Assembly: GCA_964534375.1 (NCBI GenBank)
Contig: CAZHPN010000002.1
Coordinates: 2,276 to 66,275 of the forward strand
Length of the DNA: 64,000 nucleotides
Reading direction: 5' to 3'
DNA from: an uncultured bacterium
GTDB taxonomy: Bacteria; Lernaellota; Lernaellaia; Lernaellales; Lernaellaceae
This document shows, piece by piece, positions 1 through 64,000 of this stretch (position 1 is its first letter; the number at the start of each line of letters is the position of its first letter). Both the position numbers and the translations under genes were made by a program. The notes below the pieces were generated by a model. That model saw only the letters and a list, made by a program, of their open reading frames with translations, searched no databases and had not been told where the DNA came from.

Positions 1-444
1 TGTCTCACGCGACCGGGCCCTTTCCCCAACGGCCACGGTGTTGTATACGTTAATCGTGAGTGGCCGCGCCGACGGTGCGGGCGGCCGGGACCCGCGCGGG
101 TTGCCGTTCGCGAATGGCGGGCGTTGAGCCGGGTTTTCTTGACTTTATCGACGCGGGCGTTATTCTGAATAATGACCTGCTTCACAAGGAGGATGCCCAT
201 GCGTAAGTACATGTTGCGTCCAGTGGCCCACTGCTCAGAGGGTTGCTGTAGTTAGTCCCGGGCACGACATAAAACTGCCTGACGCTGAAACAAACCGGAT
301 GATCGGTGAAAGCCGCATCCGGTTTTGTCGTTTTGGCGGCGCGACGCGCACTGTCGATTTTGCGGCCCGCGGCGACGGTTGACGCGCCCCGGGCAATCGC
401 CTAACCTGAAAACAACCGGTAATTTCGATGACGGAGAGCGAGCC

Positions 445-1089
445 ATGCGATTGCGGACGTTGCTGATGGCGGCGGTTTGTTTGACGGCGCTGGCGGTTCC
501 GGCGTGGGCGGAGGATGTCGTCGACGAGCACGCGCCGGCGTTCGGCCTGCACGGCGTTTATTCATTCGTGCCGAACTCGTTTCTGAGCCTGGCGTACTCG
601 AAGCACACGTCGATCTCGGCCGTCGGCTACGGCGCCTGGTTGACGTACGGCTTCAAGCAATACGATCTGGCGTTCCAGGTGAATAACTGGAGCGCGCAGA
701 TGGGCAACGGCGAATGGCTCTCCCAGGGGGCGACGATCGACAACGCGCACTGGATCACGACCAAAGGTCTGGGCGCGGCGGATTTCTCGGCGTCGATCCT
801 GTGGAAATGGCGCGTGCATCCCGCGGTCGAGCCCTTTATCGGCCCGACGCTGGGCGTCGCTTTCTTATACGGCAAGGTCAACGAGGACGACGCGAACGCC
901 GATCAGACCTCCCCCAACTTCGGCAAGCCGCTCGGTCAGCCGGAAAAAAAGACGATCCCGCCGGTGGTGCCGAACGTCGGGTTCCTGACCGGTTGCCGCT
1001 TTTACCCGACGCCGAATTTCCGGATTTCGGTCGACCTCGGCATCTACCTCGGCTTCTCAGCCGGGTTGAGCCTCGGGTACGCGTTCTAA
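445..1089 (+). CDS. Outer-membrane beta-barrel protein (porin/OmpA-like fold), hypothetical
   Basis: ATG at 445 begins MRLRTLLMAAVCLTALAVPAWA, a cleavable signal peptide. The body has an alternating amphipathic pattern. The C-terminus ends GYAF, an OMP-type terminal aromatic. The ORF upstream of 445 is Arg-rich GC noise. Confidence 0.55.
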   Translation: MRLRTLLMAAVCLTALAVPAWAEDVVDEHAPAFGLHGVYSFVPNSFLSLAYSKHTSISAVGYGAWLTYGFKQYDLAFQVNNWSAQMGNGEWLSQGATIDNAHWITTKGLGAADFSASILWKWRVHPAVEPFIGPTLGVAFLYGKVNEDDANADQTSPNFGKPLGQPEKKTIPPVVPNVGFLTGCRFYPTPNFRISVDLGIYLGFSAGLSLGYAF

Positions 1090-1252
1090 AAAACCTCCGG
1101 CTAGAATGAAGTCGCGCGGCGAAAGTTTCACCGGCCGTTCATTGCCGCCCGTTCGTCGTCGTCGGCAGCGCTCGCGCTGAGTCGCCGATGAAGCAGCGCG
1201 CGCTACGCCGCTGATTTTTTCCTTTTTCCTTTTTCCTTTACTATCCTCGCCC

Positions 1253-2275
1253 ATGCAACATCCGACGCCGATTCTCCATTCTTTGGGCCTGCTGAAGTGG
1301 GTCTTGGTGGCGCTGCTCACCGTGGTGGTGCTCGGCACGCTGGGCTACATGCTGCTGGAAGATGCGTCGCTCCTTGACGCGCTGTTTATGACCGTCACGA
1401 CGATTACGACGGTCGGGTTTCGCGAAGTGGTCCCGCTGCGTCCGGCCGGCCGCATTTTCACGATGTTGCTGATCTTCGCCGGTTTCGGCGTCCTCATGCT
1501 GGCGTTCGGGGTGCTCACGCAGACGGCGGTGGAAGGCACTTTCCGGCGCCTGGTGGAGAATCGACGCATGCAAAATCAAGTGGACAAACTGAAGAAGCAT
1601 TTCGTGCTGTGCGGTTGCGGCCGCATCGGCCGCCACGTGCTCAACGAGATGCGCGAACTGGGCCAGCCCGTCGTCGTGATCGAGTCGGACGCGGAGGCGG
1701 TCGAGGCGTTGAAGCAGGAAGGCGTGCTTGCCCTGCACGGCAGCGGCGCGGAAGAGGAAATGCTCGTTCGCGCGAACCTGGCCGCCGCCCGCGGGCTGAT
1801 TGTGGCCGTTGGCACAGACGCGGAATCGGTGTTCATCATTCTAACGGCCCGCGATCTCAACCCCGATTTGTTCATCCTGGCGCGGGCCATCGAGGAGAAG
1901 AACGAGGACAAGCTCCGGCGCGCGGGGGCCAACCGGGTGATCGCGCCCTATCGGTTCATCGGCAAACGCATGACCAGCTTCATCCTGCATCCGACGGTCG
2001 TCGACATGCTCGATTCGGTGATGTTCGCCGGCGAACTCGACCTCGGCATGGAGGGCATGCTGGTGCACGCCGCCAGCCCGCTTGCGGGTCGGACGCTGCG
2101 CGACAGCAATATCCGCGAAAAGCACGGCCTGATGATCATCGGCGTGCGCAAAGCGCAGGGGAACATTTTGTTCAATCCGGCGGCCGATGAAGTCATTGAG
2201 CCCGGCGACACGCTCGTTTCGATCGGCGAGAAGGACGCGCTGGGAAAATTGGCCAAGTTGCTCGGGGGAGAGTAG
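1253..2275 (+). CDS. Potassium-channel-like protein with RCK/TrkA-N and TrkA-C gating domains; non-canonical selectivity filter TVGFRE
   Basis: Two TM helices and a pore helix followed by TTVGFREVVP, where MthK has TTVGYGDVVP. Rossmann motif CGCGRIGRHV (GxGxxG) of the RCK/TrkA-N domain, then a TrkA-C-like tail. ATG at 1253 sits behind a T-rich tract. Confidence 0.8.
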   Translation: MQHPTPILHSLGLLKWVLVALLTVVVLGTLGYMLLEDASLLDALFMTVTTITTVGFREVVPLRPAGRIFTMLLIFAGFGVLMLAFGVLTQTAVEGTFRRLVENRRMQNQVDKLKKHFVLCGCGRIGRHVLNEMRELGQPVVVIESDAEAVEALKQEGVLALHGSGAEEEMLVRANLAAARGLIVAVGTDAESVFIILTARDLNPDLFILARAIEEKNEDKLRRAGANRVIAPYRFIGKRMTSFILHPTVVDMLDSVMFAGELDLGMEGMLVHAASPLAGRTLRDSNIREKHGLMIIGVRKAQGNILFNPAADEVIEPGDTLVSIGEKDALGKLAKLLGGE

Positions 2276-2282
2276 CCAGTGG

Positions 2283-2446
2283 CCGTTAGCCGGTAGCCAG
2301 TAGCCGGTAGTCAGTAGTCAGTAGCTGTGGGCCAACCTGCTCGCGCCAATGGAGCTTCTCAAGTTAAGGTTTCGTACAACGCCCGGGAAAGGCGGCCCCG
2401 TGGCTAGTGACTACTGACTACTGACTACTGACTACTAACTACTGTC
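2283..2446. repeat. Intergenic inverted tandem-hexamer repeat element (CAGTAG/CCGGTAG units mirrored by CTACTG units) forming a long imperfect hairpin
   Basis: 2283-2330 reads tagccggtagccagtagccggtagtcagtagtcagtagc. 2404-2446 reads gctagtgactactgactactgactactgactactaactactg, the reverse complement of the same unit. A ~75-nt spacer separates the arms. The element lies between the convergent ends of the channel gene and the nagB-like gene. Confidence 0.6.
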
Positions 2447-2460
2447 GACCAACCACCCGC

Positions 2461-3495
2461 TCACCCGCACCGATAGCAGCCGCTTTCCAAATCCCGATAA
2501 AAACGAATGTCTTCGACCCGGCGCTTGGCCCGGCCGCGCCGGCGATCGACGATCTCGACGCCGCGCGCCGCTAGGTCGCGCCGCCGTTCCAGCAGCGGTT
2601 CGCCGACCACCGCGTCCACCACGTAGACGAGGCAGCCGCCGCGCGCGGCGTAGGTCTGGCCGTAGGAGATGGGCGTGCGCGTCGACGGCTGTTCCATCAG
2701 CGACGCCAGCACCGGCTCGCGTTTGCGGGCGCCGGACGCGAGCAGCAACACGGTGCGCGCCGCGAACACCAGCGACGCGCCCATGCTCACGGCGAACCGC
2801 GGCGAGTCGTTCATCGTCGCGAAATGCCCGTCGGCGACGGCATTGCGGACCGTGTTTTCGTCGAGGCGGACCAGCAGCATTTTGCCGGCCGAGAACGGAA
2901 TTCCGGCTTCGTGAAAGGCGACGTGCCCGCGCCCGCCGACGCCGATGACTTGCAGGTCGATGCCTCCGGCCTTGGCGATCCGCCGCGAATAACCGTCGAG
3001 AATCGCGTGCTTGATCCATGACAAATAGGCCGATTGCGCGGCGGGACGAATCGCGATCGCCCGGCCCGAATCGCGGCCGATCTCACGCCAATCGCCGGGC
3101 CACAACCGTAGATTCCGCTCCAGGTCGATTTGCTCGATCAGTGCGCCGCAGGGCAGGTTGGTTTCGGCGAACGGCCGGCGCAGCAGCCCGAAGAGTTCGG
3201 TAATCATGAAATAGCTGTAACTGGCCGGGTGAATCGTGCGCTGCTGCGGGTTGTCGCCGGGCAGGCCGACGTACTCGTCGAGGTTGAAGGTGCGCACGCG
3301 GGCGGCGTCGAAGCCGTCGCGGTTGGCCGCCGCCGCCAGATGTTTGTAGAGGCCGACGGGGGTGCTGCCGGTGGCGAGGCCCAGCACATATTGGTTCTTG
3401 GCCTGCAGCCGCGCGTGAAAATCGGCGAGCACGAGGGCGCCCGCAATCTCGCTCAGGTGGTCGTAGTCGCGGGCGATAACAATCTGGATGGGCAT
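2461..3495 (-). CDS. nagB: Glucosamine-6-phosphate deaminase/isomerase family protein (NagB-like) with ~80-aa C-terminal extension
   Basis: ATG (cat at 3493-3495). Motifs LGLATGSTP and FNLDEYVGLP are typical of the NagB/6-phosphogluconolactonase superfamily. At 344 aa it is longer than the canonical ~265. Confidence 0.7.
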   Translation of the reverse strand: MPIQIVIARDYDHLSEIAGALVLADFHARLQAKNQYVLGLATGSTPVGLYKHLAAAANRDGFDAARVRTFNLDEYVGLPGDNPQQRTIHPASYSYFMITELFGLLRRPFAETNLPCGALIEQIDLERNLRLWPGDWREIGRDSGRAIAIRPAAQSAYLSWIKHAILDGYSRRIAKAGGIDLQVIGVGGRGHVAFHEAGIPFSAGKMLLVRLDENTVRNAVADGHFATMNDSPRFAVSMGASLVFAARTVLLLASGARKREPVLASLMEQPSTRTPISYGQTYAARGGCLVYVVDAVVGEPLLERRRDLAARGVEIVDRRRGRAKRRVEDIRFYRDLESGCYRCG

Positions 3496-3541
3496 GCGGT
3501 TCTCCCGCCGGCGAACGGCGCCCCGAGGCTGGCGCGCCGGT

Positions 3542-4900
3542 TCAGGCGAGGGCGAGTTTTAGTGCATCGGCAATTTGCTGGCAATAGGCCTGCGTCTGCT
3601 CGAGCGTCGGGCCCTCGACCATGACGCGGCACATGTTCTGCGTGCCCGAATATCGGACCAACACGCGGCCCGAATCGCCGAGCGCGGCTTCCACGTCTTT
3701 GATGACCGCGGTGACGGCTGGCAGCTCTTCGAGCGGCTTTTTTCGCCCGACGTCCACGTTGATCAGCGCCTGCGGGAAGACGTCCATCACCTTCGCCAGG
3801 TCGGACAGCGGCCGGCCCGTGCGCTGCATCACCGCGATCAACTGGACGGCCGAGAGCACGCCGTCGCCCGTGCCGTGGTGGTCGAGAAAAATCATGTGGC
3901 CGGATTCTTCGCCGCCGAGATTCGCGCCGAGCTTTTCCATGTCTTCCAGCACATAACGGTCGCCGACCTTCGAGCGGTGGTTTTTGATGCCGATCCGTTG
4001 GCAGGCGATCTTCAGGCCGAAGTTGCTCATCACCGTCGTGACGAGGAGATTGTTTTTCAACGCGCCGTGCGAGAGCAGGTTGAGCGCGCAGATCATCAAG
4101 ATCTGGTCGCCCGTGATCCGCCGGCCGAATTCGTCGACCGCGATCAGCCGGTCGCCGTCGCCGTCGAACGCGAGGCCGAGATCGGCGCCGCCGTGCCGCA
4201 CGATTTCTTCCAATTGCTTGGTGTGCTGGCTGCCGCAATCGTGATTGATGTTCAGGCCGTTGGGCTGGTTGCCGATGACCGTCACGTCGGCCCCGAGTTC
4301 GGTCAGCGTTTCGACCGCCGTTTTGTAGGTGGCGCCGTGGGCCGTGTCGATCGCGATCTTCATGCCTTCCATCGTCAGGTCGCGCGGAAAGGAGTTCTTC
4401 AAGAACTGAATGTACCGCCCCCGCGCGTCCTCGATGCGATAGGCGCGGCCCATATTCATCGCCTGCGGCGTCTGGTCGGGCAGCTTCGGGTCGAGGATCA
4501 GGCGTTCGAGCTCGGCTTCCTGTTCGTCGGTCAACTTGCGGCCGTTGCCGCCGAAGATTTTGATGCCGTTGTCTTCGTACGGATTGTGCGAGGCGGAGAT
4601 GACGATGCCGGCGTCGGCGCGCATGCTCTCGGTGATGAAGGCGATGCCCGGCGTCGGCAGCACGCCCACCAGATACGGGTTCCCGCCCATCGAGGTGATG
4701 CCGGCTTCGAGCGAACTCTCGAACATGTAGCCCGAAATGCGCGTGTCCTTGCCGATGATGACCCGCAGCTTGTGGTGATCGCCCACTTCCTGGCGCAAAA
4801 GGTGCGTCACGGCCTGCCCGACCGCGAACGCAATTTGCGCCGTCATCGGATGGCGATTGGCCTCGCCGCGAATGCCGTCGGTGCCGAACAACTTGCCCAT
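3542..4900 (-). CDS. glmM: Phosphoglucosamine mutase
   Basis: Starts MGKLFGTDGIRG, the canonical GlmM N-terminus. Phosphoserine loop SASHNP. The 18 aa of ORF upstream of this Met lack a start context. The antisense ORFs across this region are Arg-rich GC artefacts. Confidence 0.9.
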   Translation of the reverse strand: MGKLFGTDGIRGEANRHPMTAQIAFAVGQAVTHLLRQEVGDHHKLRVIIGKDTRISGYMFESSLEAGITSMGGNPYLVGVLPTPGIAFITESMRADAGIVISASHNPYEDNGIKIFGGNGRKLTDEQEAELERLILDPKLPDQTPQAMNMGRAYRIEDARGRYIQFLKNSFPRDLTMEGMKIAIDTAHGATYKTAVETLTELGADVTVIGNQPNGLNINHDCGSQHTKQLEEIVRHGGADLGLAFDGDGDRLIAVDEFGRRITGDQILMICALNLLSHGALKNNLLVTTVMSNFGLKIACQRIGIKNHRSKVGDRYVLEDMEKLGANLGGEESGHMIFLDHHGTGDGVLSAVQLIAVMQRTGRPLSDLAKVMDVFPQALINVDVGRKKPLEELPAVTAVIKDVEAALGDSGRVLVRYSGTQNMCRVMVEGPTLEQTQAYCQQIADALKLALA

Positions 4901-4991
4901 CACGCGCCCCCTTGTTTTGCCGGAATTTATAACCCCTGCCGCCGGGAACTGCAACCAACCGCGTCAGTCCAGGCGTGACGCGAACGTCTCG

Positions 4992-6107
4992 TCAGCCGAT
5001 TTCCTGGGCCTTCAGCGCCAGTCGTTCCCGGGCGAGGCGGAGGGCGTCGTGCAGTTTCTTTTCGAGCAGTTCGCGCGGCGGCAGTTCGGTCAGGTATTCG
5101 GCGATGCGCACGCCGCTCGTGGCGAGTTGCAGTAGTTCGACGTGCTCGCTCGATTTTCCGGCGCACAGGATCAGGCCGATGGGCGTTTCCTCGCCCGCTT
5201 GCATTTCGTATTTTTCCAGCCATCGCAGATACAGCTCCATTTGCCCTTTGTGAGCCGCCTGGAACCGGTCGAGCTTCAGATCGATGACCACCAGGCGCTT
5301 GAGCTTTCGGTGGTAGAAGAGCAGGTCGATGTAGTAATCCATGGTGTCCACCGTGATCCGCTTTTGCCGCGCCACGAACGAAAAACCGACGCCCAGTTCC
5401 AGGATGAACGATTCCAGTTCGCGCAGAATGGCGGATTCCAGATCCTTCTCGCTGTACGGCTCCTTGAGGCCGAGGAAATCGAGAAAATAGGGGTCGCGAA
5501 AAACCAGGTCGGGCGACATGCGGTCGGATTCGCGCAGCGCGTCGAGTTCCTCGCGGATCAGGTCTTCCGGCTTCGTGGCGACCGCCGTTCGCTCAAAGAG
5601 CATCTTGTTGATCTTGTCGCGCAAAGTGCGGACGCTCCAGCGTTCGATGCGGCACAATTCGGCGTAAAAATCGCGGCGGAGTTGATCGTCGAGAGGTAGG
5701 ATTTCGAGGAAATGGGACCAGGACAAATGTGCAGACAGTGTCCGCACTATTTCTCGGTCGGGAAAGACCTCGGCAAGACGGACCATTCGGAATAGACTTG
5801 GCCGGCTGAATCCTCTTCCGTACTCGGCGGACAATTGTCTCGACAGTGTTGAGACAATTTGTTCGCCGTATGCCGCTCGGCCTTCGCCGATCAACTCGCG
5901 CTTGATCCGCTCGCCGATATGCCAGTAAAGCAGCGTGGTTTCCGAGTTGACCGCCGCGGCGACGCGTTGTCGGGCAGATTCGATCAGCCCGCGCAAGTCG
6001 GCGAGCAACGCCGTCGGTCCCGAAACGCGGGCCGGCGGGAGGCCGTGCGCCGCCGGGCTCGCCTTTGCTTTCTTCGCCGGTTTCGTCAATTTCGCGATGC
6101 TTTTCAT
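4992..6107 (-). CDS. DUF1016/YhcG-like PD-(D/E)xK nuclease-fold protein
   Basis: ATG (cat at 6105-6107) begins MKSIAKLTKPAKK. The C-terminal half has an ...D...ELK-like restriction-endonuclease-fold core (VVIDLKLD...) that resembles E. coli YhcG. The 330-aa Arg/Gly-rich N-terminal part of the 701-aa ORF is judged non-coding GC noise. Confidence 0.7.
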   Translation of the reverse strand: MKSIAKLTKPAKKAKASPAAHGLPPARVSGPTALLADLRGLIESARQRVAAAVNSETTLLYWHIGERIKRELIGEGRAAYGEQIVSTLSRQLSAEYGRGFSRPSLFRMVRLAEVFPDREIVRTLSAHLSWSHFLEILPLDDQLRRDFYAELCRIERWSVRTLRDKINKMLFERTAVATKPEDLIREELDALRESDRMSPDLVFRDPYFLDFLGLKEPYSEKDLESAILRELESFILELGVGFSFVARQKRITVDTMDYYIDLLFYHRKLKRLVVIDLKLDRFQAAHKGQMELYLRWLEKYEMQAGEETPIGLILCAGKSSEHVELLQLATSGVRIAEYLTELPPRELLEKKLHDALRLARERLALKAQEIG

Positions 6108-6181
6108 CTCCGACAATTTCCCTCCAAACTTGATTGCCCCGCGCCCCTGAATGTTTTGCGCGGGCGGAGCCAGCCCGGTCG

Positions 6182-7420
6182 CTACGTTTCCGCTCGGAAC
6201 AGCGGCAGCACGCGCCAGACGTCTTCCTGCACGCGGGCGACGAGCGCTTGCAGCCAAGCCGTGCCGTGCTGCGCCGCCGCCGGCGGCAGCGATTGAATCG
6301 TTTTCACGTAGCCGTCGTGTTTGCCGGCGGCGAGGGCGGCGAGGAACGCCTCGCGCGCGTCGCGGCCCGCGTCGTCGCCGGGGCCGCGCTGCAAGGCGTC
6401 CGCGACGGCGCCGATGTTTTGCTGCAGCGCGCGCTTGCGTTGCGCGTCGATGTCGTCCGCGGTCGCGTCGATGCCCGCCGTGACCTTCGCCGCCATGTCG
6501 CGCAGGCGCTTGAGCCGTTCTTTCTTGCCGGATTCGAGGCAGGCGAGAGCGCCTTCGTAGAGCGCCGCGCCGAGCGGTTGCGCCTCGAAGAACGGCCGCC
6601 GCACCTGCTTGTACCAGGCGTCGAGCGCCAGCAGATTCGCGAAATACAGCAGGTTGTTGTTCACGATCCGCTGCAACTGCGGATAGCGCCGCGCCTGATA
6701 CGCGCGATTGATCGAATACGGCGCGGCGTCGACCACCAGACGCGCATCTTCCGCCACGTCGCGCCGCAGCACGGAGCCCGCGCCCACAACGTTGCCGTAG
6801 CCGAGTTGAATCGGCCCGACGATGCCGCCCTGGCCGCCGAGGAAGATCGGCCGCTGGTTCAGCATCACGCCGCGCGGCACATCGCCCAGCAGGCTGGCGG
6901 TCGTCTTGTCGCCCTCGGGCGTGAAGTTGAAATGGATGTAGCCGGAGCCGACCTCGCTGTGTTCTTTGCGGCTGACCCCGCCGGCCATCAGGCAATCGCA
7001 GAAGTTGATCAGGCTGCCGAGCGTGACGAACGGAAAAAGGATCGTCTGCTTCAGGCCGACCGCGTGCGCGCCGTTGGCCTCTTCCTCGACGATGCACCCC
7101 TCACGGACCTGCGCCGCCAGACCCAGGCTCGCCTTTTCGAGAAACACCGACTGCCGAAAGTAGCCGCCCTTGAGTTGCACGCCCGGCCCGAGCTGGCAGT
7201 CTTCGACGATCGCCGGCCCCTCGCGCCCGAGTTCGACGTTGGCGCAGACCGCGGTCTTCGCGCCGTGCAGGCGGCAGCCCGGGTAGATGACGACGCCGTC
7301 GCCCGCGATGCGGTCGAGGTTCACGTCGTCGCCGACCACGACTGTCAGCGGGTTGATGAACTTCACGCCTTTGTCGAGCAGACCTTTGATCTTGTCGCTG
7401 ACCGTGACGACGATTTCCAC
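6182..7420 (-). CDS. Left-handed beta-helix (hexapeptide-repeat) protein, acyl/nucleotidyl-transferase-like, function unknown
   Basis: Repeated [LIV]-G-x-x-x-x hexapeptide turns (VGAGSVLRRDV, IVGPIQLGYGNVVG). The preferred start is the GTG at 7420, which sits behind GGAGGG. The ORF-track start at 7450 is TTG with no SD. Confidence 0.5.
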   Translation of the reverse strand: MEIVVTVSDKIKGLLDKGVKFINPLTVVVGDDVNLDRIAGDGVVIYPGCRLHGAKTAVCANVELGREGPAIVEDCQLGPGVQLKGGYFRQSVFLEKASLGLAAQVREGCIVEEEANGAHAVGLKQTILFPFVTLGSLINFCDCLMAGGVSRKEHSEVGSGYIHFNFTPEGDKTTASLLGDVPRGVMLNQRPIFLGGQGGIVGPIQLGYGNVVGAGSVLRRDVAEDARLVVDAAPYSINRAYQARRYPQLQRIVNNNLLYFANLLALDAWYKQVRRPFFEAQPLGAALYEGALACLESGKKERLKRLRDMAAKVTAGIDATADDIDAQRKRALQQNIGAVADALQRGPGDDAGRDAREAFLAALAAGKHDGYVKTIQSLPPAAAQHGTAWLQALVARVQEDVWRVLPLFRAET

Positions 7421-7573
7421 CGCGCCCTCCGACTTGTTTGATTTGGCCAAGGCATACCAGGAAGCGGCTCGAAAATCCAGCGTCGGCCGGCTCCAGCGGC
7501 CAAATCGGCTTCGTTTCGTAAAATCAGGCCAAAGCGCTAGCGAAATGACATGGCAAACTGGCCCAAAGTGACG

Positions 7574-8074
7574 TTAACTGGCCTTTCCCGATACGGGCGG
7601 AAACGCCGCCCGCGCCTGCCGCACGAAAAGCGCGCGCAGCTTGTCCCAGAAGTCGCCGCCGAGGACGAAAAGGCTTGTCAGGAACATGGCGTCGGCGGCG
7701 AGGTTCACCCACAGCCGCGCGGGCGTCGCGTCGGGCAGCCATTGGGGCGCGTAGGCCATGACGTAACCGGGCGCCACGGGCAGCAGGAAAAGAATCAGCC
7801 CCGTCCAATGGCGAACCGGGCCGATGTCGCCCGCGGGCTTGAGGCTGCCGACCCAGCCCTTGGCGCGCTTCACGATGCGCTCGAAATTCTCTTTGCCCAT
7901 GACGGCCGCGGCCGGAATCGCCATGATCTCGAACCCAAAAAAGAGGACGCCGCCGACGGCCGTCTTCACCGCGGCCGGCCAGCTCGAATGGGCGACCGGA
8001 AAGACGCACAGCGGCAAAATCGCGCCGACGACGAGCATGGCGACGCCGACGGCGAATCTGGCATTGGCGCTCAT
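7574..8074 (-). CDS. Small integral membrane protein, hypothetical
   Basis: ATG (cat at 8072-8074). It is 166 aa with about four hydrophobic helices. It runs divergently from pfp. Confidence 0.45.
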   Translation of the reverse strand: MSANARFAVGVAMLVVGAILPLCVFPVAHSSWPAAVKTAVGGVLFFGFEIMAIPAAAVMGKENFERIVKRAKGWVGSLKPAGDIGPVRHWTGLILFLLPVAPGYVMAYAPQWLPDATPARLWVNLAADAMFLTSLFVLGGDFWDKLRALFVRQARAAFPPVSGKAS

Positions 8075-8247
8075 GAGGCGTTCCGTTCGCCACGATGCTT
8101 CGTCATGATCGTCCTCGCCTCTGAAAAAGTTCTATTTTCGCCGGCACGTTACCAACGTTTGGAGCCTTTTCCTATCCGGTCCGCGCCACGTTGAAACAAG
8201 GGCGCGTTGCCGCCATAATCGCGCGGCTTAGCACAAGGGAGCCCGGC

Positions 8248-9453
8248 ATGCGCGGAAATCTCGTCATCGGCCAATCCGGCGGCCCGACCGCCGTCATCAA
8301 TGCGTCGCTCGTCGGCGTGATTCAGGAAGCGAAAAAACATGCGGAGTTCGGCCAGCTTTACGGCATGCGGTTCGGCATTCAGGGCCTGCTCGACGAAAAC
8401 CTGATCGATCTGCGCGCCGAGAGCGAGGCGACGTTGGAACTGCTCAAGGTCACGCCCTCGTCGGCGCTCGGTTCGTGCCGCGTGAAACTCACCGACGAGC
8501 ATCTGCCGCAGATTCTCGCGGTGCTGCGGAAATATGATATCCGCTATTTCTTTTACATCGGCGGCGACGATTCGCAGAATACGACGCATCGCGTGGTCGA
8601 ATACGCAAAGGCGCAGGGCTACGAATTGGGCGGCATCGGCATTCCGAAAACCGTGGACAACGACCTGTTCGGCACCGACCACACGCCGGGCTACGGCTCG
8701 GCGGCGCGCTACGTGGCGCTGTCGGCGCAGCAGGGCGGCATTTTGGCGCGCGACATGTGCCAGGTCGATCCGGTGCTGGTTTATCAGGCCGTCGGCCGCG
8801 ACGCCGGGTGGCTGGCCGCCGCCGCGGCGCTCGCGAAAAAGTACGAGGAAGATCCGCCGCATTTGATCTACATCCCCGAGCGGCCTTTCAGCAAGGAAAA
8901 ATTCTGCGCCGATGTCGAACGCTGCTACGCCAAATACGGCTTCGTCTCGATCGTCATCGGCGAGGGCATCGCTTACGCCGACGGCTCGCCGGTTTCGGGC
9001 ACGCAAACCTTCGACAAATTCGGCAATCCGGAATTCGGCGCGATGGGCGGCGTCGCGGCGGCGACGGTCGTCAAAAAAATCGCCTGCGACTGCCTCGACG
9101 CGCGCGGCGAATTCCAGATCGTCGAATCGCTGCAAATGGCCGGCGCCGACCGCGTCTCGCTCGTCGATCGCGCCGAAGCGTACGAAGCGGGCGCCGAGGC
9201 CGCGCGCTGGGCCGCCGCCGGCCGCTCGGGCGTGATGGTCGCCTTCGAACGCGAGCCGGGCGCCGAATATCGCATCAAATGCGTGCCCGTGCCGCTCACG
9301 CGCGTCAACGAGGGCAAGCAGACCATGCCCGCGCATTTCATCGACGACAAAAACAGCATCGTCACCGAAGCCTTTTTGCAATACCTGCGCCCGCTCGTCG
9401 GCGAGTTGCCGCCGATGGGCCGGCTGGCGTATAAGAGGGTTGCCACAAAATAG
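8248..9453 (+). CDS. pfp: Pyrophosphate-dependent 6-phosphofructokinase (PFK family, GGDD type)
   Basis: ATG at 8248 behind AAGGGAG. Motifs GQSGGPTAVINAS, YIGGDDS (Gly to Asp substitution characteristic of PPi-PFK) and PKTVDNDL. Confidence 0.85.
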   Translation: MRGNLVIGQSGGPTAVINASLVGVIQEAKKHAEFGQLYGMRFGIQGLLDENLIDLRAESEATLELLKVTPSSALGSCRVKLTDEHLPQILAVLRKYDIRYFFYIGGDDSQNTTHRVVEYAKAQGYELGGIGIPKTVDNDLFGTDHTPGYGSAARYVALSAQQGGILARDMCQVDPVLVYQAVGRDAGWLAAAAALAKKYEEDPPHLIYIPERPFSKEKFCADVERCYAKYGFVSIVIGEGIAYADGSPVSGTQTFDKFGNPEFGAMGGVAAATVVKKIACDCLDARGEFQIVESLQMAGADRVSLVDRAEAYEAGAEAARWAAAGRSGVMVAFEREPGAEYRIKCVPVPLTRVNEGKQTMPAHFIDDKNSIVTEAFLQYLRPLVGELPPMGRLAYKRVATK

Positions 9454-9473
9454 TCTTGCCGATGGAGGGTAAA

Positions 9474-10286
9474 GTGAGAGCGTCGGAGGTCCTTTCCGCC
9501 CGAACTGCGGGATTGCGTTTCTCTATGGCGCTTTGCTGCCTCGCGCTCGCCGCCTGTGCGCCGGTCACCTACAACCGCTATCAGCCGGCGCAGACGATGG
9601 GCGAGGGGCAATTCAAGTTGGCGGCGTCGATCGACACGGGCTGCGACCCCATGGGAGAACTTTGGCCGGACGTTGCAAATGAAGTCGGCGCGCTATGTAC
9701 GGACGACCCATGCAGCGGCAGAGGCGTAGCGGCCGCGGCAAACGCGCCCGGGGGAAATGTGTCCTTCGCTTATGGAGCGGCAGACATCGTTGACGTTGAA
9801 GCGTCGTTGTCGACCGCCTTGTACGCGCGGGCCAACGCCAAAGTGCAGTTGCTGCGTTTCGGCGGCAACGGCGCGCTGGCGCTGTCGCCGGGCGGCGGCT
9901 ATCTCCCGTTTGCGGGACATGGCAGCAGCGATCCAAATCTAGATTCAATTCACCGCGACCGGTTTTCCGGTTTCGTCGGAACGTTCGAGGCGCCGCTCAC
10001 TGTGGGTTGGGAAGTCGCGCCGGCATCGATTTATTTTGGCGCAATGTCGGCCTACACCCACATCCAAATCGACTATCACCGCATCGCCACGGATTACAGA
10101 CAGAACATCGAGCACCGGTACGATTGGATACTCCTCGGCCCGATTTTCGGCGTTCAGTTCCGGTGGAAGTGGTTCATTATCACGCCGGAAATCGTTGTGC
10201 CGTTTAAGGCCGTTCGATTTCGCCCGGCTTACGACGAGAGCACATTTTACATCTCGCCGGGTTTGCAACTGGGAGCCCGATGGTGA
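9474..10286 (+). CDS. Lipoprotein, beta-barrel-like; paralog family copy 1
   Basis: GTG at 9474 behind GGAGGG. Signal plus lipobox ...LALAACAP, then the conserved VTYNRYQPAQTMGEGQFKLAAS. The C-terminus SPGLQLGARW has a terminal aromatic. It is paralogous to 13667-14551. Confidence 0.6.
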   Translation: MRASEVLSARTAGLRFSMALCCLALAACAPVTYNRYQPAQTMGEGQFKLAASIDTGCDPMGELWPDVANEVGALCTDDPCSGRGVAAAANAPGGNVSFAYGAADIVDVEASLSTALYARANAKVQLLRFGGNGALALSPGGGYLPFAGHGSSDPNLDSIHRDRFSGFVGTFEAPLTVGWEVAPASIYFGAMSAYTHIQIDYHRIATDYRQNIEHRYDWILLGPIFGVQFRWKWFIITPEIVVPFKAVRFRPAYDESTFYISPGLQLGARW

Positions 10287-10361
10287 ACGGCGCGAGCCAT
10301 TTGTGGCGACTGCAACCCATTCAACATCGTTTTGCTTGCGGCTTGGCGGCCGTCGGTAGGC

Positions 10362-10869
10362 AATATGAACCGTAACAGAATTTTTGGATTGCTTTGCCTT
10401 GCCGCGCTCGTCGCCTGTGCGACGGCCCCGGTCAACCGGCGCCAACCGGCGCAAACCATGGGCGAGGGCCAGTTCAAGCTGGCGGCCTCGTGAACGTGAG
10501 GTTCGCGCACCGCGCGCCAAAAGACGTCGACGTCGAGGTCTCGGTCGCGACCCACATCGCCGAATCGATCACGCCCGGCGTGTACCTGCGCACGAACGCC
10601 AATGTGCAGCTTCTGCGTTTCGGCGAGGTCGGCGCGCTCGCGTTGGCCCCCGGCCTTGGCGATATTACGGGACCATCAACGGCCTCCACGCCTTTGTGCA
10701 CGGCGAATACGATTTTCTGGCGATCGGCCCGGTGGTCGGAGTCCAATGCAAATGGAGTTGGTTTGTTCTGACGCCGGAATTGACTGCGTTGTACGAGCAA
10801 GAACTCGCCCGATACGATGACACAAACAATTTTTACATTGTGCCCGGCCTGCAACTCGGCGCGCAGTTC
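10362..10869 (+). pseudogene. Disrupted paralog of the lipoprotein family (multiple frameshifts, premature stop, lost stop)
   Basis: Frame 0 reads MNRNRIFGLLCLAALVACATAPVNRRQPAQTMGEGQFKLAAS, then hits a stop. Homology continues in frame +2 (VQLLRFGEVGALALAPG) and then frame +1 (GPVVGVQCKWSWFVLTPE...YIVPGLQLGAQF). The terminal stop is lost. Confidence 0.6.
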
Positions 10870-11098
10870 CAGCCGGTTTGTCGAGGTTGGAAAAAAGAAA
10901 AACGAAGCAGGTTGTTTTTCAAAATCGCGCGAGTTGGCTTCTCGTTGTTGCGTTCTCTTGCCTCATCCGCGCCGCCCGCGCTCCTGGATTCGGCGACTAT
11001 AGTGATTAATCTCGAAAAGTTGGTCTCGACGGTTATTGGGGGCGGCGGCTAATGCGTGCATTCATTCAAGAACAATCGGCGGCGAAGGAGAGAAGGCG

Positions 11099-11881
11099 AT
11101 GGCCAATCACAACATCGGGACACGCGAAGAGTGGCTGGCAGCCAGGCTGGCGTTGCTGAAGGACGAGAAGGCGCTTACGCGACGCAGCGACAAGCTGGCG
11201 CGGCGGCGGCAGGATCTGCCGTGGGTCCGGGTCGACAAGGAGTACCGCTTCGAGACCGAGGAAGGAGCGGCCTCGCTGGCCGACCTTTTCCGCGGGCGTT
11301 CGCAGCTTCTCGTCTATCATTTCATGTTCGGGCCCGACTACAAGGCGGGGTGTCCGTCTTGCTCGTCGATCGCGGACGGGTTCAATGGTTTCTTCGTCCA
11401 CCTAGCCAACCACGACGTCATGTTTTCGGCGGTGTCGCGAGCGCCGCTCGCGAAACTGCAGGCGTACAAGAAGCGGATGGGCTGGAGTTTCCCCTGGGCG
11501 TCCTCGCATGGCGCGGACTTCAACTTCGACTTCAACGTTTCGCTCACCGAGGAGCAACAGCGCGCCGGGGCCGAGTACAACTACCGGCGCGAAGAGGCGT
11601 GGCCGGTCGGCGAACCAGACGATTCATCGACAGGAGACGGCGAGGGGCCGGTCGACGAGATCGCGGCCATGACCGGAACCGACGTGGCCACCTACACGCG
11701 CGAGCGGCCCGGCATGAGCGCGTTCGCAATCGAGAATGGCGTCGTCTACCACACCTATTCGACCTATTCGCGCGGATTGGACGTCCTGTGGGGTGTCTAC
11801 CAATGGCTCGACCGCGCGCCGCTGGGGCGCAACGAGACGGGCATCTGGTGGCGCCGCCACGACGAGTACGGCAATAGTTGA
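11099..11881 (+). CDS. DUF899 thioredoxin-like domain protein
   Basis: ATG at 11099 behind AAGGAGAG. The product is about 260 aa and contains a CPSC motif in the sequence HFMFGPDYKAGCPSCS, typical of the DUF899 thioredoxin-fold family. The upstream TTG-initiated ORF extension is not needed. Confidence 0.65.
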   Translation: MANHNIGTREEWLAARLALLKDEKALTRRSDKLARRRQDLPWVRVDKEYRFETEEGAASLADLFRGRSQLLVYHFMFGPDYKAGCPSCSSIADGFNGFFVHLANHDVMFSAVSRAPLAKLQAYKKRMGWSFPWASSHGADFNFDFNVSLTEEQQRAGAEYNYRREEAWPVGEPDDSSTGDGEGPVDEIAAMTGTDVATYTRERPGMSAFAIENGVVYHTYSTYSRGLDVLWGVYQWLDRAPLGRNETGIWWRRHDEYGNS

Positions 11882-11908
11882 GAGCGGCATCCGCGCCGAA
11901 GGCTTGAA

Positions 11909-11969
11909 TGCAGGGGCGGTTCGCGAACCGCCCCTGCGCTGAACGGACCGGCAAAAAGCGGATTTTTGC
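11909..11969. terminator. Bidirectional terminator between convergent genes
   Basis: Perfect 14-bp palindrome gcaggggcggttcg/cgaaccgcccctgc at 11909-11936. A second hairpin, ggcaaaaagcggatttttgcc, carries A/T runs on both sides. Confidence 0.5.
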
Positions 11970-11994
11970 CAGCGGCGCGGCAATGAGCAATGAA

Positions 11995-13368
11995 CTAATT
12001 GCCGTCGTAATGCAAAATCACCCCACTGTAGCCGACGGCGAATACGTCCGAGGCCGAGCTGCCCCAGACGCCGTACAATGACTGTGCGGACGACGCGGGG
12101 ATCGACATCTGCGACCACGCGGCGCCGTTGTATTGCCAAATCCCCAGGCCGCTGCCTCCCACGCTTCCCACGACGAACACGTCGCTTGCCGAGGCGCCCC
12201 AAACGCCGGCCAGATCCATGGAAGACATCGCGGGGACTGTCATCGCCGACCACGAGGCGCCGTCGTAATGCCAGACCGGCTGGAGATATGCGCCGTCGTA
12301 TCCGACGGCGAACACGTCCGAGGCCGAGCTGCCCCAAACGCCGGTGAATATCACCGTGTCCGTCATTTCCACGGTCATCTCCGACCACGAGGAACCGTCG
12401 TAGTTCCAGAACGATCCGGCGTTTTCAGACGCGGAATAGCCGGCGGCGATCACGTTCGAAGCGGAACTTCCCCAAACGCCATTTAACCCGACGTCCGTCC
12501 CCGGGCCGGGTGTGGCGATCGACCACGAGCTTCCATTGTATTGCAAGGCGACCGGGCCGAATTCGCCGGTCCCGTCCCAGCCGACGCCGATCACGTTCGC
12601 GGCGGAACTTCCCCAAACGGCGCCAAAATACACTTCATCGGTCGTGATGTTCCCCATCGCCGACCACGAGGAACCGTCGTAATGCACGACGGTGACGCTG
12701 TCGGTGCTCGTCTGGTAGCTGCCCACCACGTACACGTCGGAACTGGCGCTTCCCCAAACGCCAACGAACGCTGCGGGGATCCCGGTCGCCGTATAGGACC
12801 ACGAGGAACCGTCGTAATGCCCGATCTCGCCGTTGTCGCCGACCGCGAACACGTCGGAAGGCGAGCTTCCCCAAACGGCGTGCAAATCGTACGGCTGCCC
12901 CCCGGCGGCCGCCACCGACCAATTGTCATCGTCATCGTCGACCGGCGACGTGTCATTGTCGTCGTCATCGTCGACGGTGTCGTTGTCGTCATTGTCGTTG
13001 TCGTCGTCATCGTTGTCGTCGTTGTCGTCATCGTTGTCGTCATCGTTGTCGTCATCGTTGTCGTCATCGTTGTCGTTGTCGTCGTTATCGTCGTCGTCGT
13101 TGTCGTCGTCGTCGGGGGCTGTGTCGTCGTCGACTGGCGGCGACGTGTCGTTGTCATTGTCGTCGTCGTTGTCATTGTCGTCGTCATCGTCCGGCGAAGC
13201 GTCGTTGTCGTCGTCGTCCGGCGAGGCGTCGTCGTCCGGCGAAACGTCGTCGTCGACGGCATGGCCGTGACTGCTGCTGCTGGAGCCGCAGTCGCACGAT
13301 GCCGCGGCAATGACCAGCAAACCCGCCAGAACCATCAGAGCCAGGTGCAAAGCGATTTTCGACCTCAT
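11995..13368 (-). CDS. Exported lipoprotein: lipobox, ~110-aa poly-Asp/Asn low-complexity linker, then 8-bladed beta-propeller-like repeat domain
   Basis: ATG (cat at 13366-13368) behind GGAGGG. Signal ...LVIAAASC. Linker DDDVSPDDDASPDDDDND...(DDDND)n. About eight ~45-aa repeats of the form GVWGSSASDVFAVG...HYDGSSWS. Confidence 0.75.
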   Translation of the reverse strand: MRSKIALHLALMVLAGLLVIAAASCDCGSSSSSHGHAVDDDVSPDDDASPDDDDNDASPDDDDDNDNDDDNDNDTSPPVDDDTAPDDDDNDDDDNDDNDNDDDNDDDNDDDNDDDNDDNDDDDNDNDDNDTVDDDDDNDTSPVDDDDDNWSVAAAGGQPYDLHAVWGSSPSDVFAVGDNGEIGHYDGSSWSYTATGIPAAFVGVWGSASSDVYVVGSYQTSTDSVTVVHYDGSSWSAMGNITTDEVYFGAVWGSSAANVIGVGWDGTGEFGPVALQYNGSSWSIATPGPGTDVGLNGVWGSSASNVIAAGYSASENAGSFWNYDGSSWSEMTVEMTDTVIFTGVWGSSASDVFAVGYDGAYLQPVWHYDGASWSAMTVPAMSSMDLAGVWGASASDVFVVGSVGGSGLGIWQYNGAAWSQMSIPASSAQSLYGVWGSSASDVFAVGYSGVILHYDGN

Positions 13369-13666
13369 CTTCCCTCCGGTGTTAGAGTGAACAGCTCAAG
13401 TTGCGATTATTTTATCAGCAAATGTTCCAATATGTCAAGGAAAGTTGACGGAAAGCAATGGAATGGCGCCAAATTAACTGTCGTTCGCGTCTGTGTCGAC
13501 GCATTATCTCGCAAAATCGACGTCCCAGTCGGCCGACTACCTGGACGTTTCGGTCTTTCGTCGTTCGCGGGCGCGCGGTTCGAGGCGATTGGGGCGGTGG
13601 CCGATAACGGGATTTCGTCGTATGCTGCGTTTGCCGGGTCAAATTCGCTTTTCTGAGGTTGACGAG

Positions 13667-14551
13667 ATGAGGCAAAAGAACGCGGCGATTGCGTCGCCCG
13701 CGCAGAGCCGTTTCTTCACTGCACTGTGTCTTCTGGCGCTGCTCGCGGCTTGCTCCCCGATCACCTACAATCGTTATCAGCCGGCGCAAACCATGGGCGA
13801 AGGGCAATTCAAGCTGGCGGCGTCCGCGGAATTCGGCAAGGAAATGGCAGCCAACGTCCAGACGAGCCTGGCGGCCCAGATGGACCAGAAAGTGCTCGCC
13901 TGGTCGACGAGCCATCCGCTGCCGGGCGGGAGGACGCTCGGCGCCGCCGGCGTCGGACCGCCGAGTTCCGTCGGCATTTTGAATCTGCCCGCGCTCAGTG
14001 ATCCCGTGCCGCAAGCGAACGTCTATTTCGCGTACGGCCTGACGAACACGCTCGACCTCGAAGGTTCGATTTCGACCGCGCCCTACTTTCGCTTCAACGC
14101 CAAAGCGCAGGTGTGGCAATTTGGCTCGCGCGGCGCCGTCGCCGTCGCGCCGGGCGTCGGTTACTTGCCGTTCAGCGAATCCGCGAGCGGGTCCGGCGGC
14201 AGAGTCAAGGACAAATACAGCGGCTACGCGGCGACGGCGGAGCTGCCGGTGGTCGTCGGCTGGCAGTATCACGTTGTCTCGCCGTACGTGGGCGTGCTGC
14301 TCGCGTACAATCACATCGGCCTGAACTTCTCGCGCGTCGACTCCGATTTCACGCCGGCGTTCTCCGGTTTCCTGACCGCGGATTACGACCTGTTCAGCGT
14401 CGGGCCGATGGTCGGCGTGCAACTCAAATTCGGCCCGTTCATCCTGACACCGGAGCTCATCGCGCTCTACGCGCACGGGGCCGGCAGCGGTCTCGTGCTG
14501 CCGCATTCGTTTTTCCTCTCGCCGGGCCTGCAATTGGGCGGGCAATGGTAG
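13667..14551 (+). CDS. Lipoprotein, beta-barrel-like; paralog family copy 3
   Basis: ATG at 13667 behind GAGG. Lipobox LLAACSP plus PITYNRYQPAQTMGEGQFKLAAS. C-terminus SPGLQLGGQW. It is similar along its length to 9474-10286 but carries insertions. Confidence 0.65.
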   Translation: MRQKNAAIASPAQSRFFTALCLLALLAACSPITYNRYQPAQTMGEGQFKLAASAEFGKEMAANVQTSLAAQMDQKVLAWSTSHPLPGGRTLGAAGVGPPSSVGILNLPALSDPVPQANVYFAYGLTNTLDLEGSISTAPYFRFNAKAQVWQFGSRGAVAVAPGVGYLPFSESASGSGGRVKDKYSGYAATAELPVVVGWQYHVVSPYVGVLLAYNHIGLNFSRVDSDFTPAFSGFLTADYDLFSVGPMVGVQLKFGPFILTPELIALYAHGAGSGLVLPHSFFLSPGLQLGGQW

Positions 14552-14559
14552 CAAGGCGG

Positions 14560-14830
14560 AGGGCTAAAAAGCCGGGCATCTTCACCTCTCCCGCTGGGAC
14601 AGGTCGCCGAGTGCAACGAGGCGGGCGAGGGTGAATGCCGATGGGGCCGCCACCCCAGTCCTCTCTCAGGGGGAGAGGGAGCATGAACCTCTCCCTCCGG
14701 GAGAGATCGCCCGCAGGCTGGGTGAGGGCATCTTCACCTCTCCCCCTGGGAGAGGTCGCCGCGCGAAGCGCGGCGGGTGAGGGCGCTCACCCCATCCCTC
14801 TCCCAGAGCGAGAGGGAGGTTGAAAATCGA
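14560..14830. repeat. Cluster of REP-like palindromic repeats (two ~60-bp copies plus GGGAGAGG-type palindromes)
   Basis: The unit gggcatcttcacctctccc[g/c]ctggga[c/g]aggtcgccg...gcggg[c/t]gaggg[tgaa/cgct] occurs at ~14573 and ~14732. Each copy folds as ttcacctctccc / gggagaggtgaa. Between them lie cctctctcagggggagagggag and cctctccctccgggagag. The cluster sits between convergent gene ends. Confidence 0.5.
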
Positions 14831-14891
14831 CGCCGCCCCGGGGGCGGCATCGATTCCAATCACCTGTCGGTTCGGCGGCTTTTCGGTCGGT

Positions 14892-17800
14892 TCACCGGGC
14901 CCGCGGCGCGGCCTGACTGGTCTTTTTCTTGCTTCCGCCGCTACAGGCTTGCTCCTGGCATGTCGCCGGCGGGATGCAGACTTCGCAAACGGCGCCGCCG
15001 GTCCCGCAAGCGCCGGAGTCGGTTCCGAGCTGGCACGTGCCGGTGTTGTCGCAGCAGCCGTTCGGGCACGACGTGGCGTCGCACACGCATTGGAAGCTCA
15101 GGCATTCGGCGCCAGAGGCGGTGCAATTTTGGCAAACCACGCCGCCCGTGCCGCAGTTGGAGTTGTCGCCGCCAGTTTGGCAGTTGACGCCGCTGCAGCA
15201 GCCGGACGGACACGAATTGGCGTCGCAGACGCACGCGCCGCCCGAGCATTCCTGACCGCCGGCGCACGTCGTGCAGGCCGCGCCGCCCGCGCCGCAGTTG
15301 CTGGGGCTGGCGGCCATGCAGACATTGCTCGCGCAGCAGCCGGCGCACGTCCCGTCGCACGCGCACTGCTGGTTCGTGCAACTATCTCCCAAATCGTTGC
15401 AATTCTGGCACGCGCCGCCGGCCTGTCCGCAGAGAGAGGGCGCCGTGCCGGCATAGCACGTGTTCCCGCTGCAACAGCCGTTGATCGTTGCGCACGACGC
15501 TTGCGTGCAGATGCATTGCCCGCCCGAGCACGTCTGGCCGTTGGCGCACGCGATGCAGGCGCCGCCGCCGGAGCCGCACTCGGCATCCGTGACCGGATTC
15601 ACGCAGGTCGACCCGTTGCAACAACCGCTCGCGCAGGCGCTGGTGTCGCAGACGCATTGATTGCCCACGCAATCGTTGCCCGCGCTGCACGTCTGACAGG
15701 CCTGGCCGTTGGTTCCACAGGCGCTGGGGCTGCCGGCAGTCTGGCAATTGCCGGTGTTGTCGCAGCAGCCCGTCGGGCAGGAACCCGACGCCCCCGGCGT
15801 GCAGGTGCACGTGCCGAGCACGCATTCCTGACCGCTGGCGCACGCGCCGCAGATGGCGCCGCTCGCGCCGCAATACGTGGTGTTCTCATTGTCGTAGATA
15901 ATGCACGGCCCAGCCGGCGTCCGGCAACATCCCGTATTGCACGTATTCGAGTTGCAGACGCACCCGCCGGCCACGCACTGGGCGCCGATTGCGGTGCAAT
16001 TCGTGCACGCCGCGCCGGCGGTTCCGCAATCCGCGTCGGCGCCGGAGGTCACGCAATTGCCGCCGTCGCAGCAACCCGAGACCGCCGCGCACGCCGTCGC
16101 GTCGCAGACACAGGCGCCGGACGCGTTGCAGATCTGTCCGGGGGCGCAGGAGAAGCAGGCCGTGCCGCCCGTGCCGCACGAGCCGGCGCTCTCGCCGCTA
16201 TAGACCTCGCACGGTCCGAGCGGCGACACGCAACAGCTTGCGGCGCACGAGGTCGCGTTGCATACGCAGGCGCCACTTTGACATTCTAATCCGCTGTCGC
16301 ACGAGACGCAGGGGGCGCCGTCCGCGCCGCATTGCGAATTGATATTGCCCTGCTCGCACGACGCCCCGGCGCAGCAACCCGAACTGCACGTCGTGTTGTC
16401 GCAGACGCATTCGCCGGCGACGCAATGGTTGCCCGCGCTGCAGACCTGACACTGCGCGCCGCCCGTGCCGCAGGCGCTGTCCGAGGTTCCGTCCTGGTTG
16501 CATTCGGGGGCTGAACCCGGGCAGCAACCGGTGCAGGTAATCGTGTCGCAGGTGCACTCGCCGCTCACGCAATCGACGTCGGTCGCGCACGCCGAACACG
16601 TCGCGCCGCCCAGGCCGCAGGAGCCGGGGCTTTGTTGGTCGAACGTTTCGCACGGCCCGGCGAATCCGGCGACGCAGCAGCCGTTCGCGCACGAAACGCC
16701 GTCGCAAATGCACACGCCGCCGTCGCCGCACCGATATCCGGCGTTGCACGAGATGCACACGGCGCCGCCCACTCCGCAGTCGGAATTCTGGTTGCCCGGC
16801 TCGCAGGTTGTGCCGTCGCAGCACCCGGAGGTGCATGCGGTCGTGTCGCAAACGCATTGCTGCTGCGGGCTGCACTCATTGCCCTCGGGGCAGGCTTGGC
16901 AACTCGCGCCGCCTTTGCCGCAAAAAGTGCTTGTTGTGCCGTCCTGGCAGTTGTTATTGGAGTCGCAGCAGCCTTTTGGGCACGAGGTTGGGTCACAGGT
17001 GCAGACGCCGTTTGCGCATTCTTGATTGGTCAGGCAACCCGCGCAGACCGCGCCGTCGGCGCCGCACGCCGTGACGCTCTGCTGCGCGATCGGCAGGCAA
17101 TTCCCGGCGACGCCGTAGCAGCAGCCCCCGGCGCATGTCGTCGCATCGCAGGCGCAGGTCCGGTTCGTGCAGGGCACGCCGTCGGCGCAGGCGACGCACG
17201 CCGCGCCGCCGCTGCCGCAGGCCGAACTATCCTCGGTGGTCACGCACTGGTTTCCCGAGCAGCAGCCCGTCGGGCAAGCCGTGGAGTCGCACGTGCAGGA
17301 GTTTTTCACGCATTCCTGCCCCGTGGCGCAGGGCGCGCACGCGACGCCGCCTGTGCCGCAGGCCGAATTATCCCCGGCGGTCACGCACTGGTTTCCGGAA
17401 CAGCAGCCGTTCGGGCATGACGTTGCGTCGCACACGCAGACGCCGTTCACGCATTCGGCGCCAAGGGCGGTGCAATCCTGGCAGACCGCGCCGCCGAGCC
17501 CGCAGTCGTTATTGGCTTCGTCCTGGTGGCAGCTGCCGGTGCTGTCGCAACAGCCGTTGTTGGCGCCCACGCAGTGCGCGGCGCAACTTTCGCACTGATA
17601 CGTCGCCGCATTGCAGTATTCTTGCGGCGTCATCGCCGTGCAATTGACGCAGGCTGTTCCGCCGGTCCCGCAGTAGTTGCTGTCGGTCCCCGTCAGGCAT
17701 GTGGCGCCGGAACAGCAACCTGTCGGGCAGTCTGATGGATCGCAGAAGTTCACGCAGGCCCCGTTTTGGCAGACGGTTCCGCTGGCGCAATCCTGGCACG

Positions 17801-18146
17801 GTTGGCCGTCCACGCCGCAAGCCGAGTTGCTGTTTCCCGGTTGGCAGCCTTCGTCGAGGCAGCAACCCGAGCAATATTTCGAGGCATGACAGGGGGGCGG
17901 GGTCGAGTCGTCATCGTCGGCGTTGTCGTCGTCGCCCGCGCTGTCGTTGTCGTTGTCATCGTCGTCGCCCGCGCTGTCGTCGTTGTCGTCGTTGTCGTTG
18001 TCGTCGTCGTCGATCGCGGAATCGTCATTGTCGTCGTCGGCCTGGCGCTGGCCCGTCAAGGATGCGGCGCCGCTGCCGCCGCCGCAGGACGTCGCCAAAA
18101 GCACCAACAAAGTCGCCAAGAGCGTGAATAACAACGCGCGTTTCAT
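14892..18146 (-). CDS. Giant exported lipoprotein: lipobox, poly-Asp linker, ~20 tandem cysteine-rich repeats (Myxococcus-type Cys-rich repeat-like)
   Basis: ATG at 18146 (MKRALLFTLLATLLVLLATSC) behind GAAGGTGG. Linker DDDNDDSAIDDDDNDNDDNDDSAGDDDDNDND. The body repeats C-x-CD-x-T-x-C-x-x-GCC-x-G-x-x-C-x(3-7)-CG-x-GG-x-x-C-x-x-C roughly every 45 aa. Antisense ORFs in this region are artefacts of the repeat DNA. Confidence 0.75.
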   Translation of the reverse strand: MKRALLFTLLATLLVLLATSCGGGSGAASLTGQRQADDDNDDSAIDDDDNDNDDNDDSAGDDDDNDNDSAGDDDNADDDDSTPPPCHASKYCSGCCLDEGCQPGNSNSACGVDGQPCQDCASGTVCQNGACVNFCDPSDCPTGCCSGATCLTGTDSNYCGTGGTACVNCTAMTPQEYCNAATYQCESCAAHCVGANNGCCDSTGSCHQDEANNDCGLGGAVCQDCTALGAECVNGVCVCDATSCPNGCCSGNQCVTAGDNSACGTGGVACAPCATGQECVKNSCTCDSTACPTGCCSGNQCVTTEDSSACGSGGAACVACADGVPCTNRTCACDATTCAGGCCYGVAGNCLPIAQQSVTACGADGAVCAGCLTNQECANGVCTCDPTSCPKGCCDSNNNCQDGTTSTFCGKGGASCQACPEGNECSPQQQCVCDTTACTSGCCDGTTCEPGNQNSDCGVGGAVCISCNAGYRCGDGGVCICDGVSCANGCCVAGFAGPCETFDQQSPGSCGLGGATCSACATDVDCVSGECTCDTITCTGCCPGSAPECNQDGTSDSACGTGGAQCQVCSAGNHCVAGECVCDNTTCSSGCCAGASCEQGNINSQCGADGAPCVSCDSGLECQSGACVCNATSCAASCCVSPLGPCEVYSGESAGSCGTGGTACFSCAPGQICNASGACVCDATACAAVSGCCDGGNCVTSGADADCGTAGAACTNCTAIGAQCVAGGCVCNSNTCNTGCCRTPAGPCIIYDNENTTYCGASGAICGACASGQECVLGTCTCTPGASGSCPTGCCDNTGNCQTAGSPSACGTNGQACQTCSAGNDCVGNQCVCDTSACASGCCNGSTCVNPVTDAECGSGGGACIACANGQTCSGGQCICTQASCATINGCCSGNTCYAGTAPSLCGQAGGACQNCNDLGDSCTNQQCACDGTCAGCCASNVCMAASPSNCGAGGAACTTCAGGQECSGGACVCDANSCPSGCCSGVNCQTGGDNSNCGTGGVVCQNCTASGAECLSFQCVCDATSCPNGCCDNTGTCQLGTDSGACGTGGAVCEVCIPPATCQEQACSGGSKKKTSQAAPRAR

Positions 18147-18603
18147 GTGAACCACCTTCTACCGGATCAACACGGCGTGTCTGACAACTGCAAGACTTGT
18201 GCCTCGTTCGGCGACGCCTTTGGTTCTCTAATCTACCACAATTTCAAATGGTTTCAACAACGGTCTTGCGGGCGATGGCCGAATGACTGTGAAAATTTTT
18301 CACAGAACTGGTAAAACTTTTCACTATTTTCTGCTCCCGTTCGTTCGCCGGTTCCCGTTCCGGTCTCCATGGGAAGACCCCTCTTCTCGCTCCGGAAGAC
18401 AAAATCTCCGCCTCTCTCCTCCCGGCGCAAAGTGCGTTGTTTTCCTGGCCGAACGGGGCGGCCGTGGCATTTTCTCTATTGTCTCGGACCGTCGAATGGA
18501 TCAAAATAAAAACCGGACGAAGGGCGTCTGGCGGGCGGAGCGGCGCCTGGAACGGACGCTCGAAATCAACAACTCGGCGACGAGCGACGATAAGGGCGGC
18601 GAC

Positions 18604-19737
18604 ATGACGGAGCGAATCCTGCGATGCCCACGGTGCGGCAAGGCGACGCCCATCGCCGGAGGCCGCTGCCAGTTTTGCGGCTTGGCGGTGTCGCTGGCGC
18701 CCCGCGCCAGGCGGCGGGACGCCCCCGTTGGACGGCGCGGCGGCGGCCAAATCGACGTCGGCGTCGATCGCGTCGAACGGGAGTTTGCCGGCGTGAGTTT
18801 CGCGCCCGCCAAGCGCGGCGCCGCCGGCGCCGGCACGCAACGATACGACGTCGCCGATTTGCGTCCGCGCGCCGCGGGCCGTGCCGGGAAAGCGAACGGC
18901 GCAGCCGCGGCGCCAGGGATCGACAGCGGCCGCTACGACGCCAACGATGGCGGGCAAGTCGGCGCCGAGCCAAAGGGCGGCCGGGTGGAAGTCGGCGCGC
19001 TCAGCAGCATGCTGATGGATCCAACCGAGAATCCGCACGAGAACGAGTTCGACAAACGCGGTCTCGAGACTGCGACCGACGGCAAATTGGACGTCGCGCA
19101 GCGATTGTACGGCGAAACCGACACGGCTCGCGACAACCTGAGTTTCCTCGCGCCGCCGCCGGCGGAGGCGCCGGACGCGCCGGAACCCGCGACGTTCGTG
19201 CCCAAGCGTTTCCCGGGCGCGTCGTCGGCCGACGCGCACAACAGCCACGCCGCCACGGATGAGCGCCGGCGCTATCTGCTGACGCGCGTCCTGCCGCTGT
19301 TCGTCGCGTTGCTCCTCGTGGGCTTTGTCGGCCGCCGCTTCGTCAACGGCCCGATCGCGCTGGCCGATGTTTACAAAGTGTTGTTTGCCGACGACCACGG
19401 CCGGAAGGTGACGTGTCAGGCGACGTTCTCGTCGAACCCGGAGGACCGTCTGGCGGTCCACGGCATGTTCGAGTGCAAACTCTACGAAAACGACTTTTCG
19501 ACCGATCGCGTGGACGAACCGCAGGCGCTCAAACTTATTATCGGCAACGGCGCCGTCGCTTTCGCGGGCCGGTACGACGCCGACGGCATCAAACTGCAAC
19601 TGGGCGCCTTCGAGGCCGCCGACTCGCGAGCCGTGCGCCTGACCGGGCGCTTCGTCGGCGACGCGTCGCACATCGTCGGCCAAATCGAGAACGACCTGGG
19701 CCAACGCGCCAAAGTCGAAATGGAGAAAAAACTTTAG
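18604..19737 (+). CDS. Zinc-ribbon membrane protein, hypothetical
   Basis: ATG at 18604 behind AAGGGCGG. The N-terminus has CPRCGK...CQFCG (a C4 zinc ribbon), then a long disordered Gly/Ala/Asp-rich region, one TM helix (LLTRVLPLFVALLLVGFVG), and a ~150-aa extracytoplasmic domain. An alternative ATG lies at 18496. Confidence 0.5.
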   Translation: MTERILRCPRCGKATPIAGGRCQFCGLAVSLAPRARRRDAPVGRRGGGQIDVGVDRVEREFAGVSFAPAKRGAAGAGTQRYDVADLRPRAAGRAGKANGAAAAPGIDSGRYDANDGGQVGAEPKGGRVEVGALSSMLMDPTENPHENEFDKRGLETATDGKLDVAQRLYGETDTARDNLSFLAPPPAEAPDAPEPATFVPKRFPGASSADAHNSHAATDERRRYLLTRVLPLFVALLLVGFVGRRFVNGPIALADVYKVLFADDHGRKVTCQATFSSNPEDRLAVHGMFECKLYENDFSTDRVDEPQALKLIIGNGAVAFAGRYDADGIKLQLGAFEAADSRAVRLTGRFVGDASHIVGQIENDLGQRAKVEMEKKL

Positions 19738-19832
19738 CGGCCCGCGCGGGCGGCGACCGTTGGCCGCCGTCCGACGAAATGCCGGCTCCGGATGGCCGCG
19801 GCGCCGCGTTTCCGCCTTGCCAAGCCCGCTTT

Positions 19833-19843
19833 CGTGTTACAAT
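19833..19843 (+). promoter_or_regulatory. Conserved promoter-like box TTTCGTG-T-TACAAT (extended -10 type) upstream of paralog 1
   Basis: tttcgtgttacaatatt with TACAAT at 19838-19843, 50 nt upstream of ATG 19888. An identical motif with identical spacing precedes paralog 2. Confidence 0.45.
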
Positions 19844-19887
19844 ATTTTCTCGGCCGGCAACCGAACGACACAAGGCGTCACTGTCCG

Positions 19888-21855
19888 ATGTTGACCTTCG
19901 ACCTTTGGGAAAAAATCCCCCGTTTGAACGGCGACGTGAATTATCTCGAACTTTCGCGCACCTTGAGCGAACCGGAAGTGCTGATTCTCTCTCGCGTCAA
20001 CGGCCGGCTGCCGCTGGGCGAGATCGTCTCCAGCCTGCGCTACGAACGCGATTACCTCGCGCGCATCGTGGCGCGGTTGACGCGGCTGCACGCGTTGCTG
20101 TTCGACGATCCGCGCATCGCCGAGGAAATAACGGCCGAAATCGTCGATTTTCGCGGTGATTTCGCCCGGAGCGAAACGCGGGCGTCGCGTCCGCGAGGCG
20201 TCCGCGAACCGACCGCGCCCGACCCGCAGGAAGCGCCAGCGGCGGCTTGGGAACCGGAATGGGAGGCGCCGGCGGGCGAGCCGTCGACGGAGCCGGCGCC
20301 CGCGCCGGCGAGCGAGCCGGCGCCGGCGGCGCCGGAGCGATTCGCGGAATCGGGCAATTGGGACGTCGATTCGTTTTTCGCGCTGATCAATCGGCTGTAC
20401 GTGGAACGGCGCACGGGCCTCCTGCGCGTTTTTCGCGATCGGCGCACATACAAGACTTTCTATTTGGAGCGTGGGCGGATCGTCAATATCGCCTCGATGC
20501 CGTTCTCCGTCGCCGAATGCCTGGGCCGCGTCATTCAGCGGGCGGGCCTGATCGACCAGGCGAAGGTCATTGACTCGCTGCTCGCCGCCAAACGGACCGG
20601 CCAGCGTCAGGGCGAGGAACTGGTGGCGATGGGCGCGATCGACGGCGAGATCCTCTTCGAAATGCTGCGCGTGCAGATGGAGGTCAAGGCGACCGAGATC
20701 ATGGACTGGGCCCTGGGCGACTGGTCCTTCGAGGAAGCCGCGTCGCTGCCGGCCAGCCTGTCGCGCATCGACGTTTCCATGCCGCGGCTGCTGTTCAGCC
20801 TGGCTTGGAAGCGCTATCCCCACGGCCGCGTGCCGATGGAGTTGAAAAGCCGGCAGAACCTGTACATCGGCAAGCGCGTGCCGCCGACGTACACGCTGGA
20901 CGATTTCCATTTCGACGACGCGATGAAGAAGTTCTGCGGCATCGCCCTGGAACGGGACAACACGGTCAAACGCTTGTTCCTCGTCACGAATCTGAAGGCC
21001 GAAAAAACCTACAAGGTGACGTGGATTCTGCATCTGCTCGGCATTCTGGATTTCTTCGACGAGCCGCTCGAGAAACGCAACGCCCGCCGGATCGCCGAGC
21101 TCAGCAATCGCCTGCGCGAATTGGAGCACGGTTCGCCCTTTGACGGGTTGGGCGTCGCATGGACCGCGGATTCCAAAATGGTCCAGAATACGTACGTCCG
21201 GGCGGCGGCCGAGATGGACCATGCGATCGAGAACAGCGACGGGCCGGAGCGCCGTTTCGCGGAACAGATTCGCGAGCATCTCGACCGGGTTTATGAAACC
21301 ATCAAGACGCGCGAAGGCCGGCGAATCAGCCGCGAGAAGTTTCTCGAGGCGCCCGCGATTGCGGCGGGGGCCGAGGCGCGGCGGCGCGCCGGCGAAGAAT
21401 TTCTGTTCGGCGACGAGAATCCGAAGGCGGCGATCCCGGAATTCGAGGCGGCCATCGAAGTGATCGACAACCACGGCGAATACCTCGCCGAACTGGGCCT
21501 GGCGCGGTTCCAAGTCGAATACGCGGCGAACGGACCCGGCGTGGAAGACGCCCGCCGACTGATTCGCCGGGGGATCGCCGCCAGCCCGGAATCCGACGTC
21601 GTGCGCCTGTGCGAAGCGCTGATGTACAAAGAAGAGTACGAATTGGCCAAGGCGTTGGCGTCGCTCGCCCGCGCGCGGCAACTCAACCCGAACAATCGCC
21701 TCGCCGGCCTGCTGATCGAGGAGATCAACGCCGGTCGGCGGTCGGCGGCGCACGAGAACGCCGTGCGGGATTTTCTCGATCGCGACGCGACCCCTGCGCG
21801 AAAAACCGGGGGGGCCGCGCGCGGCAAACGCCCGGCGGACGGTTCGCCGAGTTAG
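19888..21855 (+). CDS. DUF4388 (PATAN-like) domain protein with degenerate J-domain and C-terminal helical/TPR-like region; paralog 1
   Basis: ATG at 19888. N-terminal domain, Pro/Ala/Glu linker, then a DUF4388-like segment GNWDVDSFFALINRLYVERRTGLLRV...YLERGRIVNIAS...ECLGRVIQRAGLI. J-like segment FDGLGVAWTADSKMVQNTYVRAAAEMDHAIENSDG, where HPD is replaced by HAI. Confidence 0.7.
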   Translation: MLTFDLWEKIPRLNGDVNYLELSRTLSEPEVLILSRVNGRLPLGEIVSSLRYERDYLARIVARLTRLHALLFDDPRIAEEITAEIVDFRGDFARSETRASRPRGVREPTAPDPQEAPAAAWEPEWEAPAGEPSTEPAPAPASEPAPAAPERFAESGNWDVDSFFALINRLYVERRTGLLRVFRDRRTYKTFYLERGRIVNIASMPFSVAECLGRVIQRAGLIDQAKVIDSLLAAKRTGQRQGEELVAMGAIDGEILFEMLRVQMEVKATEIMDWALGDWSFEEAASLPASLSRIDVSMPRLLFSLAWKRYPHGRVPMELKSRQNLYIGKRVPPTYTLDDFHFDDAMKKFCGIALERDNTVKRLFLVTNLKAEKTYKVTWILHLLGILDFFDEPLEKRNARRIAELSNRLRELEHGSPFDGLGVAWTADSKMVQNTYVRAAAEMDHAIENSDGPERRFAEQIREHLDRVYETIKTREGRRISREKFLEAPAIAAGAEARRRAGEEFLFGDENPKAAIPEFEAAIEVIDNHGEYLAELGLARFQVEYAANGPGVEDARRLIRRGIAASPESDVVRLCEALMYKEEYELAKALASLARARQLNPNNRLAGLLIEEINAGRRSAAHENAVRDFLDRDATPARKTGGAARGKRPADGSPS

Positions 21856-21912
21856 CGCGGCGCATTCGGCGTCGCCCCGCGCGGCGCGGCGGCGCTTGGC
21901 CGAAGAGTGTTT

Positions 21913-21923
21913 CGTGCTACAAT
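21913..21923 (+). promoter_or_regulatory. Conserved promoter-like box TTTCGTG-C-TACAAT upstream of paralog 2
   Basis: gtttcgtgctacaatagtg with TACAAT at 21918-21923, 50 nt upstream of ATG 21968. Confidence 0.45.
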
Positions 21924-21967
21924 AGTGCGCTCGCCGGCGAACAACTTAGACGAGGCGCGGTTCGACT

Positions 21968-23980
21968 ATGCTGAGCTTCGACCTGTGGGAAAAAATCCCA
22001 AAATTAAACGGCGAACTGGATTACCTGGAGTTCTCGCGCACCTTGAGCGAGCCGGAGGTGATGATTCTGTCGCGCGTGAACGGCAGCAGTTCGCTCGGCG
22101 AAATTGTCACGGGCTTGCGTTACGATCGCGACCACCTGGTGCGGCTAGTCGCCCGCCTGGCGAACCGGCAGGCGCTGCTGTTCGACGATCCGCTCGTCGC
22201 CAGCGAACTCGCGACCGAAATCGCCGATCTTCGCGTCGATTTTACCGGCGCCCGCAAGCGAACGGCGCGGCCCCGCGTCGAACGGAAACAGACCGCGCCG
22301 GAAGCGGAGGCGGCGGAGCCGGACGCGGACCGGGCGACGGAACCGGCGGCGAATCGGGAGCCGGCGGGGCCGGCGGCGCCCGCGGCCGCGGCGGAGTGGA
22401 CCGAGCCGGCGCCGGCGCCGCCGGTCGAACCGGATAAATCCGCGGACGCGGCCATCGAGCCGGCCGCGCAGCCGCCGACGGCGGAGCGGTACGCGGAATC
22501 AGGCGAATGGGAGATCGATTCGTTTTTCTCGTTGGTCAATCGTTTGCACGGGGAGCGTCGCAGCGGCATTCTACGCGTTCACCGCGACGCCCGCACGTGC
22601 AAGGCCATTTATTTCGACCTCGGCTCCCTGGTTAATATCAGCTCGACGCCGTTCTCGGCGGCGGAGTGTCTGGGCCGCTTGATCGAACGCGCGGGCTACA
22701 TCGACCAGAAGAAGGTCGTCGAGTCGCTGGTGGCCGCCAAGGGCTCCGGACGGCGCCAGGGCGAAGAATTGGTGGCGATGGGCGCGATCCGCCGCGATCT
22801 GCTGGGCGCGATGCTGAGCGTGCAGGTGGAATACAAAGCCGCCGAGATTCTGGAATGGGGCCGGGGCTTCTGGACGTTCGAAGAGGCCTCGTCGTTGTTC
22901 GACCGCGTGTCGCGCATCGAAACGTCGGTTCCCCGGCTGTTGTTCAATTTGGTCTGGAAACGATATCCGGCCGCCCGCCTCGCCGACCAACTGCGGCAGC
23001 GCGGCGAAATGTACGTCGGCAAGACCGAGGCGCCGATCTATGAACTGGACGAATTCGGGTTCGGGGCGGCCCTGCGCAAGTTCGTGACGATCGCGATCGA
23101 GAAGGACAGTCCGCTGAAACGCGTGCTGGTCGTCAGCAATCTCAAGCCGGAACAAACCCAGCGCATGTTGTGGGCGTTGTACCTGACCGGCATGATGGGC
23201 TTCTACGACGATTCGCGCGAAGACCGCGGCGCCGCCCTCATCGTCGATCTCAATAACGAATTGAAGACGGTCGAGCGCGAGCCGTATTTCGACATCCTGC
23301 ACATTCATTGGACGGCCGACACGGCCATGGTCGAGAAATCGTATGCGCGCTTGTCGGCCGAAATGGAGCACGCCATCGCAACGACCGACGGCCTGGCGCG
23401 GCAGCTCAAAGAACGGATTTACGACTACGTCAAGACCGCCTACGAGGCCCTGCGGACCAAGGAAGGCCGGCGAGCCTACCGGCTGCGAAGATTCGACGAG
23501 GATTTCGTCATCTTCGGCGCCGAGATCTTGCGCCAAAAGGGCGAGAGCTACCTGTTCACCAAGGAAGATCCCGTGCAGGCCATTCAGGAGTTCGAGGGCG
23601 CCATCGAGGTCAATGATCGCAATGGCGAATACTACGCCGAACTGGGCCTGGCGCTGTTCCTCCGCGATTACGGCGGCCGCGGGCGAGGCGTCGATGAGGG
23701 CCGGCAATTGCTGCGCAAGGGCGTGGCCATGGCCTCGCAGTCGGAGGTCGTGCATCTGTGCCTGGCGATGATGCACCGCACCGAACGCCAGTACGCGAAA
23801 GCGTTGTCGTCATTGGAGCGCGTGCTGCAAATCAACCCGCAAAATCGCTTCGCCCGCATTGTGGCGAACGAAATCCGGAGCGGCGAAAAATCGGCCGAGC
23901 ACGAGGCGGCCGTCAAGCAATTCGTCGAACGGCATGCCGCCGTTCAACAAAAGAAGTCCACGGAAGCCGCGCCCCAATAA
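21968..23980 (+). CDS. DUF4388 (PATAN-like) domain protein with degenerate J-domain and helical/TPR-like region; paralog 2
   Basis: Same architecture as 19888-21855 (MLSFDLWEKIPKLNGELDYLEFSRTLSEPEV...). J-like segment YFDILHIHWTADTAMVEKSYARLSAEMEHAIATTDG. Confidence 0.7.
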   Translation: MLSFDLWEKIPKLNGELDYLEFSRTLSEPEVMILSRVNGSSSLGEIVTGLRYDRDHLVRLVARLANRQALLFDDPLVASELATEIADLRVDFTGARKRTARPRVERKQTAPEAEAAEPDADRATEPAANREPAGPAAPAAAAEWTEPAPAPPVEPDKSADAAIEPAAQPPTAERYAESGEWEIDSFFSLVNRLHGERRSGILRVHRDARTCKAIYFDLGSLVNISSTPFSAAECLGRLIERAGYIDQKKVVESLVAAKGSGRRQGEELVAMGAIRRDLLGAMLSVQVEYKAAEILEWGRGFWTFEEASSLFDRVSRIETSVPRLLFNLVWKRYPAARLADQLRQRGEMYVGKTEAPIYELDEFGFGAALRKFVTIAIEKDSPLKRVLVVSNLKPEQTQRMLWALYLTGMMGFYDDSREDRGAALIVDLNNELKTVEREPYFDILHIHWTADTAMVEKSYARLSAEMEHAIATTDGLARQLKERIYDYVKTAYEALRTKEGRRAYRLRRFDEDFVIFGAEILRQKGESYLFTKEDPVQAIQEFEGAIEVNDRNGEYYAELGLALFLRDYGGRGRGVDEGRQLLRKGVAMASQSEVVHLCLAMMHRTERQYAKALSSLERVLQINPQNRFARIVANEIRSGEKSAEHEAAVKQFVERHAAVQQKKSTEAAPQ

Positions 23981-24018
23981 CGGCCGAGCGCCCGCGGCGC
24001 GGCCAGGGAGGAACCCCG

Positions 24019-24684
24019 ATGTTCGGATTTGCACGTTGCCGTTCGGCGGCGGCGCTGTTGGCCGCGCTGCTCGCGTTGACCGCCGGCGCCGCCGCGTGTG
24101 CGATCGACCAGCGCATTCGCGAGAAGAGCCAGGACCTGTCGGGCGATCTGATGGAAAAAGCGGTCGATTTCAACCGCATGATCGCCTGGCAGTATTTCGA
24201 CGCCGCGGCCGCCGTCGTCGTGCCGCAATCGCGCGGCAATTTCTTGATGACGGCCGAATCTTTCAACCAACGGGTTCACATCGAAAGTTTCACGGTGGTG
24301 CTGACGGAAGTCAGCGAACATCCGTTTACGCGCCTGCGCGGCCAGGTTCCCGAAATCCAGCACGAAAAGAAACCGCAGATCGAGCCGCCGCCGACGGAAG
24401 ACGAGGTCGCGGCGGCGGCGCGCAAGGCGCAGGCGACGCCGGAGCCGTCCAAGGCGAAGACGATGCCGAAAAACTGGTACGGCCTGGTGCTGGTTCGCTA
24501 CGTCAACCTGTCGATCCTGCCGCATACGCAGGTGCGGTCGCCGCTGCTCCGGCAATACTGGTACTGGAACGACACGGACGAGACCTGGATGGTCGATCCC
24601 GAAATCGAGCAACTGCTCGACCTGGACAAGTCGGAGGCCGCGCCGCCGCTCGGCGAGAAGCCGCTCGCGCCGTCGCCGCACTGA
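24019..24684 (+). CDS. Exported protein/lipoprotein, hypothetical
   Basis: ATG at 24019 behind AGGGAGGA. Signal peptide MFGFARCRSAAALLAALLALTAGAAAC. Mature part about 195 aa. Confidence 0.55.
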   Translation: MFGFARCRSAAALLAALLALTAGAAACAIDQRIREKSQDLSGDLMEKAVDFNRMIAWQYFDAAAAVVVPQSRGNFLMTAESFNQRVHIESFTVVLTEVSEHPFTRLRGQVPEIQHEKKPQIEPPPTEDEVAAAARKAQATPEPSKAKTMPKNWYGLVLVRYVNLSILPHTQVRSPLLRQYWYWNDTDETWMVDPEIEQLLDLDKSEAAPPLGEKPLAPSPH

Positions 24685-25070
24685 AAAACGACGGCGACAA
24701 AACGCACTTGCAATCCGTTAACGGACGTTGGCGCCGACGCGCCATGGATATCCGTTTGGAAAAGAACTGTGCGGACCGCCTGCCGCGCCGGCGGACGACG
24801 CTGCCGGCGCAGCGACGAATCGCCCTTGTTTCCGACGGTTGCGCGCGGGGCGGCGCGTTTCGCTCTCTGCCGATAACTCGCGCGAACGGCGCGGAAAGCG
24901 GACCATTCGAAACCGAATGACAGAAAAGATCATCCAATAATAAACGACGGCTCGCCGGCGCGCCAATTTCCCTCTTTTTTTATCATTTTTCTTCCTTTTT
25001 GCGGAGTTTCTGGTATACTGCCTTAGGTCGGCGAATCGGCTTCTGTGAGGACAGAACGAGGGGAAGGTCG

Positions 25071-27608
25071 ATGCGCCGCGCCACCACGATGATTCTGATC
25101 CTCTTCCTCTGGACGCCGCTGTTTGTCGCGGCGTGCAGCCCCGCACCCGAACACCACCATCACCATCCGGTCGATGACGACGAGTCGCCCATGGACGACG
25201 ACACGTCGCCGAGCGACGACGACACCTCGCCCGCCGACGACGATGCGTCGCCGAGCGACGATGACGCATCGCCCGCCGACGACGATGCGTCGCCGAGCGA
25301 TGACGACCTGTCGCCCGCGGACGATGACGCCTCGCCGACCGACGACGATGCATCGCCCGCGGACGATGACGATGACGCGTCGCCGACGGATGACGATGCG
25401 TCGCCGAGCGATGACGACACCGCGCCTGCCGATGACGACACGGCGCCTGCCGACGACGACACCGCGCCGAGCGATGACGACACCTTGCCGGGCAACGGCG
25501 GCGATGACGACGACGATGACGACACGACGCCCGGCAACGGCGGCGATGACGACGACGACGACGACACGACGCCCGGCAATAGCGGCGATGACGACGACGA
25601 CGACACGACGCCGGGCAACGGCGGCGATGACGACGACGACTCCGCGCCGACCGATGACGACGCCTCGCCTGCCGACGACGATGACAACGACGACATGACG
25701 GTCGACGTGCAATACGTGGCCGGCGGCACCTATTCCGGCGCCGCATTGACGCTGGACGCCGCGGGCAACGCCACGGTCATCTCCGGCAAATCCCGCGATC
25801 TGCTCGCCTACACGGAAAGCGGCGGCAATTTCAGCGAGCAACTGGCGGCGTTCGGCGTTTACGCCAACCCATCGGCGACGCTCGGGCCCGATGGCGCCCA
25901 GCACGTGGCCTTCTACGATTGGATCAACAAGAACCTGCGTTATGCCACCAACGCCGGCGGCGAATGGACGGATGTCCTGGTGGACGGAACGGGCGACGTC
26001 GGCCATTACAGCGGCATCGCGCTGGACGCGGGCGGCGCCGTCCACATCGCGTACACGGTGCAAACCGCCGGCGTGCCCAGCGGCGTGCGCCACGCGACGA
26101 ACGCGAGCGGCGCCTGGCAGACGGACGAGATCGCGGACGGCTCGCAAATCGGCGACTATCCGCAAATCGCGATCGACGCCAACGGCCTGCGGTATGTCAC
26201 GTACAACGACGACGGCAACGTGCAGGTTTGCCTCGCGAATTGGAACGGGGCGGCCTGGAGCAACTTCGCACTGCCGTATTCGACGCCGGACGGTCGGGCG
26301 AGCGCCGTGGCCGTCGGGAGCGATGGAACGCTGAATGTTCTTTACCATCAAGTCAGCGGCGGCATGGTGTACGCCACCGGCACGTACAGCAGCCTCGACT
26401 ACAACCTGATCAACAGCGTCGACAACGTCGCCGATACGCTGGCGATGGCGCTCGACGGCAACGGCGTGGCGCATATTACGTACGCCATCGGCACGAACGA
26501 AGTAGGCTACGGCAACAACTCCGGGGGGACATGGAGCCTGCAAACCATCGGCGCCGGTTACCCCGTGTTCATCGCCGCCAATTCGGTGAATGACGTGGCG
26601 ATCTCGCTCGCGCGGATCGGCGTTGCGCGCAAGCAAGGCGCGACGTGGACAGAGACATACTTCGACTACGGCTTCACGGCCGCGGCGCCGGCCATGCGCA
26701 ACGATGCGCAGGCCCGCCAACATTTCGTTTACCTGGAAAACGAAACCGCGACGCTGCGTCATGCGACGGACGCGACCGGCGGCTGGACCTTCGAGTCGAT
26801 CGCGACCCCGATCGGAACCGGCATGCTTGACAGCGGCCTGGTCGTCGACGCGTCCGGAGGCTTGCACGTCTCATTTTACAACGGCGCGAATCAAAACCTG
26901 AATTACGCGACCAATGCGGGCGGGACGTGGGCGACCAGTGTCATCGACGGCGGTCCGACTGTCGGCCAGGCGAGCGCCATGGCCAGGGACGCCGCCGGCG
27001 TGTTGCACGTGAGTTATTCGGACGACGGAAACGGTGCTCTGAAGTATGCAACCAACGCTGGCGGCGCCTGGCAAACGACGATGGTCGACAGCAGCGGCGC
27101 GATCGGGGCGTCGGCAATCGCCGTCGACGGCGCCGGCACGGCGTACATCGCCTATAGCAATCAGACCGTCGGCGCGATCGAACTGGCGACCGGCGGGATC
27201 GGCGGCTTCTCCGTCCAGACCGTCGATGCCGCCGGCGGCGCCTCGGTGTCGCTCGTGCTCGACGCCAACGGCCAGCCGCAGTTGGCGTACGTCGGCGCCG
27301 GGCTGCGCCACGCTGCGTTGGTCGGTTCGACCTGGCAGGTTGACACGGTCGACCCCGCAGGGACGGCCGCCGGAACCGCGATCGCGACCTGGGGCAACCT
27401 GGGGCTGGCGATCGCCTATCAAAACGGCGCCGCGCTCAGCCTAGCGCTCGGCCGGCCCGGCAATTGGTGGCTGTTGCCGGTCGATACGCTCGACAATGTC
27501 GGCCAACAACCGTCGCTGGTCGCCGCGCCCGACGGCTCCCGCTACGACGTCGGCTATCTCGGCCAGGGCGGCGTCTGGCTGGCGACGGTGACGTTCACGG
27601 CGAACTAG
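25071..27608 (+). CDS. Exported lipoprotein: lipobox, His5 tract, ~200-aa (DDDxSP)n acidic linker, beta-propeller-like repeat domain
   Basis: ATG at 25071 behind GAGGGGAAGG. A TATACT box lies at 25014-25019. Signal ...LFVAACSP. Linker HHHHHPVDDDESPMDDDTSPSDDDTSPADDDASP... (about 25 units), then DDDDDDDTTPGNGG x4. The body repeats ~45 aa of the form YATNAGGxWxTxxVD...G...S[IL]A[LV]D..G..H[IV][AS]Y. Confidence 0.75.
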   Translation: MRRATTMILILFLWTPLFVAACSPAPEHHHHHPVDDDESPMDDDTSPSDDDTSPADDDASPSDDDASPADDDASPSDDDLSPADDDASPTDDDASPADDDDDASPTDDDASPSDDDTAPADDDTAPADDDTAPSDDDTLPGNGGDDDDDDDTTPGNGGDDDDDDDTTPGNSGDDDDDDTTPGNGGDDDDDSAPTDDDASPADDDDNDDMTVDVQYVAGGTYSGAALTLDAAGNATVISGKSRDLLAYTESGGNFSEQLAAFGVYANPSATLGPDGAQHVAFYDWINKNLRYATNAGGEWTDVLVDGTGDVGHYSGIALDAGGAVHIAYTVQTAGVPSGVRHATNASGAWQTDEIADGSQIGDYPQIAIDANGLRYVTYNDDGNVQVCLANWNGAAWSNFALPYSTPDGRASAVAVGSDGTLNVLYHQVSGGMVYATGTYSSLDYNLINSVDNVADTLAMALDGNGVAHITYAIGTNEVGYGNNSGGTWSLQTIGAGYPVFIAANSVNDVAISLARIGVARKQGATWTETYFDYGFTAAAPAMRNDAQARQHFVYLENETATLRHATDATGGWTFESIATPIGTGMLDSGLVVDASGGLHVSFYNGANQNLNYATNAGGTWATSVIDGGPTVGQASAMARDAAGVLHVSYSDDGNGALKYATNAGGAWQTTMVDSSGAIGASAIAVDGAGTAYIAYSNQTVGAIELATGGIGGFSVQTVDAAGGASVSLVLDANGQPQLAYVGAGLRHAALVGSTWQVDTVDPAGTAAGTAIATWGNLGLAIAYQNGAALSLALGRPGNWWLLPVDTLDNVGQQPSLVAAPDGSRYDVGYLGQGGVWLATVTFTAN

Positions 27609-27823
27609 CGACCGCAACAAACGGAGGAAAAAAGAAAACCGTTCGGCCTGAAACGGGCGAGATCGCGATTTCGAGCAGTTCTGATTCCGGGGTTGGCAAC
27701 TCGACCCGGATGCCGATCGCCAGGCCGCCAGGCGCCGCGCTGGGGCGTCATGGCCGTGATCGAGCATCGGGTCGAGCCAACCCCTTTCTCTTTTTCTTTT
27801 CGGCGCGGGCCGGCCGGCGGCGC

Positions 27824-29425
27824 TCAATCCAGCCAGGACATCCGCCGCCGATCGAGCCATTCTTTCGATTCCGACTTCGGCTGCGGGTAGTCGAGGCTGT
27901 AGTGCAACCCCCGGCTCTCGCGGCGATTGCGGGCGGCGCGGATGATGAGTTGGGCAACCTGGGCGAGGTTTCGCAATTCGAGCAAGTCGGCGGTGACGGT
28001 GAAGTCCCAGTAGTATTCGGAGATTTCGTTCATTACGAGATTGATTCGCTGGCGCGCGCGTTTGAGGCGGCTGTCGTTGCGCACGATGCCGACATAGTTC
28101 GACATCGTGCGCCGCACTTCTTCCCAGTTGTGCGCCACGAGGATTGCTTCCTCGGGGTGGGCGGCGCCGGTCGCATCCCAGTCGGGCACCGAAATTCGCT
28201 GGCCGTCCTTTTTGCCGCGGGCCAGGATCCGACTCGCCGCATTGTGCGCGAACACCACGGCCTCCAGCAGGCTGTTCGAGGCGAGCCGGTTGGCGCCGTG
28301 CAAACCGGTGTAGGCGCACTCGCCGATCGCGAAGAGGTTCGGGACGGTCGACTCGCCGTGTTCGTCGACGGCAATGCCGCCGCAGAGATAATGCGCGGCC
28401 GGGGCAACCGGGATCGGCGCGCACGTGATGTCGATGCCCAGCGACAAACACTTGGCGTAAATGTTGGGGAATTTCTCCGCGGCCTTCTTTTTCAGATGCG
28501 ACACGTCCAGGTAGACGCAGTCCGCCCCTGTGCGCTTGATCTCCAGGTCGATGGCGCGGGCGACCACGTCCCGCGGCGCAAGGGACGCCAAGGGATGCAG
28601 CGTATCCATGAAGCGCTCGCCCTTGGCGTTGGTCAGCACGCCTCCTTCGCCGCGTACGGCCTCGCTGATCAGGAAATTCCGCGCGTAGGGGTGGTACAGG
28701 ACGGTCGGGTGGAACTGAATGAACTCCATGTTGCCGATCGTTGCGCCGGCCCGCCAGGCCATGGCGACTCCGTCGCCGGTCGCGACATCGGCGTTGGTCG
28801 TGATCAGATAGACCTTGCCGGCGCCGCCGGTCGCTACGACCGTACTGCCGGCCAGGAAAGTATGTACGTCGCCCGTCGTTTTATCGAGGGCGTAGACGCC
28901 AAGACACTGGTCGGCCGAGCGGTTGTGGAACAGCTTGGCGCTGGTGATCAGGTCGATGGCGAAGTGGTGCTCAAAGATGTGGATGCGCGGGTGGTCGCGA
29001 ACGCGGGCGATCAACGCTCGCTCGATCTCCGCGCCCGTTAGGTCGGCCCGGTGCAGTATCCGCCGGGTCGAATGCCCCCCCTCGCGGTGCAGGTCGAATT
29101 CGCCGGCGTGCTCGCCGTTTTTGTCGAATTTCACTCCCAAATCAATTAGTTCGCGAATGCGGGCGGGGCCATCTTCGACCACCATCCGGACGATCGCGTC
29201 TTTGCAAAGCCCGGCTCCGGCCGTGAGCGTGTCCGCCACATGGAGCTCGACGCTGTCTTCAAAGGAGGTCACCGCGGCGATGCCGCCTTGAGCGTACTTG
29301 GTGTTCGTTTCGTCAAGGTCGGCCTTCGTGATCAGATTGACTTCCAGCGTGTCGGCAAGCTTGAGCGCGGTCGTCAAGCCGCCGATGCCGCTGCCGATGA
29401 CGAGGACATCGGAATGAAAAAGCAT
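27824..29425 (-). CDS. nadB: L-aspartate oxidase
   Basis: ATG (cat at 29423-29425) begins MLFHSDVLVIGSGIGG, the FAD GxGxxG motif. The 533-aa product shows succinate-dehydrogenase/fumarate-reductase flavoprotein-like similarity throughout. The 173-codon upstream extension of the ORF is discarded. Confidence 0.9.
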   Translation of the reverse strand: MLFHSDVLVIGSGIGGLTTALKLADTLEVNLITKADLDETNTKYAQGGIAAVTSFEDSVELHVADTLTAGAGLCKDAIVRMVVEDGPARIRELIDLGVKFDKNGEHAGEFDLHREGGHSTRRILHRADLTGAEIERALIARVRDHPRIHIFEHHFAIDLITSAKLFHNRSADQCLGVYALDKTTGDVHTFLAGSTVVATGGAGKVYLITTNADVATGDGVAMAWRAGATIGNMEFIQFHPTVLYHPYARNFLISEAVRGEGGVLTNAKGERFMDTLHPLASLAPRDVVARAIDLEIKRTGADCVYLDVSHLKKKAAEKFPNIYAKCLSLGIDITCAPIPVAPAAHYLCGGIAVDEHGESTVPNLFAIGECAYTGLHGANRLASNSLLEAVVFAHNAASRILARGKKDGQRISVPDWDATGAAHPEEAILVAHNWEEVRRTMSNYVGIVRNDSRLKRARQRINLVMNEISEYYWDFTVTADLLELRNLAQVAQLIIRAARNRRESRGLHYSLDYPQPKSESKEWLDRRRMSWLD

Positions 29426-29642
29426 GTAATCCTCGCGGCGTTCGATTGAACGGGCCAGAGTTTGCGGCGACGCGGCGAGCGCGTCAAGGGATGATCCACC
29501 AGAATTGCGCGGTTCTTTGCCCTCACGTCGGTCGCGATAAGGATGCGTTATTGACACCGGCGGCGCTGCTTGACAGCCTCCCGGCCAGTCTTTATGGTAA
29601 AAACTTCTTTGTAATGTATTGTATACGGGATGTGACAGGCGA

Positions 29643-30236
29643 ATGCGCGCGATTGGGGCAATGCTGGGGATACTTCTGTTCCTGGGGCTTTGGGGGGCCG
29701 CCTGGGGCGCGGATACGGCTGCGTTCGGCGGGGACGACACCGTCTGGCGGTACACGAACCACTCGCCGGACAGCCGCGAGAACCTCTTGTTTGAGGAGGA
29801 GACGGTCGCGGCGGCCGAACGGGCCCGGCAGCGTGAGGAGTTCAGCCAGCCGGAGCTGATGGCGATCGTCAGCGAGGCTGCCCTGCGGCACGGTCTGGAG
29901 CCCGAGTTGCTTTGCGCCGTGGCCTGGGTCGAATCGCGGCTCAAGCCCTACGCGGTTTCGCCGATGGGCGCGCGAGGTCTGATGCAACTGATGCCCGACA
30001 CAGCCCGCCGGGCGGGCGTGCGCGACATGAACAACCCCGTCGAGTCGGCGGAAGGCGCCGCGCGCTACCTCCGTTCCTTGCTGGATCGGTACGACAATGA
30101 CGTGACGCTGGCGCTGGCGGCGTACAACGCCGGCGAAGGGGCCGTGCGGCGCGGTCGACCGCTGCCGGCGAATGCTCCGACCTTGATTTTCGTGCAAACC
30201 GTATTGACGACGCGAGACTCGCTCCGGAATCCATAA
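29643..30236 (+). CDS. Lytic transglycosylase (SLT domain), exported
   Basis: ATG at 29643 with a signal peptide. Motifs ES...GLMQLMP and AYNAG. Confidence 0.75.
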   Translation: MRAIGAMLGILLFLGLWGAAWGADTAAFGGDDTVWRYTNHSPDSRENLLFEEETVAAAERARQREEFSQPELMAIVSEAALRHGLEPELLCAVAWVESRLKPYAVSPMGARGLMQLMPDTARRAGVRDMNNPVESAEGAARYLRSLLDRYDNDVTLALAAYNAGEGAVRRGRPLPANAPTLIFVQTVLTTRDSLRNP

Positions 30237-30240
30237 ATCA

Positions 30241-30879
30241 ATGAAACGAAGCGATTTTATCAACCCGCCGAACGTGATTTCGTTTTTCCGGTTGGCCATG
30301 ACGCCCTTCCTGTTTCTGTTCCTTTACATGGAAAAATATCTGAATCCGGACCACGACACGATTTTTTTTAACATTGCGGCCGGCATAGTGTTTTTGCTCG
30401 GTGCGCTTACGGATCTGGCGGACGGCATCGTCGCGCGTCGCTGGCACTACGTCACGGACATCGGCAAGTTCCTGGACCCGTTGGCGGACAAGGTGATTGT
30501 GTCTACCGCGCTGATATTACTGGTTAATTTGAATCGGGCTCCGGCCTGGATCGCTTTGATTATCATTCTGCGCGAGATGGTGATCACCGGCTTGCGCGGT
30601 CTCGCCAGTACGCGGGGAACGATCATCGCCGCCAGCAACCTCGGCAAAGGCAAGACCGTGCTGCAGGACATTGCGCTGACGGGATTGCTGCTGCACGAGC
30701 CGATGGATTTGGGACGCGGCTGGGCGCCCGCCTGGCTGACGTTCCACAACGCCGGCGCGCTCGTGCTCTACCTCGCCGTGTTCTACACGCTGTATTCCGG
30801 GTACGATTACGTAAAGAAGTTCGTGGCTAGTGAAACGGCGGATGCGCCGGGCGACAAGCCGGCTTCGGCCGGCGGATAA
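30241..30879 (+). CDS. pgsA: CDP-diacylglycerol--glycerol-3-phosphate 3-phosphatidyltransferase
   Basis: CDP-alcohol phosphatidyltransferase motif DG(x2)AR(x8)G(x3)D(x3)D, seen here as DGIVARRWHYVTDIGKFLDPLADK. Multi-TM protein. Confidence 0.85.
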   Translation: MKRSDFINPPNVISFFRLAMTPFLFLFLYMEKYLNPDHDTIFFNIAAGIVFLLGALTDLADGIVARRWHYVTDIGKFLDPLADKVIVSTALILLVNLNRAPAWIALIIILREMVITGLRGLASTRGTIIAASNLGKGKTVLQDIALTGLLLHEPMDLGRGWAPAWLTFHNAGALVLYLAVFYTLYSGYDYVKKFVASETADAPGDKPASAGG

Positions 30880-31008
30880 AAACCTCGTTCTTTGACGGGC
30901 TTGCAAAAAAAACAGAAAGAAGTTCCTTGACTTTTTTTGCGTAACCGGATATCCAAGTGGCGGTTAGTTCATAACTTAGCGCTTCTGGCAAGGGCTTCGG
31001 AGGAAAGC

Positions 31009-31704
31009 ATGAGCCGTAAGATTATCGTCGGCGTCATTTTATGCGTCGTGCTGGCGGCCGCGGCGGTCGCGGGAGCCGCCGAAAAGGTCGAGAACGTGTT
31101 TATCGCCGGCCTCGACGCGGGCTACTACGGCCACACGGGCTGGCTCGGGCAAAACTTCGGCGGCGGCGTCGGCGGCGCGCTGTTCTTCGGCTACGGCATT
31201 ACCCGGAACTTCGCGATCGAACTCGATTACCAACCGATCGTTACGTCGTCGGTGAAGAGTTCGAGCGCCAAGCAAATTTACAGCAACGCCTATTTCGGCG
31301 GGCTCGGCCAATCCTTCAGCGGCATGGGCGGCATCGGCGCCAGCGGCAAACTCTACCCGCGCGATCGCTTTCGCGATGCCGATTTCGTCATCGTGCAGCC
31401 GTTCGCCCGCCTCGGCCTCGGCTGGGAGCCGTTTATCTGGACGTACCAGAAGAGCGTGCAGCCGCTGCTCAACTACAAAAAAGGTGATGGCTTCAACAAC
31501 CTCTACTTGAATATCGGCGGCGGCTGCGACTTCATGATCGTCAAGTGGTTCAGCCTCGGCTTCGATCTGCGGTTGTGGAAGTACTTCCCCATGACCAAGA
31601 CGATCGACGGCTTTACGACGAAGGGTTCCTCCCTGTACAAGGTCGGCAGCTACGACAGTTCTCTGACGTACAGCGGCGGCCTCAACGCCACTTTCCAATG
31701 GTAG
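31009..31704 (+). CDS. Outer-membrane beta-barrel protein, hypothetical
   Basis: ATG at 31009 behind GGAGGAAAG. Has a signal peptide. Gly/aromatic-rich amphipathic strands. The C-terminus ...NATFQW has a terminal aromatic. Confidence 0.6.
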   Translation: MSRKIIVGVILCVVLAAAAVAGAAEKVENVFIAGLDAGYYGHTGWLGQNFGGGVGGALFFGYGITRNFAIELDYQPIVTSSVKSSSAKQIYSNAYFGGLGQSFSGMGGIGASGKLYPRDRFRDADFVIVQPFARLGLGWEPFIWTYQKSVQPLLNYKKGDGFNNLYLNIGGGCDFMIVKWFSLGFDLRLWKYFPMTKTIDGFTTKGSSLYKVGSYDSSLTYSGGLNATFQW

Positions 31705-31714
31705 GAGACTAGCG

Positions 31715-32104
31715 ATGAAGCGGTTTTGCCTGATCCTCGCATTCGCGATCTCTCTGGGCTTGTTCGTCAACAGCACGGCCCTGGCCGACCAGTTCACCGG
31801 CGGCTATATCATCACCAGCTACCAGAAGACCGTCGGTCCGACCCCGAGCCCGTTCTTCGACGCCGCGAAGAAGCTCGGCCGCGGAGTGGTCAACATGGTC
31901 AGCGCGCCGATCGAACTCATCAAACAGCCGATCACGGAAGCCGACAAAGGCGACAGCGTCGGCGAATTCTTCACCGGTTTCGGGTATGGCCTGCTGGCCG
32001 GCGTCGCCTGGACCTTTTACCGCGAGCTCGACGGGGTCTACGAAGTCGTCACGTGCTATCTGCCGAGCTTGAAGCCGGCGATCAATCCCGAATATATATT
32101 CTAG
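31715..32104 (+). CDS. Small secreted protein, hypothetical (possibly exosortase-system-associated TIGR04073-like)
   Basis: ATG at 31715 behind AGGAGA, with a signal peptide. The family call rests on memory of the motif GRGVVNMVSAPIEL...GLLAGVAWTFYRE and is uncertain. Confidence 0.5.
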   Translation: MKRFCLILAFAISLGLFVNSTALADQFTGGYIITSYQKTVGPTPSPFFDAAKKLGRGVVNMVSAPIELIKQPITEADKGDSVGEFFTGFGYGLLAGVAWTFYRELDGVYEVVTCYLPSLKPAINPEYIF

Positions 32105-32184
32105 CGGCCGCGACATTTGCGTGCGAGAGCGGACCTGCCCCCCGCGGGGCGGGTTCGTTTCGTTTTGAAGGGTTGAGTTTGACC

Positions 32185-33624
32185 ATGCGTTTCGCAGTCC
32201 CAGGCGCGGCGTTGCTGCTTGTGCTGCTGGCGGGCTGCGTTCATCAACTCCCGCCGGAAATCCATTTGAAATCCGCCGACAACACCGGCGTGGTCTTCGG
32301 CCGCATCGCGCCGCTGCAGGGCGCCGAGGAAGGCTGGATCGAATACCAGAAGGCCGACGGCAAGAAAGCCAAGACCGGGCTGGCTCCCGACGGCTATTTT
32401 GTGATTCAGGCCGCGCATGGTTCGTTGCACTTGGTCGGTTTCGCCTACCGCGAAGCGAAACGCTTGCACACGGTGACGTTCGCTTCGCCGCCGGCGTTCG
32501 ACGTGCGGGCCGCCGCCGTCACCTACGTCGGCCTCGTCCTGCTCTCGCCGCTGACCCAGGATGTGTATCTGACCGACGATTTCATCCGCGACCGCGAGTG
32601 GCTCCTCACGCGGTATGGCGACAAAAAGGCGCCGGTCAGTCAGTTCGCGAACCAAAAGTTCTACGATTTGATGGTGCATTATCAGCGCGTCCCGGAGCCC
32701 GCGCCGCAGGTCGACGGCGGTCGCGCCGTCGTGCCCGAGACGCTGTTTCTCATGGGCGATGTTTTGCCCGGCGGTTGCCTCGCCGGTCCGGGCGGGGCCG
32801 ACAAGACCGAAATTCCGCCGCGCGAGATTCTGGTTTCGTCGTTTCGCATCGATGTCGCGCCGGTCAGCCGCGATGCCTTCGGGCACGAAGGCGCCGAGGC
32901 GATCGACCACGTGAGCTGGAACGACGCGGCGGACTACTGTGCCCGCAAAGGCGGCCGATTGCCGACCGAAGCGGAATGGGAGTTGGCGGCGCGCGGCCCG
33001 CGCTGGGGCCGGCGCTATTACGCCGGGGCGCCGCCCCTGACCTCGGGCAAACCCGTCGGCGTGGGCGAGACGCCGGCGACCGATGCAGCGAGCAAATGGG
33101 AAAAAAGCCCCTACGGCGTGGAATTCCAGGGCGCGGATCTGGCCGAATGGACGCGGGACTGGTACGGGCCGCCGGCCGTCGCCGACGTCCCGGCGCGCGA
33201 TCCGCAAGGACCGCCGACCGGCGACGAAAAAGTGGTCCGCGCCGGCCCGTATCGTTTTGCCGCCGCGCCGAGTCCGGGTCTAAAAAGCGTCGGTTTCCGC
33301 TGCGTGTACGGCGGCGCGGATTTGTCGAAAACGCCGGTGCAATCCGCGAATCCGCAGCCGCCGGCGCCGCCAGCAGCGCCGCCGCCGCGGGAACCGAAAA
33401 AAGACAAGCCGCCGGAACAATTGAAGACGGCGCGCGTCATCGCCGACGGCAACGTGTACGCGGGCCCGTCAACCAAAGCCGCCGTGGCGGCGCGCGTCGC
33501 GGCGGGCGACCTGGTGACGGTCATCGGTTGGAGCGATGAGTTTTACCTCGTGCGAATGGCCGACGGGGAGGAAGGTTTTGTGCGTAAGGATCTGCTCGAC
33601 GAGCATAACGGAGGACGACCATGA
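32185..33624 (+). CDS. Lipoprotein with formylglycine-generating-enzyme (FGE/SUMF1)-like domain and C-terminal SH3-like domain
   Basis: ATG at 32185. Lipobox LLAGC. FGE-family motifs HVSWNDAADYCARKGGRLPTEAEWELAARG and FRCV. A Pro-rich linker leads into a bacterial SH3-like tail. Confidence 0.75.
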   Translation: MRFAVPGAALLLVLLAGCVHQLPPEIHLKSADNTGVVFGRIAPLQGAEEGWIEYQKADGKKAKTGLAPDGYFVIQAAHGSLHLVGFAYREAKRLHTVTFASPPAFDVRAAAVTYVGLVLLSPLTQDVYLTDDFIRDREWLLTRYGDKKAPVSQFANQKFYDLMVHYQRVPEPAPQVDGGRAVVPETLFLMGDVLPGGCLAGPGGADKTEIPPREILVSSFRIDVAPVSRDAFGHEGAEAIDHVSWNDAADYCARKGGRLPTEAEWELAARGPRWGRRYYAGAPPLTSGKPVGVGETPATDAASKWEKSPYGVEFQGADLAEWTRDWYGPPAVADVPARDPQGPPTGDEKVVRAGPYRFAAAPSPGLKSVGFRCVYGGADLSKTPVQSANPQPPAPPAAPPPREPKKDKPPEQLKTARVIADGNVYAGPSTKAAVAARVAAGDLVTVIGWSDEFYLVRMADGEEGFVRKDLLDEHNGGRP

Positions 33625-34490
33625 ACAAGCGATTTGCGTTTCTGCTGTTGACCGTGGCGCTGGCGCTGCTGCTGACGGCGGCGGTCTCGTGCGTCAAGCG
33701 CGGACCTGAAAGCGGCCTCGGCCAGCCGCCGCCGGCGCCGACGAAGGCCCCGGCCCCCGCCCCGGCCCCGATTGCGCCGCCGCCGGCCACGTCCGCCAAC
33801 CCCGAACTCAAAGTGCTGAAAGTTTCGGGCGCCGGCGCCGGGCAGACGGGCATTTTCGTCGTCAAACTGCAATGGAACGGCGACAAACCGACCGACTGGA
33901 CCATCAAAAAATGGACGATGATGCGCGATAAAACGGACCAAACCCAATCGATGCTCGTCATCGAGGACCAGAGCTTCCCGGTCAAGCCCGGCGAGCCGAC
34001 CGTCGCGACCGTGCGGGCGATTCCGATCAACCCGACCAAAGAGCCGCCCCGCAACCTGATCGTCGAGTACGCCGGCATGCCGGTTTACGAATTGACCGAC
34101 AAGATCGAGGATCCGAAGGTCAGGGCGCTCCAGGGCGCGATCGAGAAGGTCAACCAGGCTTTTGTCCAGATGATGCCGCTGGTTCGGATCGTCGGCGACA
34201 GCGTCCAATATGCGCCGAAAGACCGCGCCAAGGTCGAACCGTACCTGAGCATCGCGCTGTGGGACCTCTCCGGCGCCAAGCCGCGGCCTTACATCGAGCC
34301 GACCGTGCTCGAAGGCGCTTTCGTGGTCGCGTTCTCCGGCGGTATGACGCAGCGGGGCTTGGCGAGTTTCATTCAAAAGAAAAGCGCCGGCATCACCGAA
34401 CGCAATGCCATCCAGGAGGCCGCGCGCATCGCGGGCCCGATCAACCGCCTGCTGGATATCGCGGGCCTCGATGCCCGCCTGACGAAGTAG
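33621..34490 (+). CDS. Lipoprotein, hypothetical
   Basis: ATG at 33621 behind GGAGGA; it overlaps the upstream stop. Signal plus lipobox LTAAVSC, then a Pro/Ala-rich linker. Confidence 0.55.
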   Translation: MNKRFAFLLLTVALALLLTAAVSCVKRGPESGLGQPPPAPTKAPAPAPAPIAPPPATSANPELKVLKVSGAGAGQTGIFVVKLQWNGDKPTDWTIKKWTMMRDKTDQTQSMLVIEDQSFPVKPGEPTVATVRAIPINPTKEPPRNLIVEYAGMPVYELTDKIEDPKVRALQGAIEKVNQAFVQMMPLVRIVGDSVQYAPKDRAKVEPYLSIALWDLSGAKPRPYIEPTVLEGAFVVAFSGGMTQRGLASFIQKKSAGITERNAIQEAARIAGPINRLLDIAGLDARLTK

Positions 34491-34520
34491 CGGGGGCGGG
34501 GGGATCGGCGGACCGACGCG

Positions 34521-35312
34521 CTATTCGAAAACGACGGCGCGCATCGACAGCGAACCGAGGTCGAAGCCGATAATTGGGAAACGCGCCGTGTCGCGCGCGT
34601 CGGCGGCGCCGCACGCGTAGAGCAGCGGCAGGTAGTGGTCGGGCGTCGGGTGCGACATGCGCCCGGCCTCGGTGGCGAGCGCGCGGGCGAGAAATTCGTG
34701 GTCGTGCTGCGCGACGGCCTGCGCGACCTCGGCGTCGAACGCGCTCGCCCACGGCGGCGTGGCCGTGTCGCCGCGCATGGAACTCATCATCGCGTGGCGC
34801 AGATTGTGCGTAATGTTGCCGCTGCCAAGCACGAGCACGCCGACCTCTCTCAATGACGTCAGGTCGCGACCGATCGCCAGGCAGTCGGCGGCCGACGCGC
34901 GGCTGTTGACGCTCAGTTGCACAACCGGCACGTCGGCCAGCGGAAAAAGATGATGCAGCACCGACCACGCGCCGTGATCGAGACCCCAATCGGAACGCAA
35001 CGACGCGCGTCCCTTGCCAAGCAGCGCCACGACCCGTCGCGCCAAGCCGCGGTCGCCCGGCGCCGGATACTGCATCTCGTAGAGTTCGCGCGGAAAACCG
35101 CCGAAATCGTGAATGGTCTCGGGAAATTCGTTGTCCGTGACGTACGTGCCGGGCGCGAACCAATGGGCCGAAATGCAGAGAATCGCTTGCGGCCGCGGCA
35201 GCGATGCGCCGAGCGCACGAAAGCCGCGGCTCCACTCGTTGTCCTCGATCGCGTTCATCGGCGAACCGTGACCGATGAACAGCACGGGCGAACGCGTTTT
35301 CTCTGACGCCAT
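34521..35312 (-). CDS. ygiD: Extradiol ring-cleavage dioxygenase class III family (4,5-DOPA dioxygenase/YgiD-like)
   Basis: Begins LFIGHGSPMNAIEDN. The rest, ...AHW...HDFGGFP..., gives a LigB/YgiD-family pattern. Confidence 0.75.
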   Translation of the reverse strand: MASEKTRSPVLFIGHGSPMNAIEDNEWSRGFRALGASLPRPQAILCISAHWFAPGTYVTDNEFPETIHDFGGFPRELYEMQYPAPGDRGLARRVVALLGKGRASLRSDWGLDHGAWSVLHHLFPLADVPVVQLSVNSRASAADCLAIGRDLTSLREVGVLVLGSGNITHNLRHAMMSSMRGDTATPPWASAFDAEVAQAVAQHDHEFLARALATEAGRMSHPTPDHYLPLLYACGAADARDTARFPIIGFDLGSLSMRAVVFE

Positions 35313-35333
35313 CGGCGATTCCTCCGACGGATC

Positions 35334-36872
35334 TTACGCGCTGGTCTTCTGCTCCTCGATCTTCCAGTGCGCGCCGGCCGTCAGCCAGCCCTTCAGCAAC
35401 GCCGCGATGATGCAGCCGCCGAGTGCGAACGCGCCAAGAATCAGCCACATCGCCGATGGCGTGTGCCAGTAATCGAGCATGTTCTTTTCCAGCGCCGCTT
35501 TGAGCGGCACTTCGGCGCCCGCGACGATCACGTGCTCGGGCGACCAATGCATCAACATGTGCCCGGACAACGCGCTGACGATCATCTTCGCCATGAACCA
35601 CGGGATCATCGTCATGCCCAGGTACGTGCCTTCCTGCCCCTTGGGCGCGATCGCTGCGGTGTATTCGTTGAGCTTCGGCGACCAGACGACCTCGCCGATG
35701 GTCAACAACACCATGCACGCGATCGCCATCCAAATGTGCGCACTGGCGAGGTCCATGTGATACCACTCCCACGGCAGCGCCATCGGCGCGAGCGACAACG
35801 CCGAAACCATGGCGCCGTAGACGAGCATTTTGAAAATATTGAACCGGTTGGTGATGGGAATGAACAGAATCAATCCGATGACGATGCCGATCGGGTTGAT
35901 GGTGTTGAGCATGCCGATCGGCGCGTCGGGGCCGATCGTCCGCAGCCAATATTTCGGCATCAACAGATAGATGTACGTGTACACCGCGCGCACGCCGAGA
36001 ATCAGGGTGATCAACACCAACAGCCGCCAAAAAGCCTTCTCGCGCACGACTTCGCGCACGATTTGCAGCGGGTTTTTCCGCTCGACCTTCTTCGTCGTCG
36101 CGTTCGGGTCGGGCGTTTCATCCGGCCCGAGAAGCTGATCTTCGCGGCGGATCAAAAGCGCGCCGGCCGCCAGGCAAAGCAGCGCCGTCACGACGCCCAT
36201 CGTGAAGACGTGGACGTTGGGCAGATGCAGCCACTTGCGGATGACGTCGATCATCGCGCCGCCCAGCGCCGCGCCGACGTTCATGAACAAGTACCACAAA
36301 TTGAATCCGGCGCTGCGCGACCTCTTGGTCGTGAATCGCGCGCACGCGGATTGAAACACCGTTTGAATCGACGCCATGAACGGCGCCATCAACAAAAACA
36401 GTCCGGCCGCCAGATATCCGCGGTGCGGCAGCGACGGCGTCAGGCCCACGAACACCACGCCCAGGCGCAAGATCAGCATGCCGAACATCGAGCCGTACAA
36501 CGATTTCTTGATGCCGAGCCAATCCGTAAACATGCCCGAAACAAATAGAAAGATCGTCGTCGCCGTGGTGAAGACCGTGATCGCGTAGCCGGCGTTTTTG
36601 TCGTTGACGCCCAGGTCTTCCGAAAGAAAGACCGAGGCGATGGTCAGCATCGCGAAATAAAACGTGCAATCCAAAAAGTTGACGAGTTGAATGCCCCAAT
36701 ATTCGGTCCGCGTTTCCTTCAGCACATTGAAATCGCGGAAGTAGCTGACGATCAGGTCCCACGCGCCTTTCGACGCAACCGTTTCGTTGCTCACAAACAC
36801 CTCGTTTTCGTCGCGGCGGGCGCCGCATGCGGGAGAATTATGAATGCGATCCTTGCTTGCTTTGTGCGCCAT
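35334..36872 (-). CDS. MFS-type transporter
   Basis: About 12 predicted TM helices. ATG (cat at 36870-36872). Confidence 0.65.
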   Translation of the reverse strand: MAHKASKDRIHNSPACGARRDENEVFVSNETVASKGAWDLIVSYFRDFNVLKETRTEYWGIQLVNFLDCTFYFAMLTIASVFLSEDLGVNDKNAGYAITVFTTATTIFLFVSGMFTDWLGIKKSLYGSMFGMLILRLGVVFVGLTPSLPHRGYLAAGLFLLMAPFMASIQTVFQSACARFTTKRSRSAGFNLWYLFMNVGAALGGAMIDVIRKWLHLPNVHVFTMGVVTALLCLAAGALLIRREDQLLGPDETPDPNATTKKVERKNPLQIVREVVREKAFWRLLVLITLILGVRAVYTYIYLLMPKYWLRTIGPDAPIGMLNTINPIGIVIGLILFIPITNRFNIFKMLVYGAMVSALSLAPMALPWEWYHMDLASAHIWMAIACMVLLTIGEVVWSPKLNEYTAAIAPKGQEGTYLGMTMIPWFMAKMIVSALSGHMLMHWSPEHVIVAGAEVPLKAALEKNMLDYWHTPSAMWLILGAFALGGCIIAALLKGWLTAGAHWKIEEQKTSA

Positions 36873-36935
36873 CTTCCGGCAAAGCTAGGGGGCCGTCAAC
36901 CATAAACTCCGTGGCTTGTCCGACGAGGCCTGCTC

Positions 36936-38099
36936 ATGAATCGCCGCTTGCTGGTTGCGCTCGTGCCGTCGCTCCTTCTGCTTGCCGGCTGCGTCTTCGC
37001 CTATCGCCCGCCGGACGATTCGCCTCACGCCGCCGCCGCGCCGAAGGGCATGCCGGGATTTCCCGAAAAACTCTGGGTCGATGCGCCTCCGCATGAACTG
37101 CAGTCGATCCCCTTGGCGACCGACATTTTCACGCGGCTCTCCGCGCATGCCGATCCGGCGGTCGTGAACATCTTTTCAACGACCAACGTTCAGACCCGCG
37201 TTGGCGACCCGCTCGGCTTGTTCACCGTGCGCACGCCCAATCTCGATTTTTCCGCCAAAGCCTTGGGCACCGGCTTTCTGATCAGCCCCGACGGCTTCCT
37301 GCTGACCAACGCCCACGTCGTCGCCGAGGCCGATGAAATCAAGGTTTTTCTGTGGCAGGAGAGCGAAGTGCGCGTGGCGCGGCTCGTCGGGCTCGATGTT
37401 GCGTCGGACCTCGCGTTGCTCAAGATCGAATACAAACAGCCGCTGCCGTTTCTGACGCTCGCCGATTCCGACGCGGCGGCCGTCGGCGAAATGGCGGCGG
37501 CGATCGGCAATCCATTCGGCCTGGAACATTCCGTCACCAACGGCCTGATCAGCGCCAAACACCGCCGGATTCACGAAGGCCGGCAAGGCGCGTTCGAGGA
37601 CTACCTGCAGACCAGCGCCCAGATCAACCCCGGCAATTCCGGCGGCCCGCTGCTCAATCTCTACGGCGAGGTCGTCGGCGTGAACACCGCTGTCGTGCAG
37701 GGCGGGCAGGGGATCGGCTTCGCCGTGCCGAGCAACCTGGTCAAAGAAATTCTGCCGCACTTGATGCGCGCCGGCCGCGTGGTCTCGTGTTACGTCGGCG
37801 CCGAGATCGTCGAGGCCGCGCCCGACGAGGCCGCGCGGCTCCAACTGCCGAACCGCCGCGGCGGCGAAATCAAGAGCGTCGTCGCGGGCGGCCCGGCGGC
37901 GCAAGCCGGCCTGCGCGCCGGCGACGTCGTGGTGCGGGTCAACGGCCGGCAGGTCTACGATTCCCTGGCCTTGTTGCGCACGCTGAGCCTGCTTATCGCC
38001 GACCGGCCGGCAACGCTGACCGTCCTTCGCAACGGCCGCCAGCAAGACGTCAAAATCACCCCGGTGGTCGCGGCGAGGGATACAACCGGCGGGCGTTAA
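36936..38099 (+). CDS. HtrA/DegP-family serine protease with PDZ domain (lipoprotein signal)
   Basis: Signal peptide LLLLAGC. Trypsin-like catalytic residues including GNSGGPL. C-terminal PDZ domain. Confidence 0.85.
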   Translation: MNRRLLVALVPSLLLLAGCVFAYRPPDDSPHAAAAPKGMPGFPEKLWVDAPPHELQSIPLATDIFTRLSAHADPAVVNIFSTTNVQTRVGDPLGLFTVRTPNLDFSAKALGTGFLISPDGFLLTNAHVVAEADEIKVFLWQESEVRVARLVGLDVASDLALLKIEYKQPLPFLTLADSDAAAVGEMAAAIGNPFGLEHSVTNGLISAKHRRIHEGRQGAFEDYLQTSAQINPGNSGGPLLNLYGEVVGVNTAVVQGGQGIGFAVPSNLVKEILPHLMRAGRVVSCYVGAEIVEAAPDEAARLQLPNRRGGEIKSVVAGGPAAQAGLRAGDVVVRVNGRQVYDSLALLRTLSLLIADRPATLTVLRNGRQQDVKITPVVAARDTTGGR

Positions 38100-38156
38100 A
38101 CCGCGACAGCGTATTATTCTTGTGATAACATTCACATTGATTGTGAAGGGCCAAGC

Positions 38157-38606
38157 ATGCGGCGAATGGAAATGCCGTCGCAGGAGCCCGTAGCCTCGCG
38201 ACGCCGGCGCGGCGTTGTCGCGATTCTGCTGTTGATTCTCGCGGCGGCGCTGGCCTTTCTTGTTTTTCATCACTGGCCGAAGAAACCGACCGAAACCGCC
38301 GCCGGCCCGCCGCCTGCGCCGCGAAGCCGCCACGCCCACGCCAGGTCTCACCCCGGCGCCGCGGCGGCAACCGACGACGAGAAAACAAGAAAGCCTTGCG
38401 TGACGAAGAACGAGTATCCGAGCGATGACGGTGAAGTGACCTGGACGATTGTGGACCGCGATTGCGACGGCGCCCACGTCGACTGCGAGTACACCAAGCG
38501 CGATTTTCACCGGCAGGTGGTCGAGACGTGGCGCGACGAAGGCTGCACGGGCGCGCCCAAGGAACGGCGCTGCTTTCATCGCGAACACGGTTCCTTGCCA
38601 TTATAA
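38157..38606 (+). CDS. Hypothetical membrane-anchored protein (possible frameshifted N-terminal half of a longer gene)
   Basis: ATG at 38157. One TM helix (VVAILLLILAAALAFLV). A Cys/Asp-rich motif DRDCDGAHVDCEY. It overlaps the next ORF in the +1 frame. Confidence 0.3.
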   Translation: MRRMEMPSQEPVASRRRRGVVAILLLILAAALAFLVFHHWPKKPTETAAGPPPAPRSRHAHARSHPGAAAATDDEKTRKPCVTKNEYPSDDGEVTWTIVDRDCDGAHVDCEYTKRDFHRQVVETWRDEGCTGAPKERRCFHREHGSLPL

Positions 38607-38640
38607 AACGGTTTCCGCGGACGGGGCGCAGTTCGTGACG

Positions 38641-38952
38641 ATGAACAGCAGCGCGGGCGACATGACCGCCCCCGACGGGTGCGACTATGTCCAGCACGAC
38701 CCGCTGTCGCCGGGTCAATTGGTTTGCTTGGTCGACGCGCACTGCGATGGTCATCCTGTCGAAGCTGAGCGTCGCATCGCGCCGCCGTTCGCCACGGCGC
38801 AATCCTGGTTCTGGTTCGAGCGGCATCCGGAAATCGGCGAGTGGCTGGAGCAGTTCTCCAGGTTTGTGACGGCCCAGGTCAGCGAACTGCCTGACGAATT
38901 CTTGAACCAGATGCACGACTGGATTCAGGACCTCATGGACCAAAACCCGTAA
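38641..38952 (+). CDS. Hypothetical protein (possibly continuation of 38157-38606 after a +1 frameshift)
   Basis: Frame +1 stays open from 38449. ATG at 38641. It contains the related motif LVDAHCDGHPVEAE. Confidence 0.25.
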   Translation: MNSSAGDMTAPDGCDYVQHDPLSPGQLVCLVDAHCDGHPVEAERRIAPPFATAQSWFWFERHPEIGEWLEQFSRFVTAQVSELPDEFLNQMHDWIQDLMDQNP

Positions 38953-39079
38953 GCCGGCGCACGCCGCCGCTCGCCCGCGGCGCCGGCGCGGCAAATGCGC
39001 GAAACGCTCATTATTTAGACGATCCCGAAAGCGGGCTGTCTTGCCGCGGCGAAAACTGAATCACGGTTCATTTCCGTCA

Positions 39080-39108
39080 TTGACAATCGCCGGCTCATGC
39101 TTTATAAG
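39080..39108 (+). promoter_or_regulatory. Near-consensus sigma70 promoter for hppA
   Basis: TTGACA at 39080-39085, 17-nt spacer, TATAAG at 39103-39108. This implies a ~185-nt leader. Confidence 0.45.
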
Positions 39109-39300
39109 GCGCCAGACCTAAGTCGTTAAAGAAACTCAACGGCAGCAATCCTCAGGACGCATGGGGCACGTAGTGAACGCTTTTTTTGCGACGCAATGCG
39201 GCAGAAAAAACGCGTTCGCGTCGTGTTCCGCTTCCGGGCGCCGCCGAGCCGGTTCATTTTTCCAGGATTCTTGAATCCGCATCTTTGAAAGGAGGGCGTG

Positions 39301-41793
39301 ATGGCAGTTGACAGCAGATGGGCCTCGAGTTCGCTCAGGCGCTCATCGGTCGCGCGCAAGGCGGTGGTCGGCGCGATCTTTCTCGGCGTTTTGTTCGCCG
39401 CCGTTTCCGCGTTCGCCAGCGAAGCGGAACTGGTTGTTCCCGACCTGAGCAGCCAGACGTTCGTCGGCGGCGTTTCGGGCAGCGCGCTGCTGTGGGGCGG
39501 CATGGTGATCTGCCTGCTGGGCATGGCCTTCGGCCTGATCCAGTTCATGCAGATCCGCAATCTGCCGGTGCACAAAGCGATGCTCGAAATCTCGGAACTG
39601 ATTTACGAAACCTGCAAGACCTACCTGATCCAGCAAGGCAAATTCCTCGCCATGCTGTGGGCGTTCATCGCCGCGATCATGGTGGTCTATTTCGGCTTCC
39701 TGAAAGAAGGCTACAGCGCCATTCAGGTGGTCATCATCATCATCTTCAGCATCGTCGGCATTCTCGGCAGCTATTCGGTGGCGTGGTTCGGCATCCGAAT
39801 CAACACGTTCGCGAACTCGCGCACGGCGTTCGCCGGCCTGCAGGGCATGCCGTATCCGACGATGGCCATCCCGCTGAAGTCGGGCATGAGCATCGGCATG
39901 CTGCTGATCAGCGTCGAGCTGGTCATGATGCTGTTCATCCTGCTCGTGATTCCGGGCGCGTACGCCGGCCCGTGCTTCATCGGCTTCGCGATCGGCGAGT
40001 CGTTGGGCGCGGCCGCATTGCGCATCGCCGGCGGCATTTTCACGAAGATCGCCGACATCGGCTCCGACCTGATGAAGATCGTCTTCAAGATTAAAGAAGA
40101 CGACGCGCGCAACCCGGGCGTCATCGCGGACTGCACGGGCGACAACGCGGGCGATTCGGTCGGCCCGACGGCGGACGGCTTCGAAACCTACGGCGTCACC
40201 GGCGTGGCGTTGATCTCGTTCATTCTGCTCGCGGTGAAGAGCAGCGAAGTGCAGGTGCAGTTGCTGGTGTGGATCTTCGTGATGCGCATCGGCATGATCG
40301 TCACCAGCGCGCTGTCGTACTTCATCAACGGCGCGATTTCCAAGGCCCGTTACGGCAAGGCGACGAAGTTCAATTTCGAGAGCCCGCTGACCACGCTGGT
40401 GTGGCTGACGTCCGCGATCTCGATCGGCATGACGTACCTGCTGTCCGCCTCGCTCGTTCCGGGTCTGGGCGACGGTTCGCAATGGTGGAAACTCGCGTCG
40501 ATCATCACCTGCGGCACCCTGGCCGGCGCGATCATTCCGGAATTGGTCAAGGTCTTCACCTCGACGAACTCCGGCCACGTGAAAGAAATCGTCACGGCGT
40601 CGCGCGAAGGCGGCGCTTCGCTCAACATCCTCTCCGGCCTCGTCGCCGGCGACTTCAGCGCCTACTGGATGGGCGGCGCCATTATCGCCCTCATGGCCGC
40701 GGCCTGGGGCGTGAGCACGTTGGGCCTCGACAGCCTCATGTCGTATCCGGCGATCTTCGCCTTCGGTCTGGTCGCGTTCGGCTTCCTGGGCATGGGCCCC
40801 GTGACGATCGCGGTCGACTCGTATGGCCCGGTGACCGACAATGCGCAGTCGGTCTTCGAACTCTCGACGATCGAGACGCTGCCCGGCATCAAAGAGGACA
40901 TCAAGAAGCAGTACGGCTACGAGCCGAATTTCGACAAGTGCAAGGCGTATCTCGAAGAAAACGACGGCGCGGGCAACACCTTCAAGGCGACCGCGAAACC
41001 CGTGCTGATCGGCACGGCCGTCGTCGGCGCCACGACGTTGATCTTCTCGATCATCCAAGTGCTGATTGGCAACGCCGCGCATGGAGCGGTCAATCTCGAC
41101 GCCGCGCGCCAATTGGTCACGGAAGGCCTGTCGATTCTGAATCCGCTGTTCCTGCTCGGATTGATCACGGGCGGGGCCGTGATTTTCTGGTTTGCCGGCG
41201 CGTCGACGCAAGCCGTCTCCACCGGAGCCTACCGCGCGGTCGAGTTCATCAAGAAGAACATCAAACTCGACGGCACGGCCGAGAAAGCGTCGGTATCCGA
41301 CAGCAAGAAGGTGGTGGAAATCTGCACGCAGTACGCGCAGAAGGGCATGTTCAACATCTTCCTCGCGGTGTTTTTCTCGACGCTCGCCTACGCCTGCGTC
41401 AACGCCTACTTCTTCATCGGCTACCTGATCTCGATCGCGATCTTCGGCTTGTACCAGGCGATCTTCATGGCCGACGCTGGCGGCGCCTGGGACAACGCGA
41501 AGAAGCTGGTCGAGACCGACATGTCGTACGGCGGCAAGGGCACCGAGCTGCACGCCGCGACCGTCGTGGGCGACACGGTCGGCGATCCGTTCAAAGACAC
41601 CTCGTCGGTGGCGATGAACCCCATCATCAAGTTCACGACCCTGTTCGGTCTGCTCGCGCTCGAGCTGGCGATCACCATCGACTCGACGGCGGTGAAGGTC
41701 AGCCTCGCGCTGGCGTTCCAGCTCGTGGCGATGTTCTTCGTCTATCGGTCGTTCTACGGGATGCGCATCCCGGTGCTGCAAGACAAGAAATAA
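39301..41793 (+). CDS. hppA: Membrane-bound H+(or Na+)-translocating pyrophosphatase
   Basis: ATG at 39301 behind AAAGGAGGG. V-PPase motifs GGIFTKIADIGSDLMKI and DCTGDNAGDSVGPTADGFETY, plus 15-17 TM helices. About 50 extra N-terminal residues form a predicted signal/TM segment. Confidence 0.9.
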   Translation: MAVDSRWASSSLRRSSVARKAVVGAIFLGVLFAAVSAFASEAELVVPDLSSQTFVGGVSGSALLWGGMVICLLGMAFGLIQFMQIRNLPVHKAMLEISELIYETCKTYLIQQGKFLAMLWAFIAAIMVVYFGFLKEGYSAIQVVIIIIFSIVGILGSYSVAWFGIRINTFANSRTAFAGLQGMPYPTMAIPLKSGMSIGMLLISVELVMMLFILLVIPGAYAGPCFIGFAIGESLGAAALRIAGGIFTKIADIGSDLMKIVFKIKEDDARNPGVIADCTGDNAGDSVGPTADGFETYGVTGVALISFILLAVKSSEVQVQLLVWIFVMRIGMIVTSALSYFINGAISKARYGKATKFNFESPLTTLVWLTSAISIGMTYLLSASLVPGLGDGSQWWKLASIITCGTLAGAIIPELVKVFTSTNSGHVKEIVTASREGGASLNILSGLVAGDFSAYWMGGAIIALMAAAWGVSTLGLDSLMSYPAIFAFGLVAFGFLGMGPVTIAVDSYGPVTDNAQSVFELSTIETLPGIKEDIKKQYGYEPNFDKCKAYLEENDGAGNTFKATAKPVLIGTAVVGATTLIFSIIQVLIGNAAHGAVNLDAARQLVTEGLSILNPLFLLGLITGGAVIFWFAGASTQAVSTGAYRAVEFIKKNIKLDGTAEKASVSDSKKVVEICTQYAQKGMFNIFLAVFFSTLAYACVNAYFFIGYLISIAIFGLYQAIFMADAGGAWDNAKKLVETDMSYGGKGTELHAATVVGDTVGDPFKDTSSVAMNPIIKFTTLFGLLALELAITIDSTAVKVSLALAFQLVAMFFVYRSFYGMRIPVLQDKK

Positions 41794-41814
41794 ACGCGAA
41801 ATCGCGCAGGCGAT

Positions 41815-41856
41815 GCGGGCCGGCCGGGCGTCACGCTCGGCCGGCCCGTTTGATTT
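41815..41856 (+). terminator. Rho-independent terminator after hppA
   Basis: Stem gggccggccg / cggccggccc (10 bp), followed by gtttgatttt. Confidence 0.6.
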
Positions 41857-41898
41857 TCGGACGATCCTCCAAGGCGATTTTTTTGCCGCGTTTTCCGT

Positions 41899-41926
41899 TT
41901 GACTCGCGTTTCCGCTTGCGTATAAT
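41899..41926 (+). promoter_or_regulatory. Near-consensus sigma70 promoter for the small acidic peptide gene
   Basis: TTGACT at 41899-41904, 16-nt spacer, TATAAT at 41921-41926. Confidence 0.5.
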
Positions 41927-41985
41927 GCAACAACTTGTTCAGGGTGGTTTTCAAGTTTACTGTTTCCGTTGCAAGGAGAAGGTCG

Positions 41986-42228
41986 ATGCGCGCATTGTAT
42001 CTCGTGCTGAGTTTGGCGGTCCTGGCGGCCTTGCTGGCGATTCCCGCGATCGCGGCCGTGAACAACAATCCGGCCGGCGGGTCCGAAGACCATGTGCTGC
42101 AGTCCGACGACGACTCGGCGCCCAGCGACGACGATACGTCGCCCGGCGTCGACGACGACAGCTCCAATCCGCTCCAAGCGCGTACGACGTACGCCGACGG
42201 AAACATCGACGGTTGCGGCTGCTACTAG
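41986..42228 (+). CDS. Small secreted acidic peptide (signal peptide + DDDSAPSDDDTSPGVDDDSS + C-terminal DGCGCY)
   Basis: ATG at 41986 behind AAGGAGAAGG. Signal peptide MRALYLVLSLAVLAALLAIPAIAA. The product is 80 aa. It shares the DDDxSP motif with the large lipoproteins. A dedicated promoter lies upstream and a terminator downstream. Confidence 0.55.
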   Translation: MRALYLVLSLAVLAALLAIPAIAAVNNNPAGGSEDHVLQSDDDSAPSDDDTSPGVDDDSSNPLQARTTYADGNIDGCGCY

Positions 42229-42257
42229 GCCGCCATTCCACAGACCTCGTTTCCATG

Positions 42258-42290
42258 CAGGGTTCCCCACAGCGGGAACCCTGTTTTTTT
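42258..42290 (+). terminator. Rho-independent terminator after the small peptide gene
   Basis: Stem cagggttccc / gggaaccctg (10 bp, 5-nt loop), followed by ttttttt. Confidence 0.6.
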
Positions 42291-42443
42291 GTCCGCGCGC
42301 CAACTGCCTCCGCCGCCGGCCCGGATTGACGCCGCCGCGTTCCGGTCCTAATTTCCCCGGGAAACAGAGGGTCGACAATCACGTCGGTTTGGACGCGGCG
42401 GCCTGAACGCGCCCCGTCGAACGCCGCGGCCGAGGGAGTCGAG

Positions 42444-43757
42444 ATGACCGAGAAGGCAGAGAAAGAAAATCGCGAACCCATCGCGAAGGATGTGCAGCGC
42501 TCGCTGGATGAAATCAAGAAGACGCTCAACAGCGCCCGCAAGTACCGCGGCACGCAGCAGAAGCGCGTCGGGATGCTGTTTTCGGGCGGCCCGGCGCCGG
42601 GCGGCAACGCGGTCATTTCCGGCGCCGCGCTGTCGTTTCTGAACGACGGCTGGGAAGTGATCGGTTTTTACAAGGGCTACGAATATCTGGAGCAGTTCGA
42701 CCGCGAGAAGCCGCGCCAGTTCCGCGAGGGCACGCATTTCAAGCGGCTCGGCTACGAAGATGTCACGAAAATCCGCCAACTCGGCGGCATCTTCATCAAG
42801 ACTTCGCGCGCCAACCCGAGCAAACTCGGCGGCCACGAGATCCGCAGTCCGAACGACCTGCTCGACGAAAAGCGCTCGGCCAAGCTCTACAACGTGCTCA
42901 ACGCCATGGAGTTCATGGGCATCCAGGCGCTGATTTCCATCGGCGGCGACGACACGTTGAAGACCGCGTTTTATCTGCACCTGCTGGGTTTGCCGGTGGT
43001 GCACGTGCCGAAGACGATCGACAACGACTACTTCGGCATCCCGTGGACCTTCGGCTACTTCACCGCGATCGAGCACGCGCGCCAGGCGATCAAAGTCTAC
43101 AACGCCGAAGCGCAGACGACCGACGCCTGGTGGATTCTGGAATTGATGGGTCGCAAGACCGGCTGGTACACGCTCGGCGCCGGCATCTCCGGCGAGGCCG
43201 TGCGCATGATCGGCCCCGAGGAAGTGGGCCCGCGCCTCGACCTGAACAAGCTTGCCGAAGAGATTCTCGAACTCGTGCTCCAGCGGGAAAAATTCGGCAA
43301 GCGCTACGGCGTCGTGCTTGTCTCCGAGGGCCTCGTCGATCGCCTGCCGGATGACCAGCGGCCCCAGGAAGTCGACGAGCACGGCAACATCAAGTTCTCC
43401 GAAGCCTTGTTCGGCCTGCGCCTGGCCAGACTCGTCGGCGACCTCTACAAACAGAAGACCGGCAAAAAACTCAGCATCAAGGCCGAGACCGTCGGCTACA
43501 CCACGCGCTGCGCGGAGCCGTCGGCATTCGACATCTTGCTGGGCAGCCAACTCGGCATGGGCGCGTTCCGCTTCATCAGCGAAGGCCATGGCGGCAACAT
43601 GGTCAGCGTCGGCGACAACCTCGAAATCAAAGCCGTGCCGTTCGAGCAACTGATCGACCCGAACACGTTCCGCACCCGCATCCGCTATGTGCCGATCGAC
43701 GGCGACTTTTTCAAACTCGCCAAATCGCTCGAGTTCCGGCGGCAACAGGAAATCTGA
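42444..43757 (+). CDS. pfp: Pyrophosphate-dependent 6-phosphofructokinase, second paralog (long type)
   Basis: ATG at 42444 behind GAGGGAG. Motifs MLFSGGPAPGGNAVISGA, SIGGDDTLKT (GGDD) and PKTIDNDY. Confidence 0.85.
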   Translation: MTEKAEKENREPIAKDVQRSLDEIKKTLNSARKYRGTQQKRVGMLFSGGPAPGGNAVISGAALSFLNDGWEVIGFYKGYEYLEQFDREKPRQFREGTHFKRLGYEDVTKIRQLGGIFIKTSRANPSKLGGHEIRSPNDLLDEKRSAKLYNVLNAMEFMGIQALISIGGDDTLKTAFYLHLLGLPVVHVPKTIDNDYFGIPWTFGYFTAIEHARQAIKVYNAEAQTTDAWWILELMGRKTGWYTLGAGISGEAVRMIGPEEVGPRLDLNKLAEEILELVLQREKFGKRYGVVLVSEGLVDRLPDDQRPQEVDEHGNIKFSEALFGLRLARLVGDLYKQKTGKKLSIKAETVGYTTRCAEPSAFDILLGSQLGMGAFRFISEGHGGNMVSVGDNLEIKAVPFEQLIDPNTFRTRIRYVPIDGDFFKLAKSLEFRRQQEI

Positions 43758-43872
43758 CGCGACGAACCGTCTTACGAGAGGACGGCCGGGCGCCCAAAAT
43801 GCCCGGCCGTTCTGTTTGCGCCGGTTGCGGCGGGCCTTGGCGCCGCCGCCGCCGGCGACTTAAAATAAAAAA

Positions 43873-44580
43873 ATGAAGCCCGCGCGAATGATCTTCACTT
43901 TCGGAATCGCGCTCGCCGTTTTCGGCGCGGCCTGGGCTGTCGCCGCCGATCCGCCGTGGCGCACCGTCGCGGGGGGCCGCTACCTCGTCTTTCCGCCGGC
44001 GCATCCGGCCGGCGAAAAGTGGCCGCTGTTGTTCGCCTTGCACGGCATGGGCGGCGAGGCGCAGAGCTACGGCCGCTTATGGCGCGACGCGCTGGGCGGC
44101 GGCTACCTCGTCGTCGCGCCGCAAGCGCCGCTGCGCGAACGCAACGGCGCCATGGTCGCCTCGTGGGGGAACAATCGCGAGACGCAGACGTTCCTCCTCG
44201 GCGTTTGGGACGAAGTTCACCAACAGCATCAAATCGACCCGGCGCACACGGTGGTCGCGGGCTACAGCGCTGGCGGCTACGCCCTATGGACGCTCGTCAA
44301 CGCCCGCGTCGAGCAGGTCGCGGGGGTGATTTTCCAGGCCGCCGTGCCGCGCCCGAATGCGGGGTCGCTGAAGGGCAAGCACGTGTTTCTCATCGCCGGC
44401 GAGGGCGACGGCAGCTTCGACCGAACCAAGGCGGACCAGGCGTTCGAGGAACTGACCAGGCAGGGCGCCGCCGTGCAAATGTACGTGGCGCCGGGCGCGT
44501 CGCACGCGTCGGTCTACGACAAGATCCGTCCGGCGGCGGCCTGGATTCTGGCCGATTTCTCGGCGCCCCGCGCGCCGTAG
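43873..44580 (+). CDS. Secreted alpha/beta-hydrolase (carboxylesterase/PHB-depolymerase-like)
   Basis: Has a signal peptide. Nucleophile elbow GYSAGG. The cap region resembles phospholipase/carboxylesterase-family proteins. Confidence 0.7.
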   Translation: MKPARMIFTFGIALAVFGAAWAVAADPPWRTVAGGRYLVFPPAHPAGEKWPLLFALHGMGGEAQSYGRLWRDALGGGYLVVAPQAPLRERNGAMVASWGNNRETQTFLLGVWDEVHQQHQIDPAHTVVAGYSAGGYALWTLVNARVEQVAGVIFQAAVPRPNAGSLKGKHVFLIAGEGDGSFDRTKADQAFEELTRQGAAVQMYVAPGASHASVYDKIRPAAAWILADFSAPRAP

Positions 44581-44690
44581 TTCGCCGCGTCCGCCCAAAA
44601 AAGCATTGACGCGCCGCGTCCGGCCGCGGTATAGAAATGCCACGACCTTTTCGCCGTCTCACGCGATAAAAAAAACAAAGGTGGGGCTCG

Positions 44691-46487
44691 ATGGAACAAG
44701 AAAAGAACCTTGCGCAGATGTTCAAGAATCGTGCGGCCAAATTCGGCGACAAGCCGCTGTTGCGCTGCAAGAAAGACGGCCGGTGGGTTGCGCTGTCTTA
44801 CAAAGACGTCGAACGTCGGGCGACGGACATTGCGTTGGGGTTCCTGGCGCTCGGTTTCAAGCGATCCGACCGCATTTCGCTGTTGGCGGAGAACCGGCCC
44901 GAATGGGCGATGGTCGACCTCGCGACGCAATTTCTCGGCGGCATCCTCGCGACGATTTACGCGACGAACACGCCGGAACAGTGCGCCTACATCGTCAACA
45001 ATTCCGAGTCGCGCTTCGTCGTGGTGTCGAACAACAACCAGCTCAACAAGCTGACCGGCAAGGGCGTCCGGCTGCCGCTGGTCGAGAAGATCGTCATTTT
45101 CGATGCGATCGACGGCATCACCGACCGCGACGTGCGCGTGTTGCCGCTGGCCAAACTCGAGGAATTGGGCCGCGCGTACGACCGGCCGGAGGAATTGGAC
45201 AAAGCGATCGCCGCGACCACGTTCGACGACGTGGCGACGTTGATCTACACCTCGGGCACGACCGGCGACCCGAAGGGCGTCATGCTGACGCACGGCAATT
45301 TTTACACGAACGCCCAATCGTGCATTTCCGTGACGCCGGTCACCGAAAACGAAACGTTTCTGAGCTTCCTGCCGCTGTCCCACAGTTTGGAGCGGACGGC
45401 CGGCCACTGGATTCCGCTGTATATCGGCGCGACGATCAATTACGCCGAATCGATCGAGGCGCTGCGGCAGAACCTGCAGGAAATCAAACCGACGACAATG
45501 GTCAGCGTGCCGCGCATTTACGAGAAGTTTCACGCGGCAATTACCGACAACGTCGGCAAGAGTTCGCCGGTCAAACAGAAACTCTTCGCCTGGGCGCTGG
45601 CGACGGGCAAGAAAATCGGCGCGCTCAAACGCGACCACAGGCCGATTCCGTATCTCCTCGCGCTGCAGAACGACCTGGCCGACAAGCTCGTTTTTGAAAA
45701 AATCAAGGCGACGCTCGGCGGCAAGCTGCGCTACGCCGTCAGCGGCGGCGCGCCGCTCGCCCCGGAGTTGTTCGAGTTCTTCTTCGCGCTCGGCGTCACG
45801 ATCTACGAGGGCTACGGTCTGACCGAAACGACGCCGATCGTAACCTGCAACACGCCGGCCGCCGTGCGCATGGGCTCCGTCGGCCGGGTGATCCCCGGCG
45901 TCACGGTCAAGATCGCCGACGACGGCGAGATTCTCGTGCGGGGGCCGAACGTCATGAAGGGCTACTACAAGGCCCCGGAAGCGACGGCCGAGGCGATCGT
46001 CGACGGCTGGTTCCACACCGGCGACATCGGCGAACTCGACGCCGACGGTTTCCTGCGCATCACCGACCGCAAGAAAGACCTGATCGTCACGGCCGGCGGA
46101 AAAAATGTCGCGCCGCAGAACATCGAGAACCTGCTGAAGATGGACCGCTACATCGAGCAGGTGAACATCATCGGCGATCGGCGGCGTTACTTAACCGCGA
46201 TCATCGTGCCGAATCTCGCCGAAGTCGAGAAATGGGCCCAGGCCAAAGGCCTGAAATTCGTCGAACGGCCGGAGTTGGTGAAGCTGCCCGAGGTCAAGCA
46301 ACTCCTGCAAGAATCCGTCGAAAAGGTCAACCGCCAACTGGCTAAGTATGAGTCGATCAAGAAATTTTACGTGACCGACGTCGTCTTCAGCCAGGAGAAC
46401 GACATGCTGACGCCCACCATGAAGGTCAAACGCAAGAAGGTGAACGCGCGGTTCGCCAAGGAAATCGAGGCAATGTACGAAGAGTGA
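44691..46487 (+). CDS. fadD: Long-chain-fatty-acid--CoA ligase (AMP-dependent synthetase)
   Basis: ATG at 44691 behind AAAGGTGGGG. AMP-binding motifs IYTSGTTGDPKGV, YGLTET and GWFHTGD. Confidence 0.85.
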   Translation: MEQEKNLAQMFKNRAAKFGDKPLLRCKKDGRWVALSYKDVERRATDIALGFLALGFKRSDRISLLAENRPEWAMVDLATQFLGGILATIYATNTPEQCAYIVNNSESRFVVVSNNNQLNKLTGKGVRLPLVEKIVIFDAIDGITDRDVRVLPLAKLEELGRAYDRPEELDKAIAATTFDDVATLIYTSGTTGDPKGVMLTHGNFYTNAQSCISVTPVTENETFLSFLPLSHSLERTAGHWIPLYIGATINYAESIEALRQNLQEIKPTTMVSVPRIYEKFHAAITDNVGKSSPVKQKLFAWALATGKKIGALKRDHRPIPYLLALQNDLADKLVFEKIKATLGGKLRYAVSGGAPLAPELFEFFFALGVTIYEGYGLTETTPIVTCNTPAAVRMGSVGRVIPGVTVKIADDGEILVRGPNVMKGYYKAPEATAEAIVDGWFHTGDIGELDADGFLRITDRKKDLIVTAGGKNVAPQNIENLLKMDRYIEQVNIIGDRRRYLTAIIVPNLAEVEKWAQAKGLKFVERPELVKLPEVKQLLQESVEKVNRQLAKYESIKKFYVTDVVFSQENDMLTPTMKVKRKKVNARFAKEIEAMYEE

Positions 46488-46488
46488 G

Positions 46489-47067
46489 CTACTGCGTGAT
46501 CGCGTGATAGAGTTGATCGGCCGTCTTGGTTTCCGAACCGCCGCCGAGACTTTGTTGGAGCAGCGTGGCGTAATCGCCTGAGAGGTTGGTGATCACCAGC
46601 TTGTTGTTCAGGAAGCGCAGGTTGTGCGCCAACTCCCAAATCAGTTGCCGCGGCTGGGTGGCGCCGACGAGCGCGCCGAGGCCCAGGAAATCGTCGCCGT
46701 GCATTTTGTATTTCTTGTGCCCCTGGAACGCAATGATCACTTCGCTGACGTCGCGGCCCTGCATTTCGTGGGCGAATTGCAGAAACGTCCGCAGCAAACC
46801 GGCCTGGCCGCCCGGCGGGCCGACGGCGCGCACGTCGAAGACGATCGAGCCGACGTCGAAGAACGAATCGAAGTAGACGGTCGTGCGCACGCCGAAATTA
46901 CGGGCGTCGCGCGCCATGACGCGGTCCAACGGGCGTTGCAGCAGCAGGTAGTTCTTCGCGGCCACGGCGATCATGCACAACGCGGCCAGCAGCACGAGCG
47001 CGGTCACAAACCGTTGCACGTTTTTGGCGGTGACGAACCGCAGCGGGTTTTTTCTCAATAAAAGCAT
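46489..47067 (-). CDS. Hypothetical membrane-anchored protein
   Basis: ATG (cat at 47065-47067). One N-terminal TM helix. No recognised motifs. Confidence 0.4.
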   Translation of the reverse strand: MLLLRKNPLRFVTAKNVQRFVTALVLLAALCMIAVAAKNYLLLQRPLDRVMARDARNFGVRTTVYFDSFFDVGSIVFDVRAVGPPGGQAGLLRTFLQFAHEMQGRDVSEVIIAFQGHKKYKMHGDDFLGLGALVGATQPRQLIWELAHNLRFLNNKLVITNLSGDYATLLQQSLGGGSETKTADQLYHAITQ

Positions 47068-47461
47068 AGCTGCCGGACTCCTTCCGCGCTGTCCAATCGG
47101 CCCATGATGACGCAACCCCTGATGTTGGCCCTTCCCCAGGGCAGAACGTAGCATTCGACGCGCCGCAAAACAAGCGGCCCGCCACGGAAACGGCCCGTAT
47201 GGTTCACGGAAGTTGCTTTATGGGAGGAAATTTGCCGCAGATAGCACGACGCCTCTCCGTGGATGAACCACGAAGAGGCGTGTGCGCGTCATATTTTTCT
47301 GTCCATTAGTTGCTTTGTCTGTCATCCAATGCTCGGCGACCGTCCACTCGCCGCTGTCCATGAACCGAACCAACCCGACCATCCATTTCGAAAAGGCGCC
47401 GCGTCTTCCGCCCTTTCGGTTCGCCAACCGACCGGCGCGGCGCCGGAAACGCACCCCCGCC

Positions 47462-47563
47462 TCAATGCGGCTTGCGCTTGCTGCCGCCGTTAAGCCCGCT
47501 AACCAGGGTCAGCGTGCCCACCAACGTGCATACCAGCGCGAGATTCACAGCCATTTCGACCAT
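47462..47563 (-). CDS. Putative 33-aa hydrophobic small membrane peptide
   Basis: ATG (cat at 47561-47563) behind GGGAGGA. Translates to MVEMAVNLALVCTLVGTLTLVSGLNGGSKRKPH. It lies in a ~900-nt intergenic gap. Confidence 0.3.
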   Translation of the reverse strand: MVEMAVNLALVCTLVGTLTLVSGLNGGSKRKPH

Positions 47564-47978
47564 TTTCCGATCCTCCCATTCGAGGTCGCGGCTTTCCCGC
47601 CGCCAACCACGGCGCCCGCAGATGTCGCCGGCGTCAATCCGCTGGCTGCGCAATCCCTTGCTCTCGCGAGCGTCCGGTTGAATGGAAGCCCCGTTCAGCC
47701 GACCCGACTGAACTGCATCCCGCTATTTGATTTTCAATTCGCACCAGAAACCCCGTTACCGAGGTGAATCAAATGTGCACATGATCCAGTGGCCGGACCA
47801 TCGGGCTTTCCCTGAGGGCGCCTTGCCAAAAACAGCAGGCGGCGGACGCCGGCTTGCACCGTCTCAGGCGCGTTGGCGCCGCCGCAAGTTCTTGTATAAT
47901 GAGGCGTTTTTTCGGTCGCAACATCGCAGCCTGCCGAGACGCCGAACCGCGCGCTTGGCCCACGTAGAAAGGCGTTCC

Positions 47979-49358
47979 ATGGAAATCGCCGAAGCGACGA
48001 GCACGGGCACGTCGGAGAATTCGCTGTTCCACAAGCTGGTCTACGCGCTCGGCAGTCTGCCGGTCGGCCTGACCTCCGGCGTCATCGGCGCCTGGCTGAT
48101 GTTTTATTATTGTCCGCCGGCCGATTCCGGCCGCACCGGTTTCGTTTCGCCGCAGGTCTTCGGCCTCTGGATGCTGATTTTGAGCGTTCCGTCGGCGCTC
48201 GCCGATCCGACCGTCGGCCATTTTTCGGACGGCACGCGTTCGCGCCTGGGCCGCCGCATCCCTTACATTTTGTACGGCACGCCGGTCTTGCTGCTGTCGT
48301 TCGTGCTGCTGTGGTTCCCGCCCAATAACGGCATCAGCCTGGCAAACACCCTGTGGCTGATTGCGTGCGTGCTGGTGTACTACCTGTCGTTCACCGTCGT
48401 CGTGAATCCGTTGCTGGCGATCATGCCGGAGAACTGGCAATCGGACAAAGACCGCATGTCGGTCAGTTCGCTGATGTCCGTGTCCGGCGCGATCGGCACG
48501 CTGCTCAGCTCGGCCGCGGGCGTGCTGATCGAGGCGATGCCGAACACCTCGACAATTCTCGGCATCGGCGTCAACGGCTTTCGCCTCTCGGCGCTGATCT
48601 GCGCCGTTGTCACGCTGGCCTGCCTCGCGCCGACGGTGCTCTGGATTCGCGAAACGCCGCATTCGGCCGCCAAGGAAGTGCCGTTCAGCATCTGGCAATC
48701 CGGCTGGGAGACGCTCAAGAATCCGGCGTTTTTGCCGTACCTGATTTCGGTCGCGCTGATCAACACCTCGACGACGCTCGTGATCGCGCTGTTGCCGTAT
48801 CAGGTGACCGTGCTGGCGAAATCCAGCGAGGGCGCCGCCGGCGCGTTGATGGGCGGCTTGATGATCGCCGCGATGCTATTCCTGCCGTTGGTCAACAAGC
48901 TGATCGACAAGTTTCCGCGCCGCACGCTGTACCTCGGCTCGTGCCTCGGCATGGGCGTCATTCTCTGCTTCATGTACTTGATGGGCGTCATTCCGGCGCA
49001 AAGCTGGTCCATTTTCGGCCTCGCGATCCCCGTGCGGCTCGCGTTCGTCACCGGGCTGCTGTTGTGCGCGGCGCCGTTCGTTTCGGTGTTTCTGGTCGTG
49101 CCGCGCACCCTGCTCGCCGATGTCATGGACTACGACGAACAATTGACCGGTTACCGGCGCGAGGCGATGTACAACGGCATGGAGAGCCTGATCGGCAAGA
49201 TCCCCACCGGCTTCGCGCCGTTGATCATGGGCGCGCTCTTCGCGCACTTCGGCAACACGGCGGCCCAATCGCAGGGCATTTTGCTCTCGGCCATCGCCGG
49301 CGGCGTGCTGACCGTGCTGGGGTGGGCGGCGTTCTTGAAGTACCCGCTGCGCAAATAG
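47979..49358 (+). CDS. MFS transporter, glycoside-pentoside-hexuronide (GPH):cation symporter-like
   Basis: ATG at 47979. The GRRIPYIL loop between TM2 and TM3 is typical of the GPH family. 12 TM helices. Confidence 0.7.
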   Translation: MEIAEATSTGTSENSLFHKLVYALGSLPVGLTSGVIGAWLMFYYCPPADSGRTGFVSPQVFGLWMLILSVPSALADPTVGHFSDGTRSRLGRRIPYILYGTPVLLLSFVLLWFPPNNGISLANTLWLIACVLVYYLSFTVVVNPLLAIMPENWQSDKDRMSVSSLMSVSGAIGTLLSSAAGVLIEAMPNTSTILGIGVNGFRLSALICAVVTLACLAPTVLWIRETPHSAAKEVPFSIWQSGWETLKNPAFLPYLISVALINTSTTLVIALLPYQVTVLAKSSEGAAGALMGGLMIAAMLFLPLVNKLIDKFPRRTLYLGSCLGMGVILCFMYLMGVIPAQSWSIFGLAIPVRLAFVTGLLLCAAPFVSVFLVVPRTLLADVMDYDEQLTGYRREAMYNGMESLIGKIPTGFAPLIMGALFAHFGNTAAQSQGILLSAIAGGVLTVLGWAAFLKYPLRK

Positions 49359-49361
49359 GCG

Positions 49362-49465
49362 TTGTCGTGGGAAGTCTGGGAATTCTGGGAATTCTGGGAG
49401 CCATGGGGTCGCCTGTCGCAGAATTCCCGGATATCCCAGGATTCTCAGATTTCCCAATTGCCTTC
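49362..49465. repeat. Intergenic inverted tandem-repeat hairpin (CTGGGAATT units mirrored by AATCCCAG-like units)
   Basis: tgggaagtctgggaattctgggaattctgggagcc, then gaattcccggatatcccaggattctcagatttcccaattg. The element lies between convergent gene ends. Confidence 0.5.
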
Positions 49466-49469
49466 GCGG

Positions 49470-50633
<1,164 letters not shown>

Positions 50634-50793
50634 GGAACTCCCCCATCCGGCTGTCGTCGCTCTGTGGATATATTAATTCCGCGGTTGCCTGCCAACCTTC
50701 GCTTGCCGCGAAGGGCAGTCCGGATGGACAGGATCGGCCACCGCCACATCCTGTCCACCCCGTGAATCCTGTTGATCTTGTCAAAAAACCCTT

Positions 50794-51798
50794 CTACAGC
50801 GTGCCGTCGCGCGACGCCGCGCGCCAGAAACGATCCAAGTCCTCGAGTACGCGAATGCCTTCGCGGTTGGACAGCCACAAGTCGCCGAGCGCGAACTCGT
50901 TGGTCAACGCCAGGCCGGTCGTCCACTTCTCGATCACCTTCGGGTTCTTGAGGGCCAGCGTGGTCGAGGGCGTTTTGCTCGGCTTGGGCAGCAAATTGAT
51001 GGCGCCCTTTTTCGCCGCGAACGCCAGCGTGCCGCCGGAGGTCACCAGGTTGATCTCGAAATTGAGGGACTTCAGCCGCGCCTTGTTCCGCGGGCTCTTG
51101 TTGACGCCGGCGAAAAACGTGGTGACGCAGGCCGCCGTTTTTGCGAGGGCCTTTTTCGCCTTGTCGTTCGCCGGGAACTTCGGCGGCTGCGGCTCGCTCC
51201 AGTCGAGGTCGGTGTCGAACAGCGGCGTCTTCGCGATCTGCTCCTTGGTCAGTTCTTTTTGCGGAACGCAGAACACGTCGCGAATCCAGCCTTCGCGCTT
51301 CTTTTTGAACACCAGCTTGATCTTCGTGCCGGCCTTGAAGATGCCGGGGCGGATGACGCCGGTCCGGGTTTCGAGGCCGAACATCATGTGGACGTCCGTG
51401 ACGAGGGCGCCTTTTTTCAACACGACGTAAGCGTGCGCGAACGGCGCGTCGCCGTGCATGCGGGCCGGCGCGAACAACGTGATGACCGGGTCCGCGTCGG
51501 TGATCTCGCCGACGTCCGGCAGTTCGATCAATTCGAGTTTGGCGAAGCGGCACGGCGCGTAGCCGCAGAATTCGAGGTAGGCGGGCGCGTAAACCTGGCC
51601 GCACTTCGGGCAGCGCGCGCCCATCAGTTTCGCTTCTTCGAGCAGCGGCAGCAGCCACCGGCTCTGTTCGCCGTCGACGACCATCTGCGGGACGCCGAAC
51701 ATGCGCGGCGACAACAACACGCGCTCGTTTTCGAGTTGCACGATTTCGGGTTTCAGCGAGAGCATGCCTTTGACAACGGCAGGATTGATCATTTTCAT
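50794..51798 (-). CDS. Zn-ribbon/OB-fold protein (DUF35 family) with ~170-aa C-terminal extension
   Basis: CPKCGQVY...CGYAPC C4 ribbon, then an OB fold. Paired with the adjacent SCP-x-type thiolase. Confidence 0.65.
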   Translation of the reverse strand: MKMINPAVVKGMLSLKPEIVQLENERVLLSPRMFGVPQMVVDGEQSRWLLPLLEEAKLMGARCPKCGQVYAPAYLEFCGYAPCRFAKLELIELPDVGEITDADPVITLFAPARMHGDAPFAHAYVVLKKGALVTDVHMMFGLETRTGVIRPGIFKAGTKIKLVFKKKREGWIRDVFCVPQKELTKEQIAKTPLFDTDLDWSEPQPPKFPANDKAKKALAKTAACVTTFFAGVNKSPRNKARLKSLNFEINLVTSGGTLAFAAKKGAINLLPKPSKTPSTTLALKNPKVIEKWTTGLALTNEFALGDLWLSNREGIRVLEDLDRFWRAASRDGTL

Positions 51799-51811
51799 CG
51801 GGAGCCCCTTT

Positions 51812-53014
51812 CTAGTGTTCCAACTGCAGAACCCAGACGCCGCCGTACACCGCGTCCGCGCCGCCGGTGCCGTGCACCGCGCCGAACTCGACCTGGTTCT
51901 GCACCATGTAATGGTAGACTTCCCACAGGGACATCATATTCGAGGCCCCGACCGCGTGACCCGAATAAATCAGCCCGCCAAACGGATCGACGACCAACTT
52001 GCCGCCTTCCATGATCGTGCCGTCGTACACCAGGTCCTGCGACCGGCCGATCGGCGCGAAACCCATCATCGCCAGCGTGATCAAGCCTTGCGGCCCGAAC
52101 GCGCAGTGCTGGCCGACGACGCCGATCTGCGCCGGCTTGATGCCGGCCATCTCGTAAGCGCGCTCGGCCGCGATTTTATCGGACTCGATCAGGTGGATAT
52201 TCTGATGCTGATAGCCCTTGCCGACGTACGTCGATTCGACCGCGTGGCCGATGCCGGCGACGCGCACCAAGGGGCGGCCCGTCGCCTTCGAGATTTCGCG
52301 CGCGTGGTCTTCGTCCGCCAGCAGCACGGCGACCGACCCTTCCGAGTAAACGCACACTTCGCCGAGGCGGATATCGCCGATGATGATGCGCGAATTTTTC
52401 ACCTGCTCGGCGGTGACGACTTCGGGGTAGCGCTGCGCCAACGGGTTCTTCAGGCCGTTTTTGCACACTTGCTCGATGAAGCACGCCCGGGCGTCCATCT
52501 GCAGGTCGTGCGGATACGCCTGGCGATAGCCGTTGATGATCTGCGCGTAACTCGACGACGCGGTCACGCCCAGCGGCCACTGCGTCCAGAACGGCCACGA
52601 GTAGGCGATGGTGTCGATGACCATCGGCGTCGTGCTTTTCGTCTGCGGGTCGTAGCTGTCCTGCGCCTTTTCCACGCCGAGCGCGAGGCCCATCTTGTGC
52701 CGGCCGGCCGCGATCGCGTCGTACGTGCGCGTGAGGCACGCCATGCCGGTTTGCCCGCCGGTCGTGACGCGGTCCATTTCCTTCAGATGCAGGCCCAACA
52801 CGTCGTTCAAAAACGTCTCGGGAATCGCATGACCTTCGAAAATGTCGTTATAAATGCCGAAACTGGTGAAACTCACCGGATCCAGCGTGAAATCGGGGGG
52901 CATCTCTTCCAACAGGGCGATGCCGCCCAACTGGGCCAACTTCCAGTACGTGGCATCCAAGTACCGCCCCAGCATCTTGGACATGCCGACCCCGACAACA
53001 TAGACGTTTGCCAT
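51812..53014 (-). CDS. Thiolase-like protein (SCP-x/nonspecific lipid-transfer-type thiolase)
   Basis: ATG (cat at 53012-53014) begins MANVYVVGVGMSK. Thiolase fold. DUF35-thiolase gene pair. Confidence 0.8.
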   Translation of the reverse strand: MANVYVVGVGMSKMLGRYLDATYWKLAQLGGIALLEEMPPDFTLDPVSFTSFGIYNDIFEGHAIPETFLNDVLGLHLKEMDRVTTGGQTGMACLTRTYDAIAAGRHKMGLALGVEKAQDSYDPQTKSTTPMVIDTIAYSWPFWTQWPLGVTASSSYAQIINGYRQAYPHDLQMDARACFIEQVCKNGLKNPLAQRYPEVVTAEQVKNSRIIIGDIRLGEVCVYSEGSVAVLLADEDHAREISKATGRPLVRVAGIGHAVESTYVGKGYQHQNIHLIESDKIAAERAYEMAGIKPAQIGVVGQHCAFGPQGLITLAMMGFAPIGRSQDLVYDGTIMEGGKLVVDPFGGLIYSGHAVGASNMMSLWEVYHYMVQNQVEFGAVHGTGGADAVYGGVWVLQLEH

Positions 53015-53259
53015 CAAACACTCCTTTCGCTGTCGATTGCTCTCGCAGAAGGTGTACACCGAGCCCTTGAAACGCAAGGTTTTTATCAGAAAGCCACAAG
53101 TAAGTAAATACAAAATCGTTAGTTTTGGCGCTGTTTTTTCCGGTGGACGGTACAAGACAAGCTCGCCTTGGAAAGATCGGCCAGTCGAGCGAAAACCGGC
53201 CCGTGACGTTTCGCTCGGGCGAACCGTTCGGGTCCGTTACGGGCGGGCCCGCCCGACGC

Positions 53260-54063
53260 CTACTTCCCCTGGAAATTCGCCTTCCGTTTTTCCTTGAACG
53301 CCTTCACCCCTTCGCGGGCGTCAGCCGAGGCGAAAATCGGCATGCCGATCTCGATTTCCTTGTCCATCGCCTTGGCGACGTCCATCGACGCGGTGACGCG
53401 CAGGCACCGCAAGATGCCCTGCACGGCCAGCGGGCCGTTGTCGCAAATCCGCCGGGCGAGGCGCAGCGCCTCGTCCATCAATTTCTCGCGCGGCGTCACG
53501 CTGTTGACGAAGCCCCATTCGTAAAGGCGTTTGGCCGAAATGTAGTCGCCCAGCACCAGGATCTCTTTCGCCGCCGCCAGCGGAATCTGCCGCGGCAGGA
53601 ACACGTGCGAGCCGCCGGTCGGCATGATGCCGAAGGTTGCTTCGCGCATTTGGAAGCTGGCGTCTTCCGACGCCACGCGCAGATCGCTTCCCATCACCAT
53701 CTCGAAACCGCCGGTCAGGCACAGGCCGTGCACGGCGGCGATCACCGGCTTGTCCCACTCGCGCTCGCGCAACATCGCCTTGAACACGCCGCGCGGGTCC
53801 TCAAGCAGCCATTGCTCATCCGGGTTGGCCGGCGGCCGCGCCGCCGTGAGAATCGGGATGACCGTTTTGAGGTCCATGCCCGCGCAGAAGATCTCCGGCA
53901 ACTCGGAGTAGATCACCGCGACGCGCACCGCCGCGTCCGCCGCGACCTCGCGCCACGCCGCGTCGAGTTCGTGCAGCGTCTGGCAATCCAGCGCATTTTT
54001 CGCTTCCGGCCGGTTCAGGCCGACGAGCGCCACGCCGTTCTCTTTTTTGAAACTCAGGCCCAT
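53260..54063 (-). CDS. Enoyl-CoA hydratase/isomerase (crotonase family)
   Basis: Motifs ALVGLNRPEAKNAL and ...CAGMDLK...AAVHGLCLTGGFEM. Start at the Met behind GGGAG; an alternative Met lies 4 codons upstream (54075). Confidence 0.85.
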   Translation of the reverse strand: MGLSFKKENGVALVGLNRPEAKNALDCQTLHELDAAWREVAADAAVRVAVIYSELPEIFCAGMDLKTVIPILTAARPPANPDEQWLLEDPRGVFKAMLREREWDKPVIAAVHGLCLTGGFEMVMGSDLRVASEDASFQMREATFGIMPTGGSHVFLPRQIPLAAAKEILVLGDYISAKRLYEWGFVNSVTPREKLMDEALRLARRICDNGPLAVQGILRCLRVTASMDVAKAMDKEIEIGMPIFASADAREGVKAFKEKRKANFQGK

Positions 54064-54116
54064 GTTCGCTCCCATTTTTTGCCGCGTCGTCCGTGCGTCG
54101 GATCGCGGCGTTGGTT

Positions 54117-54614
54117 TCAACCCGCGGGTTCGAGCAATTTGTAGAAAATGAGCAGATCGTCGTTGTCGTGGTAGAACTGCGGAATGCGGCCGGCCAGGAC
54201 AAAATTCGTGCGTTCGTAAAAACGCAGCACGCCGCCATAGGTTTCCTGCGACGATGTTTCCACGCGCACAACGCGTCCGCCTTGCTGGCGCAGCGTCTCC
54301 TCCATCGCCGCGAGCAATTGCCGCCCGACGCCGGCCTGGCGGCGATCCGGGTCGGCGACGATCCAGTACAGGTCGAACGTGTGCTTGGTCATCGGCGTCG
54401 GGCCGTAGCAGATGTAGCCGGCGACCGTTTCGGTTTCGGCCTCGGCGTCGGCAAAAGCCACGATGACGCGGTAGTGCGAATGGCCAAAATTCGCGACGGC
54501 GTCGTCGATCAATTCCCGCGCGACGGTCTTCTCTTCGGCGGTAAACGTGGCGATGCGCTCAATCAGCGCGGCCAGCGAATCGCGATCCTGCGGCAGCAGC
54601 GGTCGAAGATACAT
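54117..54614 (-). CDS. GNAT-family N-acetyltransferase
   Basis: Acetyl-CoA-binding segment RRQAGVGRQLL. GNAT fold. Its 5' end overlaps the upstream ATP-grasp gene by ~56 nt. Confidence 0.75.
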   Translation of the reverse strand: MYLRPLLPQDRDSLAALIERIATFTAEEKTVARELIDDAVANFGHSHYRVIVAFADAEAETETVAGYICYGPTPMTKHTFDLYWIVADPDRRQAGVGRQLLAAMEETLRQQGGRVVRVETSSQETYGGVLRFYERTNFVLAGRIPQFYHDNDDLLIFYKLLEPAG

Positions 54615-55665
54615 GGTCTTCCTTCAACGAAGCGCCCTCGGCGATTTTTGCGATGAGGGCGGGGTAGGGCAGGCCGGCCGAGCGCGCCGCAATGGCCAGG
54701 CCCGCTTCGCAATCCAAATCGTTGTTCGGGTTGACGTCGATCACCCGCGGCCGGCCGTCGGCGCCCAGGCGCATGTCGACGCGGCCGTAGCTCGCGCCGC
54801 CCAGCGCCAGGAACGCCGCGCGGGCGACGCGCCGGACCTCGCGCAGCAGCGGCGGCGGCAGGCGATCGGCGCACGGCTGCGAGAACGCGTTGAACTCGGG
54901 CGTCTCCGGCAGCCATTTGCAGTTGTAGGTGACGATCCGCGCGAGGTCCGGCGTGTACGACGAGAAATCGATCTCGGTCGGCACGATCTCGCCCGTGAAC
55001 GGATCGGGGAAAATCGCGACGTTGATTTCGCGCCCCGGCAGATAGTCTTCCACCAGCGCCGGGCCGAGCCCCGAATCGAGCAGCCACGCGACCCGCCGCC
55101 GCAGCGCGTCCGCGTCAGCGACGATCGAGCCCTGATCGATGCCGATCGAGGCGTCGGACCGCGCCGGTTTGACGAACGCCGGAAAGCGCACGCAGGCCGC
55201 CGCGCCGTCGCACAATTCGCCGGCTGCGAACACGGTCAAACCCTGCGGGATCGGAATGCAATGCGCGGCCAGCAGCTTCTTGGCGACGTCTTTGGCGAGC
55301 GCCAGGCGCAGCACGAGCGGCGGATTGCCGGTGTACGGCACGCCCAGCCGTTCGAGCAGCGCCGGCAACTCCTGTTCGCGCGTGCAATCGTTGCCGAGCG
55401 ATTCGACGAGGTTGAAGACCGCGTCGGCGCCCCATTCGCGCAGGCGCGCGGGGATCTCGGCCAGCGAATCGGCGACGGGGATCAGCGAGCTTTCCCAACC
55501 GGCGTCGCGCAGGATCGCGGCGATATTTTCCGCGGTTTTCGCGACCTCGGAATCGGCTTCCAGCGACGAGGCTTTGCCGTCGCCGGCGGCGTCGCGCGAG
55601 GCGAAATCCACGTTGTAAATGACGGCGATGCGTCGCGTGCCGCCGTGGCCGGAGGCGGAGTTCAT
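54559..55665 (-). CDS. ATP-grasp enzyme, D-alanine--D-alanine ligase family
   Basis: ATG (cat at 55663-55665). RIAVIYNVD N-domain. ATP-grasp C-terminus YGRVDMRL...VIDVNPNND. Confidence 0.75.
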   Translation of the reverse strand: MNSASGHGGTRRIAVIYNVDFASRDAAGDGKASSLEADSEVAKTAENIAAILRDAGWESSLIPVADSLAEIPARLREWGADAVFNLVESLGNDCTREQELPALLERLGVPYTGNPPLVLRLALAKDVAKKLLAAHCIPIPQGLTVFAAGELCDGAAACVRFPAFVKPARSDASIGIDQGSIVADADALRRRVAWLLDSGLGPALVEDYLPGREINVAIFPDPFTGEIVPTEIDFSSYTPDLARIVTYNCKWLPETPEFNAFSQPCADRLPPPLLREVRRVARAAFLALGGASYGRVDMRLGADGRPRVIDVNPNNDLDCEAGLAIAARSAGLPYPALIAKIAEGASLKEDHVSSTAAAAGSRFAGRAD

Positions 55666-55816
55666 CGCGACCCTCTCTCTATTTGCAATGGCGTTGCCCG
55701 CACCCGAAATTTGCCGCGCTCCCCGAACGGCGTCTATGGTAAATAACGCCACGAAAGTGTCAAGGAGAATCCACCGGCCAGCGGCAAATTGCGGCCTGCC
55801 GGGCCTTTCAATGCCC

Positions 55817-55907
55817 AGTTACAAGTTACGAGTTACGAATTACGAGTTACGAGTTACACGGCGCCCGCAACTCGTAATTCGTAACTCGTAATTCGCAACT
55901 CGTAACG
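55817..55907. repeat. Divergent-promoter-region inverted array of GTTACGA(G/A) heptamer repeats
   Basis: agttacaagttacgagttacgaattacgagttacgagttac, a 12-nt GC-rich loop, then caactcgtaattcgtaactcgtaattcgcaactcgtaac. It lies between the divergent ATP-grasp (-) and GT2 (+) genes. Confidence 0.6.
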
Positions 55908-55949
55908 TCGCCGCTTGTCGAGCGCGTCGCGCCCGTGTAGGTTTTCGAC

Positions 55950-57113
55950 ATGATCCTGCTCAAAATTTTGCTAGTCGCGTATTTCGCCGCCGGCTTTCTG
56001 TACTGGGCCGCGCAATTCTATTTCGTGGCGAGGACCATTCGCGCCGTTCCCAACCTGGCCGATTTGCCCGCCGACGGCCCGCAGGAATGGCCGAAGGTTT
56101 CCGTCGTGCTGCCGGCGCGCAACGAAGGCGCGGCCGTCGAAACGGCGTTGCTGACGCGCCTGGCGGAAGATTATCCCAATTTGGAGCTGATCGTCGTCGA
56201 CGACCGCTCGACCGACGAAACCGGCGCGATAGTCGATCGCATCGCCGCCCGCGACCCGCGTGCGCAGGCCGTGCACATCACGGATCTGCCCGAGGGTTGG
56301 ATCGGCAAACTGAACGCGATGCAGCAAGGCGCGGCGCGCGCGACCGGCGAGTGGCTGCTGTTCAGCGACGCCGACGTGCGCGTCAGCCCGACGGCGCTGC
56401 GGCGGGCAATCGCGTATTGTCACGCGCGCGGTTTCGATCATCTCGCCGCCGTGCCCGAATTGCTGCCGACCGGTTTTGTCCTCGACACGGCCATTTCGGT
56501 TTTCGTGCGCACGATCTGCATCGCCGTGCGCCTTTGGGCGATCGAGGACGAAAAATCGAAAGCCTCCGCGGGGGCCGGCGCGTTCAACCTCGTGCGGCGC
56601 AGCGTCTTCGAAAAAATCGGCGGCTTCGAGCGGTTGAAAATGGAGCCGGCCGACGACGTCGGGCTGGGGCAACTGCTCAAGGCATCGGGCGCGCGGGCGA
56701 CGGCGGTCAACGGCCGCGGCGCGGTCAGCGTCTATTTTTACCGCACGCTGTGGGCCGCGGCGGTCGGCGCCGAACGCGCGATCTTCACCGCGATGGGGCG
56801 TTTCAGCATGTGGCGGACGATCGCCTCGGGACTGCTTTTCCTCGGTCTGGAAATGTCGCCGCTGGCGCTCACGTTTTGTTGGTTCTGGCCGGGCGCCGCC
56901 TTTCTCGCGGCGACCAGCGCCCTGAGTGCGACGGTCGCCCGCTGGGCCGATCGCCCGCTGCTGCCGTCGCTTTTCTATCCAATCGGCTCCCTGCTGATGG
57001 CGATCGCCATCGTTCGCGCCGGCATCGTCGGCGGCTGGCGCGGCGGCATCTATTGGCGCGGCACGTTTTATTCGACGGAAGCTCTGCGCAAAGGGCACTT
57101 TTTTCACTTTTGA
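55950..57113 (+). CDS. Family 2 glycosyltransferase (membrane-embedded, HpnI/ceramide-glucosyltransferase-like)
   Basis: ATG at 55950. GT-A motifs VVLPARNE, DDRSTDET, FSDADV. TM helices at both termini. Confidence 0.8.
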   Translation: MILLKILLVAYFAAGFLYWAAQFYFVARTIRAVPNLADLPADGPQEWPKVSVVLPARNEGAAVETALLTRLAEDYPNLELIVVDDRSTDETGAIVDRIAARDPRAQAVHITDLPEGWIGKLNAMQQGAARATGEWLLFSDADVRVSPTALRRAIAYCHARGFDHLAAVPELLPTGFVLDTAISVFVRTICIAVRLWAIEDEKSKASAGAGAFNLVRRSVFEKIGGFERLKMEPADDVGLGQLLKASGARATAVNGRGAVSVYFYRTLWAAAVGAERAIFTAMGRFSMWRTIASGLLFLGLEMSPLALTFCWFWPGAAFLAATSALSATVARWADRPLLPSLFYPIGSLLMAIAIVRAGIVGGWRGGIYWRGTFYSTEALRKGHFFHF

Positions 57114-57126
57114 ACAAGGACCGTTC

Positions 57127-57828
57127 GTGACTCGAACTCGACCGATCGTCGCCATCGACGGGCCCTCCGGCGCCGGCAAAAGCACAATCGGCAAGTTGCT
57201 TGCGCAACGGCTGGGCTTCCTGTACCTCGACACGGGCGCCATGTACCGCTGCGTCGGCCTGCTGGCGTTGCGGCGCGGCGTCGCGGTTGATGATGAAGCC
57301 GCGCTGGCGCCGCTGCTCGGCGACCTGCGCGTCGATTTCGCTCCCGACGGCCGCGGCGGGCAACGCGTCATTTGCAACGGCGAAGACGTCACCGACGCGA
57401 TCCGCCGCCACGAGGTGAGCGGCGCCGCCAGCCGGGCGAGCGCGGCGCCGGCCGTGCGCGCGAAACTGGTGGCCATGCAGCGCGAACTGGCCGCGGCGGG
57501 CGGCGTTGTCATGGAGGGCCGCGACATCGGCACGAACGTCTTTCCCGACGCCGAGGTCAAATTTTTTCTGACCGCCACTGCCGCGGAGCGCGCCCGCCGC
57601 CGCACGCTGGAACTGGCCGGCCGCGGCCAGCCCGCCGATTTCGCCGCGGTGCTCGCCGAACAACTCGACCGCGACCGCCGCGACAGCGCCCGCGAATTGA
57701 ACCCGCTGATCCAGGCCCCCGACGCCGTGCTTGTCGACGCGACGAACATGACGATCGACGAAGTAGTGGATCACATGGCGCGGCTGGCCTGCGGCGAACA
57801 TCCGTGCGGGGGCGCATGGCAGTTGTAA
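57127..57828 (+). CDS. cmk: Cytidylate kinase
   Basis: GTG start. P-loop IAIDGPSGAGKST. YLDTGAMYR motif. Confidence 0.85.
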   Translation: MTRTRPIVAIDGPSGAGKSTIGKLLAQRLGFLYLDTGAMYRCVGLLALRRGVAVDDEAALAPLLGDLRVDFAPDGRGGQRVICNGEDVTDAIRRHEVSGAASRASAAPAVRAKLVAMQRELAAAGGVVMEGRDIGTNVFPDAEVKFFLTATAAERARRRTLELAGRGQPADFAAVLAEQLDRDRRDSARELNPLIQAPDAVLVDATNMTIDEVVDHMARLACGEHPCGGAWQL

Positions 57829-58032
57829 GAGCGCCCTTTTGGGCGCGATCCGGATGAGGCGGCACAGCAAGCCGTGCCCCTGCCGCCGGCATCCCGCCCG
57901 GGACGATACGCCATACGCGCGTGGCTTTGCGACCAGCGCTGCCGGCTTCTGACTTCTGACTTCCGGCTCCTGGCAACCGCGCTCCGATTATGTTAATTAT
58001 TGCCCATCGAGGCGAATACCGGAAAGGGCACG

Positions 58033-58725
58033 ATGGCGGGCGCGGACCGGCGACTGTCGTTTGTTTGGCTGGGATTGCTGGAGTTGCTGGCGATCACCGC
58101 GACGACCTTGCTCTATGTGCTGGGCGTGCTGAGGTTCGTCCCGTTTCTCGGCGCGTTGCTCGGCGGCGTGGTCGCGGCGGCCGGGTTGTTCGTTGGCGCC
58201 TATGTTCTGCTCGCGCGTCGCGACACGTCCCGCCGGAGCCGCGGGCCCCGGATCGAGACGGTCCGCGCCGACAACGGCCCGGCGCAGGCCGACGAATACA
58301 TGAATCTCGGTCGTCAGCTATTGAACGAGCAGCGCTTTGACGAGGCCGCGCGGATGTTCGAAGACGTCGTCAGCCGCAACGCGCGCAACTGGCAGGCTTA
58401 CAATTATCTCGGCCGCGCCTGCGCGGGCATGGGCCTGTACGACGAGGCGAAGCAGGCGTACGAGCAGGCCATCGGGCTGGAATTCAATTATGCGAGCGCT
58501 CACTTCAACCTGGCGGCCGTGTTCGAAAAGCTGGACCAGCCGGATAAAGCGCTGGACCGCTGGCGGCAATATCTCGAAATCGGCCAGACGATCGGCGAAA
58601 AGCCGGAGTGGCTCGACCACGCGCGGGAACGCATCGCCGAAATCGAGCGCCGTTTGGGCCGGCGGACGGACGACGATCCGTGGGACGACGACGCCGGCCC
58701 GGCCGACGACGGGGACAAATCGTGA
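58033..58725 (+). CDS. TPR-repeat membrane protein
   Basis: ATG at 58033. Two TM helices, then three TPR-like repeats (WQAYNYLGRACAGMGLYDEA...), then an acidic tail. Confidence 0.6.
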   Translation: MAGADRRLSFVWLGLLELLAITATTLLYVLGVLRFVPFLGALLGGVVAAAGLFVGAYVLLARRDTSRRSRGPRIETVRADNGPAQADEYMNLGRQLLNEQRFDEAARMFEDVVSRNARNWQAYNYLGRACAGMGLYDEAKQAYEQAIGLEFNYASAHFNLAAVFEKLDQPDKALDRWRQYLEIGQTIGEKPEWLDHARERIAEIERRLGRRTDDDPWDDDAGPADDGDKS

Positions 58726-59477
58726 ACGATTTCGATCGCGCCGCCGACCTGCTGCGCGGGGCCAAGTGGCCGATCGCACTGACCGGCGCCGGCATCAGCG
58801 TCGAGTCGGGGATTCCGGATTTCCGCAGCCCGGGAGGCTTGTGGGAACGATTCGATCCGATGGAGTACGCCACGATCGACGCCTTCCGCGGCAACCCGGT
58901 CAAGGTCTGGAACATGCTGCGCGAGATGAGCGCCGTGGTGCGCGAGGCGCGGCCGAACCGCGCGCATTACGCCATGGCCGAGTTCGAGGCGATGGGCCGG
59001 CTCAAGGCGATCGTGACGCAGAACATCGACGACATGCACCAGAAGGCCGGCTCGAAGCGGGTCATCGAATTTCACGGCAATGTCCGCAAGCTGGTCTGCC
59101 TGTTCTGCCACCGCGAATTCGCGGCCGGCGCCGTGGAAGAGCAGGCGGCCGCCGCCGCCGAATTTCCGCCCCGCTGCCCAAACGACGGCCACATCCTCAA
59201 ACCGAACGTCGTCTTTTTCGGCGAGGCGATTCCGGTCAAGGCGTCGATCGAGGCGGACCAGGAGGCGCGGAAGTGCGACCTGATCCTGGTCGTCGGCACC
59301 AGCGCCACCGTGTACCCGGCGAGCAGCATTCCGCTCGTCGCGCGGGAAGGCGGGGCGAAGGTCATCGAGATCAACCTCGCGGAAACGGGCCTGACGCATT
59401 ACGTCGCCGACCTGTCGCTGCTGGGCTCGGCGGGCGACATCCTGCCGCAGTTGGCGGAACGCCTGCGCACATATTGA
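58722..59477 (+). CDS. cobB: NAD-dependent protein deacylase, Sir2 family
   Basis: GTG at 58722 overlaps the TPR gene stop (GTGA). Motifs GAGISVESGIPDFRS and QNIDDMH. Zn-binding cysteines CLFC...C. Confidence 0.85.
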   Translation: MNDFDRAADLLRGAKWPIALTGAGISVESGIPDFRSPGGLWERFDPMEYATIDAFRGNPVKVWNMLREMSAVVREARPNRAHYAMAEFEAMGRLKAIVTQNIDDMHQKAGSKRVIEFHGNVRKLVCLFCHREFAAGAVEEQAAAAAEFPPRCPNDGHILKPNVVFFGEAIPVKASIEADQEARKCDLILVVGTSATVYPASSIPLVAREGGAKVIEINLAETGLTHYVADLSLLGSAGDILPQLAERLRTY

Positions 59478-59538
59478 GCGCCGACGCGGCTGGTCGCGCC
59501 GGCGATCCAACTTATATTGCCAACGGAGGTCAGGGCCG

Positions 59539-60090
59539 ATGGAGTTTTACGAGTCGCTGCAAAAGCGGCGCAGCACGCGCAAGTACCAGGAACTGATCAT
59601 CCCGGAGGACGTGCTGCAGCGCGTTTTTGAGGCCGCGCGCCGGGCGCCGAGTTGGGCCAACTCGCAGGCGGTCCGCTGGGTCGTCGTGCGCGACTGGAAG
59701 ACGAAGTCGCGCCTCGCCGCCACGCTGTCGCCGGGCAACCCGTCCACCGAAGCGATCACCAAGGCGCCGGTGGTGCTGGCCCTCTGTTACATTCGCAATC
59801 GGTCGGGCTTCTACAAGGGCAAACCGTCGACGCCGCTGGGCGACTGGGGCATGTTCGACGCCGGCCTTGCGGCGGCGAACCTGACCTTGGCGGCGGCGGC
59901 GGAAGGGCTGGGCACGGTGCACGTCGGCGCGATCGACATCGCGGCGGCCGCGCGCGAACTGAACGTGCCCGACGACGTCCAACTGGTCGAACTGATTCCG
60001 CTCGGCTACCCGGCGCAGGAGCCGACGCCGACCAACCGCCTGGACCTCGCGAAAATCATGTTCGCCGACGAATACCGGAGAAACGAATAA
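59539..60090 (+). CDS. Nitroreductase-family protein
   Basis: ATG behind GGAGGT. RRSTRKY and the ...SWANSQ... pattern mark the FMN-dependent nitroreductase fold. Confidence 0.8.
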   Translation: MEFYESLQKRRSTRKYQELIIPEDVLQRVFEAARRAPSWANSQAVRWVVVRDWKTKSRLAATLSPGNPSTEAITKAPVVLALCYIRNRSGFYKGKPSTPLGDWGMFDAGLAAANLTLAAAAEGLGTVHVGAIDIAAAARELNVPDDVQLVELIPLGYPAQEPTPTNRLDLAKIMFADEYRRNE

Positions 60091-61451
60091 TGTTGCGGTT
60101 CGATTGCACGCACGCTTTCGCGACCGGGGTGAGCCGAAAAGACCTGACCGCGCTGCGGGGCGACCTGAAGCGCACGCAGAAAAAGCTCCAAGGCGACCGG
60201 GCCGCCGGCGCGCTGGGTTTCGCCGATCTGCCGGGCGATCGCCGGTTGCTCGCCGCCGTCAAGAAAACGGCCGCGGCCCATCGGCGCGGCGTCAAAACCG
60301 TTGTGGTGCTGGGCATCGGCGGCAGCGCCCTGGGTTTCACGGCGCTGCACGAGGCGCTGGCGCACGCGCGCCGCGCGCCGGCCGGCGGGCGCCCCGCGTT
60401 CCATGTGCTGGACAACATCGACCCGGAGTTCGTCGCCGCCGCGCTCGACGCGCTGGACCCGCGCACCACGCTCGTCAATGTCATCACCAAATCCGGCTCG
60501 ACGGCCGAGACGATCGGCCAGTTCCTCATTTTCTTCGACCTCTTCGCGAAGAAGCTCGGCCGCCGCCAAGCCGTGCGCCGTTTCGTGCTGACGACCGATC
60601 CGGCCAAAGGGCCGCTGCGGCAGTTGGCCGAGAAGGAAGGCTTCGCCACATTGCCGGTTCCCGAAAATGTCGGCGGGCGCTATTCGGCGCTGACGCCCGT
60701 CGGCTTGTTTCCGGCGGCGCTCGCGGGCCTCAACATCGACGCGCTGCAGCGGGGCGCCGGGGCCGCGTTGGCGGCCGGCTTGTACGGCGATGCGGCGAGC
60801 GCGCCGCTGCTCGGCGCCGGGCTGCACCTGCTGCACTATCGGCACGGCCGCGTCATGGCCGTGATGATGCCCTATGCGAACTCGCTGTTTCGCGTCGCCG
60901 ATTGGTTCCGCCAGCTTTGGGCCGAAAGCCTCGGCAAGGCGGCCGACCGCGCGGGCCGCGCGGTGCACGTCGGGCCGACGCCCGTGGCGGCGCTGGGCGC
61001 AACCGACCAACACAGCCAAGTGCAGCTCTACGCCCAGGGCCCCGACGACAAGTTTTACACGTTCCTGCGCGTCGACAAGTTGCGCCGCGATTTGCGATAT
61101 CCGGCCAGCCCCTGGCCCGACGAGGCCTTCACCTATTTTCGCGGCCGCACGATGCAGCAGTTGCTCGACGCCGAGGCCGAGGCGACGCGGTTCGCGCTGT
61201 CCGCCGTCGGCCGCCCCAGCGCGACGATCTACCTGCCGCGCGTCGATGAAGAGGCGCTTGGCCGCCTGCTGATGCACCTCGAACTCCAGACCGCCGCCGT
61301 CGGCGACCTGCTGCAGATCAACGCCTTCGACCAACCGGGCGTCGAGGCCGGGAAGCGCTATGCCTTCGGACTCTTCGGCCGCGCCGGCTATGAGAAGGAG
61401 GCCGCGGCGATCGGCAGGGGCGCCGGCAAACCGCTGGTCGTCGAGGGTTAG
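60090..61451 (+). CDS. pgi: Glucose-6-phosphate isomerase (short bacterial/archaeal type)
   Basis: ATG overlaps the upstream TAA (ATAATG). Motifs LGIGGSALG, GGRYSALT and ATDQHSQVQLY. Confidence 0.8.
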   Translation: MLRFDCTHAFATGVSRKDLTALRGDLKRTQKKLQGDRAAGALGFADLPGDRRLLAAVKKTAAAHRRGVKTVVVLGIGGSALGFTALHEALAHARRAPAGGRPAFHVLDNIDPEFVAAALDALDPRTTLVNVITKSGSTAETIGQFLIFFDLFAKKLGRRQAVRRFVLTTDPAKGPLRQLAEKEGFATLPVPENVGGRYSALTPVGLFPAALAGLNIDALQRGAGAALAAGLYGDAASAPLLGAGLHLLHYRHGRVMAVMMPYANSLFRVADWFRQLWAESLGKAADRAGRAVHVGPTPVAALGATDQHSQVQLYAQGPDDKFYTFLRVDKLRRDLRYPASPWPDEAFTYFRGRTMQQLLDAEAEATRFALSAVGRPSATIYLPRVDEEALGRLLMHLELQTAAVGDLLQINAFDQPGVEAGKRYAFGLFGRAGYEKEAAAIGRGAGKPLVVEG

Positions 61452-61455
61452 GCGC

Positions 61456-62271
61456 GTGCGGGTGCTCGCCGTCGCCGATCTGCACGGCGCGCACCGCCGT
61501 CTGGCGAAAGTTCTCCGGCCCGACGACGTGCTGCTCAGCCTCGGCGACCACGTCAACGTGCTGGATTACAAAGACCTCTCGGGCTTGCTCGCCGGCTTCG
61601 TCTCGCACGACGCGATCGCCGAAACGCTGGCCGCTATCCAGGCGGGCGATCGCCCCGCCGCGCGCCGGCGCATGGCGGCGGCCGCCGGCTCCGTGCCGGG
61701 GCTGTTCGGGAAAATCCACGACGCCGCGGTGGAAACGTATCGCGACCTAGCCGCAGCGGTGCCGTGTCGCGCCTATTTCATCTACGGCAACGTCGATTTC
61801 CCCGACACGATGGCGACATTCCTCGGCGGCGAACGGCGGTTGTGCATCGCCGAGACGGTGGAAATCGCCGGCCGGCGGTTCGGCCTGGTCAGCGGGCATC
61901 CGCCGGGGCCGTACTCGTTCGGCATGCCGGGCGAGGTGAGCAAAGCCGAGTTCGCGCAGCGCCTGCATGCGCTCGGCGCCGTCGACGCGCTCTGCGTGCA
62001 TTCGCCGCCCGATATCCCCGACATGACGTATGACATCGCGGCCGGTCGCGACGAAGAGGGCAGTCCCGACACGCTATATTACGCCCGGCTGCACCGCCCG
62101 CGGCTCGTGCTGTTCGGGCACGTGCACCAGCCGAAGCTCGCCGAGACCGTCGAACACCCCGATTCCGAGGCGCCGGTGCGCTATCTCAATATCGGCTGCT
62201 TTCGCGACACGGGCCGCTTGCTCGAAATCGATCCGCAAACCTGGGAGACGCGGTGGCTGACGGCGGATTGA
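61456..62271 (+). CDS. Metallophosphoesterase (calcineurin-like)
   Basis: Starts GTG with VLAVADLHG. Further motifs GDHVN and GHVH. Confidence 0.6.
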   Translation: MRVLAVADLHGAHRRLAKVLRPDDVLLSLGDHVNVLDYKDLSGLLAGFVSHDAIAETLAAIQAGDRPAARRRMAAAAGSVPGLFGKIHDAAVETYRDLAAAVPCRAYFIYGNVDFPDTMATFLGGERRLCIAETVEIAGRRFGLVSGHPPGPYSFGMPGEVSKAEFAQRLHALGAVDALCVHSPPDIPDMTYDIAAGRDEEGSPDTLYYARLHRPRLVLFGHVHQPKLAETVEHPDSEAPVRYLNIGCFRDTGRLLEIDPQTWETRWLTAD

Positions 62272-62279
62272 AAGGCGGC

Positions 62280-63719
62280 ATGACCTGGGCCGAACTGGCG
62301 CGGGTCGCGGCGTATTTGCAACAGGAATTGACCGGCGGGCACGTGCAGAAGATCCGCCAGCCGCGCGCCGACGCCGTGGTGCTCGAATGCCGGGGCCGCG
62401 GGCAAAGCCACTGGCTGCGCTTTTCGGCGCACCCGCGATTCTGCCGCGCCGTCGTCGAAAGCGACAAGCCCGACGAGGTCTCCGAGGCGTCGCCGTTCTG
62501 CATGCTGCTGCGCAAGCGGCTGGCCGGCGGGGTGATCGCCGAGATCGCGCTCGATCCGACCGACCGCGTGGTCACCGTGGCCGTGCTGAAGATCAACGAC
62601 GAACGCCAAGCCGAACTCTGGACGCTGGTCGCGGAACTCTTCGGTCCGCAAAGCAACCTCTTGCTGCTCGACCCCGCCGGCGCGCTCGTCGAATCGTTGC
62701 TCGACAAACGCCTGCCCAGCCGCAACTTGCGGCCGGGCGAACCGTACGCGCCGCCGGCGCAGGCGGGCCAGCGCGGCGCGCTCGATCGCGGGCTGCCGGT
62801 CGGGGAAATGGCCGCCGCGTTTGCGCAGGCCGAAGCCGAGTTCGAGACGACCACGCGCCGCGAACGCCTGGCCGGCGCGATCGGCCGCGAGCAAAAGCGG
62901 CTGCGGAAATTCGCGGACAAGCTGCGCGCCGAGTTGGCGACGTTGCCCGATCACGAACAACTGACGCTGCACGGTCAACTATTGCTGGCGCATTTGCACC
63001 GCGTGAAGAAGGGGCAAACGCTCGTGCGTTTGCCGGCCTGGGACGATCCGGGAAAAGCGGTCGAAATCCCGCTCGACCCGGCCCGCAACCCGGCCGACAA
63101 CGCCGACCGGATGTTCAAAAGCGCCCGGCGCAACCGTCGCAAACGGGAAGACCTGAGCGCGCGCCTGCGGGACGCGGAAGACCGCCTGCTCGAGCTCGAA
63201 GAAGCGGCGGCGCCGCTCGCGGCGGCGGGCGCCGAGGCCGAGTTCGCGGCGATCGAGGCCCGGCTGAGCGAATTGCACGTGGCGCTCGAACGGCCGCGGC
63301 AGGCCCCGCCGCGGCAGCGCGACGCCGCGCCGGCGGGCCCGGAGCCGTTCGTCAGCGCCGACGGCGCCCGAATCTTCGTCGGCCGCAGCGCGGAAGAAAA
63401 CGACCGCCTGACCTTCGCGGTCGCGCGCGGCAACGACTATTGGCTGCACGTCGAGGGCTCGCCCGGCAGCCACGTGGTCGTCAAATTGCCGCCGTCGGGC
63501 GAACTTTCGTCGGAGACGTTGCTCGACGCGGCCAGCCTTGCCGTGCTTCACAGTTCGCTGAAAACCTCGGGCGCTGGATCCGTGATGTACACGCGCCGCA
63601 AATTCCTCAAGAAGCCCAAGGCCGCAAAGGCCGGCTTGGTGTACGCTGGCGCGGCCAAATCGGTTTTCGTGCGGCTGGATGACGCCCGCGTCAAAAGATT
63701 ATACGATTCCCGGGACTAA
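62280..63719 (+). CDS. NFACT/FbpA-family protein with DUF814 (RqcH-like, short form)
   Basis: ATG at 62280 behind GAAAGG. N-terminal NFACT-N-like region, a coiled-coil middle, and C-terminal DUF814 (FVGRSAEENDRLT...DYWLHVEGSPGSHVVVK). Confidence 0.6.
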   Translation: MTWAELARVAAYLQQELTGGHVQKIRQPRADAVVLECRGRGQSHWLRFSAHPRFCRAVVESDKPDEVSEASPFCMLLRKRLAGGVIAEIALDPTDRVVTVAVLKINDERQAELWTLVAELFGPQSNLLLLDPAGALVESLLDKRLPSRNLRPGEPYAPPAQAGQRGALDRGLPVGEMAAAFAQAEAEFETTTRRERLAGAIGREQKRLRKFADKLRAELATLPDHEQLTLHGQLLLAHLHRVKKGQTLVRLPAWDDPGKAVEIPLDPARNPADNADRMFKSARRNRRKREDLSARLRDAEDRLLELEEAAAPLAAAGAEAEFAAIEARLSELHVALERPRQAPPRQRDAAPAGPEPFVSADGARIFVGRSAEENDRLTFAVARGNDYWLHVEGSPGSHVVVKLPPSGELSSETLLDAASLAVLHSSLKTSGAGSVMYTRRKFLKKPKAAKAGLVYAGAAKSVFVRLDDARVKRLYDSRD

Positions 63720-64000
63720 TCGCTGTTCCGGATGGGCGTGACGTTCGACCCCGCGAGGGCAATCATAAATAGGATGGGTGGGCTGGATCAACCGCCGGTA
63801 GCGCCAGCCGATCGGCTGCGCCAGAACGTTCGACGTCGACCGGCAACATTGGATCAGCAAAAGCTCGTGGGGCACGTCGCGGGGCGAAAAAGGGATCTTC
63901 CGCATGCGTTGGGGCGCCACGGAGATCGGTCTGTTCACGATCCCGCCGCACTAGCCGCCCCCGGCCGACGGTGATGACCACGACGACGACGACAACGACG

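Follow-up and report, generated by a model that had tools for sequence, protein, structure and literature searches.

Three intergenic elements, called E1, E2 and E3 here, lie in the 64-kb stretch of DNA that was analysed (the window), and each consists of a tandem array of short units followed, across a spacer or loop, by a second array of the reverse-complementary units (Table 1). E1 and E2 stand between convergent genes and E3 between divergent genes, an arrangement that a first-pass annotation of this DNA had proposed and that the Pfam matches of the flanking genes confirm. The K+ channel gene has its TAG stop codon (2273-2275) inside the first unit of the left arm of E1, and the right arm ends 16 nt from the stop codon of the convergent Glucosamine_iso-like gene. 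The left arm of E2 starts 9 nt after the MFS_2 stop codon and its right arm ends 12 nt from that of the acyl-CoA dehydrogenase gene; the right arm of E3 lies 44 nt upstream of the GT2 ATG. The arms are 78 nt apart in E1, 16 nt in E2 and 11 nt in E3, and their units differ by at most one mismatch between arms.

Table 1. Parts of the three elements and the genes beside them (positions in the window)
Feature	Position	Strand	Evidence
K+ channel gene (E1 flank, convergent)	1253-2275	+	Pfam
E1 left arm, (AGTAGCC)x7.9 heptamer array	2271-2325	+	TRF, inverted repeats I1/I2/I6/I7
E1 spacer, 78 nt, internally structured	2326-2403	.	folds
E1 right arm, (CTACTGA)x5.9	2404-2444	+	TRF, inverted repeats
Glucosamine_iso-like gene (E1 flank, convergent)	2461-3495	-	Pfam
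MFS_2 transporter gene (E2 flank, convergent)	end 49358		Pfam
E2 left arm, (TGGGAATTC)x3.6 nonamer array	49368-49403 (TRF span 49368-49399)	+	TRF, inverted repeats
E2 right arm, degenerate mirrored nonamers	about 49416-49457	+	inverted repeats, fold
Acyl-CoA dehydrogenase gene (E2 flank, convergent)	49470-50633	-	Pfam
Ddl-like gene (E3 flank, divergent)	start about 55665	-	Pfam
Sigma-70-like promoter of the Ddl-like gene, located between this gene and E3	55763-55736	-	
E3 left arm, (AGTTACG)x5.9 heptamer array	55817-55857	+	TRF, inverted repeats
E3 GC-rich loop (ACGGCGCCCGC), 11 nt	55858-55868	.	sequence, fold
E3 right arm, (AACTCGT)x5.4, with 14-nt super-period	55869-55906	+	TRF, inverted repeats
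GT2 glycosyltransferase gene (E3 flank, divergent)	from 55950	+	Pfam

Units, folding and authenticity of the elements

The units of the three elements are mutually unrelated, as the first-pass annotation had noticed. It had read those of E1 as hexamers, for which TRF gives heptamers, and those of E2 as nonamers, with which TRF agrees; for E3 its heptamer is right, but the spelling in eight letters, GTTACGA(G/A), takes in the first base of the next unit. Its description of all three elements as non-coding holds except for the first unit of E1, which supplies the stop codon of the channel gene. The right-arm unit of E1 is the reverse complement of the left-arm unit save for one systematic difference, AGTAGCC on the left versus AGTAGTC on the right. 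The host DNA is GC-rich (64%) and the repeat units are lower in GC (29-57%). Other periodic sequences occur nearby: the window holds a direct (TTTTTCC)x3.4 array at 1216-1239, and just outside it the same contig carries a direct (CACTGYT)x4.9 array and a fifth periodic hairpin (z -9.1), made of a 10-mer (AACCAGTCAT) present twice and mirrored.

Against the background of the window the signal is strong. E1-E3 supply 10 of its 17 longest close inverted-repeat pairs (I1-I7, I9, I13 and I16), the strongest included, and patterns of two consecutive units match 8-9 times for E1 and E3 and 4 times for E2, versus 0.03-0.13 matches expected from shuffles, each at its own locus only. The expectation that the elements fold into long periodic stems was borne out by a fold check with z scores from -3.9 to -8.7: as RNA, the plus and minus strands gave -4.8 and -6.5 for E1, -6.9 and -3.9 for E2, and -8.5 and -8.7 for E3, and none of 200 shuffles folded as well as the native E1, E2 or E3. 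Folds of the elements as single-stranded DNA gave z scores of -4.5 to -7.1.

E1-E3 are genuine genomic sequence. The window belongs to a 124-kb metagenome contig (JGI 3300041809), and assemblies from short-read metagenomes may mis-join at repeats, so that chimeric joins or collapsed repeats had to be considered. E1, however, is 100% identical across the JGI, ENA and Logan assemblies (n = 3) and E2 has one and the same sequence in five assemblies that come from several samples; this base identity in three and five independent assemblies means that the elements are not assembly artefacts. The genes on either side are intact and have Pfam matches over their full length, and an identical architecture is found in isolate genomes and in many metagenome-assembled genomes (MAGs), which leaves an artefact next to no chance, and we rejected it. 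The lengths of the E1 and E2 arrays are likewise invariant in these 3-5 assemblies, all of which are clonal, with at least 99.97% identity over 3-12 kb. Such clonal near-identity rules out misassembly and hypermutability and says nothing further about stability; the invariant copy number is thus uninformative about slippage in real time.

Turnover at orthologous sites and occurrence across phyla

The proteins encoded beside the elements have their nearest named relatives in Myxococcales MAGs, at 59-64% identity, and the orthologous sites were compared in relatives at 64-82% protein identity, where the elements are absent or different arrays occupy the same sites. E1 is absent from a syntenic Myxococcales MAG (L008), where only 8 nt separate the channel gene from the Glucosamine_iso-like gene; a 73% relative found in the same sample (L004) has, at the 3' end of the Glucosamine_iso-like ortholog, a (CAGTGAA)x8.4 array that is unpaired. 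At the E2 site, the transporter gene of relatives has other genes behind it, separated from it by 27 and 4 nt. An 82% relative (L249) keeps the divergent gene pair of E3, and its gap contains a perfect (ATTGCGG)x4.1 array together with an unrelated inverted repeat of 28 nt; no trace of GTTACGA was found in that divergent gap. A 69% relative (L005/L006) has a mirrored pair of its own elsewhere, (AATGCGG)x4.6 ... (CATTCCG)x3.6. Relatives without the elements, or with other arrays at the same sites, point to a local origin and a fast turnover. In the sequences compared, E1-E3 are each unique to their own locus and are absent or replaced at the orthologous sites, and the clade thus makes such elements repeatedly, in varied places and with varied units, and loses them quickly.

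The architecture is not confined to this clade. A scan of metagenome contigs for (CAGTAGT)x3 returned at least 120 stretches, and one for (GTTACGA)x3, with each species represented by a single genome, at least 119 matches; among the matches listed are Chloroflexota, Bacteroidota, Cyanobacteria, Planctomycetota, Ignavibacteria, Acidobacteriota, Gemmatimonadota, Verrucomicrobiota, Patescibacteria and others. The elements had at first been thought a possible lineage-specific device, an idea that does not stand, as the same architecture, often with identical units, is present in many phyla and has published precedents. Among the matches listed, which cover 1.64 Mb, arrays of period 7 prevail (661, versus 66 and 72 for periods 6 and 8), and at least 164 mirrored pairs were detected, a conservative count, since pair detection missed E2 with its degenerate right arm. 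Several mirrored pairs with differing units can share one contig, as in L050, with seven in 12 kb, and in L146, L053, L149 and L178, with at least three. The form of E1, among the matches listed, is a common type, (CAGTAGN)n-spacer-(NCTACTG)n, in which the spacers are mostly unrelated; the median spacer of the listed mirrored pairs is 44 nt.

Inverted pairs of arrays strongly outnumber direct ones, by about 5:1: adjacent arrays of the same unit were inverted in 125 cases and direct in 27 (756 heptamer arrays, among the matches listed). Nearly a third of these listed heptamer arrays (245 of 756) belong to mirrored pairs, and they fall into 248 unit classes. As a control, arrays that came within two mismatches of a searched unit were all discarded; among the matches listed, period 7 was still the mode (109 arrays, with 28 more at period 14, versus 42 and 52), and the remaining pairs were inverted rather than direct by 12 to 1. 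The units appeared to be enriched in an AGT/ACT core or in stop codons, a signal that was set aside, being confounded by the way in which the loci had been ascertained.

Mirrored arrays also sit preferentially at the 3' ends of genes. Their contexts, among the matches listed, were convergent in 22 cases and divergent in 10; of the 3'-facing edges, again among the matches listed, 57% were within 10 nt of an ORF stop and 32% overlapped one. Both percentages are upper estimates: the genes at the comparison loci are crude ORF calls, and stop-rich arrays end spurious ORFs, which inflates the closeness to stop codons. The positions in the window, by comparison, are backed by the Pfam matches of the flanking genes.

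Origin of the arms and possible roles of the hairpins

The two arms of an element bear the marks of separate histories. The right arm of E3 has a 14-nt super-period (92% match, versus 80% at period 7) that its left arm lacks, and the left arm of E1 has a 21-nt super-period (TRF); each of the two is limited to one arm. The arms of E1 are homogenised to different sequences, AGTAGCC on the left and the complement of AGTAGTC on the right. In 101 mirrored pairs among the matches listed, the order of variant units in one arm does not mirror that in the other when compared with unit shuffles (mean z -0.03), and the copy numbers of the two arms are barely correlated (rho 0.18, among the matches listed). 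That each arm expands, contracts and homogenises separately is as expected for replication slippage. A recent wholesale inverted duplication and gene conversion from arm to arm were rejected on the permutation test, in which unit order is not mirrored. The first-pass annotation had offered "slippage plus inversion" as one possible source of the elements; its slippage component gains support from the one-arm super-period of E3 and the different homogenisation of the E1 arms, and this idea is the part of the earlier interpretation that survives.

E1-E3 are probably, though by no means securely, locally generated, slippage-driven repeat hairpins of the class that includes the heptamer-biased STRRs and the inverted GGGAATC repeats, with a putative generic role as hairpins. 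In the mechanism that we propose, a 7- or 9-nt unit would be amplified in tandem and a complementary unit would be amplified across a short spacer, the mirrored state starting either where a short palindrome already existed or with an inverted copy of an array made by template switching. A periodic stem can pair in any register, so the hairpin would outlast the independent expansion and contraction of its arms; the minimum-free-energy structure of E2 makes up only 0.3% of its DNA ensemble. By analogy with REP elements, the most likely role would be that of a generic 3'-end or intercistronic hairpin, formed by a stem of 25-45 bp in the transcript. Such a stem might make transcription pause or terminate without a T-tract, shield the transcript from 3' exonucleases or serve as an RNase III target; alternatively, the stem may merely be tolerated at gene 3' ends.

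Whether selection has acted on the elements as RNA is the question on which most of the evidence bears. They could be T-tract-less bidirectional terminators, stabilisers of mRNA 3' ends or RNase III processing sites, with selection maintaining their complementarity, a reading that we regard as possible but doubtful. The stems are long and stable, and the position bias towards 3' ends extends across phyla. Every convergent gap in the window is strongly structured, and other 3' gaps hold canonical GC-rich hairpins with T-tracts (41794-41934, 43758-43872) or GC palindromes (11910-11937); E1 and E2 thus occupy the niche that ordinary terminator hairpins fill elsewhere in the window. Transcript stability or termination has been suggested for STRR hairpins in the part of the literature that treats them (PMC2670836), and most of the Xanthomonas repeats are transcribed (PMC4692102). 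The terminators proposed by the first-pass annotation nevertheless find no support, although the position fits: a search with the terminator consensus found no terminator-like site in the E1 and E2 gaps, and neither element combines a GC-rich stem, a loop of 3-8 nt and a T-tract. Among the matches listed, 51 co-directional elements have no enrichment of T after the hairpin on the sense strand (3.4 versus 3.8 T per 12 nt). Canonical terminators were rejected on this absence of T-tracts, and median spacers of 44 nt are long for a terminator loop. The G-U pairs of E2 suggest an RNA-level constraint in the transporter mRNA, as all six non-Watson-Crick pairs are G-U on the plus strand and none on the minus strand, with fold energies of -63.5 (plus) versus -42.1 (minus) kcal/mol; chance or a strand-biased C-to-T change may also explain it, a 6:0 split having a one-sided probability of about 1.6% for a single element. 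This split does not generalise: the same 51 co-directional elements, among the matches listed, have no sense-strand excess of G-U pairs (35 versus 35, with 14 elements versus 16 and overdispersion at only p = 0.07), and general RNA-level selection as read from G-U asymmetry was rejected. The nearly uncorrelated arm lengths and the unmirrored order of variants also speak against selection for complementarity, and E3 lies away from any 3' end, in a divergent promoter region.

The remaining readings give the arrays a more specific identity. Evenly spaced units could, as the first-pass annotation had ventured, serve as binding sites for a repeat-reading protein, for example a DNA-binding regulator at E3 or a Csp- or S1-like protein on RNA. 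Divergent promoters do flank E3, which is 44 nt away from the GT2 ATG and lies upstream of the -35 element of the sigma-70-like promoter of the Ddl-like gene; heptamer repeats alter the expression of recO and recF in Nostoc (bioRxiv 10.1101/2022.06.06.494920), and binding of CspB to heptamer units is discussed in one study (PMC4679880). The unit nevertheless differs at every locus, with 248 unit classes among the matches listed, which argues against a single sequence-specific reader and leaves the earlier suggestion unsupported; a 7-bp spacing would, moreover, turn successive sites to different faces of the helix, the sites would be sequestered within a hairpin, and the units are not conserved at orthologous sites, so that we hold this array reading to be quite improbable. 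For E2 alone, a G-quadruplex element like the GGGAATC repeats of Xanthomonas, with the mirrored arm as a competing or regulating partner, comes into question: the stretch 49369-49398 of the left arm matches the canonical pattern as G3N6G3N6G3N6G3, its four GGG tracts being the only ones in that arm, it is one of only five starts of such a pattern on both strands of the window, and the GGGAAT core and the preference for four units are as reported for Xanthomonas (PMC4692102). A hairpin of -63.5 kcal/mol with an arm 16 nt away would, however, out-compete a quadruplex of three tetrads with 6-nt loops, E1 and E3 have no G-tracts, and quadruplex function is not established even in Xanthomonas (PMC4692102), which makes this highly improbable.

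Dispersal as mobile hairpins, REP/REPIN- or MITE-like copies whose arms happen to be arrays, likewise seems very improbable for E1-E3. Some soil metagenome contigs do carry CAGTAGN-type mirrored arrays of uniform build (4.7 units per arm, a gap of 50-58 nt), seven of them with similar spacers, which suggests a dispersed family in those organisms, and REPs are likewise found at gene 3' ends. In the window and 8.7 kb of further contig sequence (about 73 kb together), however, no other copies of the units of E1-E3 were found, the three elements have no sequence in common, no target-site duplication is evident, and the E1 spacer is similar to none of the 74 other mirrored-array spacers among the matches listed. 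The first-pass view that these are not copies of one mobile element is thus upheld within this DNA, and dispersed REP or MITE copies were rejected on the single-locus units and the lack of relatives of the E1 spacer. A known structured RNA family was rejected as well, Rfam giving no hits over the whole window at the gathering threshold and none over E1 at E <= 1.

A broader proposal goes beyond slippage at single loci: a common, as yet unrecognised process might produce or maintain mirrored 7-nt arrays of arbitrary unit at gene 3' ends in many phyla, either a template switch in 7-nt steps during replication or repair or the upkeep of register-tolerant hairpins that lack a T-tract and would work as terminators or as structures at mRNA 3' ends. 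We think this unlikely as matters stand. If it were true, the elements of the window would be examples of a general principle and not scattered curiosities, and in the hairpin version they would have evolved de novo at each locus.

Comparison with known repeat systems

Intergenic repeats with a heptamer bias have been noticed since 1990, as STRRs. REP, BIME and REPIN elements are intergenic hairpins that often lie at gene 3' ends or between convergent genes, where they stabilise mRNA or terminate transcription; REPs occur in tens to hundreds of near-identical copies spread by RAYTs and have no internal periodicity. They serve as a model for how E1 and E2 might act, whereas E1-E3 are periodic, mutually unrelated and single-copy in the DNA examined; about 73 kb of the contig revealed unique units, no relatives of the E1 spacer and no target-site duplication, none of which resembles a REP/REPIN or MITE family. 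Intrinsic terminators, like E1 and E2, place a stable hairpin right after a stop codon, but E1-E3 lack a T-tract and have periodic stems of lower GC, 2-4 times as long, with loops or spacers of 11-78 nt. For annotation, the lesson is not to label hairpins of this kind as terminators, sRNAs or mobile elements by default.

A close parallel comes from Xanthomonas. Rehm et al. (2015, PMC4692102) described 183-186 GGGAATC heptamer repeats per genome in X. campestris and X. axonopodis, with 70-75 inverted pairs per genome that are convergently oriented on opposite strands and have stem-loop potential. About 90% of the repeats are intergenic, at a mean distance of 28 nt behind the ORF upstream; they occur between convergent genes about twice as often as between divergent ones, and they are mostly transcribed, with unknown function (PMC4692102). 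Like E1-E3, these pairs are close arrays on opposite strands, mostly intergenic and near 3' ends, and they vary in length and sequence between related species as the arrays do here; E2 even has a Xanthomonas-like GGGAAT core and four G-tracts. In Xanthomonas, however, what is essentially a single G-rich unit serves the whole genome and the published work stresses G-quadruplex formation, whereas here the unit differs from locus to locus, is mostly not G-rich and is 7, 9 or 10 nt long, in an uncultured Myxococcales-like host. In the narrow sense of a GGGAATC-type quadruplex repeat, only the left arm of E2 fits, with a 9-nt unit, and no unit is reused in 73 kb.

Cyanobacterial STRRs are related in form. 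Heptamer hairpins of this kind are called "not unusual" in filamentous cyanobacteria in a passage that gives the hupS-hupL spacer as an example and proposes, as unproven roles, transcript stability, translational coupling and termination (PMC2670836). Here as there, tandem 7-bp units of several types per genome are intergenic and form hairpins; in cyanobacteria a few unit types recur at many loci, whereas in the window no unit is found at more than one locus. With the nearest named relatives in Myxococcales MAGs and no reuse of units in about 73 kb, E1-E3 are not cyanobacterial STRRs in the narrow sense. They do share the general form of mirrored heptameric SSR or STRR hairpins: the arms are tandem arrays (the 9-mer of E2, with its degenerate partner, being a non-canonical unit length), a close reverse-complementary second array gives stem-loop potential, and the elements are intergenic and near an upstream ORF's 3' end, with the exception of E3 in its divergent gap.

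A third system is the TAACTGA heptamer repeats of Beggiatoaceae, Cyanobacteria and Bacteroidetes (MacGregor 2015, PMC4679880), which are direct, mostly immediately upstream of start codons, and inverted in only 1 of 170 sets. Other heptamers are mixed into these arrays, 7-nt indels distinguish strains, and close relatives can have repeat-free gaps (PMC4679880). E1 shares with them the intergenic heptamers, its CTACTGA being two positions off TAACTGA; E1-E3, unlike these arrays, are mirrored and mostly at 3' ends. The direct (TTTTTCC)x3.4 array of the window is a closer analogue.

The architecture, the heptamer bias, the presence of several units per genome and the rapid turnover are thus already documented, and the additions made here are the host lineage and the quantitative cross-phylum picture. 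The window extends the range of heptamer-biased repeats to a GC-rich uncultured lineage, and the comparison set gives figures that are absent from the published single-unit studies: mirrored pairing at about 5:1, independent arms, units specific to a locus and a relative, and no G-U signature. Together these point to a mutational origin of the elements, with at most a generic hairpin function.

Structured gaps in the window and on its contig

The left arm of E2, the nonamer hairpin between the convergent MFS_2 transporter and acyl-CoA dehydrogenase genes, matches the canonical G-quadruplex pattern G3N6G3N6G3N6G3, which has only five starts in the window when both strands are counted, this one included. 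The arm also has a GGGAAT core in common with the G4 repeats of Xanthomonas. Two further convergent gaps are also structured. One carries a small palindrome, CCTCTCCC-N3-5-GGGAGAGG, in about five copies, often with TCGCC after it. The copies fold jointly, and the resulting structure is very stable (-194 kcal/mol); no exact match to the palindrome was seen elsewhere in the window, and the group may be a REP/BIME-like cluster. The other holds a hairpin of about 215 nt with polypurine/polypyrimidine outer arms (GGAGGAAAAAAGAAAA / TTTCTCTTTTTCTTTTC) and with inner arms that make up an inverted repeat, imperfect and roughly 40 nt long.

Upstream on the same contig there is a fifth hairpin of the periodic kind, in which (AACCAGTCAT)x2 has its mirror image across a 45-nt spacer of low GC content (z -9.1). 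After it comes (CACTGYT)x4.9, a direct array, and both lie within a 348-nt gap between co-directional genes.

Coordinates of repeats, structured gaps and neighbouring genes (in the window unless a contig is named)
Feature	Position	Remark
G-quadruplex pattern, E2 left arm	49369-49398	
Palindrome group	14552-14891	convergent gap
Polypurine/polypyrimidine hairpin	27609-27823	convergent gap
Fifth periodic hairpin and direct array	L001 4521-4603 and 4659-4691	~4 kb upstream of window start
GAC/GTC-rich tandem repeats	12925-13254; 17907-18039; 25172-25694; 42105-42156	
141-nt tandem repeat x2.4	17117-17456	within 1087-aa ORF 14892-18155
Phage-type integrase gene	L260 19760-20962	~1.7 kb beyond window
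IS110-family transposase after GT2 ortholog	L250 1516-2571	78% relative
Alternating heptamer arrays	L149 220-3240	Chloroflexaceae MAG
Pyrimidine-rich direct heptamer arrays	1216-1239; L251 3514-3538; L252 61-85; L004 855-893	

Repetitive reading frames and mobile-element genes

Large ORFs of the window contain long GAC/GTC-rich, and hence Asp-rich, tandem repeats, which together with the 141-nt repeat suggests acidic, repetitive proteins that are probably secreted. A phage-type integrase gene lies just past the 3' end of the window on the same contig, and in a relative the ortholog of the GT2 gene downstream of E3, a heptamer hairpin, is followed by an IS110-family transposase.

Mirrored arrays in other organisms

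Mirrored arrays of the CAGTAGN type occur on soil and sediment metagenome contigs (L028, L050, L072, L080, L098 and L101), where their dimensions are uniform: each arm has about 4.7 units and the gap is 50-58 nt. The spacers of seven such arrays are related, sharing motifs like GCTGACGC as well as a T-rich stretch ahead of the right arm. The hairpins of those organisms thus have the look of a dispersed, and possibly mobile, family. The Chloroflexaceae MAG packs about 12 alternating heptamer arrays into 3 kb, with AAGTATG/AAGGATG units and their complements CTTCATA/CTTCATC making serial mirrored pairs; no such higher-order serial arrangement was seen in the window.

Direct heptamer arrays ahead of start codons

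The K+ channel gene, whose 3' end carries the hairpin E1, has a perfect (TTTTTCC)x3.4 array upstream, ending 14 nt from the ATG. The sister organism has an identical array, but upstream of another gene, that of the MFS transporter, and its channel ortholog carries (CTGTCTC)x5.6 instead. Being pyrimidine-rich, direct and just 5' of starts, the TTTTTCC and CTGTCTC arrays resemble the published TAACTGA-type heptamer repeats, for which an effect on translation has been proposed (PMC4679880).

Follow-up and report, generated by a model that had tools for sequence, protein, structure and literature searches.

Ten-stranded outer-membrane barrels include OpcA (2vdf), the omptins OmpT/Pla (7xw0, 2x55), Legionella porin I (9nh1) and the designed TMB10 (8uzl). 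In OmpT and OpcA, strands as long as 19–24 residues project beyond the membrane, and the omptin active site lies at the extracellular rim. Slam, which is no lipoprotein, combines a 14-stranded DUF560 barrel with a periplasmic TPR domain. NalP is a lipidated 12-stranded autotransporter whose lipid is carried by the passenger domain, and OprM is the barrel-forming part of an efflux channel, with four strands per subunit, a trimeric 12-stranded barrel and a long helical tunnel. To our knowledge, N-terminally lipidated monomeric small barrels are uncommon. OprM/NodT and NalP nevertheless provide a precedent for combining a lipoprotein signal with strands of an outer-membrane barrel in one polypeptide, OprM being a lipidated outer-membrane protein (PMC3230066). 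Finally, the Pfam family DUF5777 (PF19089), annotated as "membrane bound beta barrel", is itself uncharacterised, and a literature search found no paper naming it.

The locus described here lies in a window of 64,000 nucleotides from an uncultured Lernaellota bacterium and holds three paralogous genes. Copies 1 and 3 probably represent a rare, lineage-restricted family of lipid-anchored, monomeric, ten-stranded outer-membrane barrels, with copy 2 as an old paralog turned pseudogene. The family shares its predicted strand number, up-down topology and C-terminal aromatic residue with the known ten-stranded barrels, but the sequence identity is 7–11%, the Foldseek TM-scores reach only 0.3–0.45 and no Pfam or PDB sequence match to these barrels was found. 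Moreover, they are not N-terminally lipidated and lack a conserved post-Cys segment, and the catalytic signature of omptins is absent from the window family. The likeness to Slam is limited to its logic, i.e. an outer-membrane barrel gene beside genes for presumably surface-exposed lipoproteins: the window family is predicted to have ten strands and no extra domain, it has a lipobox and no DUF560 match, and its adjacency to putative substrates is not conserved. Compared with OprM and NalP, it would be a single small barrel without passenger or tunnel. As for DUF5777, both families are similar in size (about 250–290 aa) and presumed membrane barrels; a distant homolog from a KSB1 MAG (P0026) lies above the Pfam threshold (30.3 bits vs. 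23.1), and its KSB1 branch aligns with the core family (hhalign 99.8%, E = 5e-28, 241 columns). However, the P0026 match spans just profile positions 48–156 of 247, and no core member, window copies included, shows a match even at E <= 5. The hallmark of the window family is its lipobox plus YNRYQ segment.

Layout of the locus and its intact copies

The features of the locus are listed in Table 1. The order pfp, barrel copies and Cys-repeat gene is as originally predicted, whereas the interleaving also takes in an unrelated DUF899 gene, which separates pseudo-copy 2 from the polyAsp gene.

Table 1. Features of the locus, in window coordinates
Feature	Coordinates	Strand	Description
pfp	8191-9453		PF00365; directly before copy 1
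Copy 1	9474..10286	+	Intact; 270-aa putative lipoprotein precursor; ORF list, start 9456/9474
Copy 1, Cys28	9555-9557		Lipobox LAAC
Copy 1, N-terminal motif	9567-9629		TYNRYQPAQTMGEGQFKLAAS
Copy 2, whole	10365-10872	+	Pseudogene, three reading frames
Copy 2, block N	10365..10493	+	Putative signal peptide, lipobox, motif; ATG 10365, in-frame TGA 10491-10493
Copy 2, Cys18	10416-10418		Lipobox VAC, in block N
Copy 2, block M	about 10493..10666	+	Frame +2 relative to block N; predicted strands 2-5 (NVRFAH...ALALAPGLGDI)
Copy 2, block C	about 10690..10872	+	Frame +1; predicted strands 8-10 (...YDFLAIGPVVGVQCKWSWFVLTPE...PGLQLGAQF)
DUF899 (thioredoxin-like) gene	11099..11881	+	Pfam PF05988, E = 2.9e-96; outside barrel family
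PolyAsp-linker lipoprotein	11995..13368	-	ORF, translation; repeat-rich C-terminal domain; outside barrel family
Promoter of the polyAsp gene	13438-13409	-	Sigma70-like, 11/12 match (promoter scan)
Copy 3	13667..14551	+	Intact; 294-aa putative lipoprotein precursor; ORF list
Copy 3, Cys29	13751-13753		Lipobox LAAC
Copy 3, N-terminal motif	13763-13825
Cys-repeat lipoprotein	14892..18155	-	ORF, translation, D-rich scan; outside barrel family

The polyAsp-linker lipoprotein contains 23 D in 30 aa (D-rich scan), and in Pfam it matches nothing but the Rax2 C-terminal domain, a beta-propeller, and that weakly and below threshold (E = 0.013). The Cys-repeat lipoprotein, convergent with copy 3, has an N-terminal polyAsp linker and no Pfam match. 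The window ORFs scanned included no BAM or Lol gene. At the related locus L007, two ORFs were read from the sequence as GspD-like and GspE-like, the sole sign of a diderm envelope.

Copies 1 and 3 had been proposed as intact paralogs, and both ORFs are indeed present and align end to end (38% identity, BLASTP E = 5e-57); copy 1 matches the family HMM at E = 1.2e-86. The shared motifs quoted with that proposal were also found, the C-terminal ends being ...PGLQLGARW in copy 1 and ...PGLQLGGQW in copy 3. Over the 21 codons of the N-terminal motif, the two copies differ by seven synonymous and no non-synonymous changes, which points to purifying selection rather than gene conversion. Concerning the starts, a Shine-Dalgarno GGAGGG lies 5 nt upstream of GTG 9474 in copy 1, for which public gene calls begin at the internal ATG 9525 (P0004, 253 aa), and GAGG lies 9 nt upstream of ATG 13667 in copy 3.

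Copy 2 is a pseudogene

The premature stop, two frame changes and lost stop codon ascribed to copy 2 were all observed, at the expected location although with the start at ATG 10365 and not 10362. The stop is lost after the terminal F (10867-10869) and, as read directly from the sequence, the ORF continues to 11052. Both frame changes coincide with internal deletions: one of about 60 aa in the loop-1 region, between blocks N and M, and one of about 70 aa upstream of block C, covering much of strands 5–7. In block N, the motif is degenerate (PVNRRQPAQTMGEGQFKLAAS), with the family-invariant TYNRYQ appearing as PVNRRQ and the invariant Y34 and Y37 replaced. The same frame breaks recur in four further public assemblies (JGI 3300041809, ENA ERZ27250145, ENA ERZ27249816 and Logan SRR6946416), each with a contig that matches the window across copy 2; identity is 100% for three of these contigs and 99.97% over 12.8 kb for the JGI one. 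Such identity means that the breaks are not an assembly error.

Block N has 76% identity to copy 1 (translation, tblastn; HMM E = 3.9e-11). Block M, at HMM positions 116–160 (E = 9.6e-9), has 43% (tblastn) or 54% (blastp) identity to copy 1 and 50% (blastp) to L001a, while block C, at HMM positions 228–287 (E = 3.4e-16), has 48% to copy 1 and 46% to copy 3 (tblastn). Identity to the closest intact copies is therefore only 43–54% in the barrel blocks, a divergence similar to that of any paralog pair compared, and it exceeds this only in the N-terminal block, which is conserved throughout (66–76%). Judged by this divergence, copy 2 is an old paralog turned pseudogene and not the trace of a recent duplication, as had been suggested.

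Family distribution, conservation and predicted fold

Members of the family are rare: at 50% identity, they form about two dozen clusters in a set of 1.8 billion proteins. At E <= 1e-3, 26 representatives were found among 1.84 billion proteins, including copies 1 and 3, two copy 2 fragments and one spurious repeat protein, and a word-indexed search gave only four matches. One member is present in Ca. Alcyoniella australis (Lernaellota). No Pfam or NCBIfam model, nor any Pfam outer-membrane protein model, matched the window copies. Tandem pairs of barrel genes occur at L001, L016 and L023. At L001, the closest relative, the pfp product is 90.7% identical to that of the window at the amino-acid level, against just 49–53% for the best barrel pairs.

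At least 90% of the members in the alignment have a Cys at the position of Cys29, and the lipobox pattern is matched by 17 of the 21; the four others are three N-terminally truncated sequences or gene calls, and P0026 with LATC. The 18-residue segment that follows the anchor, xPx(T/S)YNRYQxAxTxGxGxxK, is nearly invariant and was modelled at high confidence (pLDDT 87–98 for residues 31–50). The AlphaFold topology check named in the original prediction, run with AF2 on a 21-sequence alignment, returned a 10-stranded barrel (pLDDT 84.9, pTM 0.78), with turns of 2–4 residues joining the strands on one side, strands 5–8 predicted at 19–24 residues and, in the copy 3 model, a helix (residues 61–82) and a disordered stretch within loop 1. 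Among the Foldseek matches listed against the PDB, the best 50 were all outer-membrane proteins, the nearest solved folds being a designed TM10 barrel, Legionella porin I, OmpT and OpcA.

With belt limits of our own choice, set from the aromatic positions, the charged fraction at the 47 hydrophobic belt positions is 0.001, and their mean entropy is 1.94 bits, vs. 1.10 bits for the 24 polar ones (Mann-Whitney p = 7e-4). In most strands, aromatics recur close to either end of the hydrophobic stretch, usually 8–12 residues apart, and the C-terminal residue is W or F in 19 of the 21 aligned members. Exceptions are the hydrophobic V188 and I196, which would face inward, and strand 7, where the alternation changes register. 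As far as sequence conservation can tell, the variable uncharged hydrophobic faces, the conserved charged faces, the strand-end aromatics and the terminal W/F favour an outer-membrane over a soluble barrel, the former faces presumably pointing to the lipid and the latter to the lumen. Together with the conserved lipobox and the AF2 model, these statistics support the initial view of outer-membrane beta-barrel lipoproteins.

Strands alternating between hydrophobic and polar residues suit either orientation, and soluble barrels are common among bacterial lipoproteins, so that a periplasmic or surface-tethered soluble lipoprotein, with a nitrobindin-, lipocalin- or LolA/B-type ten-stranded barrel around a hydrophobic ligand, has also to be weighed. 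This would, however, place the conserved charges on the surface and the variable residues inside, the reverse of usual soluble barrels, and it fits poorly with the aromatics at both strand ends and at the C terminus, strands of up to 20–24 residues, structural alignments of 171–191 residues to OpcA, OmpT and Legionella porin I vs. about 134 to nitrobindin, the make-up of the Foldseek list and the transitive link to DUF5777; we consider it unlikely. An outer-membrane enzyme built on a small barrel, either an omptin-like protease or a lipid A modifier like PagL, PagP or LpxR, would give a reason for the invariant acidic and basic residues D130, K146 and E263. Yet no member has an omptin, PagL, PagP or LpxR Pfam match, no His or Ser is invariant or nearly so in the family alignments, and the conserved charges seem to occupy the part of the membrane belt close to the short turns and not the extracellular rim; such an activity is considered very unlikely.

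Neighbouring polyAsp lipoproteins and proposed role

The original prediction also saw in the barrels dedicated translocators or anchors for the adjoining polyAsp surface lipoproteins, either Slam-like or with the acidic linker threaded through the lumen as in RcsF-OmpA/C/F. Copy 3 does have polyAsp lipoprotein genes on both sides, a polyAsp ORF is directly upstream of the barrel gene at L014 and L021, the core family occurs mostly in lineages with polyAsp-rich loci (the window, L007, L012, L014, L019, L021 and L023), and the conserved polar face carries the basic residues K49, R134, R142, K146, R223 and K254. Against this, about 13 loci were compared and no neighbour is conserved. Direct adjacency to a polyAsp ORF is limited to three loci (window copy 3, L014 and L021), roughly the number expected by chance, since these lineages have a background of about one polyAsp ORF per 7–8 kb and chance adjacency is estimated at roughly one locus in four. 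No polyAsp ORF is present in the available locus sequence of L006, L016 and L001, the latter with two directly adjacent paralogs on a 5.9 kb contig, nor at the loci of the distant KSB1 and deltaproteobacterial MAG members. Furthermore, the Pfam search of family members gave no DUF560 or TPR match, the AF2 model is a 10-stranded barrel without periplasmic domain, and acidic residues are as many as basic ones in the conserved lumen. A dedicated role of this kind is consequently not supported and considered very unlikely.

Under the preferred reading of lipid-anchored outer-membrane barrels, a type II signal peptide would be cut at the conserved lipobox Cys, the same Cys would be acylated, and the mature protein would have about 265 residues. 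The A or S at +2 would suit delivery to the outer membrane by the Lol route, and the C-terminal ...PGLxLGxx(W/F) may act as the beta-signal for BAM insertion. Both termini and the short turns would then be on the periplasmic side, with loop 1 (helix plus disordered stretch) and the long strands 5–8 projecting outward. From its conservation, the YNRYQ segment may sit inside or beneath the polar lumen, packed against the equally conserved D130, E132, R142, K146, E192 and E263; in that case the barrel would be plugged and form a structurally closed unit, not an open pore.

As a whole, the barrels would make up an ordinary but uncharacterised outer-membrane protein family. The concentration of variation in loop 1, the fast divergence of paralogs and the frequent tandem genes suggest a surface-exposed structural, adhesin-like or receptor-like protein, or at most a small gated channel, and a general, non-adjacent role in the handling of surface lipoproteins may also be compatible with the synteny data.

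Gene organisation and age of the three copies

The ORF map, BLASTP and the family HMM bear out the earlier observation of three paralogous barrel-like lipoprotein genes, one of them decayed; their positions and those of neighbouring features are listed in the table of window features. BLASTP aligns copy 1 with copy 3 along the entire length at 38% identity (E = 5e-57), and their start codons, GTG at 9474 and ATG at 13667, are supported by a GGAGGG 5 nt and a GAGG 9 nt 5' of them, respectively. A promoter and terminator scan of 9300-15000 gave counts no higher than the shuffled expectation. Near the consensus is a sigma70-type promoter at 13438-13409 on the minus strand (TTGACA and TAAAAT separated by 18 nt, extended TG; 11/12 matches), which lies in the divergent intergenic region common to copy 3 and the polyAsp lipoprotein gene and has its end some 40 nt before the start codon ATG of the latter (13368). 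As for the Cys-repeat lipoprotein, public calls on a JGI contig (L008 11450-12679, corresponding to window ~14970-16200) consist of several small plus-strand ORFs where the window, 99.97% identical in DNA, has a single minus-strand ORF; these split calls probably reflect faulty gene calling in repetitive, GC-rich DNA.

Features of the window in and around the barrel-lipoprotein locus
Feature	Position	Strand	Description
DUF1016/YhcG-type gene	~4990-6107	-	PF17761 and PF06250 (public call, identical contig); between the phosphoglucomutase gene and an unannotated 422-aa ORF (6182-7450)
pfp	8191-9453		PF00365
Copy 1	9474-10286	+	Intact barrel-lipoprotein gene
Pseudo-copy 2	~10365-10872	+	Decayed, three reading frames
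Pseudo-copy 2, frame 0	10365-10493	+	Signal peptide, lipobox, N-terminal motif; closes with TGA
Pseudo-copy 2, frame +2	~10493-10666	+	Strands 2-5
Pseudo-copy 2, frame +1	~10690-10869	+	Strands 8-10; stop after terminal Phe lost, ORF continues to 11052
DUF899 gene	11099-11881	+	PF05988, E = 2.9e-96
PolyAsp-linker lipoprotein	11995-13368	-
Copy 3	13667-14551	+	Intact barrel-lipoprotein gene
Cys-repeat lipoprotein	14892-18155	-	1087 aa, with polyAsp linker
DUF4388 gene	19792-21855	+	DUF4388 domain; adjacent paralog of the next gene, both ~670-690 aa
DUF4388 gene	21968-23980	+	DUF4388 domain and C-terminal TPR repeats
Third polyAsp-rich protein	24999-27608	+	869-aa ORF, DDDxxDDD repeats, no Pfam match

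In pseudo-copy 2, both frame changes coincide with deletions, one taking out about 60 aa (loop 1) and the other about 70 aa, and the otherwise invariant TYNRYQ has become PVNRRQ. Its three blocks match the family HMM with E = 3.9e-11, 9.6e-9 and 3.4e-16. An assembly error behind the frameshifts was rejected, the same sequence being present in contigs of four other public assemblies, three of them 100% identical; the JGI contig matches the window across copy 2 with 99.97% identity over 12.8 kb. The decay is therefore real.

The original prediction had read this pseudogene as a sign of recent duplication. Aligned at the DNA level in order to date the decay, the three copies yielded short fragments only, with 79-89% identity in the N-terminal motif region and 66-78% elsewhere. 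The barrel blocks of pseudo-copy 2 share just 43-54% identity with copy 1 and with L001a, one of the two paralogs of the closest relative (locus L001), a distance similar to that within any pair of paralogs here; the N-terminal block of pseudo-copy 2, conserved in every family member, reaches 66-76%. In a rough NJ tree, pseudo-copy 2 groups with copy 1 and L001a, and copy 3 with L001b, the second L001 paralog. Judged from these identities and this placement, the pseudogene is an old paralog that has since decayed, and not evidence of recent duplication. Gene conversion was likewise rejected as the source of the identical N-terminal motif: its 21 codons differ between copies 1 and 3 by seven synonymous and no non-synonymous changes, which points to purifying selection.

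Tandem pairs recur, namely copy 1 with pseudo-copy 2 in the window and the pairs at L001, L016 and L023/L024. The co-sampled L001 organism is a close relative, its pfp being 89% (nt) and 90.7% (aa) identical to that of the window (L001 1-816 vs. window 8635-9436), whereas the best pairs of barrel paralogs (L001 3508-5378 vs. the window copies) reach 49-53%. On this comparison, the barrel paralogs either diverge far faster than housekeeping genes or have been differentially retained. Four extra genes (an alpha/beta hydrolase gene and three small ORFs) separate pfp from the paralogs in L001.

Family members and their hallmarks

The family is rare. A word-indexed protein search returned four proteins (the two window copies, P0002 and P0003), and in an exhaustive hmmsearch, 1.84 billion representatives yielded 26 matches at E <= 1e-3, two of which are fragments of copy 2 and one of which, P0019, is a spurious repeat match. 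This last protein (2514 aa, 14 matched stretches) was rejected as a member, since its NRTGNGSF repeat spuriously matches the N-terminal motif. With an 18-sequence profile, the word-indexed search gave known members alone among the 8000 candidates it covered. Among species-level genome contigs, those of a single MAG contained the family, in two places not linked to each other (L006 and L007), and a metagenome scan with an 11-sequence alignment added three short contigs. Named sources are Ca. Alcyoniella australis, of the phylum Lernaellota (P0008), a KSB1 MAG (P0026) and a deltaproteobacterial MAG (P0027). The description of Lernaellota contains no statement on these barrel proteins (PMC9324843).

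Type II signal peptide features (basic residues in the n-region, hydrophobic h-region, lipobox [LVI][ASTVI][GAS]C) are present in copy 1 (...RTAGLRFSMALCCLALAAC followed by AP), copy 2 (MNRNRIFGLLCLAALVAC followed by AT) and copy 3 (MRQKNAAIASPAQSRFFTALCLLALLAAC followed by SP). At least 90% of the aligned members have a Cys at the position of Cys29 of copy 3, and 17 of the 21 have the lipobox pattern; of the rest, three lack part of the N-terminus, as sequences or as gene calls, and P0026 reads LATC. Immediately C-terminal to the Cys comes the hallmark segment xPx(T/S)YNRYQxAxTxGxGxxK. Further conserved residues (copy 3 numbering) are D130, E132, R142, N144, K146, D182, E192, TPE (261-263) and several Gly and Pro, with G124, G250 and E263 invariant across every family alignment. 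The C-terminus reads PGL(Q/A)LG(G/A)x(W/F), or more broadly PGLxLGxx(W/F), and ends on W or F in 19 of the 21 aligned members. P0014, the second of a tandem pair (L023 4550-5434, plus strand), was called as 240 aa; its ORF can be followed further upstream, where it encodes a full signal peptide and lipobox (LLLVGC followed by SAVSYNRYQ), and ends in ...GLQVP, without a terminal aromatic.

Concerning known domains, copies 1 and 3 had no match in Pfam or NCBIfam, the NCBIfam scan of ten relatives gave nothing meaningful, and the PDB sequence search with the family profile gave no match below E = 1. Copies 1 and 3 do not match DUF5777 (PF19089; gathering threshold 23.1 bits) at E <= 5. The distant homolog P0026, however, scores 30.3 bits over profile positions 48-156 of 247, and P0022 21.3 bits. 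The KSB1-type branch to which P0026 belongs aligns with the core family in hhalign at 99.8% (E = 5e-28, 241 columns) and is therefore homologous to it. DUF5777, a "Membrane bound beta barrel domain", is a plausible distant relative of the window family, whose own proteins do not match its model. No mention of DUF5777 was found in the literature searched. P0026, the sole member above the DUF5777 threshold, is flanked by three large FG-GAP/FlgD_ig proteins (L017 723-9491, KSB1), one of which has a faint Por_Secre_tail (T9SS-type) match.

Predicted fold and membrane placement

AF2 reached a pLDDT of only 61 with four sequences, and 84.9 with 21 sequences (pTM 0.78). The latter model has ten strands (48-56, 115-124, 129-136, 141-152, 156-174, 180-199, 204-225, 232-255, 258-272 and 282-293), with turns of 2-4 residues (125-128, 153-155, 200-203 and 256-257) on the side of both termini. 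The even strand number and the arrangement of turns, short at one end of the barrel with the longer loops at the opposite end, are those of a predicted closed antiparallel barrel. In the post-Cys segment 31-50, pLDDT is 87-98. Loop 1, of 58 residues, comprises a helix (61-82) and a disordered stretch; it is the most gapped and least conserved region of the family alignments and is mostly or wholly absent from copy 1 and pseudo-copy 2. Fold comparison of the model gave 16.2 for a designed transmembrane 10-stranded barrel, 14.5 for Legionella porin I, 14.1 for OmpT, 13.9 for OpcA and 13.8 for the soluble nitrobindin-like Rv2717c. The best 50 Foldseek matches listed are outer-membrane proteins throughout, at TM-scores of just 0.3-0.45, with no close solved relative among them.

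In the alignment, the 47 hydrophobic positions of the strand belts have a charged fraction of 0.001 and a mean entropy of 1.94 bits, against 1.10 bits for the 24 polar positions, invariant charges included (Mann-Whitney p = 7e-4), the belt limits having been set by the analyst, the inside/outside orientation following from conservation, and some inward-assigned positions being hydrophobic. Aromatics stand near both ends of the hydrophobic stretch in most strands, usually 8-12 residues apart (F48/F56, Y166, Y187/W199, Y207/Y214, F255, F258/Y268, F283/W294), and strands 5-8 are polar on both faces beyond this zone. The alignment statistics agree with the uncharged lipid-facing belt, aromatic girdles and polar lumen of an outer-membrane barrel, and the aromatic C-terminal end has the form of a beta-signal. 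This pattern fits a lipid-exposed exterior and a functional polar lumen.

A soluble ligand-binding barrel lipoprotein would be expected to have the reverse pattern, a conserved core and a variable exterior; with polar faces conserved and hydrophobic ones variable, we consider it unlikely. An outer-membrane enzyme is highly improbable. Omptins use Asp/Asp plus Asp/His catalytic pairs; Pfam scans of the family gave no omptin (PF01278) match and no His is given as invariant, or nearly so, in the alignment summaries, so omptin identity was rejected. We rather regard the proteins, with moderate confidence, as lipid-anchored, monomeric 10-stranded outer-membrane barrels, and the barrel lipoprotein proposed originally is upheld by the AF2 model, the lipobox, the belt statistics and the W/F terminus. 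The protein would follow the lipoprotein pathway, and BAM would insert the barrel via its C-terminal beta-signal; the post-anchor segment would pack as a plug against the conserved charged lumen, with the variable loop 1 and the tall strands exposed at the cell surface. Its role may be structural, adhesin-like or receptor-like, or that of a small gated channel. The variable loop 1, the tandem pairs and the fast divergence are as expected of surface-exposed OMP families with variable loops. The family would work like small barrels such as OpcA, OmpX and OmpT, without detectable shared sequence. Lipidation of an outer-membrane protein has a precedent in OprM (PMC3230066).

Relation to the polyAsp lipoproteins and significance

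D-rich ORFs were scanned for at all loci analysed (see the table of polyAsp ORFs). In lineages that carry them, polyAsp ORFs occur about once per 7-8 kb, from which the chance of having one as immediate neighbour is estimated at about 1 in 4; direct adjacency was found at 3 of ~13 loci (window copy 3, L014 and L021), close to the chance rate. In the window organism, polyAsp linkers look more like a general trait of the proteome than a feature of the barrel locus. Two secreted proteins of a related MAG (L007 7473-8150 and 998-4963, both plus strand) have a C-terminal polyAsp stretch followed by a terminal GCGC (...DDDSDGCGC and ...DDDDSGCGC), a tag-like motif.

PolyAsp ORFs at family loci
Locus	Length	PolyAsp ORFs
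Window	64 kb	3
L007	21 kb	5
L012	21 kb	5
L014	21 kb	3
L019	20 kb	3
L021, L023, L025	4-11 kb	1-2 each
L006 (same MAG as L007)	21 kb	0
L016 (Ca. Alcyoniella)	19 kb	0
L001	5.9 kb	0
L017 (KSB1)	16 kb	0
L018 (deltaproteobacterial MAG)	21 kb	0

The paralogs had been proposed as dedicated, Slam-like translocators of these lipoproteins. Slam is a DUF560 14-stranded barrel with an N-terminal periplasmic TPR domain, and its gene is conserved next to those of its substrate lipoproteins; the present model has 10 strands and no extra domain, none of the 21 members has a DUF560 or TPR match, and adjacency to polyAsp genes is at chance level only. The other neighbours differ from locus to locus (nuo genes and a PAS histidine kinase; rpsI/rplM and purL; an MscS-type channel and a nitroreductase; radical-SAM genes and a GMC oxidoreductase; pyrimidine biosynthesis genes and bactofilins; glycosyltransferases). 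In L001, both paralogs abut downstream of pfp on a contig free of polyAsp genes, which makes the interleaving in the window a local arrangement. A translocator for polyAsp lipoproteins, dedicated or general, is accordingly quite improbable, bearing in mind that a general, non-adjacent factor lies beyond the reach of local synteny. Co-occurrence of the core family and polyAsp-rich proteomes at the genome level is compatible with a surface-exposure device for acidic-linker lipoproteins, specific to Lernaellota and relatives, in which release of a detachable N-terminal plug would let the polyAsp tether thread through the lipid-anchored 10-stranded barrel, with its conserved charged lumen, across the outer membrane; it would resemble RcsF-OMP threading or Slam in operation, with an unrelated protein, and we give it very little credence. 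The family belongs neither to the Slams nor to the omptins or autotransporters. What stands of the original prediction is the barrel lipoprotein, on its fold model and belt statistics; the dedicated translocator and the recent duplication do not.

The barrel protein is an uncharacterised example of an already known kind of protein. For annotation, the family can be named as putative lipidated OMPs with a distant relationship to DUF5777, copy 2 needs a pseudogene flag, and the polyAsp lipoprotein neighbourhood should not be taken for something like an operon. What is of real interest biologically is the way in which these lineages deal with so many polyAsp-linker lipoproteins, a question that this locus does not answer. 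If the outer-membrane barrel reading is true, a small uncharacterised family would join the catalogue of such barrels, from poorly known phyla (one member in Lernaellota, distant relatives in KSB1 and deltaproteobacterial MAGs), and with two mildly unusual traits: an N-terminal lipid anchor on a predicted monomeric 10-stranded barrel, and a nearly invariant 18-residue segment directly after the anchor, conserved jointly with the lumen charges.

Follow-up and report, generated by a model that had tools for sequence, protein, structure and literature searches.

Genes A, B and C of the window, by which is meant the whole 64,000-nucleotide stretch of DNA analysed, most plausibly encode unrelated exported lipoproteins that share an N-terminal cassette typical of their lineage, in which a long Asp-rich (polyD) tract would act as a disordered polyanionic stalk between the membrane anchor and the exported domain. 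In this cassette, a predicted Sec/SPII signal peptide ending at the lipobox Cys is followed first by a short Ser/Gly(/His) spacer and then by long low-complexity poly-Asp broken by Pro or Asn.

The open reading frames of A (11995-13368, minus strand), B (14892-18146, minus strand) and C (25071-27608, plus strand) are present, with GC3 of 0.81-0.85. All three have the layout described in the initial annotation, namely a signal peptide carrying the lipobox Cys, then an Asp-rich tract, then a repeat domain. The N-termini fit a lipobox rule of the PROSITE PS51257 type, with Lys or Arg within the first seven residues, an h-region without charge, and the predicted lipidated Cys at position 25 (A), 21 (B) or 22 (C). 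The features of the three genes and of two further polyD sites are:

13294..13368, minus strand: signal peptide and lipobox of A (MRSKIALHLALMVLAGLLVIAAAS, then C; Cys25); the start matches an ENA gene call
12871..13293, minus strand: linker of A, Ser/His spacer DCGSSSSSHGHAV, then DDDxSP and DDDN repeats
11995..12870, minus strand: beta-propeller-type domain of A, seven repeats, stop codon included (by motif, homologues and a weak profile match)
18084..18146, minus strand: signal peptide and lipobox of B (MKRALLFTLLATLLVLLATS, then C; Cys21); an ENA gene call shares the ATG
17892..18083, minus strand: linker of B, Gly/Ser spacer, then a DDDNDD-type tract
14892..17891, minus strand: Cys-rich rod of B and stop codon, about 20 repeats with the basic tail SKKKTSQAAPRAR last
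25071..25136, plus strand: signal peptide and lipobox of C (MRRATTMILILFLWTPLFVAA, then C; Cys22); the start equals that of public protein P0124
25137..25694, plus strand: linker of C, SPAPEHHHHHPV, then DDDx(S/T)Px units and four D(6-7)TTPGNGG units
25695..27608, plus strand: tandem beta-propeller of C, 2 x 7 = 14 blades, stop codon included (by AF2, Foldseek and profile)
41986..42228, plus strand: small exported ORF of 80 aa with a type-I-like signal peptide, three DDDxxP units and the C-terminus DGCGCY
63953..64000, plus strand: D-rich reading PPPADGDDHDDDDND at the window edge, a candidate only; ENA contigs end at 63878 and 63997

The tracts of A, B and C span 65-186 residues and carry 42-50% Asp, so that their earlier description as almost pure Asp was overstated. 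The linker of A has 71 Asp in 141 aa (50% D; 13% N; net charge -71), that of B is about 64-65 aa long (42% D; net charge -26), and that of C has 81 Asp in 186 aa (44% D; 12% P; net charge -83), arranged in 15 to about 20 DDDx(S/T)P-type units. The densest 30-aa windows contain 16-23 D. Asp makes up 4.7% of residues in the window's housekeeping genes (binomial tail, 1e-12 to 1e-22), which indicates that the proteome is not acidic in general; GAC codon bias is equal in these genes. At the DNA level, the linkers were correctly described as tandem repeats: Tandem Repeats Finder detects degenerate in-frame repeats at 12924-13254, 17907-18039 and 25172-25694, with periods of 6, 21, 27, 42 and 63 nt and matches of 65-92%.

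Such repeats raise the question of whether the tracts are products of assembly or repeat collapse, or are not translated as Asp. Short-read contigs do break within the B linker (one ENA contig ends and another begins there, both agreeing with the window) and at the D-rich window edge, the JGI gene caller missed B, and no public record of A exists. Across the first ~140 residues of A (~115 linker residues), an independent ENA contig agrees fully with the window, but where this contig ends it diverges, in the last ~10 residues of the linker. However, the 558-nt linker region of C is equally long in three assemblies, with no indel in JGI contig Ga0455670_0001167 or in an ENA MEGAHIT contig, which differ from the window by 4 and 2 mismatches over ~20 kb. 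In addition, the degeneracy of the repeats is not that of collapsed identical copies, and an open frame runs from signal peptide through polyD to a conserved domain in A, B, C and dozens of orthologues from other samples. An artefact is therefore very improbable.

The folded domains differ from gene to gene. In A, the motif VWG(S/A)(S/A)xx(D/N)V...G......YDGSSW recurs, its VWG(S/A)(S/A)xx(D/N)V part seven times; the domain has more than 3,000 homologues, part of them named WD40/YVTN/BNR-like, and the profile search gave a single weak match to the Rax2 propeller. The AF2 model of C (pLDDT 91.7, pTM 0.81) has 14 blades, its Foldseek matches are double seven-bladed propellers, and designed Pizza propellers are matched in a profile search. 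B has 17 clear units of 44-52 aa with exactly 10 Cys each and about three that are less regular (201 Cys overall; consensus CxCDxxxCxxGCCxxxxC...CGxGGxxCxxCxxGxxC), and its 254 homologues are mostly Myxococcota lipoproteins. These data agree with the original assignment of two propeller-like domains and one Cys-rich domain of about 20 repeats. The B repeats match no Pfam family and no NCBIfam repeat family at E<=0.1 in a library that includes TIGR-numbered models; TIGR02232, suggested earlier for them, is among the non-matches. The AF2 model of the rod (pLDDT 93.2) has no significant fold match in the PDB. TIGR02232 and other Myxococcota Cys-rich surface repeats resemble the B repeat in being Cys-rich, tandem and extracytoplasmic, but the B unit, at 44-52 aa with 10 Cys, is distinct, having no repeat-family match in NCBIfam and no significant one in the PDB.

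It was initially proposed that A, B and C form a family, and they might be thought to act together as a dedicated polyD lipoprotein system, as three polyD genes lie within 16 kb and two (A and B) share a strand. This is most unlikely: the folded domains are unrelated, those of A and C belonging to separate propeller families and that of B being a Cys-repeat rod, and there is no operon. The genes in between, which lie on either strand, have no relation to A, B or C; they encode a DUF899 protein, two DUF4388 proteins and lipoproteins of no known type. Moreover, C orthologues in other MAGs have no A- or B-type genes beside them, and the local density equals the general frequency of the cassette, one 85-kb metagenome contig carrying at least five polyD ORFs.

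The orthologues of C are 34-53% identical; those at 37-42% identity, together with weak synteny, tentatively place the window in FEN-1099/Lernaellota. A lipobox and polyD linker are present in all C orthologues from uncultured MAGs, including the MAG that gives FEN-1099 (Lernaellota) its name. The propeller is kept (58% mean column identity, ~90 invariant columns), whereas the linkers, as anticipated in the initial annotation, vary in length (17-178 aa), as well as in Asp content (35-75%) and interrupting residues (SP, TG, VN, N). This is the pattern of a spacer rather than of a specific binding site.

Portability of the tract was examined in loci of related MAGs and in 80 loci from metagenomes, where DDDx(S/T)P tracts occur on members of at least 24 unrelated Pfam families, among them GH92, GH43, melibiase, peptidases M14 and C11, phosphodiesterase, histidine phosphatase, purple-acid phosphatase, pectin acetylesterase, FGE-sulfatase, Lcl_C and PKD. 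The linker is thus routine within this lineage, dozens of unrelated exo-enzymes and binding domains carrying it; no published description of such linkers was found, in keeping with the earlier remark that the combination is not a described system. In the window, polyD is missing from lipoproteins of periplasmic or housekeeping look, such as a DegP-like protease (36936-38099) and an FGE/SH3 protein. The early suggestion of a long flexible stalk is upheld because one cassette is carried by unrelated domains, the tract is portable across families, and lipoproteins of the latter kind are without it; a disordered tract would provide the spacing.

Sorted by tract position, 86 ORFs place the tract nearly always between a terminal Cys motif and the folded domain. 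It directly follows the lipobox Cys in ~50 (~60%), lies at the extreme C-terminus ahead of a terminal GCG(C/S/K/N) in ~16 (~20%), and precedes a Cys motif, TM helix and Arg cluster in two (P0414 and L090); only ~5 tracts are internal. The ORF at 41986..42228 is a miniature of the C-terminal polyD-GCGC architecture. A GCGC signature is frequent in MYXO-CTERM (TIGR03901; Haft, 2023, bioRxiv 10.1101/2023.06.07.544157; PMC11980579), and P0414 and L090 combine a Cys motif with the TM helix and basic cluster, whereas the ~16 ORFs, including 41986-42228, end at GCG(C/S/K/N) without either. The TIGR03901 HMM reached at best 19 bits against a 20-bit cut-off, for P0414 only. At the window edge, where another D-rich coding fragment had been noted, the D-rich reading was seen, but it follows an in-frame TAG and has neither start codon nor signal peptide.

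The acidic tract or its first residues could instead be recognised by a surface-export pathway, marking proteins for display on the outside of the outer membrane in the manner of the Bacteroidota lipoprotein export signal (LES), a role compatible with that of a stalk. Two to four acidic residues at +3 to +6 past the lipidated Cys suffice for surface exposure in Bacteroidota, as in C-x-K-(D/E)2 of Capnocytophaga canimorsus and SDDDD of Bacteroides fragilis; the proteins that carry them are hydrolases and binding proteins displayed at the surface (Lauber et al., 2016; PMC5080379). The cargo here (hydrolases, propellers, PKD domains) would fit the cell surface, and the Asp run lies 0-5 residues from the Cys in 15 of 47 non-redundant metagenome examples and many distant C orthologues (CPPDDDDD, CGDDDDDD, CDCSDSDDDD), D-runs at +2 to +6 in distant relatives being LES-like. 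However, the LES is strictly position-dependent, whereas the Asp run begins at +14 (A), +16 (B) and +13 (C) and continues for 50-170 residues; about five residues would do, C-terminal tracts cannot serve as an N-terminal signal, and the lineage is not Bacteroidota. Sorting as the explanation of the tract is therefore unlikely.

Equally doubtful is that binding of cations or minerals is the primary selected function, with the tracts forming a cell-bound ion-exchange layer or adhesin comparable to teichoic acids or Asp-rich biomineralisation proteins. A net charge of -26 to -83 per chain makes counter-ion condensation physically unavoidable, the mature parts of A, B and C are acidic throughout (the A domain has no Lys or Arg), and the C linker opens with a His5 run, H-(H/Q)-P ahead of the first DDD being kept in close relatives. 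The poly-Asp of osteopontin, Asprich and calsequestrin binds Ca2+ and mineral, and a literature on osteopontin poly-Asp and hydroxyapatite exists. Such eukaryotic proteins (also Aspein) share long poly-Asp physically able to bind Ca2+ or mineral, but are not homologous to these bacterial tracts, which are predicted to be lipid-anchored and occur on enzymes and propellers. Against this function, searches of Pfam and NCBIfam detected none of the recognised Ca-binding motifs (thrombospondin type 3, EF-hand, RTX), orthologue linkers conserve neither length nor sequence, many ordinary hydrolases with no obvious need for metal storage carry the tract, and no metal-transport or mineral-related genes were found adjoining A, B or C.

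Against the stalk reading, Asp at +2 causes inner-membrane retention in E. coli, and A has Asp at +2 after the lipobox Cys. The reading finds a parallel in the E. coli outer-membrane lipoproteins, about half of which depend for Lol sorting on a disordered N-terminal linker that is long enough (El Rayes et al., 2021, bioRxiv 10.1101/2021.01.05.425367). In RcsF, NlpD and Pal, too, an unstructured segment joins the lipidated Cys to the folded domain, and its length and disorder matter but not its sequence, which fits the drift among C orthologues. These linkers comprise a few tens of residues of mixed composition, whereas the present ones, at 42-50% Asp (in relatives, as much as 75%), reach 186 aa and are encoded by in-frame DNA repeats. 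The Pro/Thr/Ser-rich linkers of secreted glycoside hydrolases and PEP-CTERM proteins are likewise low-complexity, proline-punctuated, variable in length and found on exo-enzymes, but are neutral and often glycosylated, in contrast to at least three Asp per repeat unit here. Because a plain spacer needs no 40-70% Asp, and another window lipoprotein has a Pro/Ala-rich linker in place of polyD, the charge probably has an extra role, e.g., as a sorting signal, in cation binding or in surface repulsion.

In the proposed mechanism, the Cys would be lipidated first, and charge repulsion and regularly spaced prolines would then hold the chain extended and, as a polyanion, away from the anionic membrane surface. 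Sec translocation under the membrane potential favours acidic segments and disfavours basic ones. A propeller, Cys-rich rod or, in relatives, hydrolase would thus be displayed ~10-20 nm from its anchor, with linker length drifting freely through in-frame gain and loss of repeats; divalent cation binding would be an unavoidable side property that may tune stalk extension. The polyD cassette is used across the lineage, where it would tether exported enzymes and binding proteins of many kinds.

Genes A, B and C of the window encode predicted lipoproteins with a common layout, in which a signal peptide ending in a lipobox Cys is followed by a short Ser/Gly/His spacer, an acidic tract and a repeat domain. 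The linker is taken as the segment between the Cys and the first fold, which begins at residue ~167 in A, ~86 in B and 209 in C.

11995–13368, minus strand: gene A, 457 aa; lipobox AGLLVIAAASC (Cys25); linker of 141 aa, 50% Asp and 13% Asn, net charge −71
14892–18146, minus strand: gene B, 1,084 aa counted from ATG; lipobox ATLLVLLATSC (Cys21); linker of 65 aa, 42% Asp, net charge −26
25071–27608, plus strand: gene C, 845 aa, identical to public protein P0124; lipobox FLWTPLFVAAC (Cys22); linker of 186 aa, 44% Asp and 12% Pro, net charge −83

The initial annotation had read lipobox, Asp-rich linker and repeat domain at these three positions, and this architecture is confirmed; the interpretation put on it finds partial support. 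For B, an alternative GTG start lies three codons upstream and is less likely; the ATG is also the start in the ENA gene call. Lipoprotein signals of the PROSITE PS51257 type have Lys or Arg in the n-region, an uncharged h-region and a lipobox ([LIVMFWSTAG]2-LIVMFYSTAGCQ-[AGS]-C) with its Cys at positions 15–35. A, B and C all conform to this rule, applied as a regular expression, and each has Lys or Arg within residues 1–7 (3/3), a pattern on which lipidation and cleavage by signal peptidase II would be expected. The 64-kb window has a GC content of 64%, and the GC3 of the three genes (0.81–0.85) is the same as that of its housekeeping genes.

The linkers had been described as almost pure Asp; the extreme enrichment stands, but the actual Asp content is 42–50%. 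Their densest 30-residue windows hold 16–23 Asp (binomial tail 1e-12 to 1e-22). Halophile-type global acidity is ruled out as the main explanation by the housekeeping genes of the window, which contain just 4.7% Asp. The C linker is built from 15 DDDx(S/T)P units and four D(6–7)TTPGNGG units. At the DNA level the linkers are degenerate in-frame tandem repeats (periods of 6, 21, 27, 42 and 63 nt; 65–92% matches), in which Asp codon use is dominated by GAC, as in the rest of the genome. Because the periods are all multiples of 3, a change in length would preserve the frame; this, with matches of only 65–92%, rules out phase-variable contingency repeats as the main explanation.

Could the tracts be products of assembly or repeat collapse, or not be Asp at all? 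Other public assemblies make this extremely improbable and poorly supported. C is covered by a JGI contig (Ga0455670_0001167, 124 kb) and an ENA MEGAHIT contig, both independent of the window, which differ from it over ~20 kb by four and two substitutions, respectively, and carry the 558-nt C linker region without an indel. Two ENA contigs overlap at their ends across the B tract, and both agree with the window. For A, an ENA contig is identical over the first ~140 protein residues (~115 linker residues); the last ~10 linker residues diverge at the end of that contig, where a different, longer continuation is found, representing either a longer allele (length polymorphism) or a graph branch among similar repeats. 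Short-read contigs (MEGAHIT k141, Logan) start or end inside polyAsp repeats at window positions 17869–17966, 12875–12952 and 63878–63997, and the ENA contigs run no further than the D-rich stretch of the window edge. Since the linkers are confirmed across assemblies but contigs break within them, the tracts are genuine yet hard to assemble. At the edge itself (63953–64000), the D-rich frame starts right after an in-frame TAG and lacks a start codon; read on the other strand, this stretch would in one frame be the end of a gene with an Arg-rich tail (RRCRRRRGHHRRPGAASAAGS-stop).

In place of B (window 14892–18146, minus strand), the JGI annotation of the same contig has ~10 small plus-strand ORFs (metagenome locus L014, 1–3085). 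B is nevertheless a real gene, as its lipoprotein signal, the strict periodicity of 10 Cys and homologues down to E=5e-53 demonstrate. An exact look-up of the public protein collection returned no gene call for A, and high-GC repeat genes of the B and A type are being lost in annotation. Within one Cys repeat of B, the JGI and ENA contigs share the same two dinucleotide substitutions relative to the window (16219–16220 and 16238–16239), which suggests strain variation or exchange between repeats.

The folded domains behind the linkers are unrelated to one another, and none of the three proteins has a meaningful Pfam or NCBIfam match. A contains seven repeats with the motif VWG(S/A)(S/A)xx(D/N)V...YDGSSW. 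It has more than 3,000 homologues, a few of them named WD40/YVTN/BNR-like and most carrying other N-terminal modules (Big_2, PKD, CAP); lipobox and polyAsp tract occur together in 4 of the 120 best. The A propeller (window 11998–12870, minus strand; ~290 aa) has no Lys or Arg, and Lys plus Arg make up 1–1.7% of its polyAsp-bearing relatives, compared with a family median of 4%. B contains 17 clear repeats of 44–52 aa with exactly 10 Cys each (CxCDxxxCxxGCC...CGxGGxxCxxC...C), besides ~3 less regular N-terminal repeats, giving 201 Cys in total; its 12 Lys and Arg per 1,000 residues include several in a basic C-terminal tail (SKKK...RAR). The homologues of B are mainly Myxococcota lipoproteins. 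The proposed test of its Cys repeats against TIGR02232 (Myxococcus cysteine-rich repeat) gave no match, a spurious EbpS being the only result of the NCBIfam scan at E≤0.1, and the Pfam scan of B was also empty. PDB sequence searches with A and B returned nothing. Both the A propeller and the 10-Cys repeat of B are members of large unnamed families.

For C, an AF2 model built with eight orthologues (pLDDT 91.7, pTM 0.81) is all-beta and has 56 strands, that is, 14 blades; on this model C is predicted to adopt a beta-propeller fold. Foldseek relates the model to generic double seven-bladed propellers (Aip1, Utp21, DDB1, GH74) at 7–17% identity, and the C profile matches designed Pizza propellers (E=1e-13). 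BNR_4 (PF15892) gave no Pfam match to C at E≤0.1 and is carried only by distant homologues (25–30% identity). C belongs to a smaller unnamed family of 385 matches, with close orthologues mainly in FEN-1099-like MAGs.

The MAGs that encode these close orthologues (34–53% identity) are unclassified 'bacterium' entries and one titled 'Deltaproteobacteria bacterium isolate fen_1099', after which the phylum FEN-1099 (Candidatus Lernaellota) is named (PMC9324843). Lipobox and polyAsp tract are present in every full-length orthologue (public proteins P0125–P0138; MAG loci L001–L005 and L007), and linkers were compared in these sequences, the remaining orthologues being truncated. The comparison of linker lengths across related MAGs that the initial annotation had proposed bears out variability: the tracts range from 17 to 178 residues and from 35 to 75% Asp with differing interrupters (SP, TG, VN, N), while the propeller keeps ~90 invariant columns. 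The longest linker of the set is that of C itself. More distant relatives of C (Firestonebacteria, Nitrospira, archaea) are without the tract.

The same cassette (lipobox Cys, short spacer and polyAsp tract) is found on other cargo. In the flanks of the C-orthologue MAG loci, it precedes a purple-acid-phosphatase-type metallophosphoesterase, a PKD protein and an Lcl_C protein. A JGI metagenome scan for DNA encoding (DDDx[S/T]Px)2DDD yielded at least 120 stretches, and 80 loci were examined among the matches listed. Of 86 tract-bearing ORFs among these matches, the tract follows a lipobox Cys directly in ~50, lies at the extreme C-terminus in ~16 and is internal in ~5; a few ORFs are cut by contig ends. 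At least 24 Pfam families occur in the 65 such ORFs scanned among the matches listed, including GH92, GH43, melibiase, peptidases M14 and C11, phosphodiesterase, histidine phosphatase, pectin acetylesterase, arylsulfotransferase, FGE-sulfatase, Lcl_C, PKD and LDL-receptor class A. Individual contigs can hold several tract genes, with at least five on one 85-kb metagenome contig. A phmmer search with the signal peptide and linker of C against 1.84 billion representatives gave 356 matches, two-thirds of them other low-complexity proteins; owing to composition filtering, this run is a poor census.

Within the window, the tract is present in 3 of ~8 credible lipoproteins and missing from a DegP-like protease, an FGE/SH3 protein and two unknown lipoproteins. 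A further lipoprotein (33621–34490, plus strand) has a Pro/Ala-rich linker (PPPAPTKAPAPAPAPIAPPPATS) instead of polyAsp, and its place beside the polyAsp proteins implies at least two linker styles in this organism. The genes between A, B and C are unrelated and lie on both strands. Upstream of C, two DUF4388/PatA_N paralogues stand in tandem on the plus strand (19792–21855, 687 aa; 21968–23980, 670 aa), each with a Pro/Ala/Glu-rich low-complexity insert; in L003 (fen_1099) and L007 the C orthologue likewise has a DUF4388 gene no more than ~8 kb away, a weak synteny with the window. The claim that A, B and C form one family therefore fails: with unrelated folds, unrelated intervening genes and the same cassette on many other domains, what they share is a portable cassette typical of the lineage. 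On the same evidence, the idea that they constitute a three-gene system is poorly supported and very unlikely.

Spacing from the Cys to the first DDD was measured in 47 non-redundant N-terminal examples. The distance is 0–5 residues in 15 of them (CPPDDDDD, CGDDDDDD) and 11–20 in 25, the longer spacer being rich in Ser, Gly and Ala and typically ending in (P/A)-A-(V/A/I); A and C fall in this second class and B is similar. His recurs just before the first DDD: C has HHHHHPVDDD at this point (window 25137–25172), A has HGHAVDDD, and relatives (P0125, P0126, P0128, P0299, L033, L086, L097) have HHPAIDDD or IHHPLDDD. It is frequent there in the nearest relatives and may mark a conserved junction motif, a metal site or a processing site. 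Some relatives of A and C (P0041, P0128) have a small Cys-rich insertion, ACCxxxxCxxxxxxxCxxxxGxWxxGxxCxxxxC, within the polyAsp linker.

A second architecture consists of a signal peptide, a folded domain, a C-terminal polyAsp tract and (G/S)GCG(C/S/K/N) before the stop. Among the matches listed, ~16 independent ORFs end in GCG(C/S/K/N) with the stop immediately after, and all three stop codons are used. Most have ordinary signal peptides; one has a lipobox too and one has B-type Cys repeats. The loci, and a miniature ORF of this type in the window, are as follows.

L025, L034, L037, L043, L046, L053, L065, L070, L073, L082, L084, L087, L092, L094, L100 and L002:631–2136: public loci with C-terminal polyD-GCGC
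41986–42228, plus strand: miniature polyD-GCGC ORF with signal peptide, three DDDxxP units and DGCGCY-stop

GCGC is a frequent signature in MYXO-CTERM tails, where a TM helix and an Arg cluster come next (Haft 2023, bioRxiv 10.1101/2023.06.07.544157). The polyD-GCGC ORFs share the signature but lack the TM helix and Arg cluster; no TM helix is encoded downstream of GCGC-stop in any frame, and the variant, including window 41986–42228, has no match to TIGR03901 (MYXO-CTERM). The full tripartite tail of Cys signature, TM helix and Arg cluster is present in two relatives, P0414 and L090, the former scoring 19 bits against TIGR03901 (cut-off 20 bits). The bare GCGC-COOH is a candidate for a new C-terminal motif that serves in anchoring or processing.

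The best-supported reading, and a probable one, is that the tract is a disordered polyanionic stalk joining the anchor to the folded domain. It rests on the terminal position of the tract next to a Cys motif at either protein end, on its indifference to cargo, and on its drift in length and sequence beside a conserved domain. The composition of the A, B and C linkers (D, N, S, P, G) points to disorder, and prolines at regular intervals and strong repulsion between charges would hold the chain in an extended form; the anchor would sit in a membrane and the cargo would be surface exposed. Acidic segments are easy for Sec to translocate under the membrane potential. By analogy, such a stalk would match the disordered lipoprotein linkers of E. 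coli, in which about half of the outer-membrane lipoproteins need an N-terminal disordered linker of adequate length, of any sequence, for Lol sorting (El Rayes et al. 2021, bioRxiv 10.1101/2021.01.05.425367).

A pure spacer leaves the choice of Asp unexplained, and two other readings that address this choice may coexist with the stalk. One is that the tract contains a surface-export signal like the Bacteroidota lipoprotein export signal (LES), in which acidic residues after the lipidated Cys drive surface exposure (PMC5080379). The known LES is short and position-critical: K, Q or S comes first, and of the residues at about +3 to +6 after Cys+1, two to four are acidic. This feature is absent from A, B and C, in which the Asp runs start at +14, +16 and +13, respectively, and A has a single D at +2; it is found only in more distant relatives. 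As the tract also occurs at C-termini, an LES-like signal is rather unlikely. The selection of the tract for cation or mineral binding appears similarly doubtful: binding is physically unavoidable at charges of −26 to −83, but neither a Ca-binding motif nor conservation nor a relevant gene nearby was found. A Ca-binding repeat family is ruled out as the main explanation, as full-length A, B and C have no Pfam or NCBIfam match to thrombospondin type 3, RTX or EF-hand, and the linker units (DDDxSPx, DDDN) have no regular DxDxDG-type spacing.

As a stalk, the cassette would be comparable in function to disordered tethers on proteobacterial lipoproteins, and perhaps to the Bacteroidota LES, but it is longer (up to 186 residues) and richer in Asp (42–50%, and up to 75% in relatives), evolves by repeats and occurs at both protein ends. 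The initial assertion that this is not a described system holds so far as a full-text literature search goes, which found nothing relevant on aspartate-rich or polyAsp lipoprotein linkers; the Lernaellota description paper has no mention of lipoproteins or acidic linkers (PMC9324843). The cassette reveals no new molecular machine: the tracts are real and appear to be undescribed, but as a tethering module they are familiar in concept, and in an uncultured lineage they are routine. A joint reading, speculative and on the whole improbable, would make polyAsp plus a terminal Cys motif (N-terminal lipobox or C-terminal bare GCGC-COOH) a phylum-wide, two-ended surface display in FEN-1099/Lernaellota-like bacteria. 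Each genome would then place dozens to hundreds of its exo-enzymes and binding proteins on polyanionic stalks, which together would make up a proteinaceous cation-binding brush functionally analogous to teichoic acid, and GCGC-COOH would represent a novel type of C-terminal anchor, similar to the MYXO-CTERM signature minus its transmembrane part.

With the polyAsp cassette, proteins that probably make up the surface proteome of the lineage can be picked out by a simple sequence signature, and the survey of tracts suggests that a new C-terminal anchor motif may exist. Assembly and annotation are affected as well: contigs break in such tracts, and the JGI annotation of this contig lacks a gene of 1,084 residues. 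Lernaellota are inferred to degrade polymers (PMC9324843). If the stalk reading is true, an uncultured phylum of inferred polymer degraders carries its exo-enzymes on lipid-anchored stalks of unusual length and extreme acidity, which would bear on how the lipoprotein sorting machinery handles tracts with a charge of −80, on the working distance of enzymes from the membrane, and on cation binding by cell surfaces in peat and sediment.

Follow-up and report, generated by a model that had tools for sequence, protein, structure and literature searches.

A small, strongly signalled gene of Lernaellota-like bacteria encodes an exported acidic peptide with a conserved cysteine-containing C-terminus

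Results and discussion

The window, by which we mean the whole 64-kb stretch of DNA that was analysed, contains a small gene encoding a predicted exported acidic peptide, and comparison among orthologues establishes this ORF as a real gene that is selected at the protein level. Orthologues were found in six further lineages (L085, L088, L189, L190, L192 and L194) and as one fragment, L112; 'seven lineages' or 'seven loci' below refers to the window plus these six, with the fragment counted apart. By the distribution of its sequences, the peptide family is confined to a clade of uncultured relatives of Candidatus Lernaella (Lernaellota / FEN-1099-like), a placement derived from the PFK matches and from the presence of an orthologue in the Lernaella MAG. 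The family is undescribed, the small gene being annotated merely as a hypothetical protein and belonging to no curated family, and no description of it was found in the literature on Cys-Gly-Cys periplasmic peptides, polyAsp linkers and FEN-1099. We tentatively propose, with a probability of roughly 35%, that the product is an abundant, tag-only peptide of the envelope that, through its terminal thiol, couples a polyanionic chain to a partner.

Locus organisation and expression signals

The small-gene unit (41899-42291) consists of a promoter, a ribosome-binding site, an 80-codon ORF and an intrinsic terminator. Upstream of it lies hppA (39298-41793), which encodes a membrane H+-pyrophosphatase (PF03030, E 6e-180) and is followed by a terminator on the plus strand (41815..41859; stem 41815-41849 of 16 pairs, 14 of them GC, then TTGATTTTCG) that is predicted to shield the small gene from transcription coming from upstream. 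The sigma-70-type promoter (41899..41926, plus strand) comprises TTGACT as the -35 element (41899-41904), a 16-nt spacer and TATAAT as the -10 element (41921-41926), giving 11/12 matches to the consensus. Sites with at least 11/12 matches number three in the whole 64-kb window, against about 0.04 expected from first-order Markov simulations of the same sequence. The other two precede hppA (39080) and a polyAsp lipoprotein gene (13438, minus strand), so the host organism clearly uses such promoters.

Transcription from the predicted start would give a 5' UTR of approximately 53 nt (41933..41985, plus strand). The Shine-Dalgarno sequence AAGGAG (41973-41978, the wider match AAGGAGAAGG reaching 41982) lies 7 nt 5' of the start codon. 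The small ORF itself (41986-42228, plus strand) runs from the ATG at 41986 to the TAG at 42226-42228 and encodes 80 amino acids, MRALYLVLSLAVLAALLAIPAIAAVNNNPAGGSEDHVLQSDDDSAPSDDDTSPGVDDDSSNPLQARTTYADGNIDGCGCY. Its terminator (42257..42291, plus strand) is formed by a stem-loop at 42257-42284 with 11 pairs, GCAGGGTTCCC-CACAGC-GGGAACCCTGT, followed by T7, with a dG of approximately -19 kcal/mol. The gene downstream encodes a phosphofructokinase (PFK), identified by PF00365, and probably has a promoter of its own (TTGACG-17-TAATTT at 42326..42354, plus strand), which matches at 8/12 positions only and is weak taken alone. The TTGACG...TAATTT element is also present in L088, and TTGACG elements occur in L189, L190 and L192. 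On the strength of this probable promoter, the small gene and PFK are regarded as separate transcription units.

The layout is preserved across the family. All seven orthologous loci keep the promoter as TTGACN-16-TATAAT, an 11/12 match, and place its -10 element 57-60 nt upstream of the ATG, and all seven keep both the ribosome-binding site, (A/G)AGGAG, and the length of the 5' UTR. A terminator lies 3' of the small gene in the seven loci and in the L112 fragment (dG -16 to -27 kcal/mol). The combination of promoter, Shine-Dalgarno sequence, ORF and terminator far exceeds chance. The initial annotation had described a stand-alone, strongly signalled transcription unit; every one of its elements is present, and the same arrangement recurs in six other lineages. 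Strong and probably constitutive expression is plausible given the degree to which these non-coding signals are conserved in genomes of 63-68% GC.

Evidence for a protein-coding gene

Length differences among the orthologues are all in frame. Between the window and L085, many of the nucleotide changes that fall within the signal peptide or the C-terminus are synonymous, and Nei-Gojobori dN/dS for this pair, based throughout on few sites, is approximately 0.4 in the signal peptide, approximately 1.2 in the acidic spacer and approximately 0.11 in the last 17 columns. GC content by codon position in the small ORF (0.58/0.47/0.80) resembles that of the neighbouring genes. The initial annotation had made its case depend on conservation of the ORF in relatives, and it is indeed conserved, in six lineages and the fragment.

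No Rfam family matched anywhere in the window, and folding of the transcript is not unusual (z = -1.3). A consensus fold of the 5' UTR across loci contained no predicted pairs, and hence no conserved structure. The possibilities of a small RNA and of a riboswitch were dropped because of this lack of 5' UTR pairing and the unremarkable fold of the whole transcript. Neither Pfam (0 families) nor a scan of NCBIfam at E up to 10 (nothing above the cut-offs) assigned the small peptide to a protein family.

Anatomy of the product

Codons 1-23 (41986..42054, plus strand) encode a predicted Sec-type signal peptide, MRALYLVLSLAVLAALLAIPAIA, with the n-region MR, a hydrophobic core of 16-17 residues, a Pro at -5 and an A-x-A motif before the predicted cleavage site. 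Cleavage was judged by inspection using the -3/-1 rule. By the same inspection, all seven sequences have the features of a Sec type I signal peptide: MR at the start, a hydrophobic stretch of 15-18 residues, in most cases a Pro, and a site of the A-x-A type. A twin-arginine motif is absent, and the peptide was rejected as a Tat substrate; a lipoprotein was likewise rejected, there being no Cys before residue 77 and no lipobox. The predicted mature peptides have 52-107 residues and a net charge of -12 to -52, which, with the signal-peptide anatomy in 7/7 lineages, supports the earlier proposal of an exported acidic peptide. AlphaFold2, run with a small alignment, placed the only helix at residues 2-17 and gave the remainder a pLDDT of approximately 50, a model in which the mature peptide is disordered.

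The signal peptide is followed by an acidic low-complexity spacer (codons 24-60; 42055..42165, plus strand) containing three DDDxxP/S units. Across the family the spacer ranges from approximately 25 residues (window, L085 and L088) to approximately 85 (L192 and L194), and the acidic motif from three to more than 20 repeats. The remainder of the product (codons 61-80 plus stop; 42166..42228, plus strand) is a conserved C-terminal module, NPLQARTTYADGNIDGCGCY in the window. The consensus of this module, about 20 residues long, is sGDKLK+x[YHQ][DEN]D[SGN]T[DN][VIA]GGCG[CA][YW], followed by 0-3 residues; the modules of the window and L085 are a diverged version of it.

G76-C77-G78 is invariant in 7/7 lineages, 1-7 residues before the end, and the core reads GGCG throughout, usually as part of GGCGCY. 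In place of the second Cys L189 has Ala (GGCGAY), and L194 lacks it altogether (GGCGW), leaving the first as the only invariant Cys, and the terminal Tyr is not invariant either. The mature peptides contain no further Cys or His except for one His in the window copy. The importance that the initial annotation attached to the Cys-bearing C-terminus is borne out by the invariant GCG and by the low dN/dS of this region (~0.11 versus ~1.2 in the spacer), and the Cys-containing C-terminus is the conserved and probably functional end.

The Cys-Gly-Cys motif raises the question of whether the product is a soft-metal or redox peptide, in which the motif would chelate Cu, Zn, Ni, Cd, Hg or As as a dithiolate, or form a periplasmic redox-active CXC disulfide, while polyAsp binds hard cations. 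CGC is present in five of the seven lineages and in the L112 fragment, and the strong negative charge of the peptide also fits. There are precedents in the CGC tail of Erv2, which is a redox shuttle, and in the CXC sites that occur in copper chaperones. Xaa-Cys-Gly-Cys tetrapeptides form 1:1 dithiolate Hg(II) complexes, and the Cys-Gly-Cys turn of such peptides, like metallothionein-type CXC, is able to bind thiophilic metals 1:1 (PMC8328728). These sites need both Cys, however, whereas the second Cys is replaced or missing in two lineages of the peptide family, so an intramolecular two-thiol site is not a family feature. Nor is any metal transporter, resistance gene or Dsb-like gene conserved nearby in the seven loci, and we consider a metal or redox function unlikely. 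Of the Cys pair that the initial annotation saw in GCGCY, the two-Cys disulfide or metal site is thus weakened, the second Cys not being conserved, while the first Cys and its GGCG context stand as invariant.

Distribution and gene neighbourhood

The exact window protein is present on four public contigs. Among the orthologous lineages, L189 is the MAG GCA_012517325.1 and L190 is a Ca. Lernaella stagnicola MAG, GCA_030765525.1. Identity among lineages is 32-58% for the small peptide versus 79-89% for PFK. A word-indexed protein search with the single sequence returned one relative only, and an exhaustive profile search returned one additional (third) family sequence. The orthologues in L189, L190, L192 and L194 were found via a PFK search, by inspecting the region upstream of the closest PFK orthologues; sequence searches missed these true orthologues, which were reached by walking from PFK. 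A five-sequence profile added nothing beyond polyAsp and MYXO-CTERM look-alikes. Back-translated scans gave no matches in genomes and metagenomes with a two-sequence alignment, or in viruses with a seven-sequence alignment. Matching the DNA pattern for DDD...GCGCY in metagenomes yielded 95 loci, among which, after filtering, L112 was the only new relative. It derives from an organism of 55% GC and has the same C-terminal ending as the rest of the family. A recurrent '...HGCGCYC' match in gut contigs belongs to an unrelated short ORF and was discarded.

The small gene lies directly upstream of PFK in 7/7 full loci, and all other neighbours vary. On the upstream side the neighbour is, depending on the locus, hppA, a DsrK-like protein, an 805-aa unknown, a dCMP deaminase, an unknown protein of 376-379 aa or a Toluene_X outer-membrane protein; downstream of PFK, four loci carry a gene for a secreted DLH-like hydrolase and the other three carry other genes. 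The hppA sequences of the window and L085 are 90% identical; a genome scan with hppA returned matches of at most 79% identity, scattered over many phyla, and gave no guidance on taxonomy. A tblastn search of the neighbours of the small gene in L190, L192 and L088 against the window revealed no common partner gene. Across the seven loci no neighbour besides PFK is conserved, and no attaching enzyme or partner was found among the neighbours. No biochemical connection is apparent between a peptide that is secreted and a glycolytic enzyme of the cytosol, and the adjacency of the small gene and PFK may reflect inheritance or some transcriptional coupling.

The neighbourhood bears on two further explanations. 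The product could be the precursor of a modified or signalling peptide (a RiPP, a pheromone or a chalkophore-like compound), with the C-terminal residues as core and the acidic part as pro-region. The small size of the gene and its combination of a conserved Cys-containing C-terminal core with a variable pro-region would suit such a precursor, the core is vaguely similar to the CGSCY carried by methanobactin precursors, and in L088 radical-SAM and methyltransferase genes lie approximately 4 kb upstream. That pair is found in L088 only, however, and no gene for a modifying enzyme, exporter, immunity protein or receptor is conserved adjacent to the peptide gene in the seven loci. A Sec signal peptide is also atypical of RiPP leaders, and there are no DUF692/MbnB- or MbnC-like genes among the Pfam-annotated neighbours. 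We therefore regard a precursor role as improbable, and a methanobactin-like product in particular was rejected because no tailoring genes are conserved beside the peptide gene.

Alternatively, the peptide may have little function of its own, the unit being kept since its very strong promoter and a partly leaky terminator aid PFK expression. In keeping with this, the small gene and PFK are the sole gene pair kept in 7/7 loci while both outer neighbours change, and the promoter and terminator are better conserved than most of the coding sequence. This explanation nevertheless leaves the purifying selection on the amino acids of the C-terminal module and signal peptide unaccounted for. It also sits poorly with the promoter-like element that PFK itself possesses, with the strength of the terminators, with the L112 relative, which is not adjacent to PFK, and with PFK orthologues at 79%, 73% and 68% identity that occur without the small gene. 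It is accordingly held to be highly improbable.

PolyAsp repeats as a lineage-wide linker

Three polyAsp lipoproteins are encoded in the window (11995-13368, minus strand; 14892-18155, minus strand; 24999-27608, plus strand), in which a lipobox of the form ...AAC, ASC or TSC is followed by D-runs. None of the three contains a Pfam domain, and they share nothing with the peptide beyond the acidic repeats. Many unrelated exported proteins from related MAGs have a similar D-run after the signal peptide; P0016, which bears the label Ca. Lernaella stagnicola, is one of them, and L190 contributes a further example, a lipoprotein of 525 aa. The polyAsp linkers of Lernaellota-like MAGs resemble the peptide in having DDDxxP/DDDTx repeats right after the signal peptide; they differ in preceding a large domain, whereas the spacer of the peptide precedes the 20-residue Cys module alone. 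Within the peptide family, both the length and the sequence of the acidic run vary freely; judging from these comparisons, the DDDxxP motif is best regarded as a generic, lineage-wide low-complexity linker or spacer.

The initial annotation had read the shared DDDxSP motif as a sign of partnership with the lipoproteins and had looked to small ORFs beside polyAsp lipoproteins in other genomes for support. Neither expectation survives: the motif is found clade-wide in unrelated exported proteins, with 3 to more than 20 repeats and a dN/dS of approximately 1, and no lipoprotein gene of the window is syntenic with the peptide gene in the six other loci. That the peptide serves the large polyAsp lipoproteins as soluble partner, counter-ion or chaperone, or is secreted as an acidic matrix peptide, is therefore more improbable still, since the DDDxxP-type repeats common to the three lipoproteins, one of whose genes also has an 11/12 promoter, amount to a nearly neutral linker of very variable length, and like charges would repel rather than pair.

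A recurring polyAsp and GCGC ending

The acidic, Cys-containing ending is not confined to the small peptide. L189, L190 and L192 encode exported transglutaminase-like proteins of approximately 910 aa, with a signal peptide and PF01841 (Transglut_core) at 28.7 bits, in which D-runs are followed by GCGC and the stop codon. Their C-termini read ...DDDDDDAGCGC, ...DDDDDDSGGGCGC and ...DDDDDDDDGCGC, and share polyAsp plus GCGC alone with the peptide, not the rest of its module. A sequence search of the PDB with the transglutaminase-like protein gave no match. The corresponding genes are convergent and lie 0-3 genes beyond PFK; the window, L085 and L088 loci contain no such gene. In L085, the hppA terminator is immediately followed by an ORF of 40 codons that ends in ...HHHGAGSGSNGCGC (...SNGCGC followed by the stop) and has no signal peptide; from its sequence it looks like a truncated remnant.

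Among 1.8 Mb comprising all fetched loci, most of them from other phyla, acidic tails ending in Cys are confined to these proteins, and 'polyAsp + GCG(C)' can on these grounds be viewed as a modular tail, albeit one with only two or three independent observations. The pattern suggests that the polyAsp and GCGC ending may be a reusable C-terminal tag, with the small peptide as a tag-only protein.

Our preferred explanation, that of an abundant tag-only envelope peptide, would work as follows. The precursor would be made in large amounts, exported via Sec and cut after A-x-A, and the mature polyanion of 52-107 residues would be retained in the cell envelope. There, the acidic spacer would serve as a flexible tether and the terminal thiol module as the working end, forming a covalent or metal-bridged link to an envelope component or to a second copy of the peptide. 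A covalent link might take the form of a disulfide or of some other thiol linkage. The outcome would be an envelope decorated with polyanionic chains.

A broader version of this proposal is doubtful. In it, polyAsp + GGCG(C)(Y/W)-COOH would be an unrecognised C-terminal thiol tag of Lernaellota-like bacteria that attaches exported proteins covalently to the envelope while dispensing with the transmembrane helix and Arg cluster on which all known C-terminal sorting signals depend, the point of attachment being lipid, polysaccharide, S-layer or protein. Transglutaminase-like enzymes would then represent one class of proteins bearing the tag, and the peptide, as tag-only and most abundant substrate, would form a polyanionic surface coat.

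Within its neighbourhood the small gene has some of the strongest and most conserved expression signals, and it keeps them throughout a clade of a candidate phylum that is uncultured. Were the abundance of the product to match these signals, the peptide would rank as a major component of the envelope in these anaerobes. The chance that the peptide represents a new type of C-terminal tag is modest: should the polyAsp-plus-cysteine ending prove reusable, it would extend the known C-terminal protein-anchoring signals by a new, helix-less type and would offer a way into the surface proteome of Lernaellota. If the peptide is merely a lineage-specific orphan, its interest would be local only.

Comparison with known systems

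Three known systems resemble the peptide in part, and SoxY, Lpp and CXC peptides are all treated as functional analogies only. SoxY is a periplasmic sulfur carrier whose C-terminal GGCGG forms a swinging arm with a single Cys; the protein is folded and Ig-like, pairs with SoxZ, is exported by Tat and is encoded in sox operons. A single Cys in a Gly-rich extreme C-terminus is common to SoxY and the peptide, and the GGCG core is identical. By contrast, the peptide is predicted to be disordered, has a Sec-type signal and has no sox genes adjacent. A SoxY-like role was rejected on the modelled disorder, the lack of a Pfam or NCBIfam match and the lack of sox genes nearby.

Lpp (Braun's lipoprotein) of E. 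coli carries a lipobox Cys, has a body that forms a coiled coil and is attached to peptidoglycan through its C-terminal Lys. The small gene is similar in being monocistronic and of approximately 80 codons, in having a very strong promoter and a terminator of its own, and in encoding a small putative envelope protein. The covalent linkage of the C-terminal residue of Lpp also parallels the link proposed for the tail of the peptide. The peptide differs in having no lipobox, no predicted structure and a Cys-based tail, and an Lpp-like role was rejected on the missing lipobox.

Closer parallels are offered by Cys-containing C-terminal sorting signals (MYXO-, JDVT-, Synerg- and CGP-CTERM), which have a short signature built around one invariant Cys and in many cases include another Cys two residues away (Haft preprint 10.1101/2023.06.07.544157). 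The peptide family, too, has an invariant Cys signature near the C-terminus. In the MYXO-CTERM type, however, the signature is followed by a transmembrane segment and a C-terminal Arg-rich cluster, whereas the peptide ends 0-3 residues after GCG[C/A][Y/W] and has no such cluster. The cognate protease of the MYXO-CTERM type is a CPBP-family intramembrane protease (myxosortase). TIGR03901 and the other NCBIfam sorting-domain models did not match P0001, P0003 or P0007 at E up to 10; in a control for TIGR03901, P0010 scored 23.2 bits against a cut-off of 20. Lacking the transmembrane helix, the Arg cluster and the HMM match, the peptide is not a MYXO-CTERM member. Known Cys-type sorting signals all have both a transmembrane helix and an Arg cluster; the tail of the peptide has neither, which counts against linkage to the envelope.

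The Myxococcota proteins P0009-P0011 are small proteins composed of a signal peptide, an Asp-rich run and MYXO-CTERM, and may be compared with the tag-only MXAN_6627.5 family. By analogy, these small proteins and the Cys-containing C-terminal sorting signals would be the nearest counterparts of the peptide.

Asp-rich and GCGC-ending proteins in the window and in relatives

The window encodes three large lipoproteins, at 24999-27608 (+), 11995-13368 (-) and 14892-18155 (-), which have very long Asp-rich linkers behind the lipobox and in which no Pfam domain was found. The lipoprotein at 24999-27608 carries HHHHH followed by about 30 DDDxSP units, and that at 14892-18155 contains Cys-rich repeats (CTNxxCACD...).

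PolyAsp followed by a GCGC ending occurs on proteins of another kind. In three relatives that carry an orthologue of the small gene upstream of the phosphofructokinase gene (PFK), a convergent gene a few genes past PFK encodes a transglutaminase-like protein with a signal peptide and a PF01841 domain (L192 5568-8300, L190 about 7069-9341 and L189 about 7322-9353, all on the minus strand). These exported proteins of approximately 910 aa terminate in long Asp runs, then GCGC and the stop codon. A PDB sequence search with the transglutaminase-like protein returned no relative.

In L085, the locus of another relative, a 40-codon ORF (1811-1933, +) lies directly 3' of the hppA terminator, the position that the small gene has in the window. 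Its product reads MPAALVAQAVDTTDDNASPDDDATPRHHHGAGSGSNGCGC up to the stop codon, and it has neither signal peptide, promoter nor SD. The ORF appears to be what is left of a truncated polyAsp and GCGC gene. A short reading frame, ...RRRCGRSRQSSD[IF]ADRKQ[RQ]HGCGCYC, recurs in many human-gut metagenome contigs (L100, L102, L110, L116 and others); it was rejected as a relative of the small gene, being an unrelated chance match to the DNA pattern.

Promoters and neighbouring genes

Besides that of the small gene, only two 11/12 sigma-70-type promoters are present in the window: the polyAsp lipoprotein gene 11995-13368 is preceded by TTGACA-18-TAAAAT at 13438 (-), and hppA by TTGACA-17-TATAAG at 39080 (+). 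Between the terminator of the small gene and PFK lies TTGACG-17-TAATTT (42326-42354, +), probably the promoter of PFK; L088, a related locus, keeps this element.

The gene after PFK in the window (43873-44580, +) encodes a DLH/S9-like alpha/beta hydrolase that begins with a signal peptide. L085, L088 and L189 likewise have such a gene 3' of PFK, and the hydrolases of the window, L085 and L088 share 52-60% identity. Elsewhere in the window, tandem paralogues of about 680 aa each (19792-21855 and 21968-23980, both +) contain DUF4388 domains, the second additionally having TPR repeats.

Upstream of the small gene in L190 (1-3397) and L192 (1-3277) is an array of three paralogous genes, missing from the window, whose products (about 380 aa) each carry a membrane anchor at the N-terminus and lack any Pfam domain. 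In L085, extra genes absent from the window separate hppA from the small gene (2286-6032): first a PSK_trans_fac/PIN toxin-antitoxin pair, then DsrE2-like, TusA, NarI/DsrM-like and HdrD/DsrK-like (CCG domain) genes; these may constitute an inserted sulfur-relay cassette.
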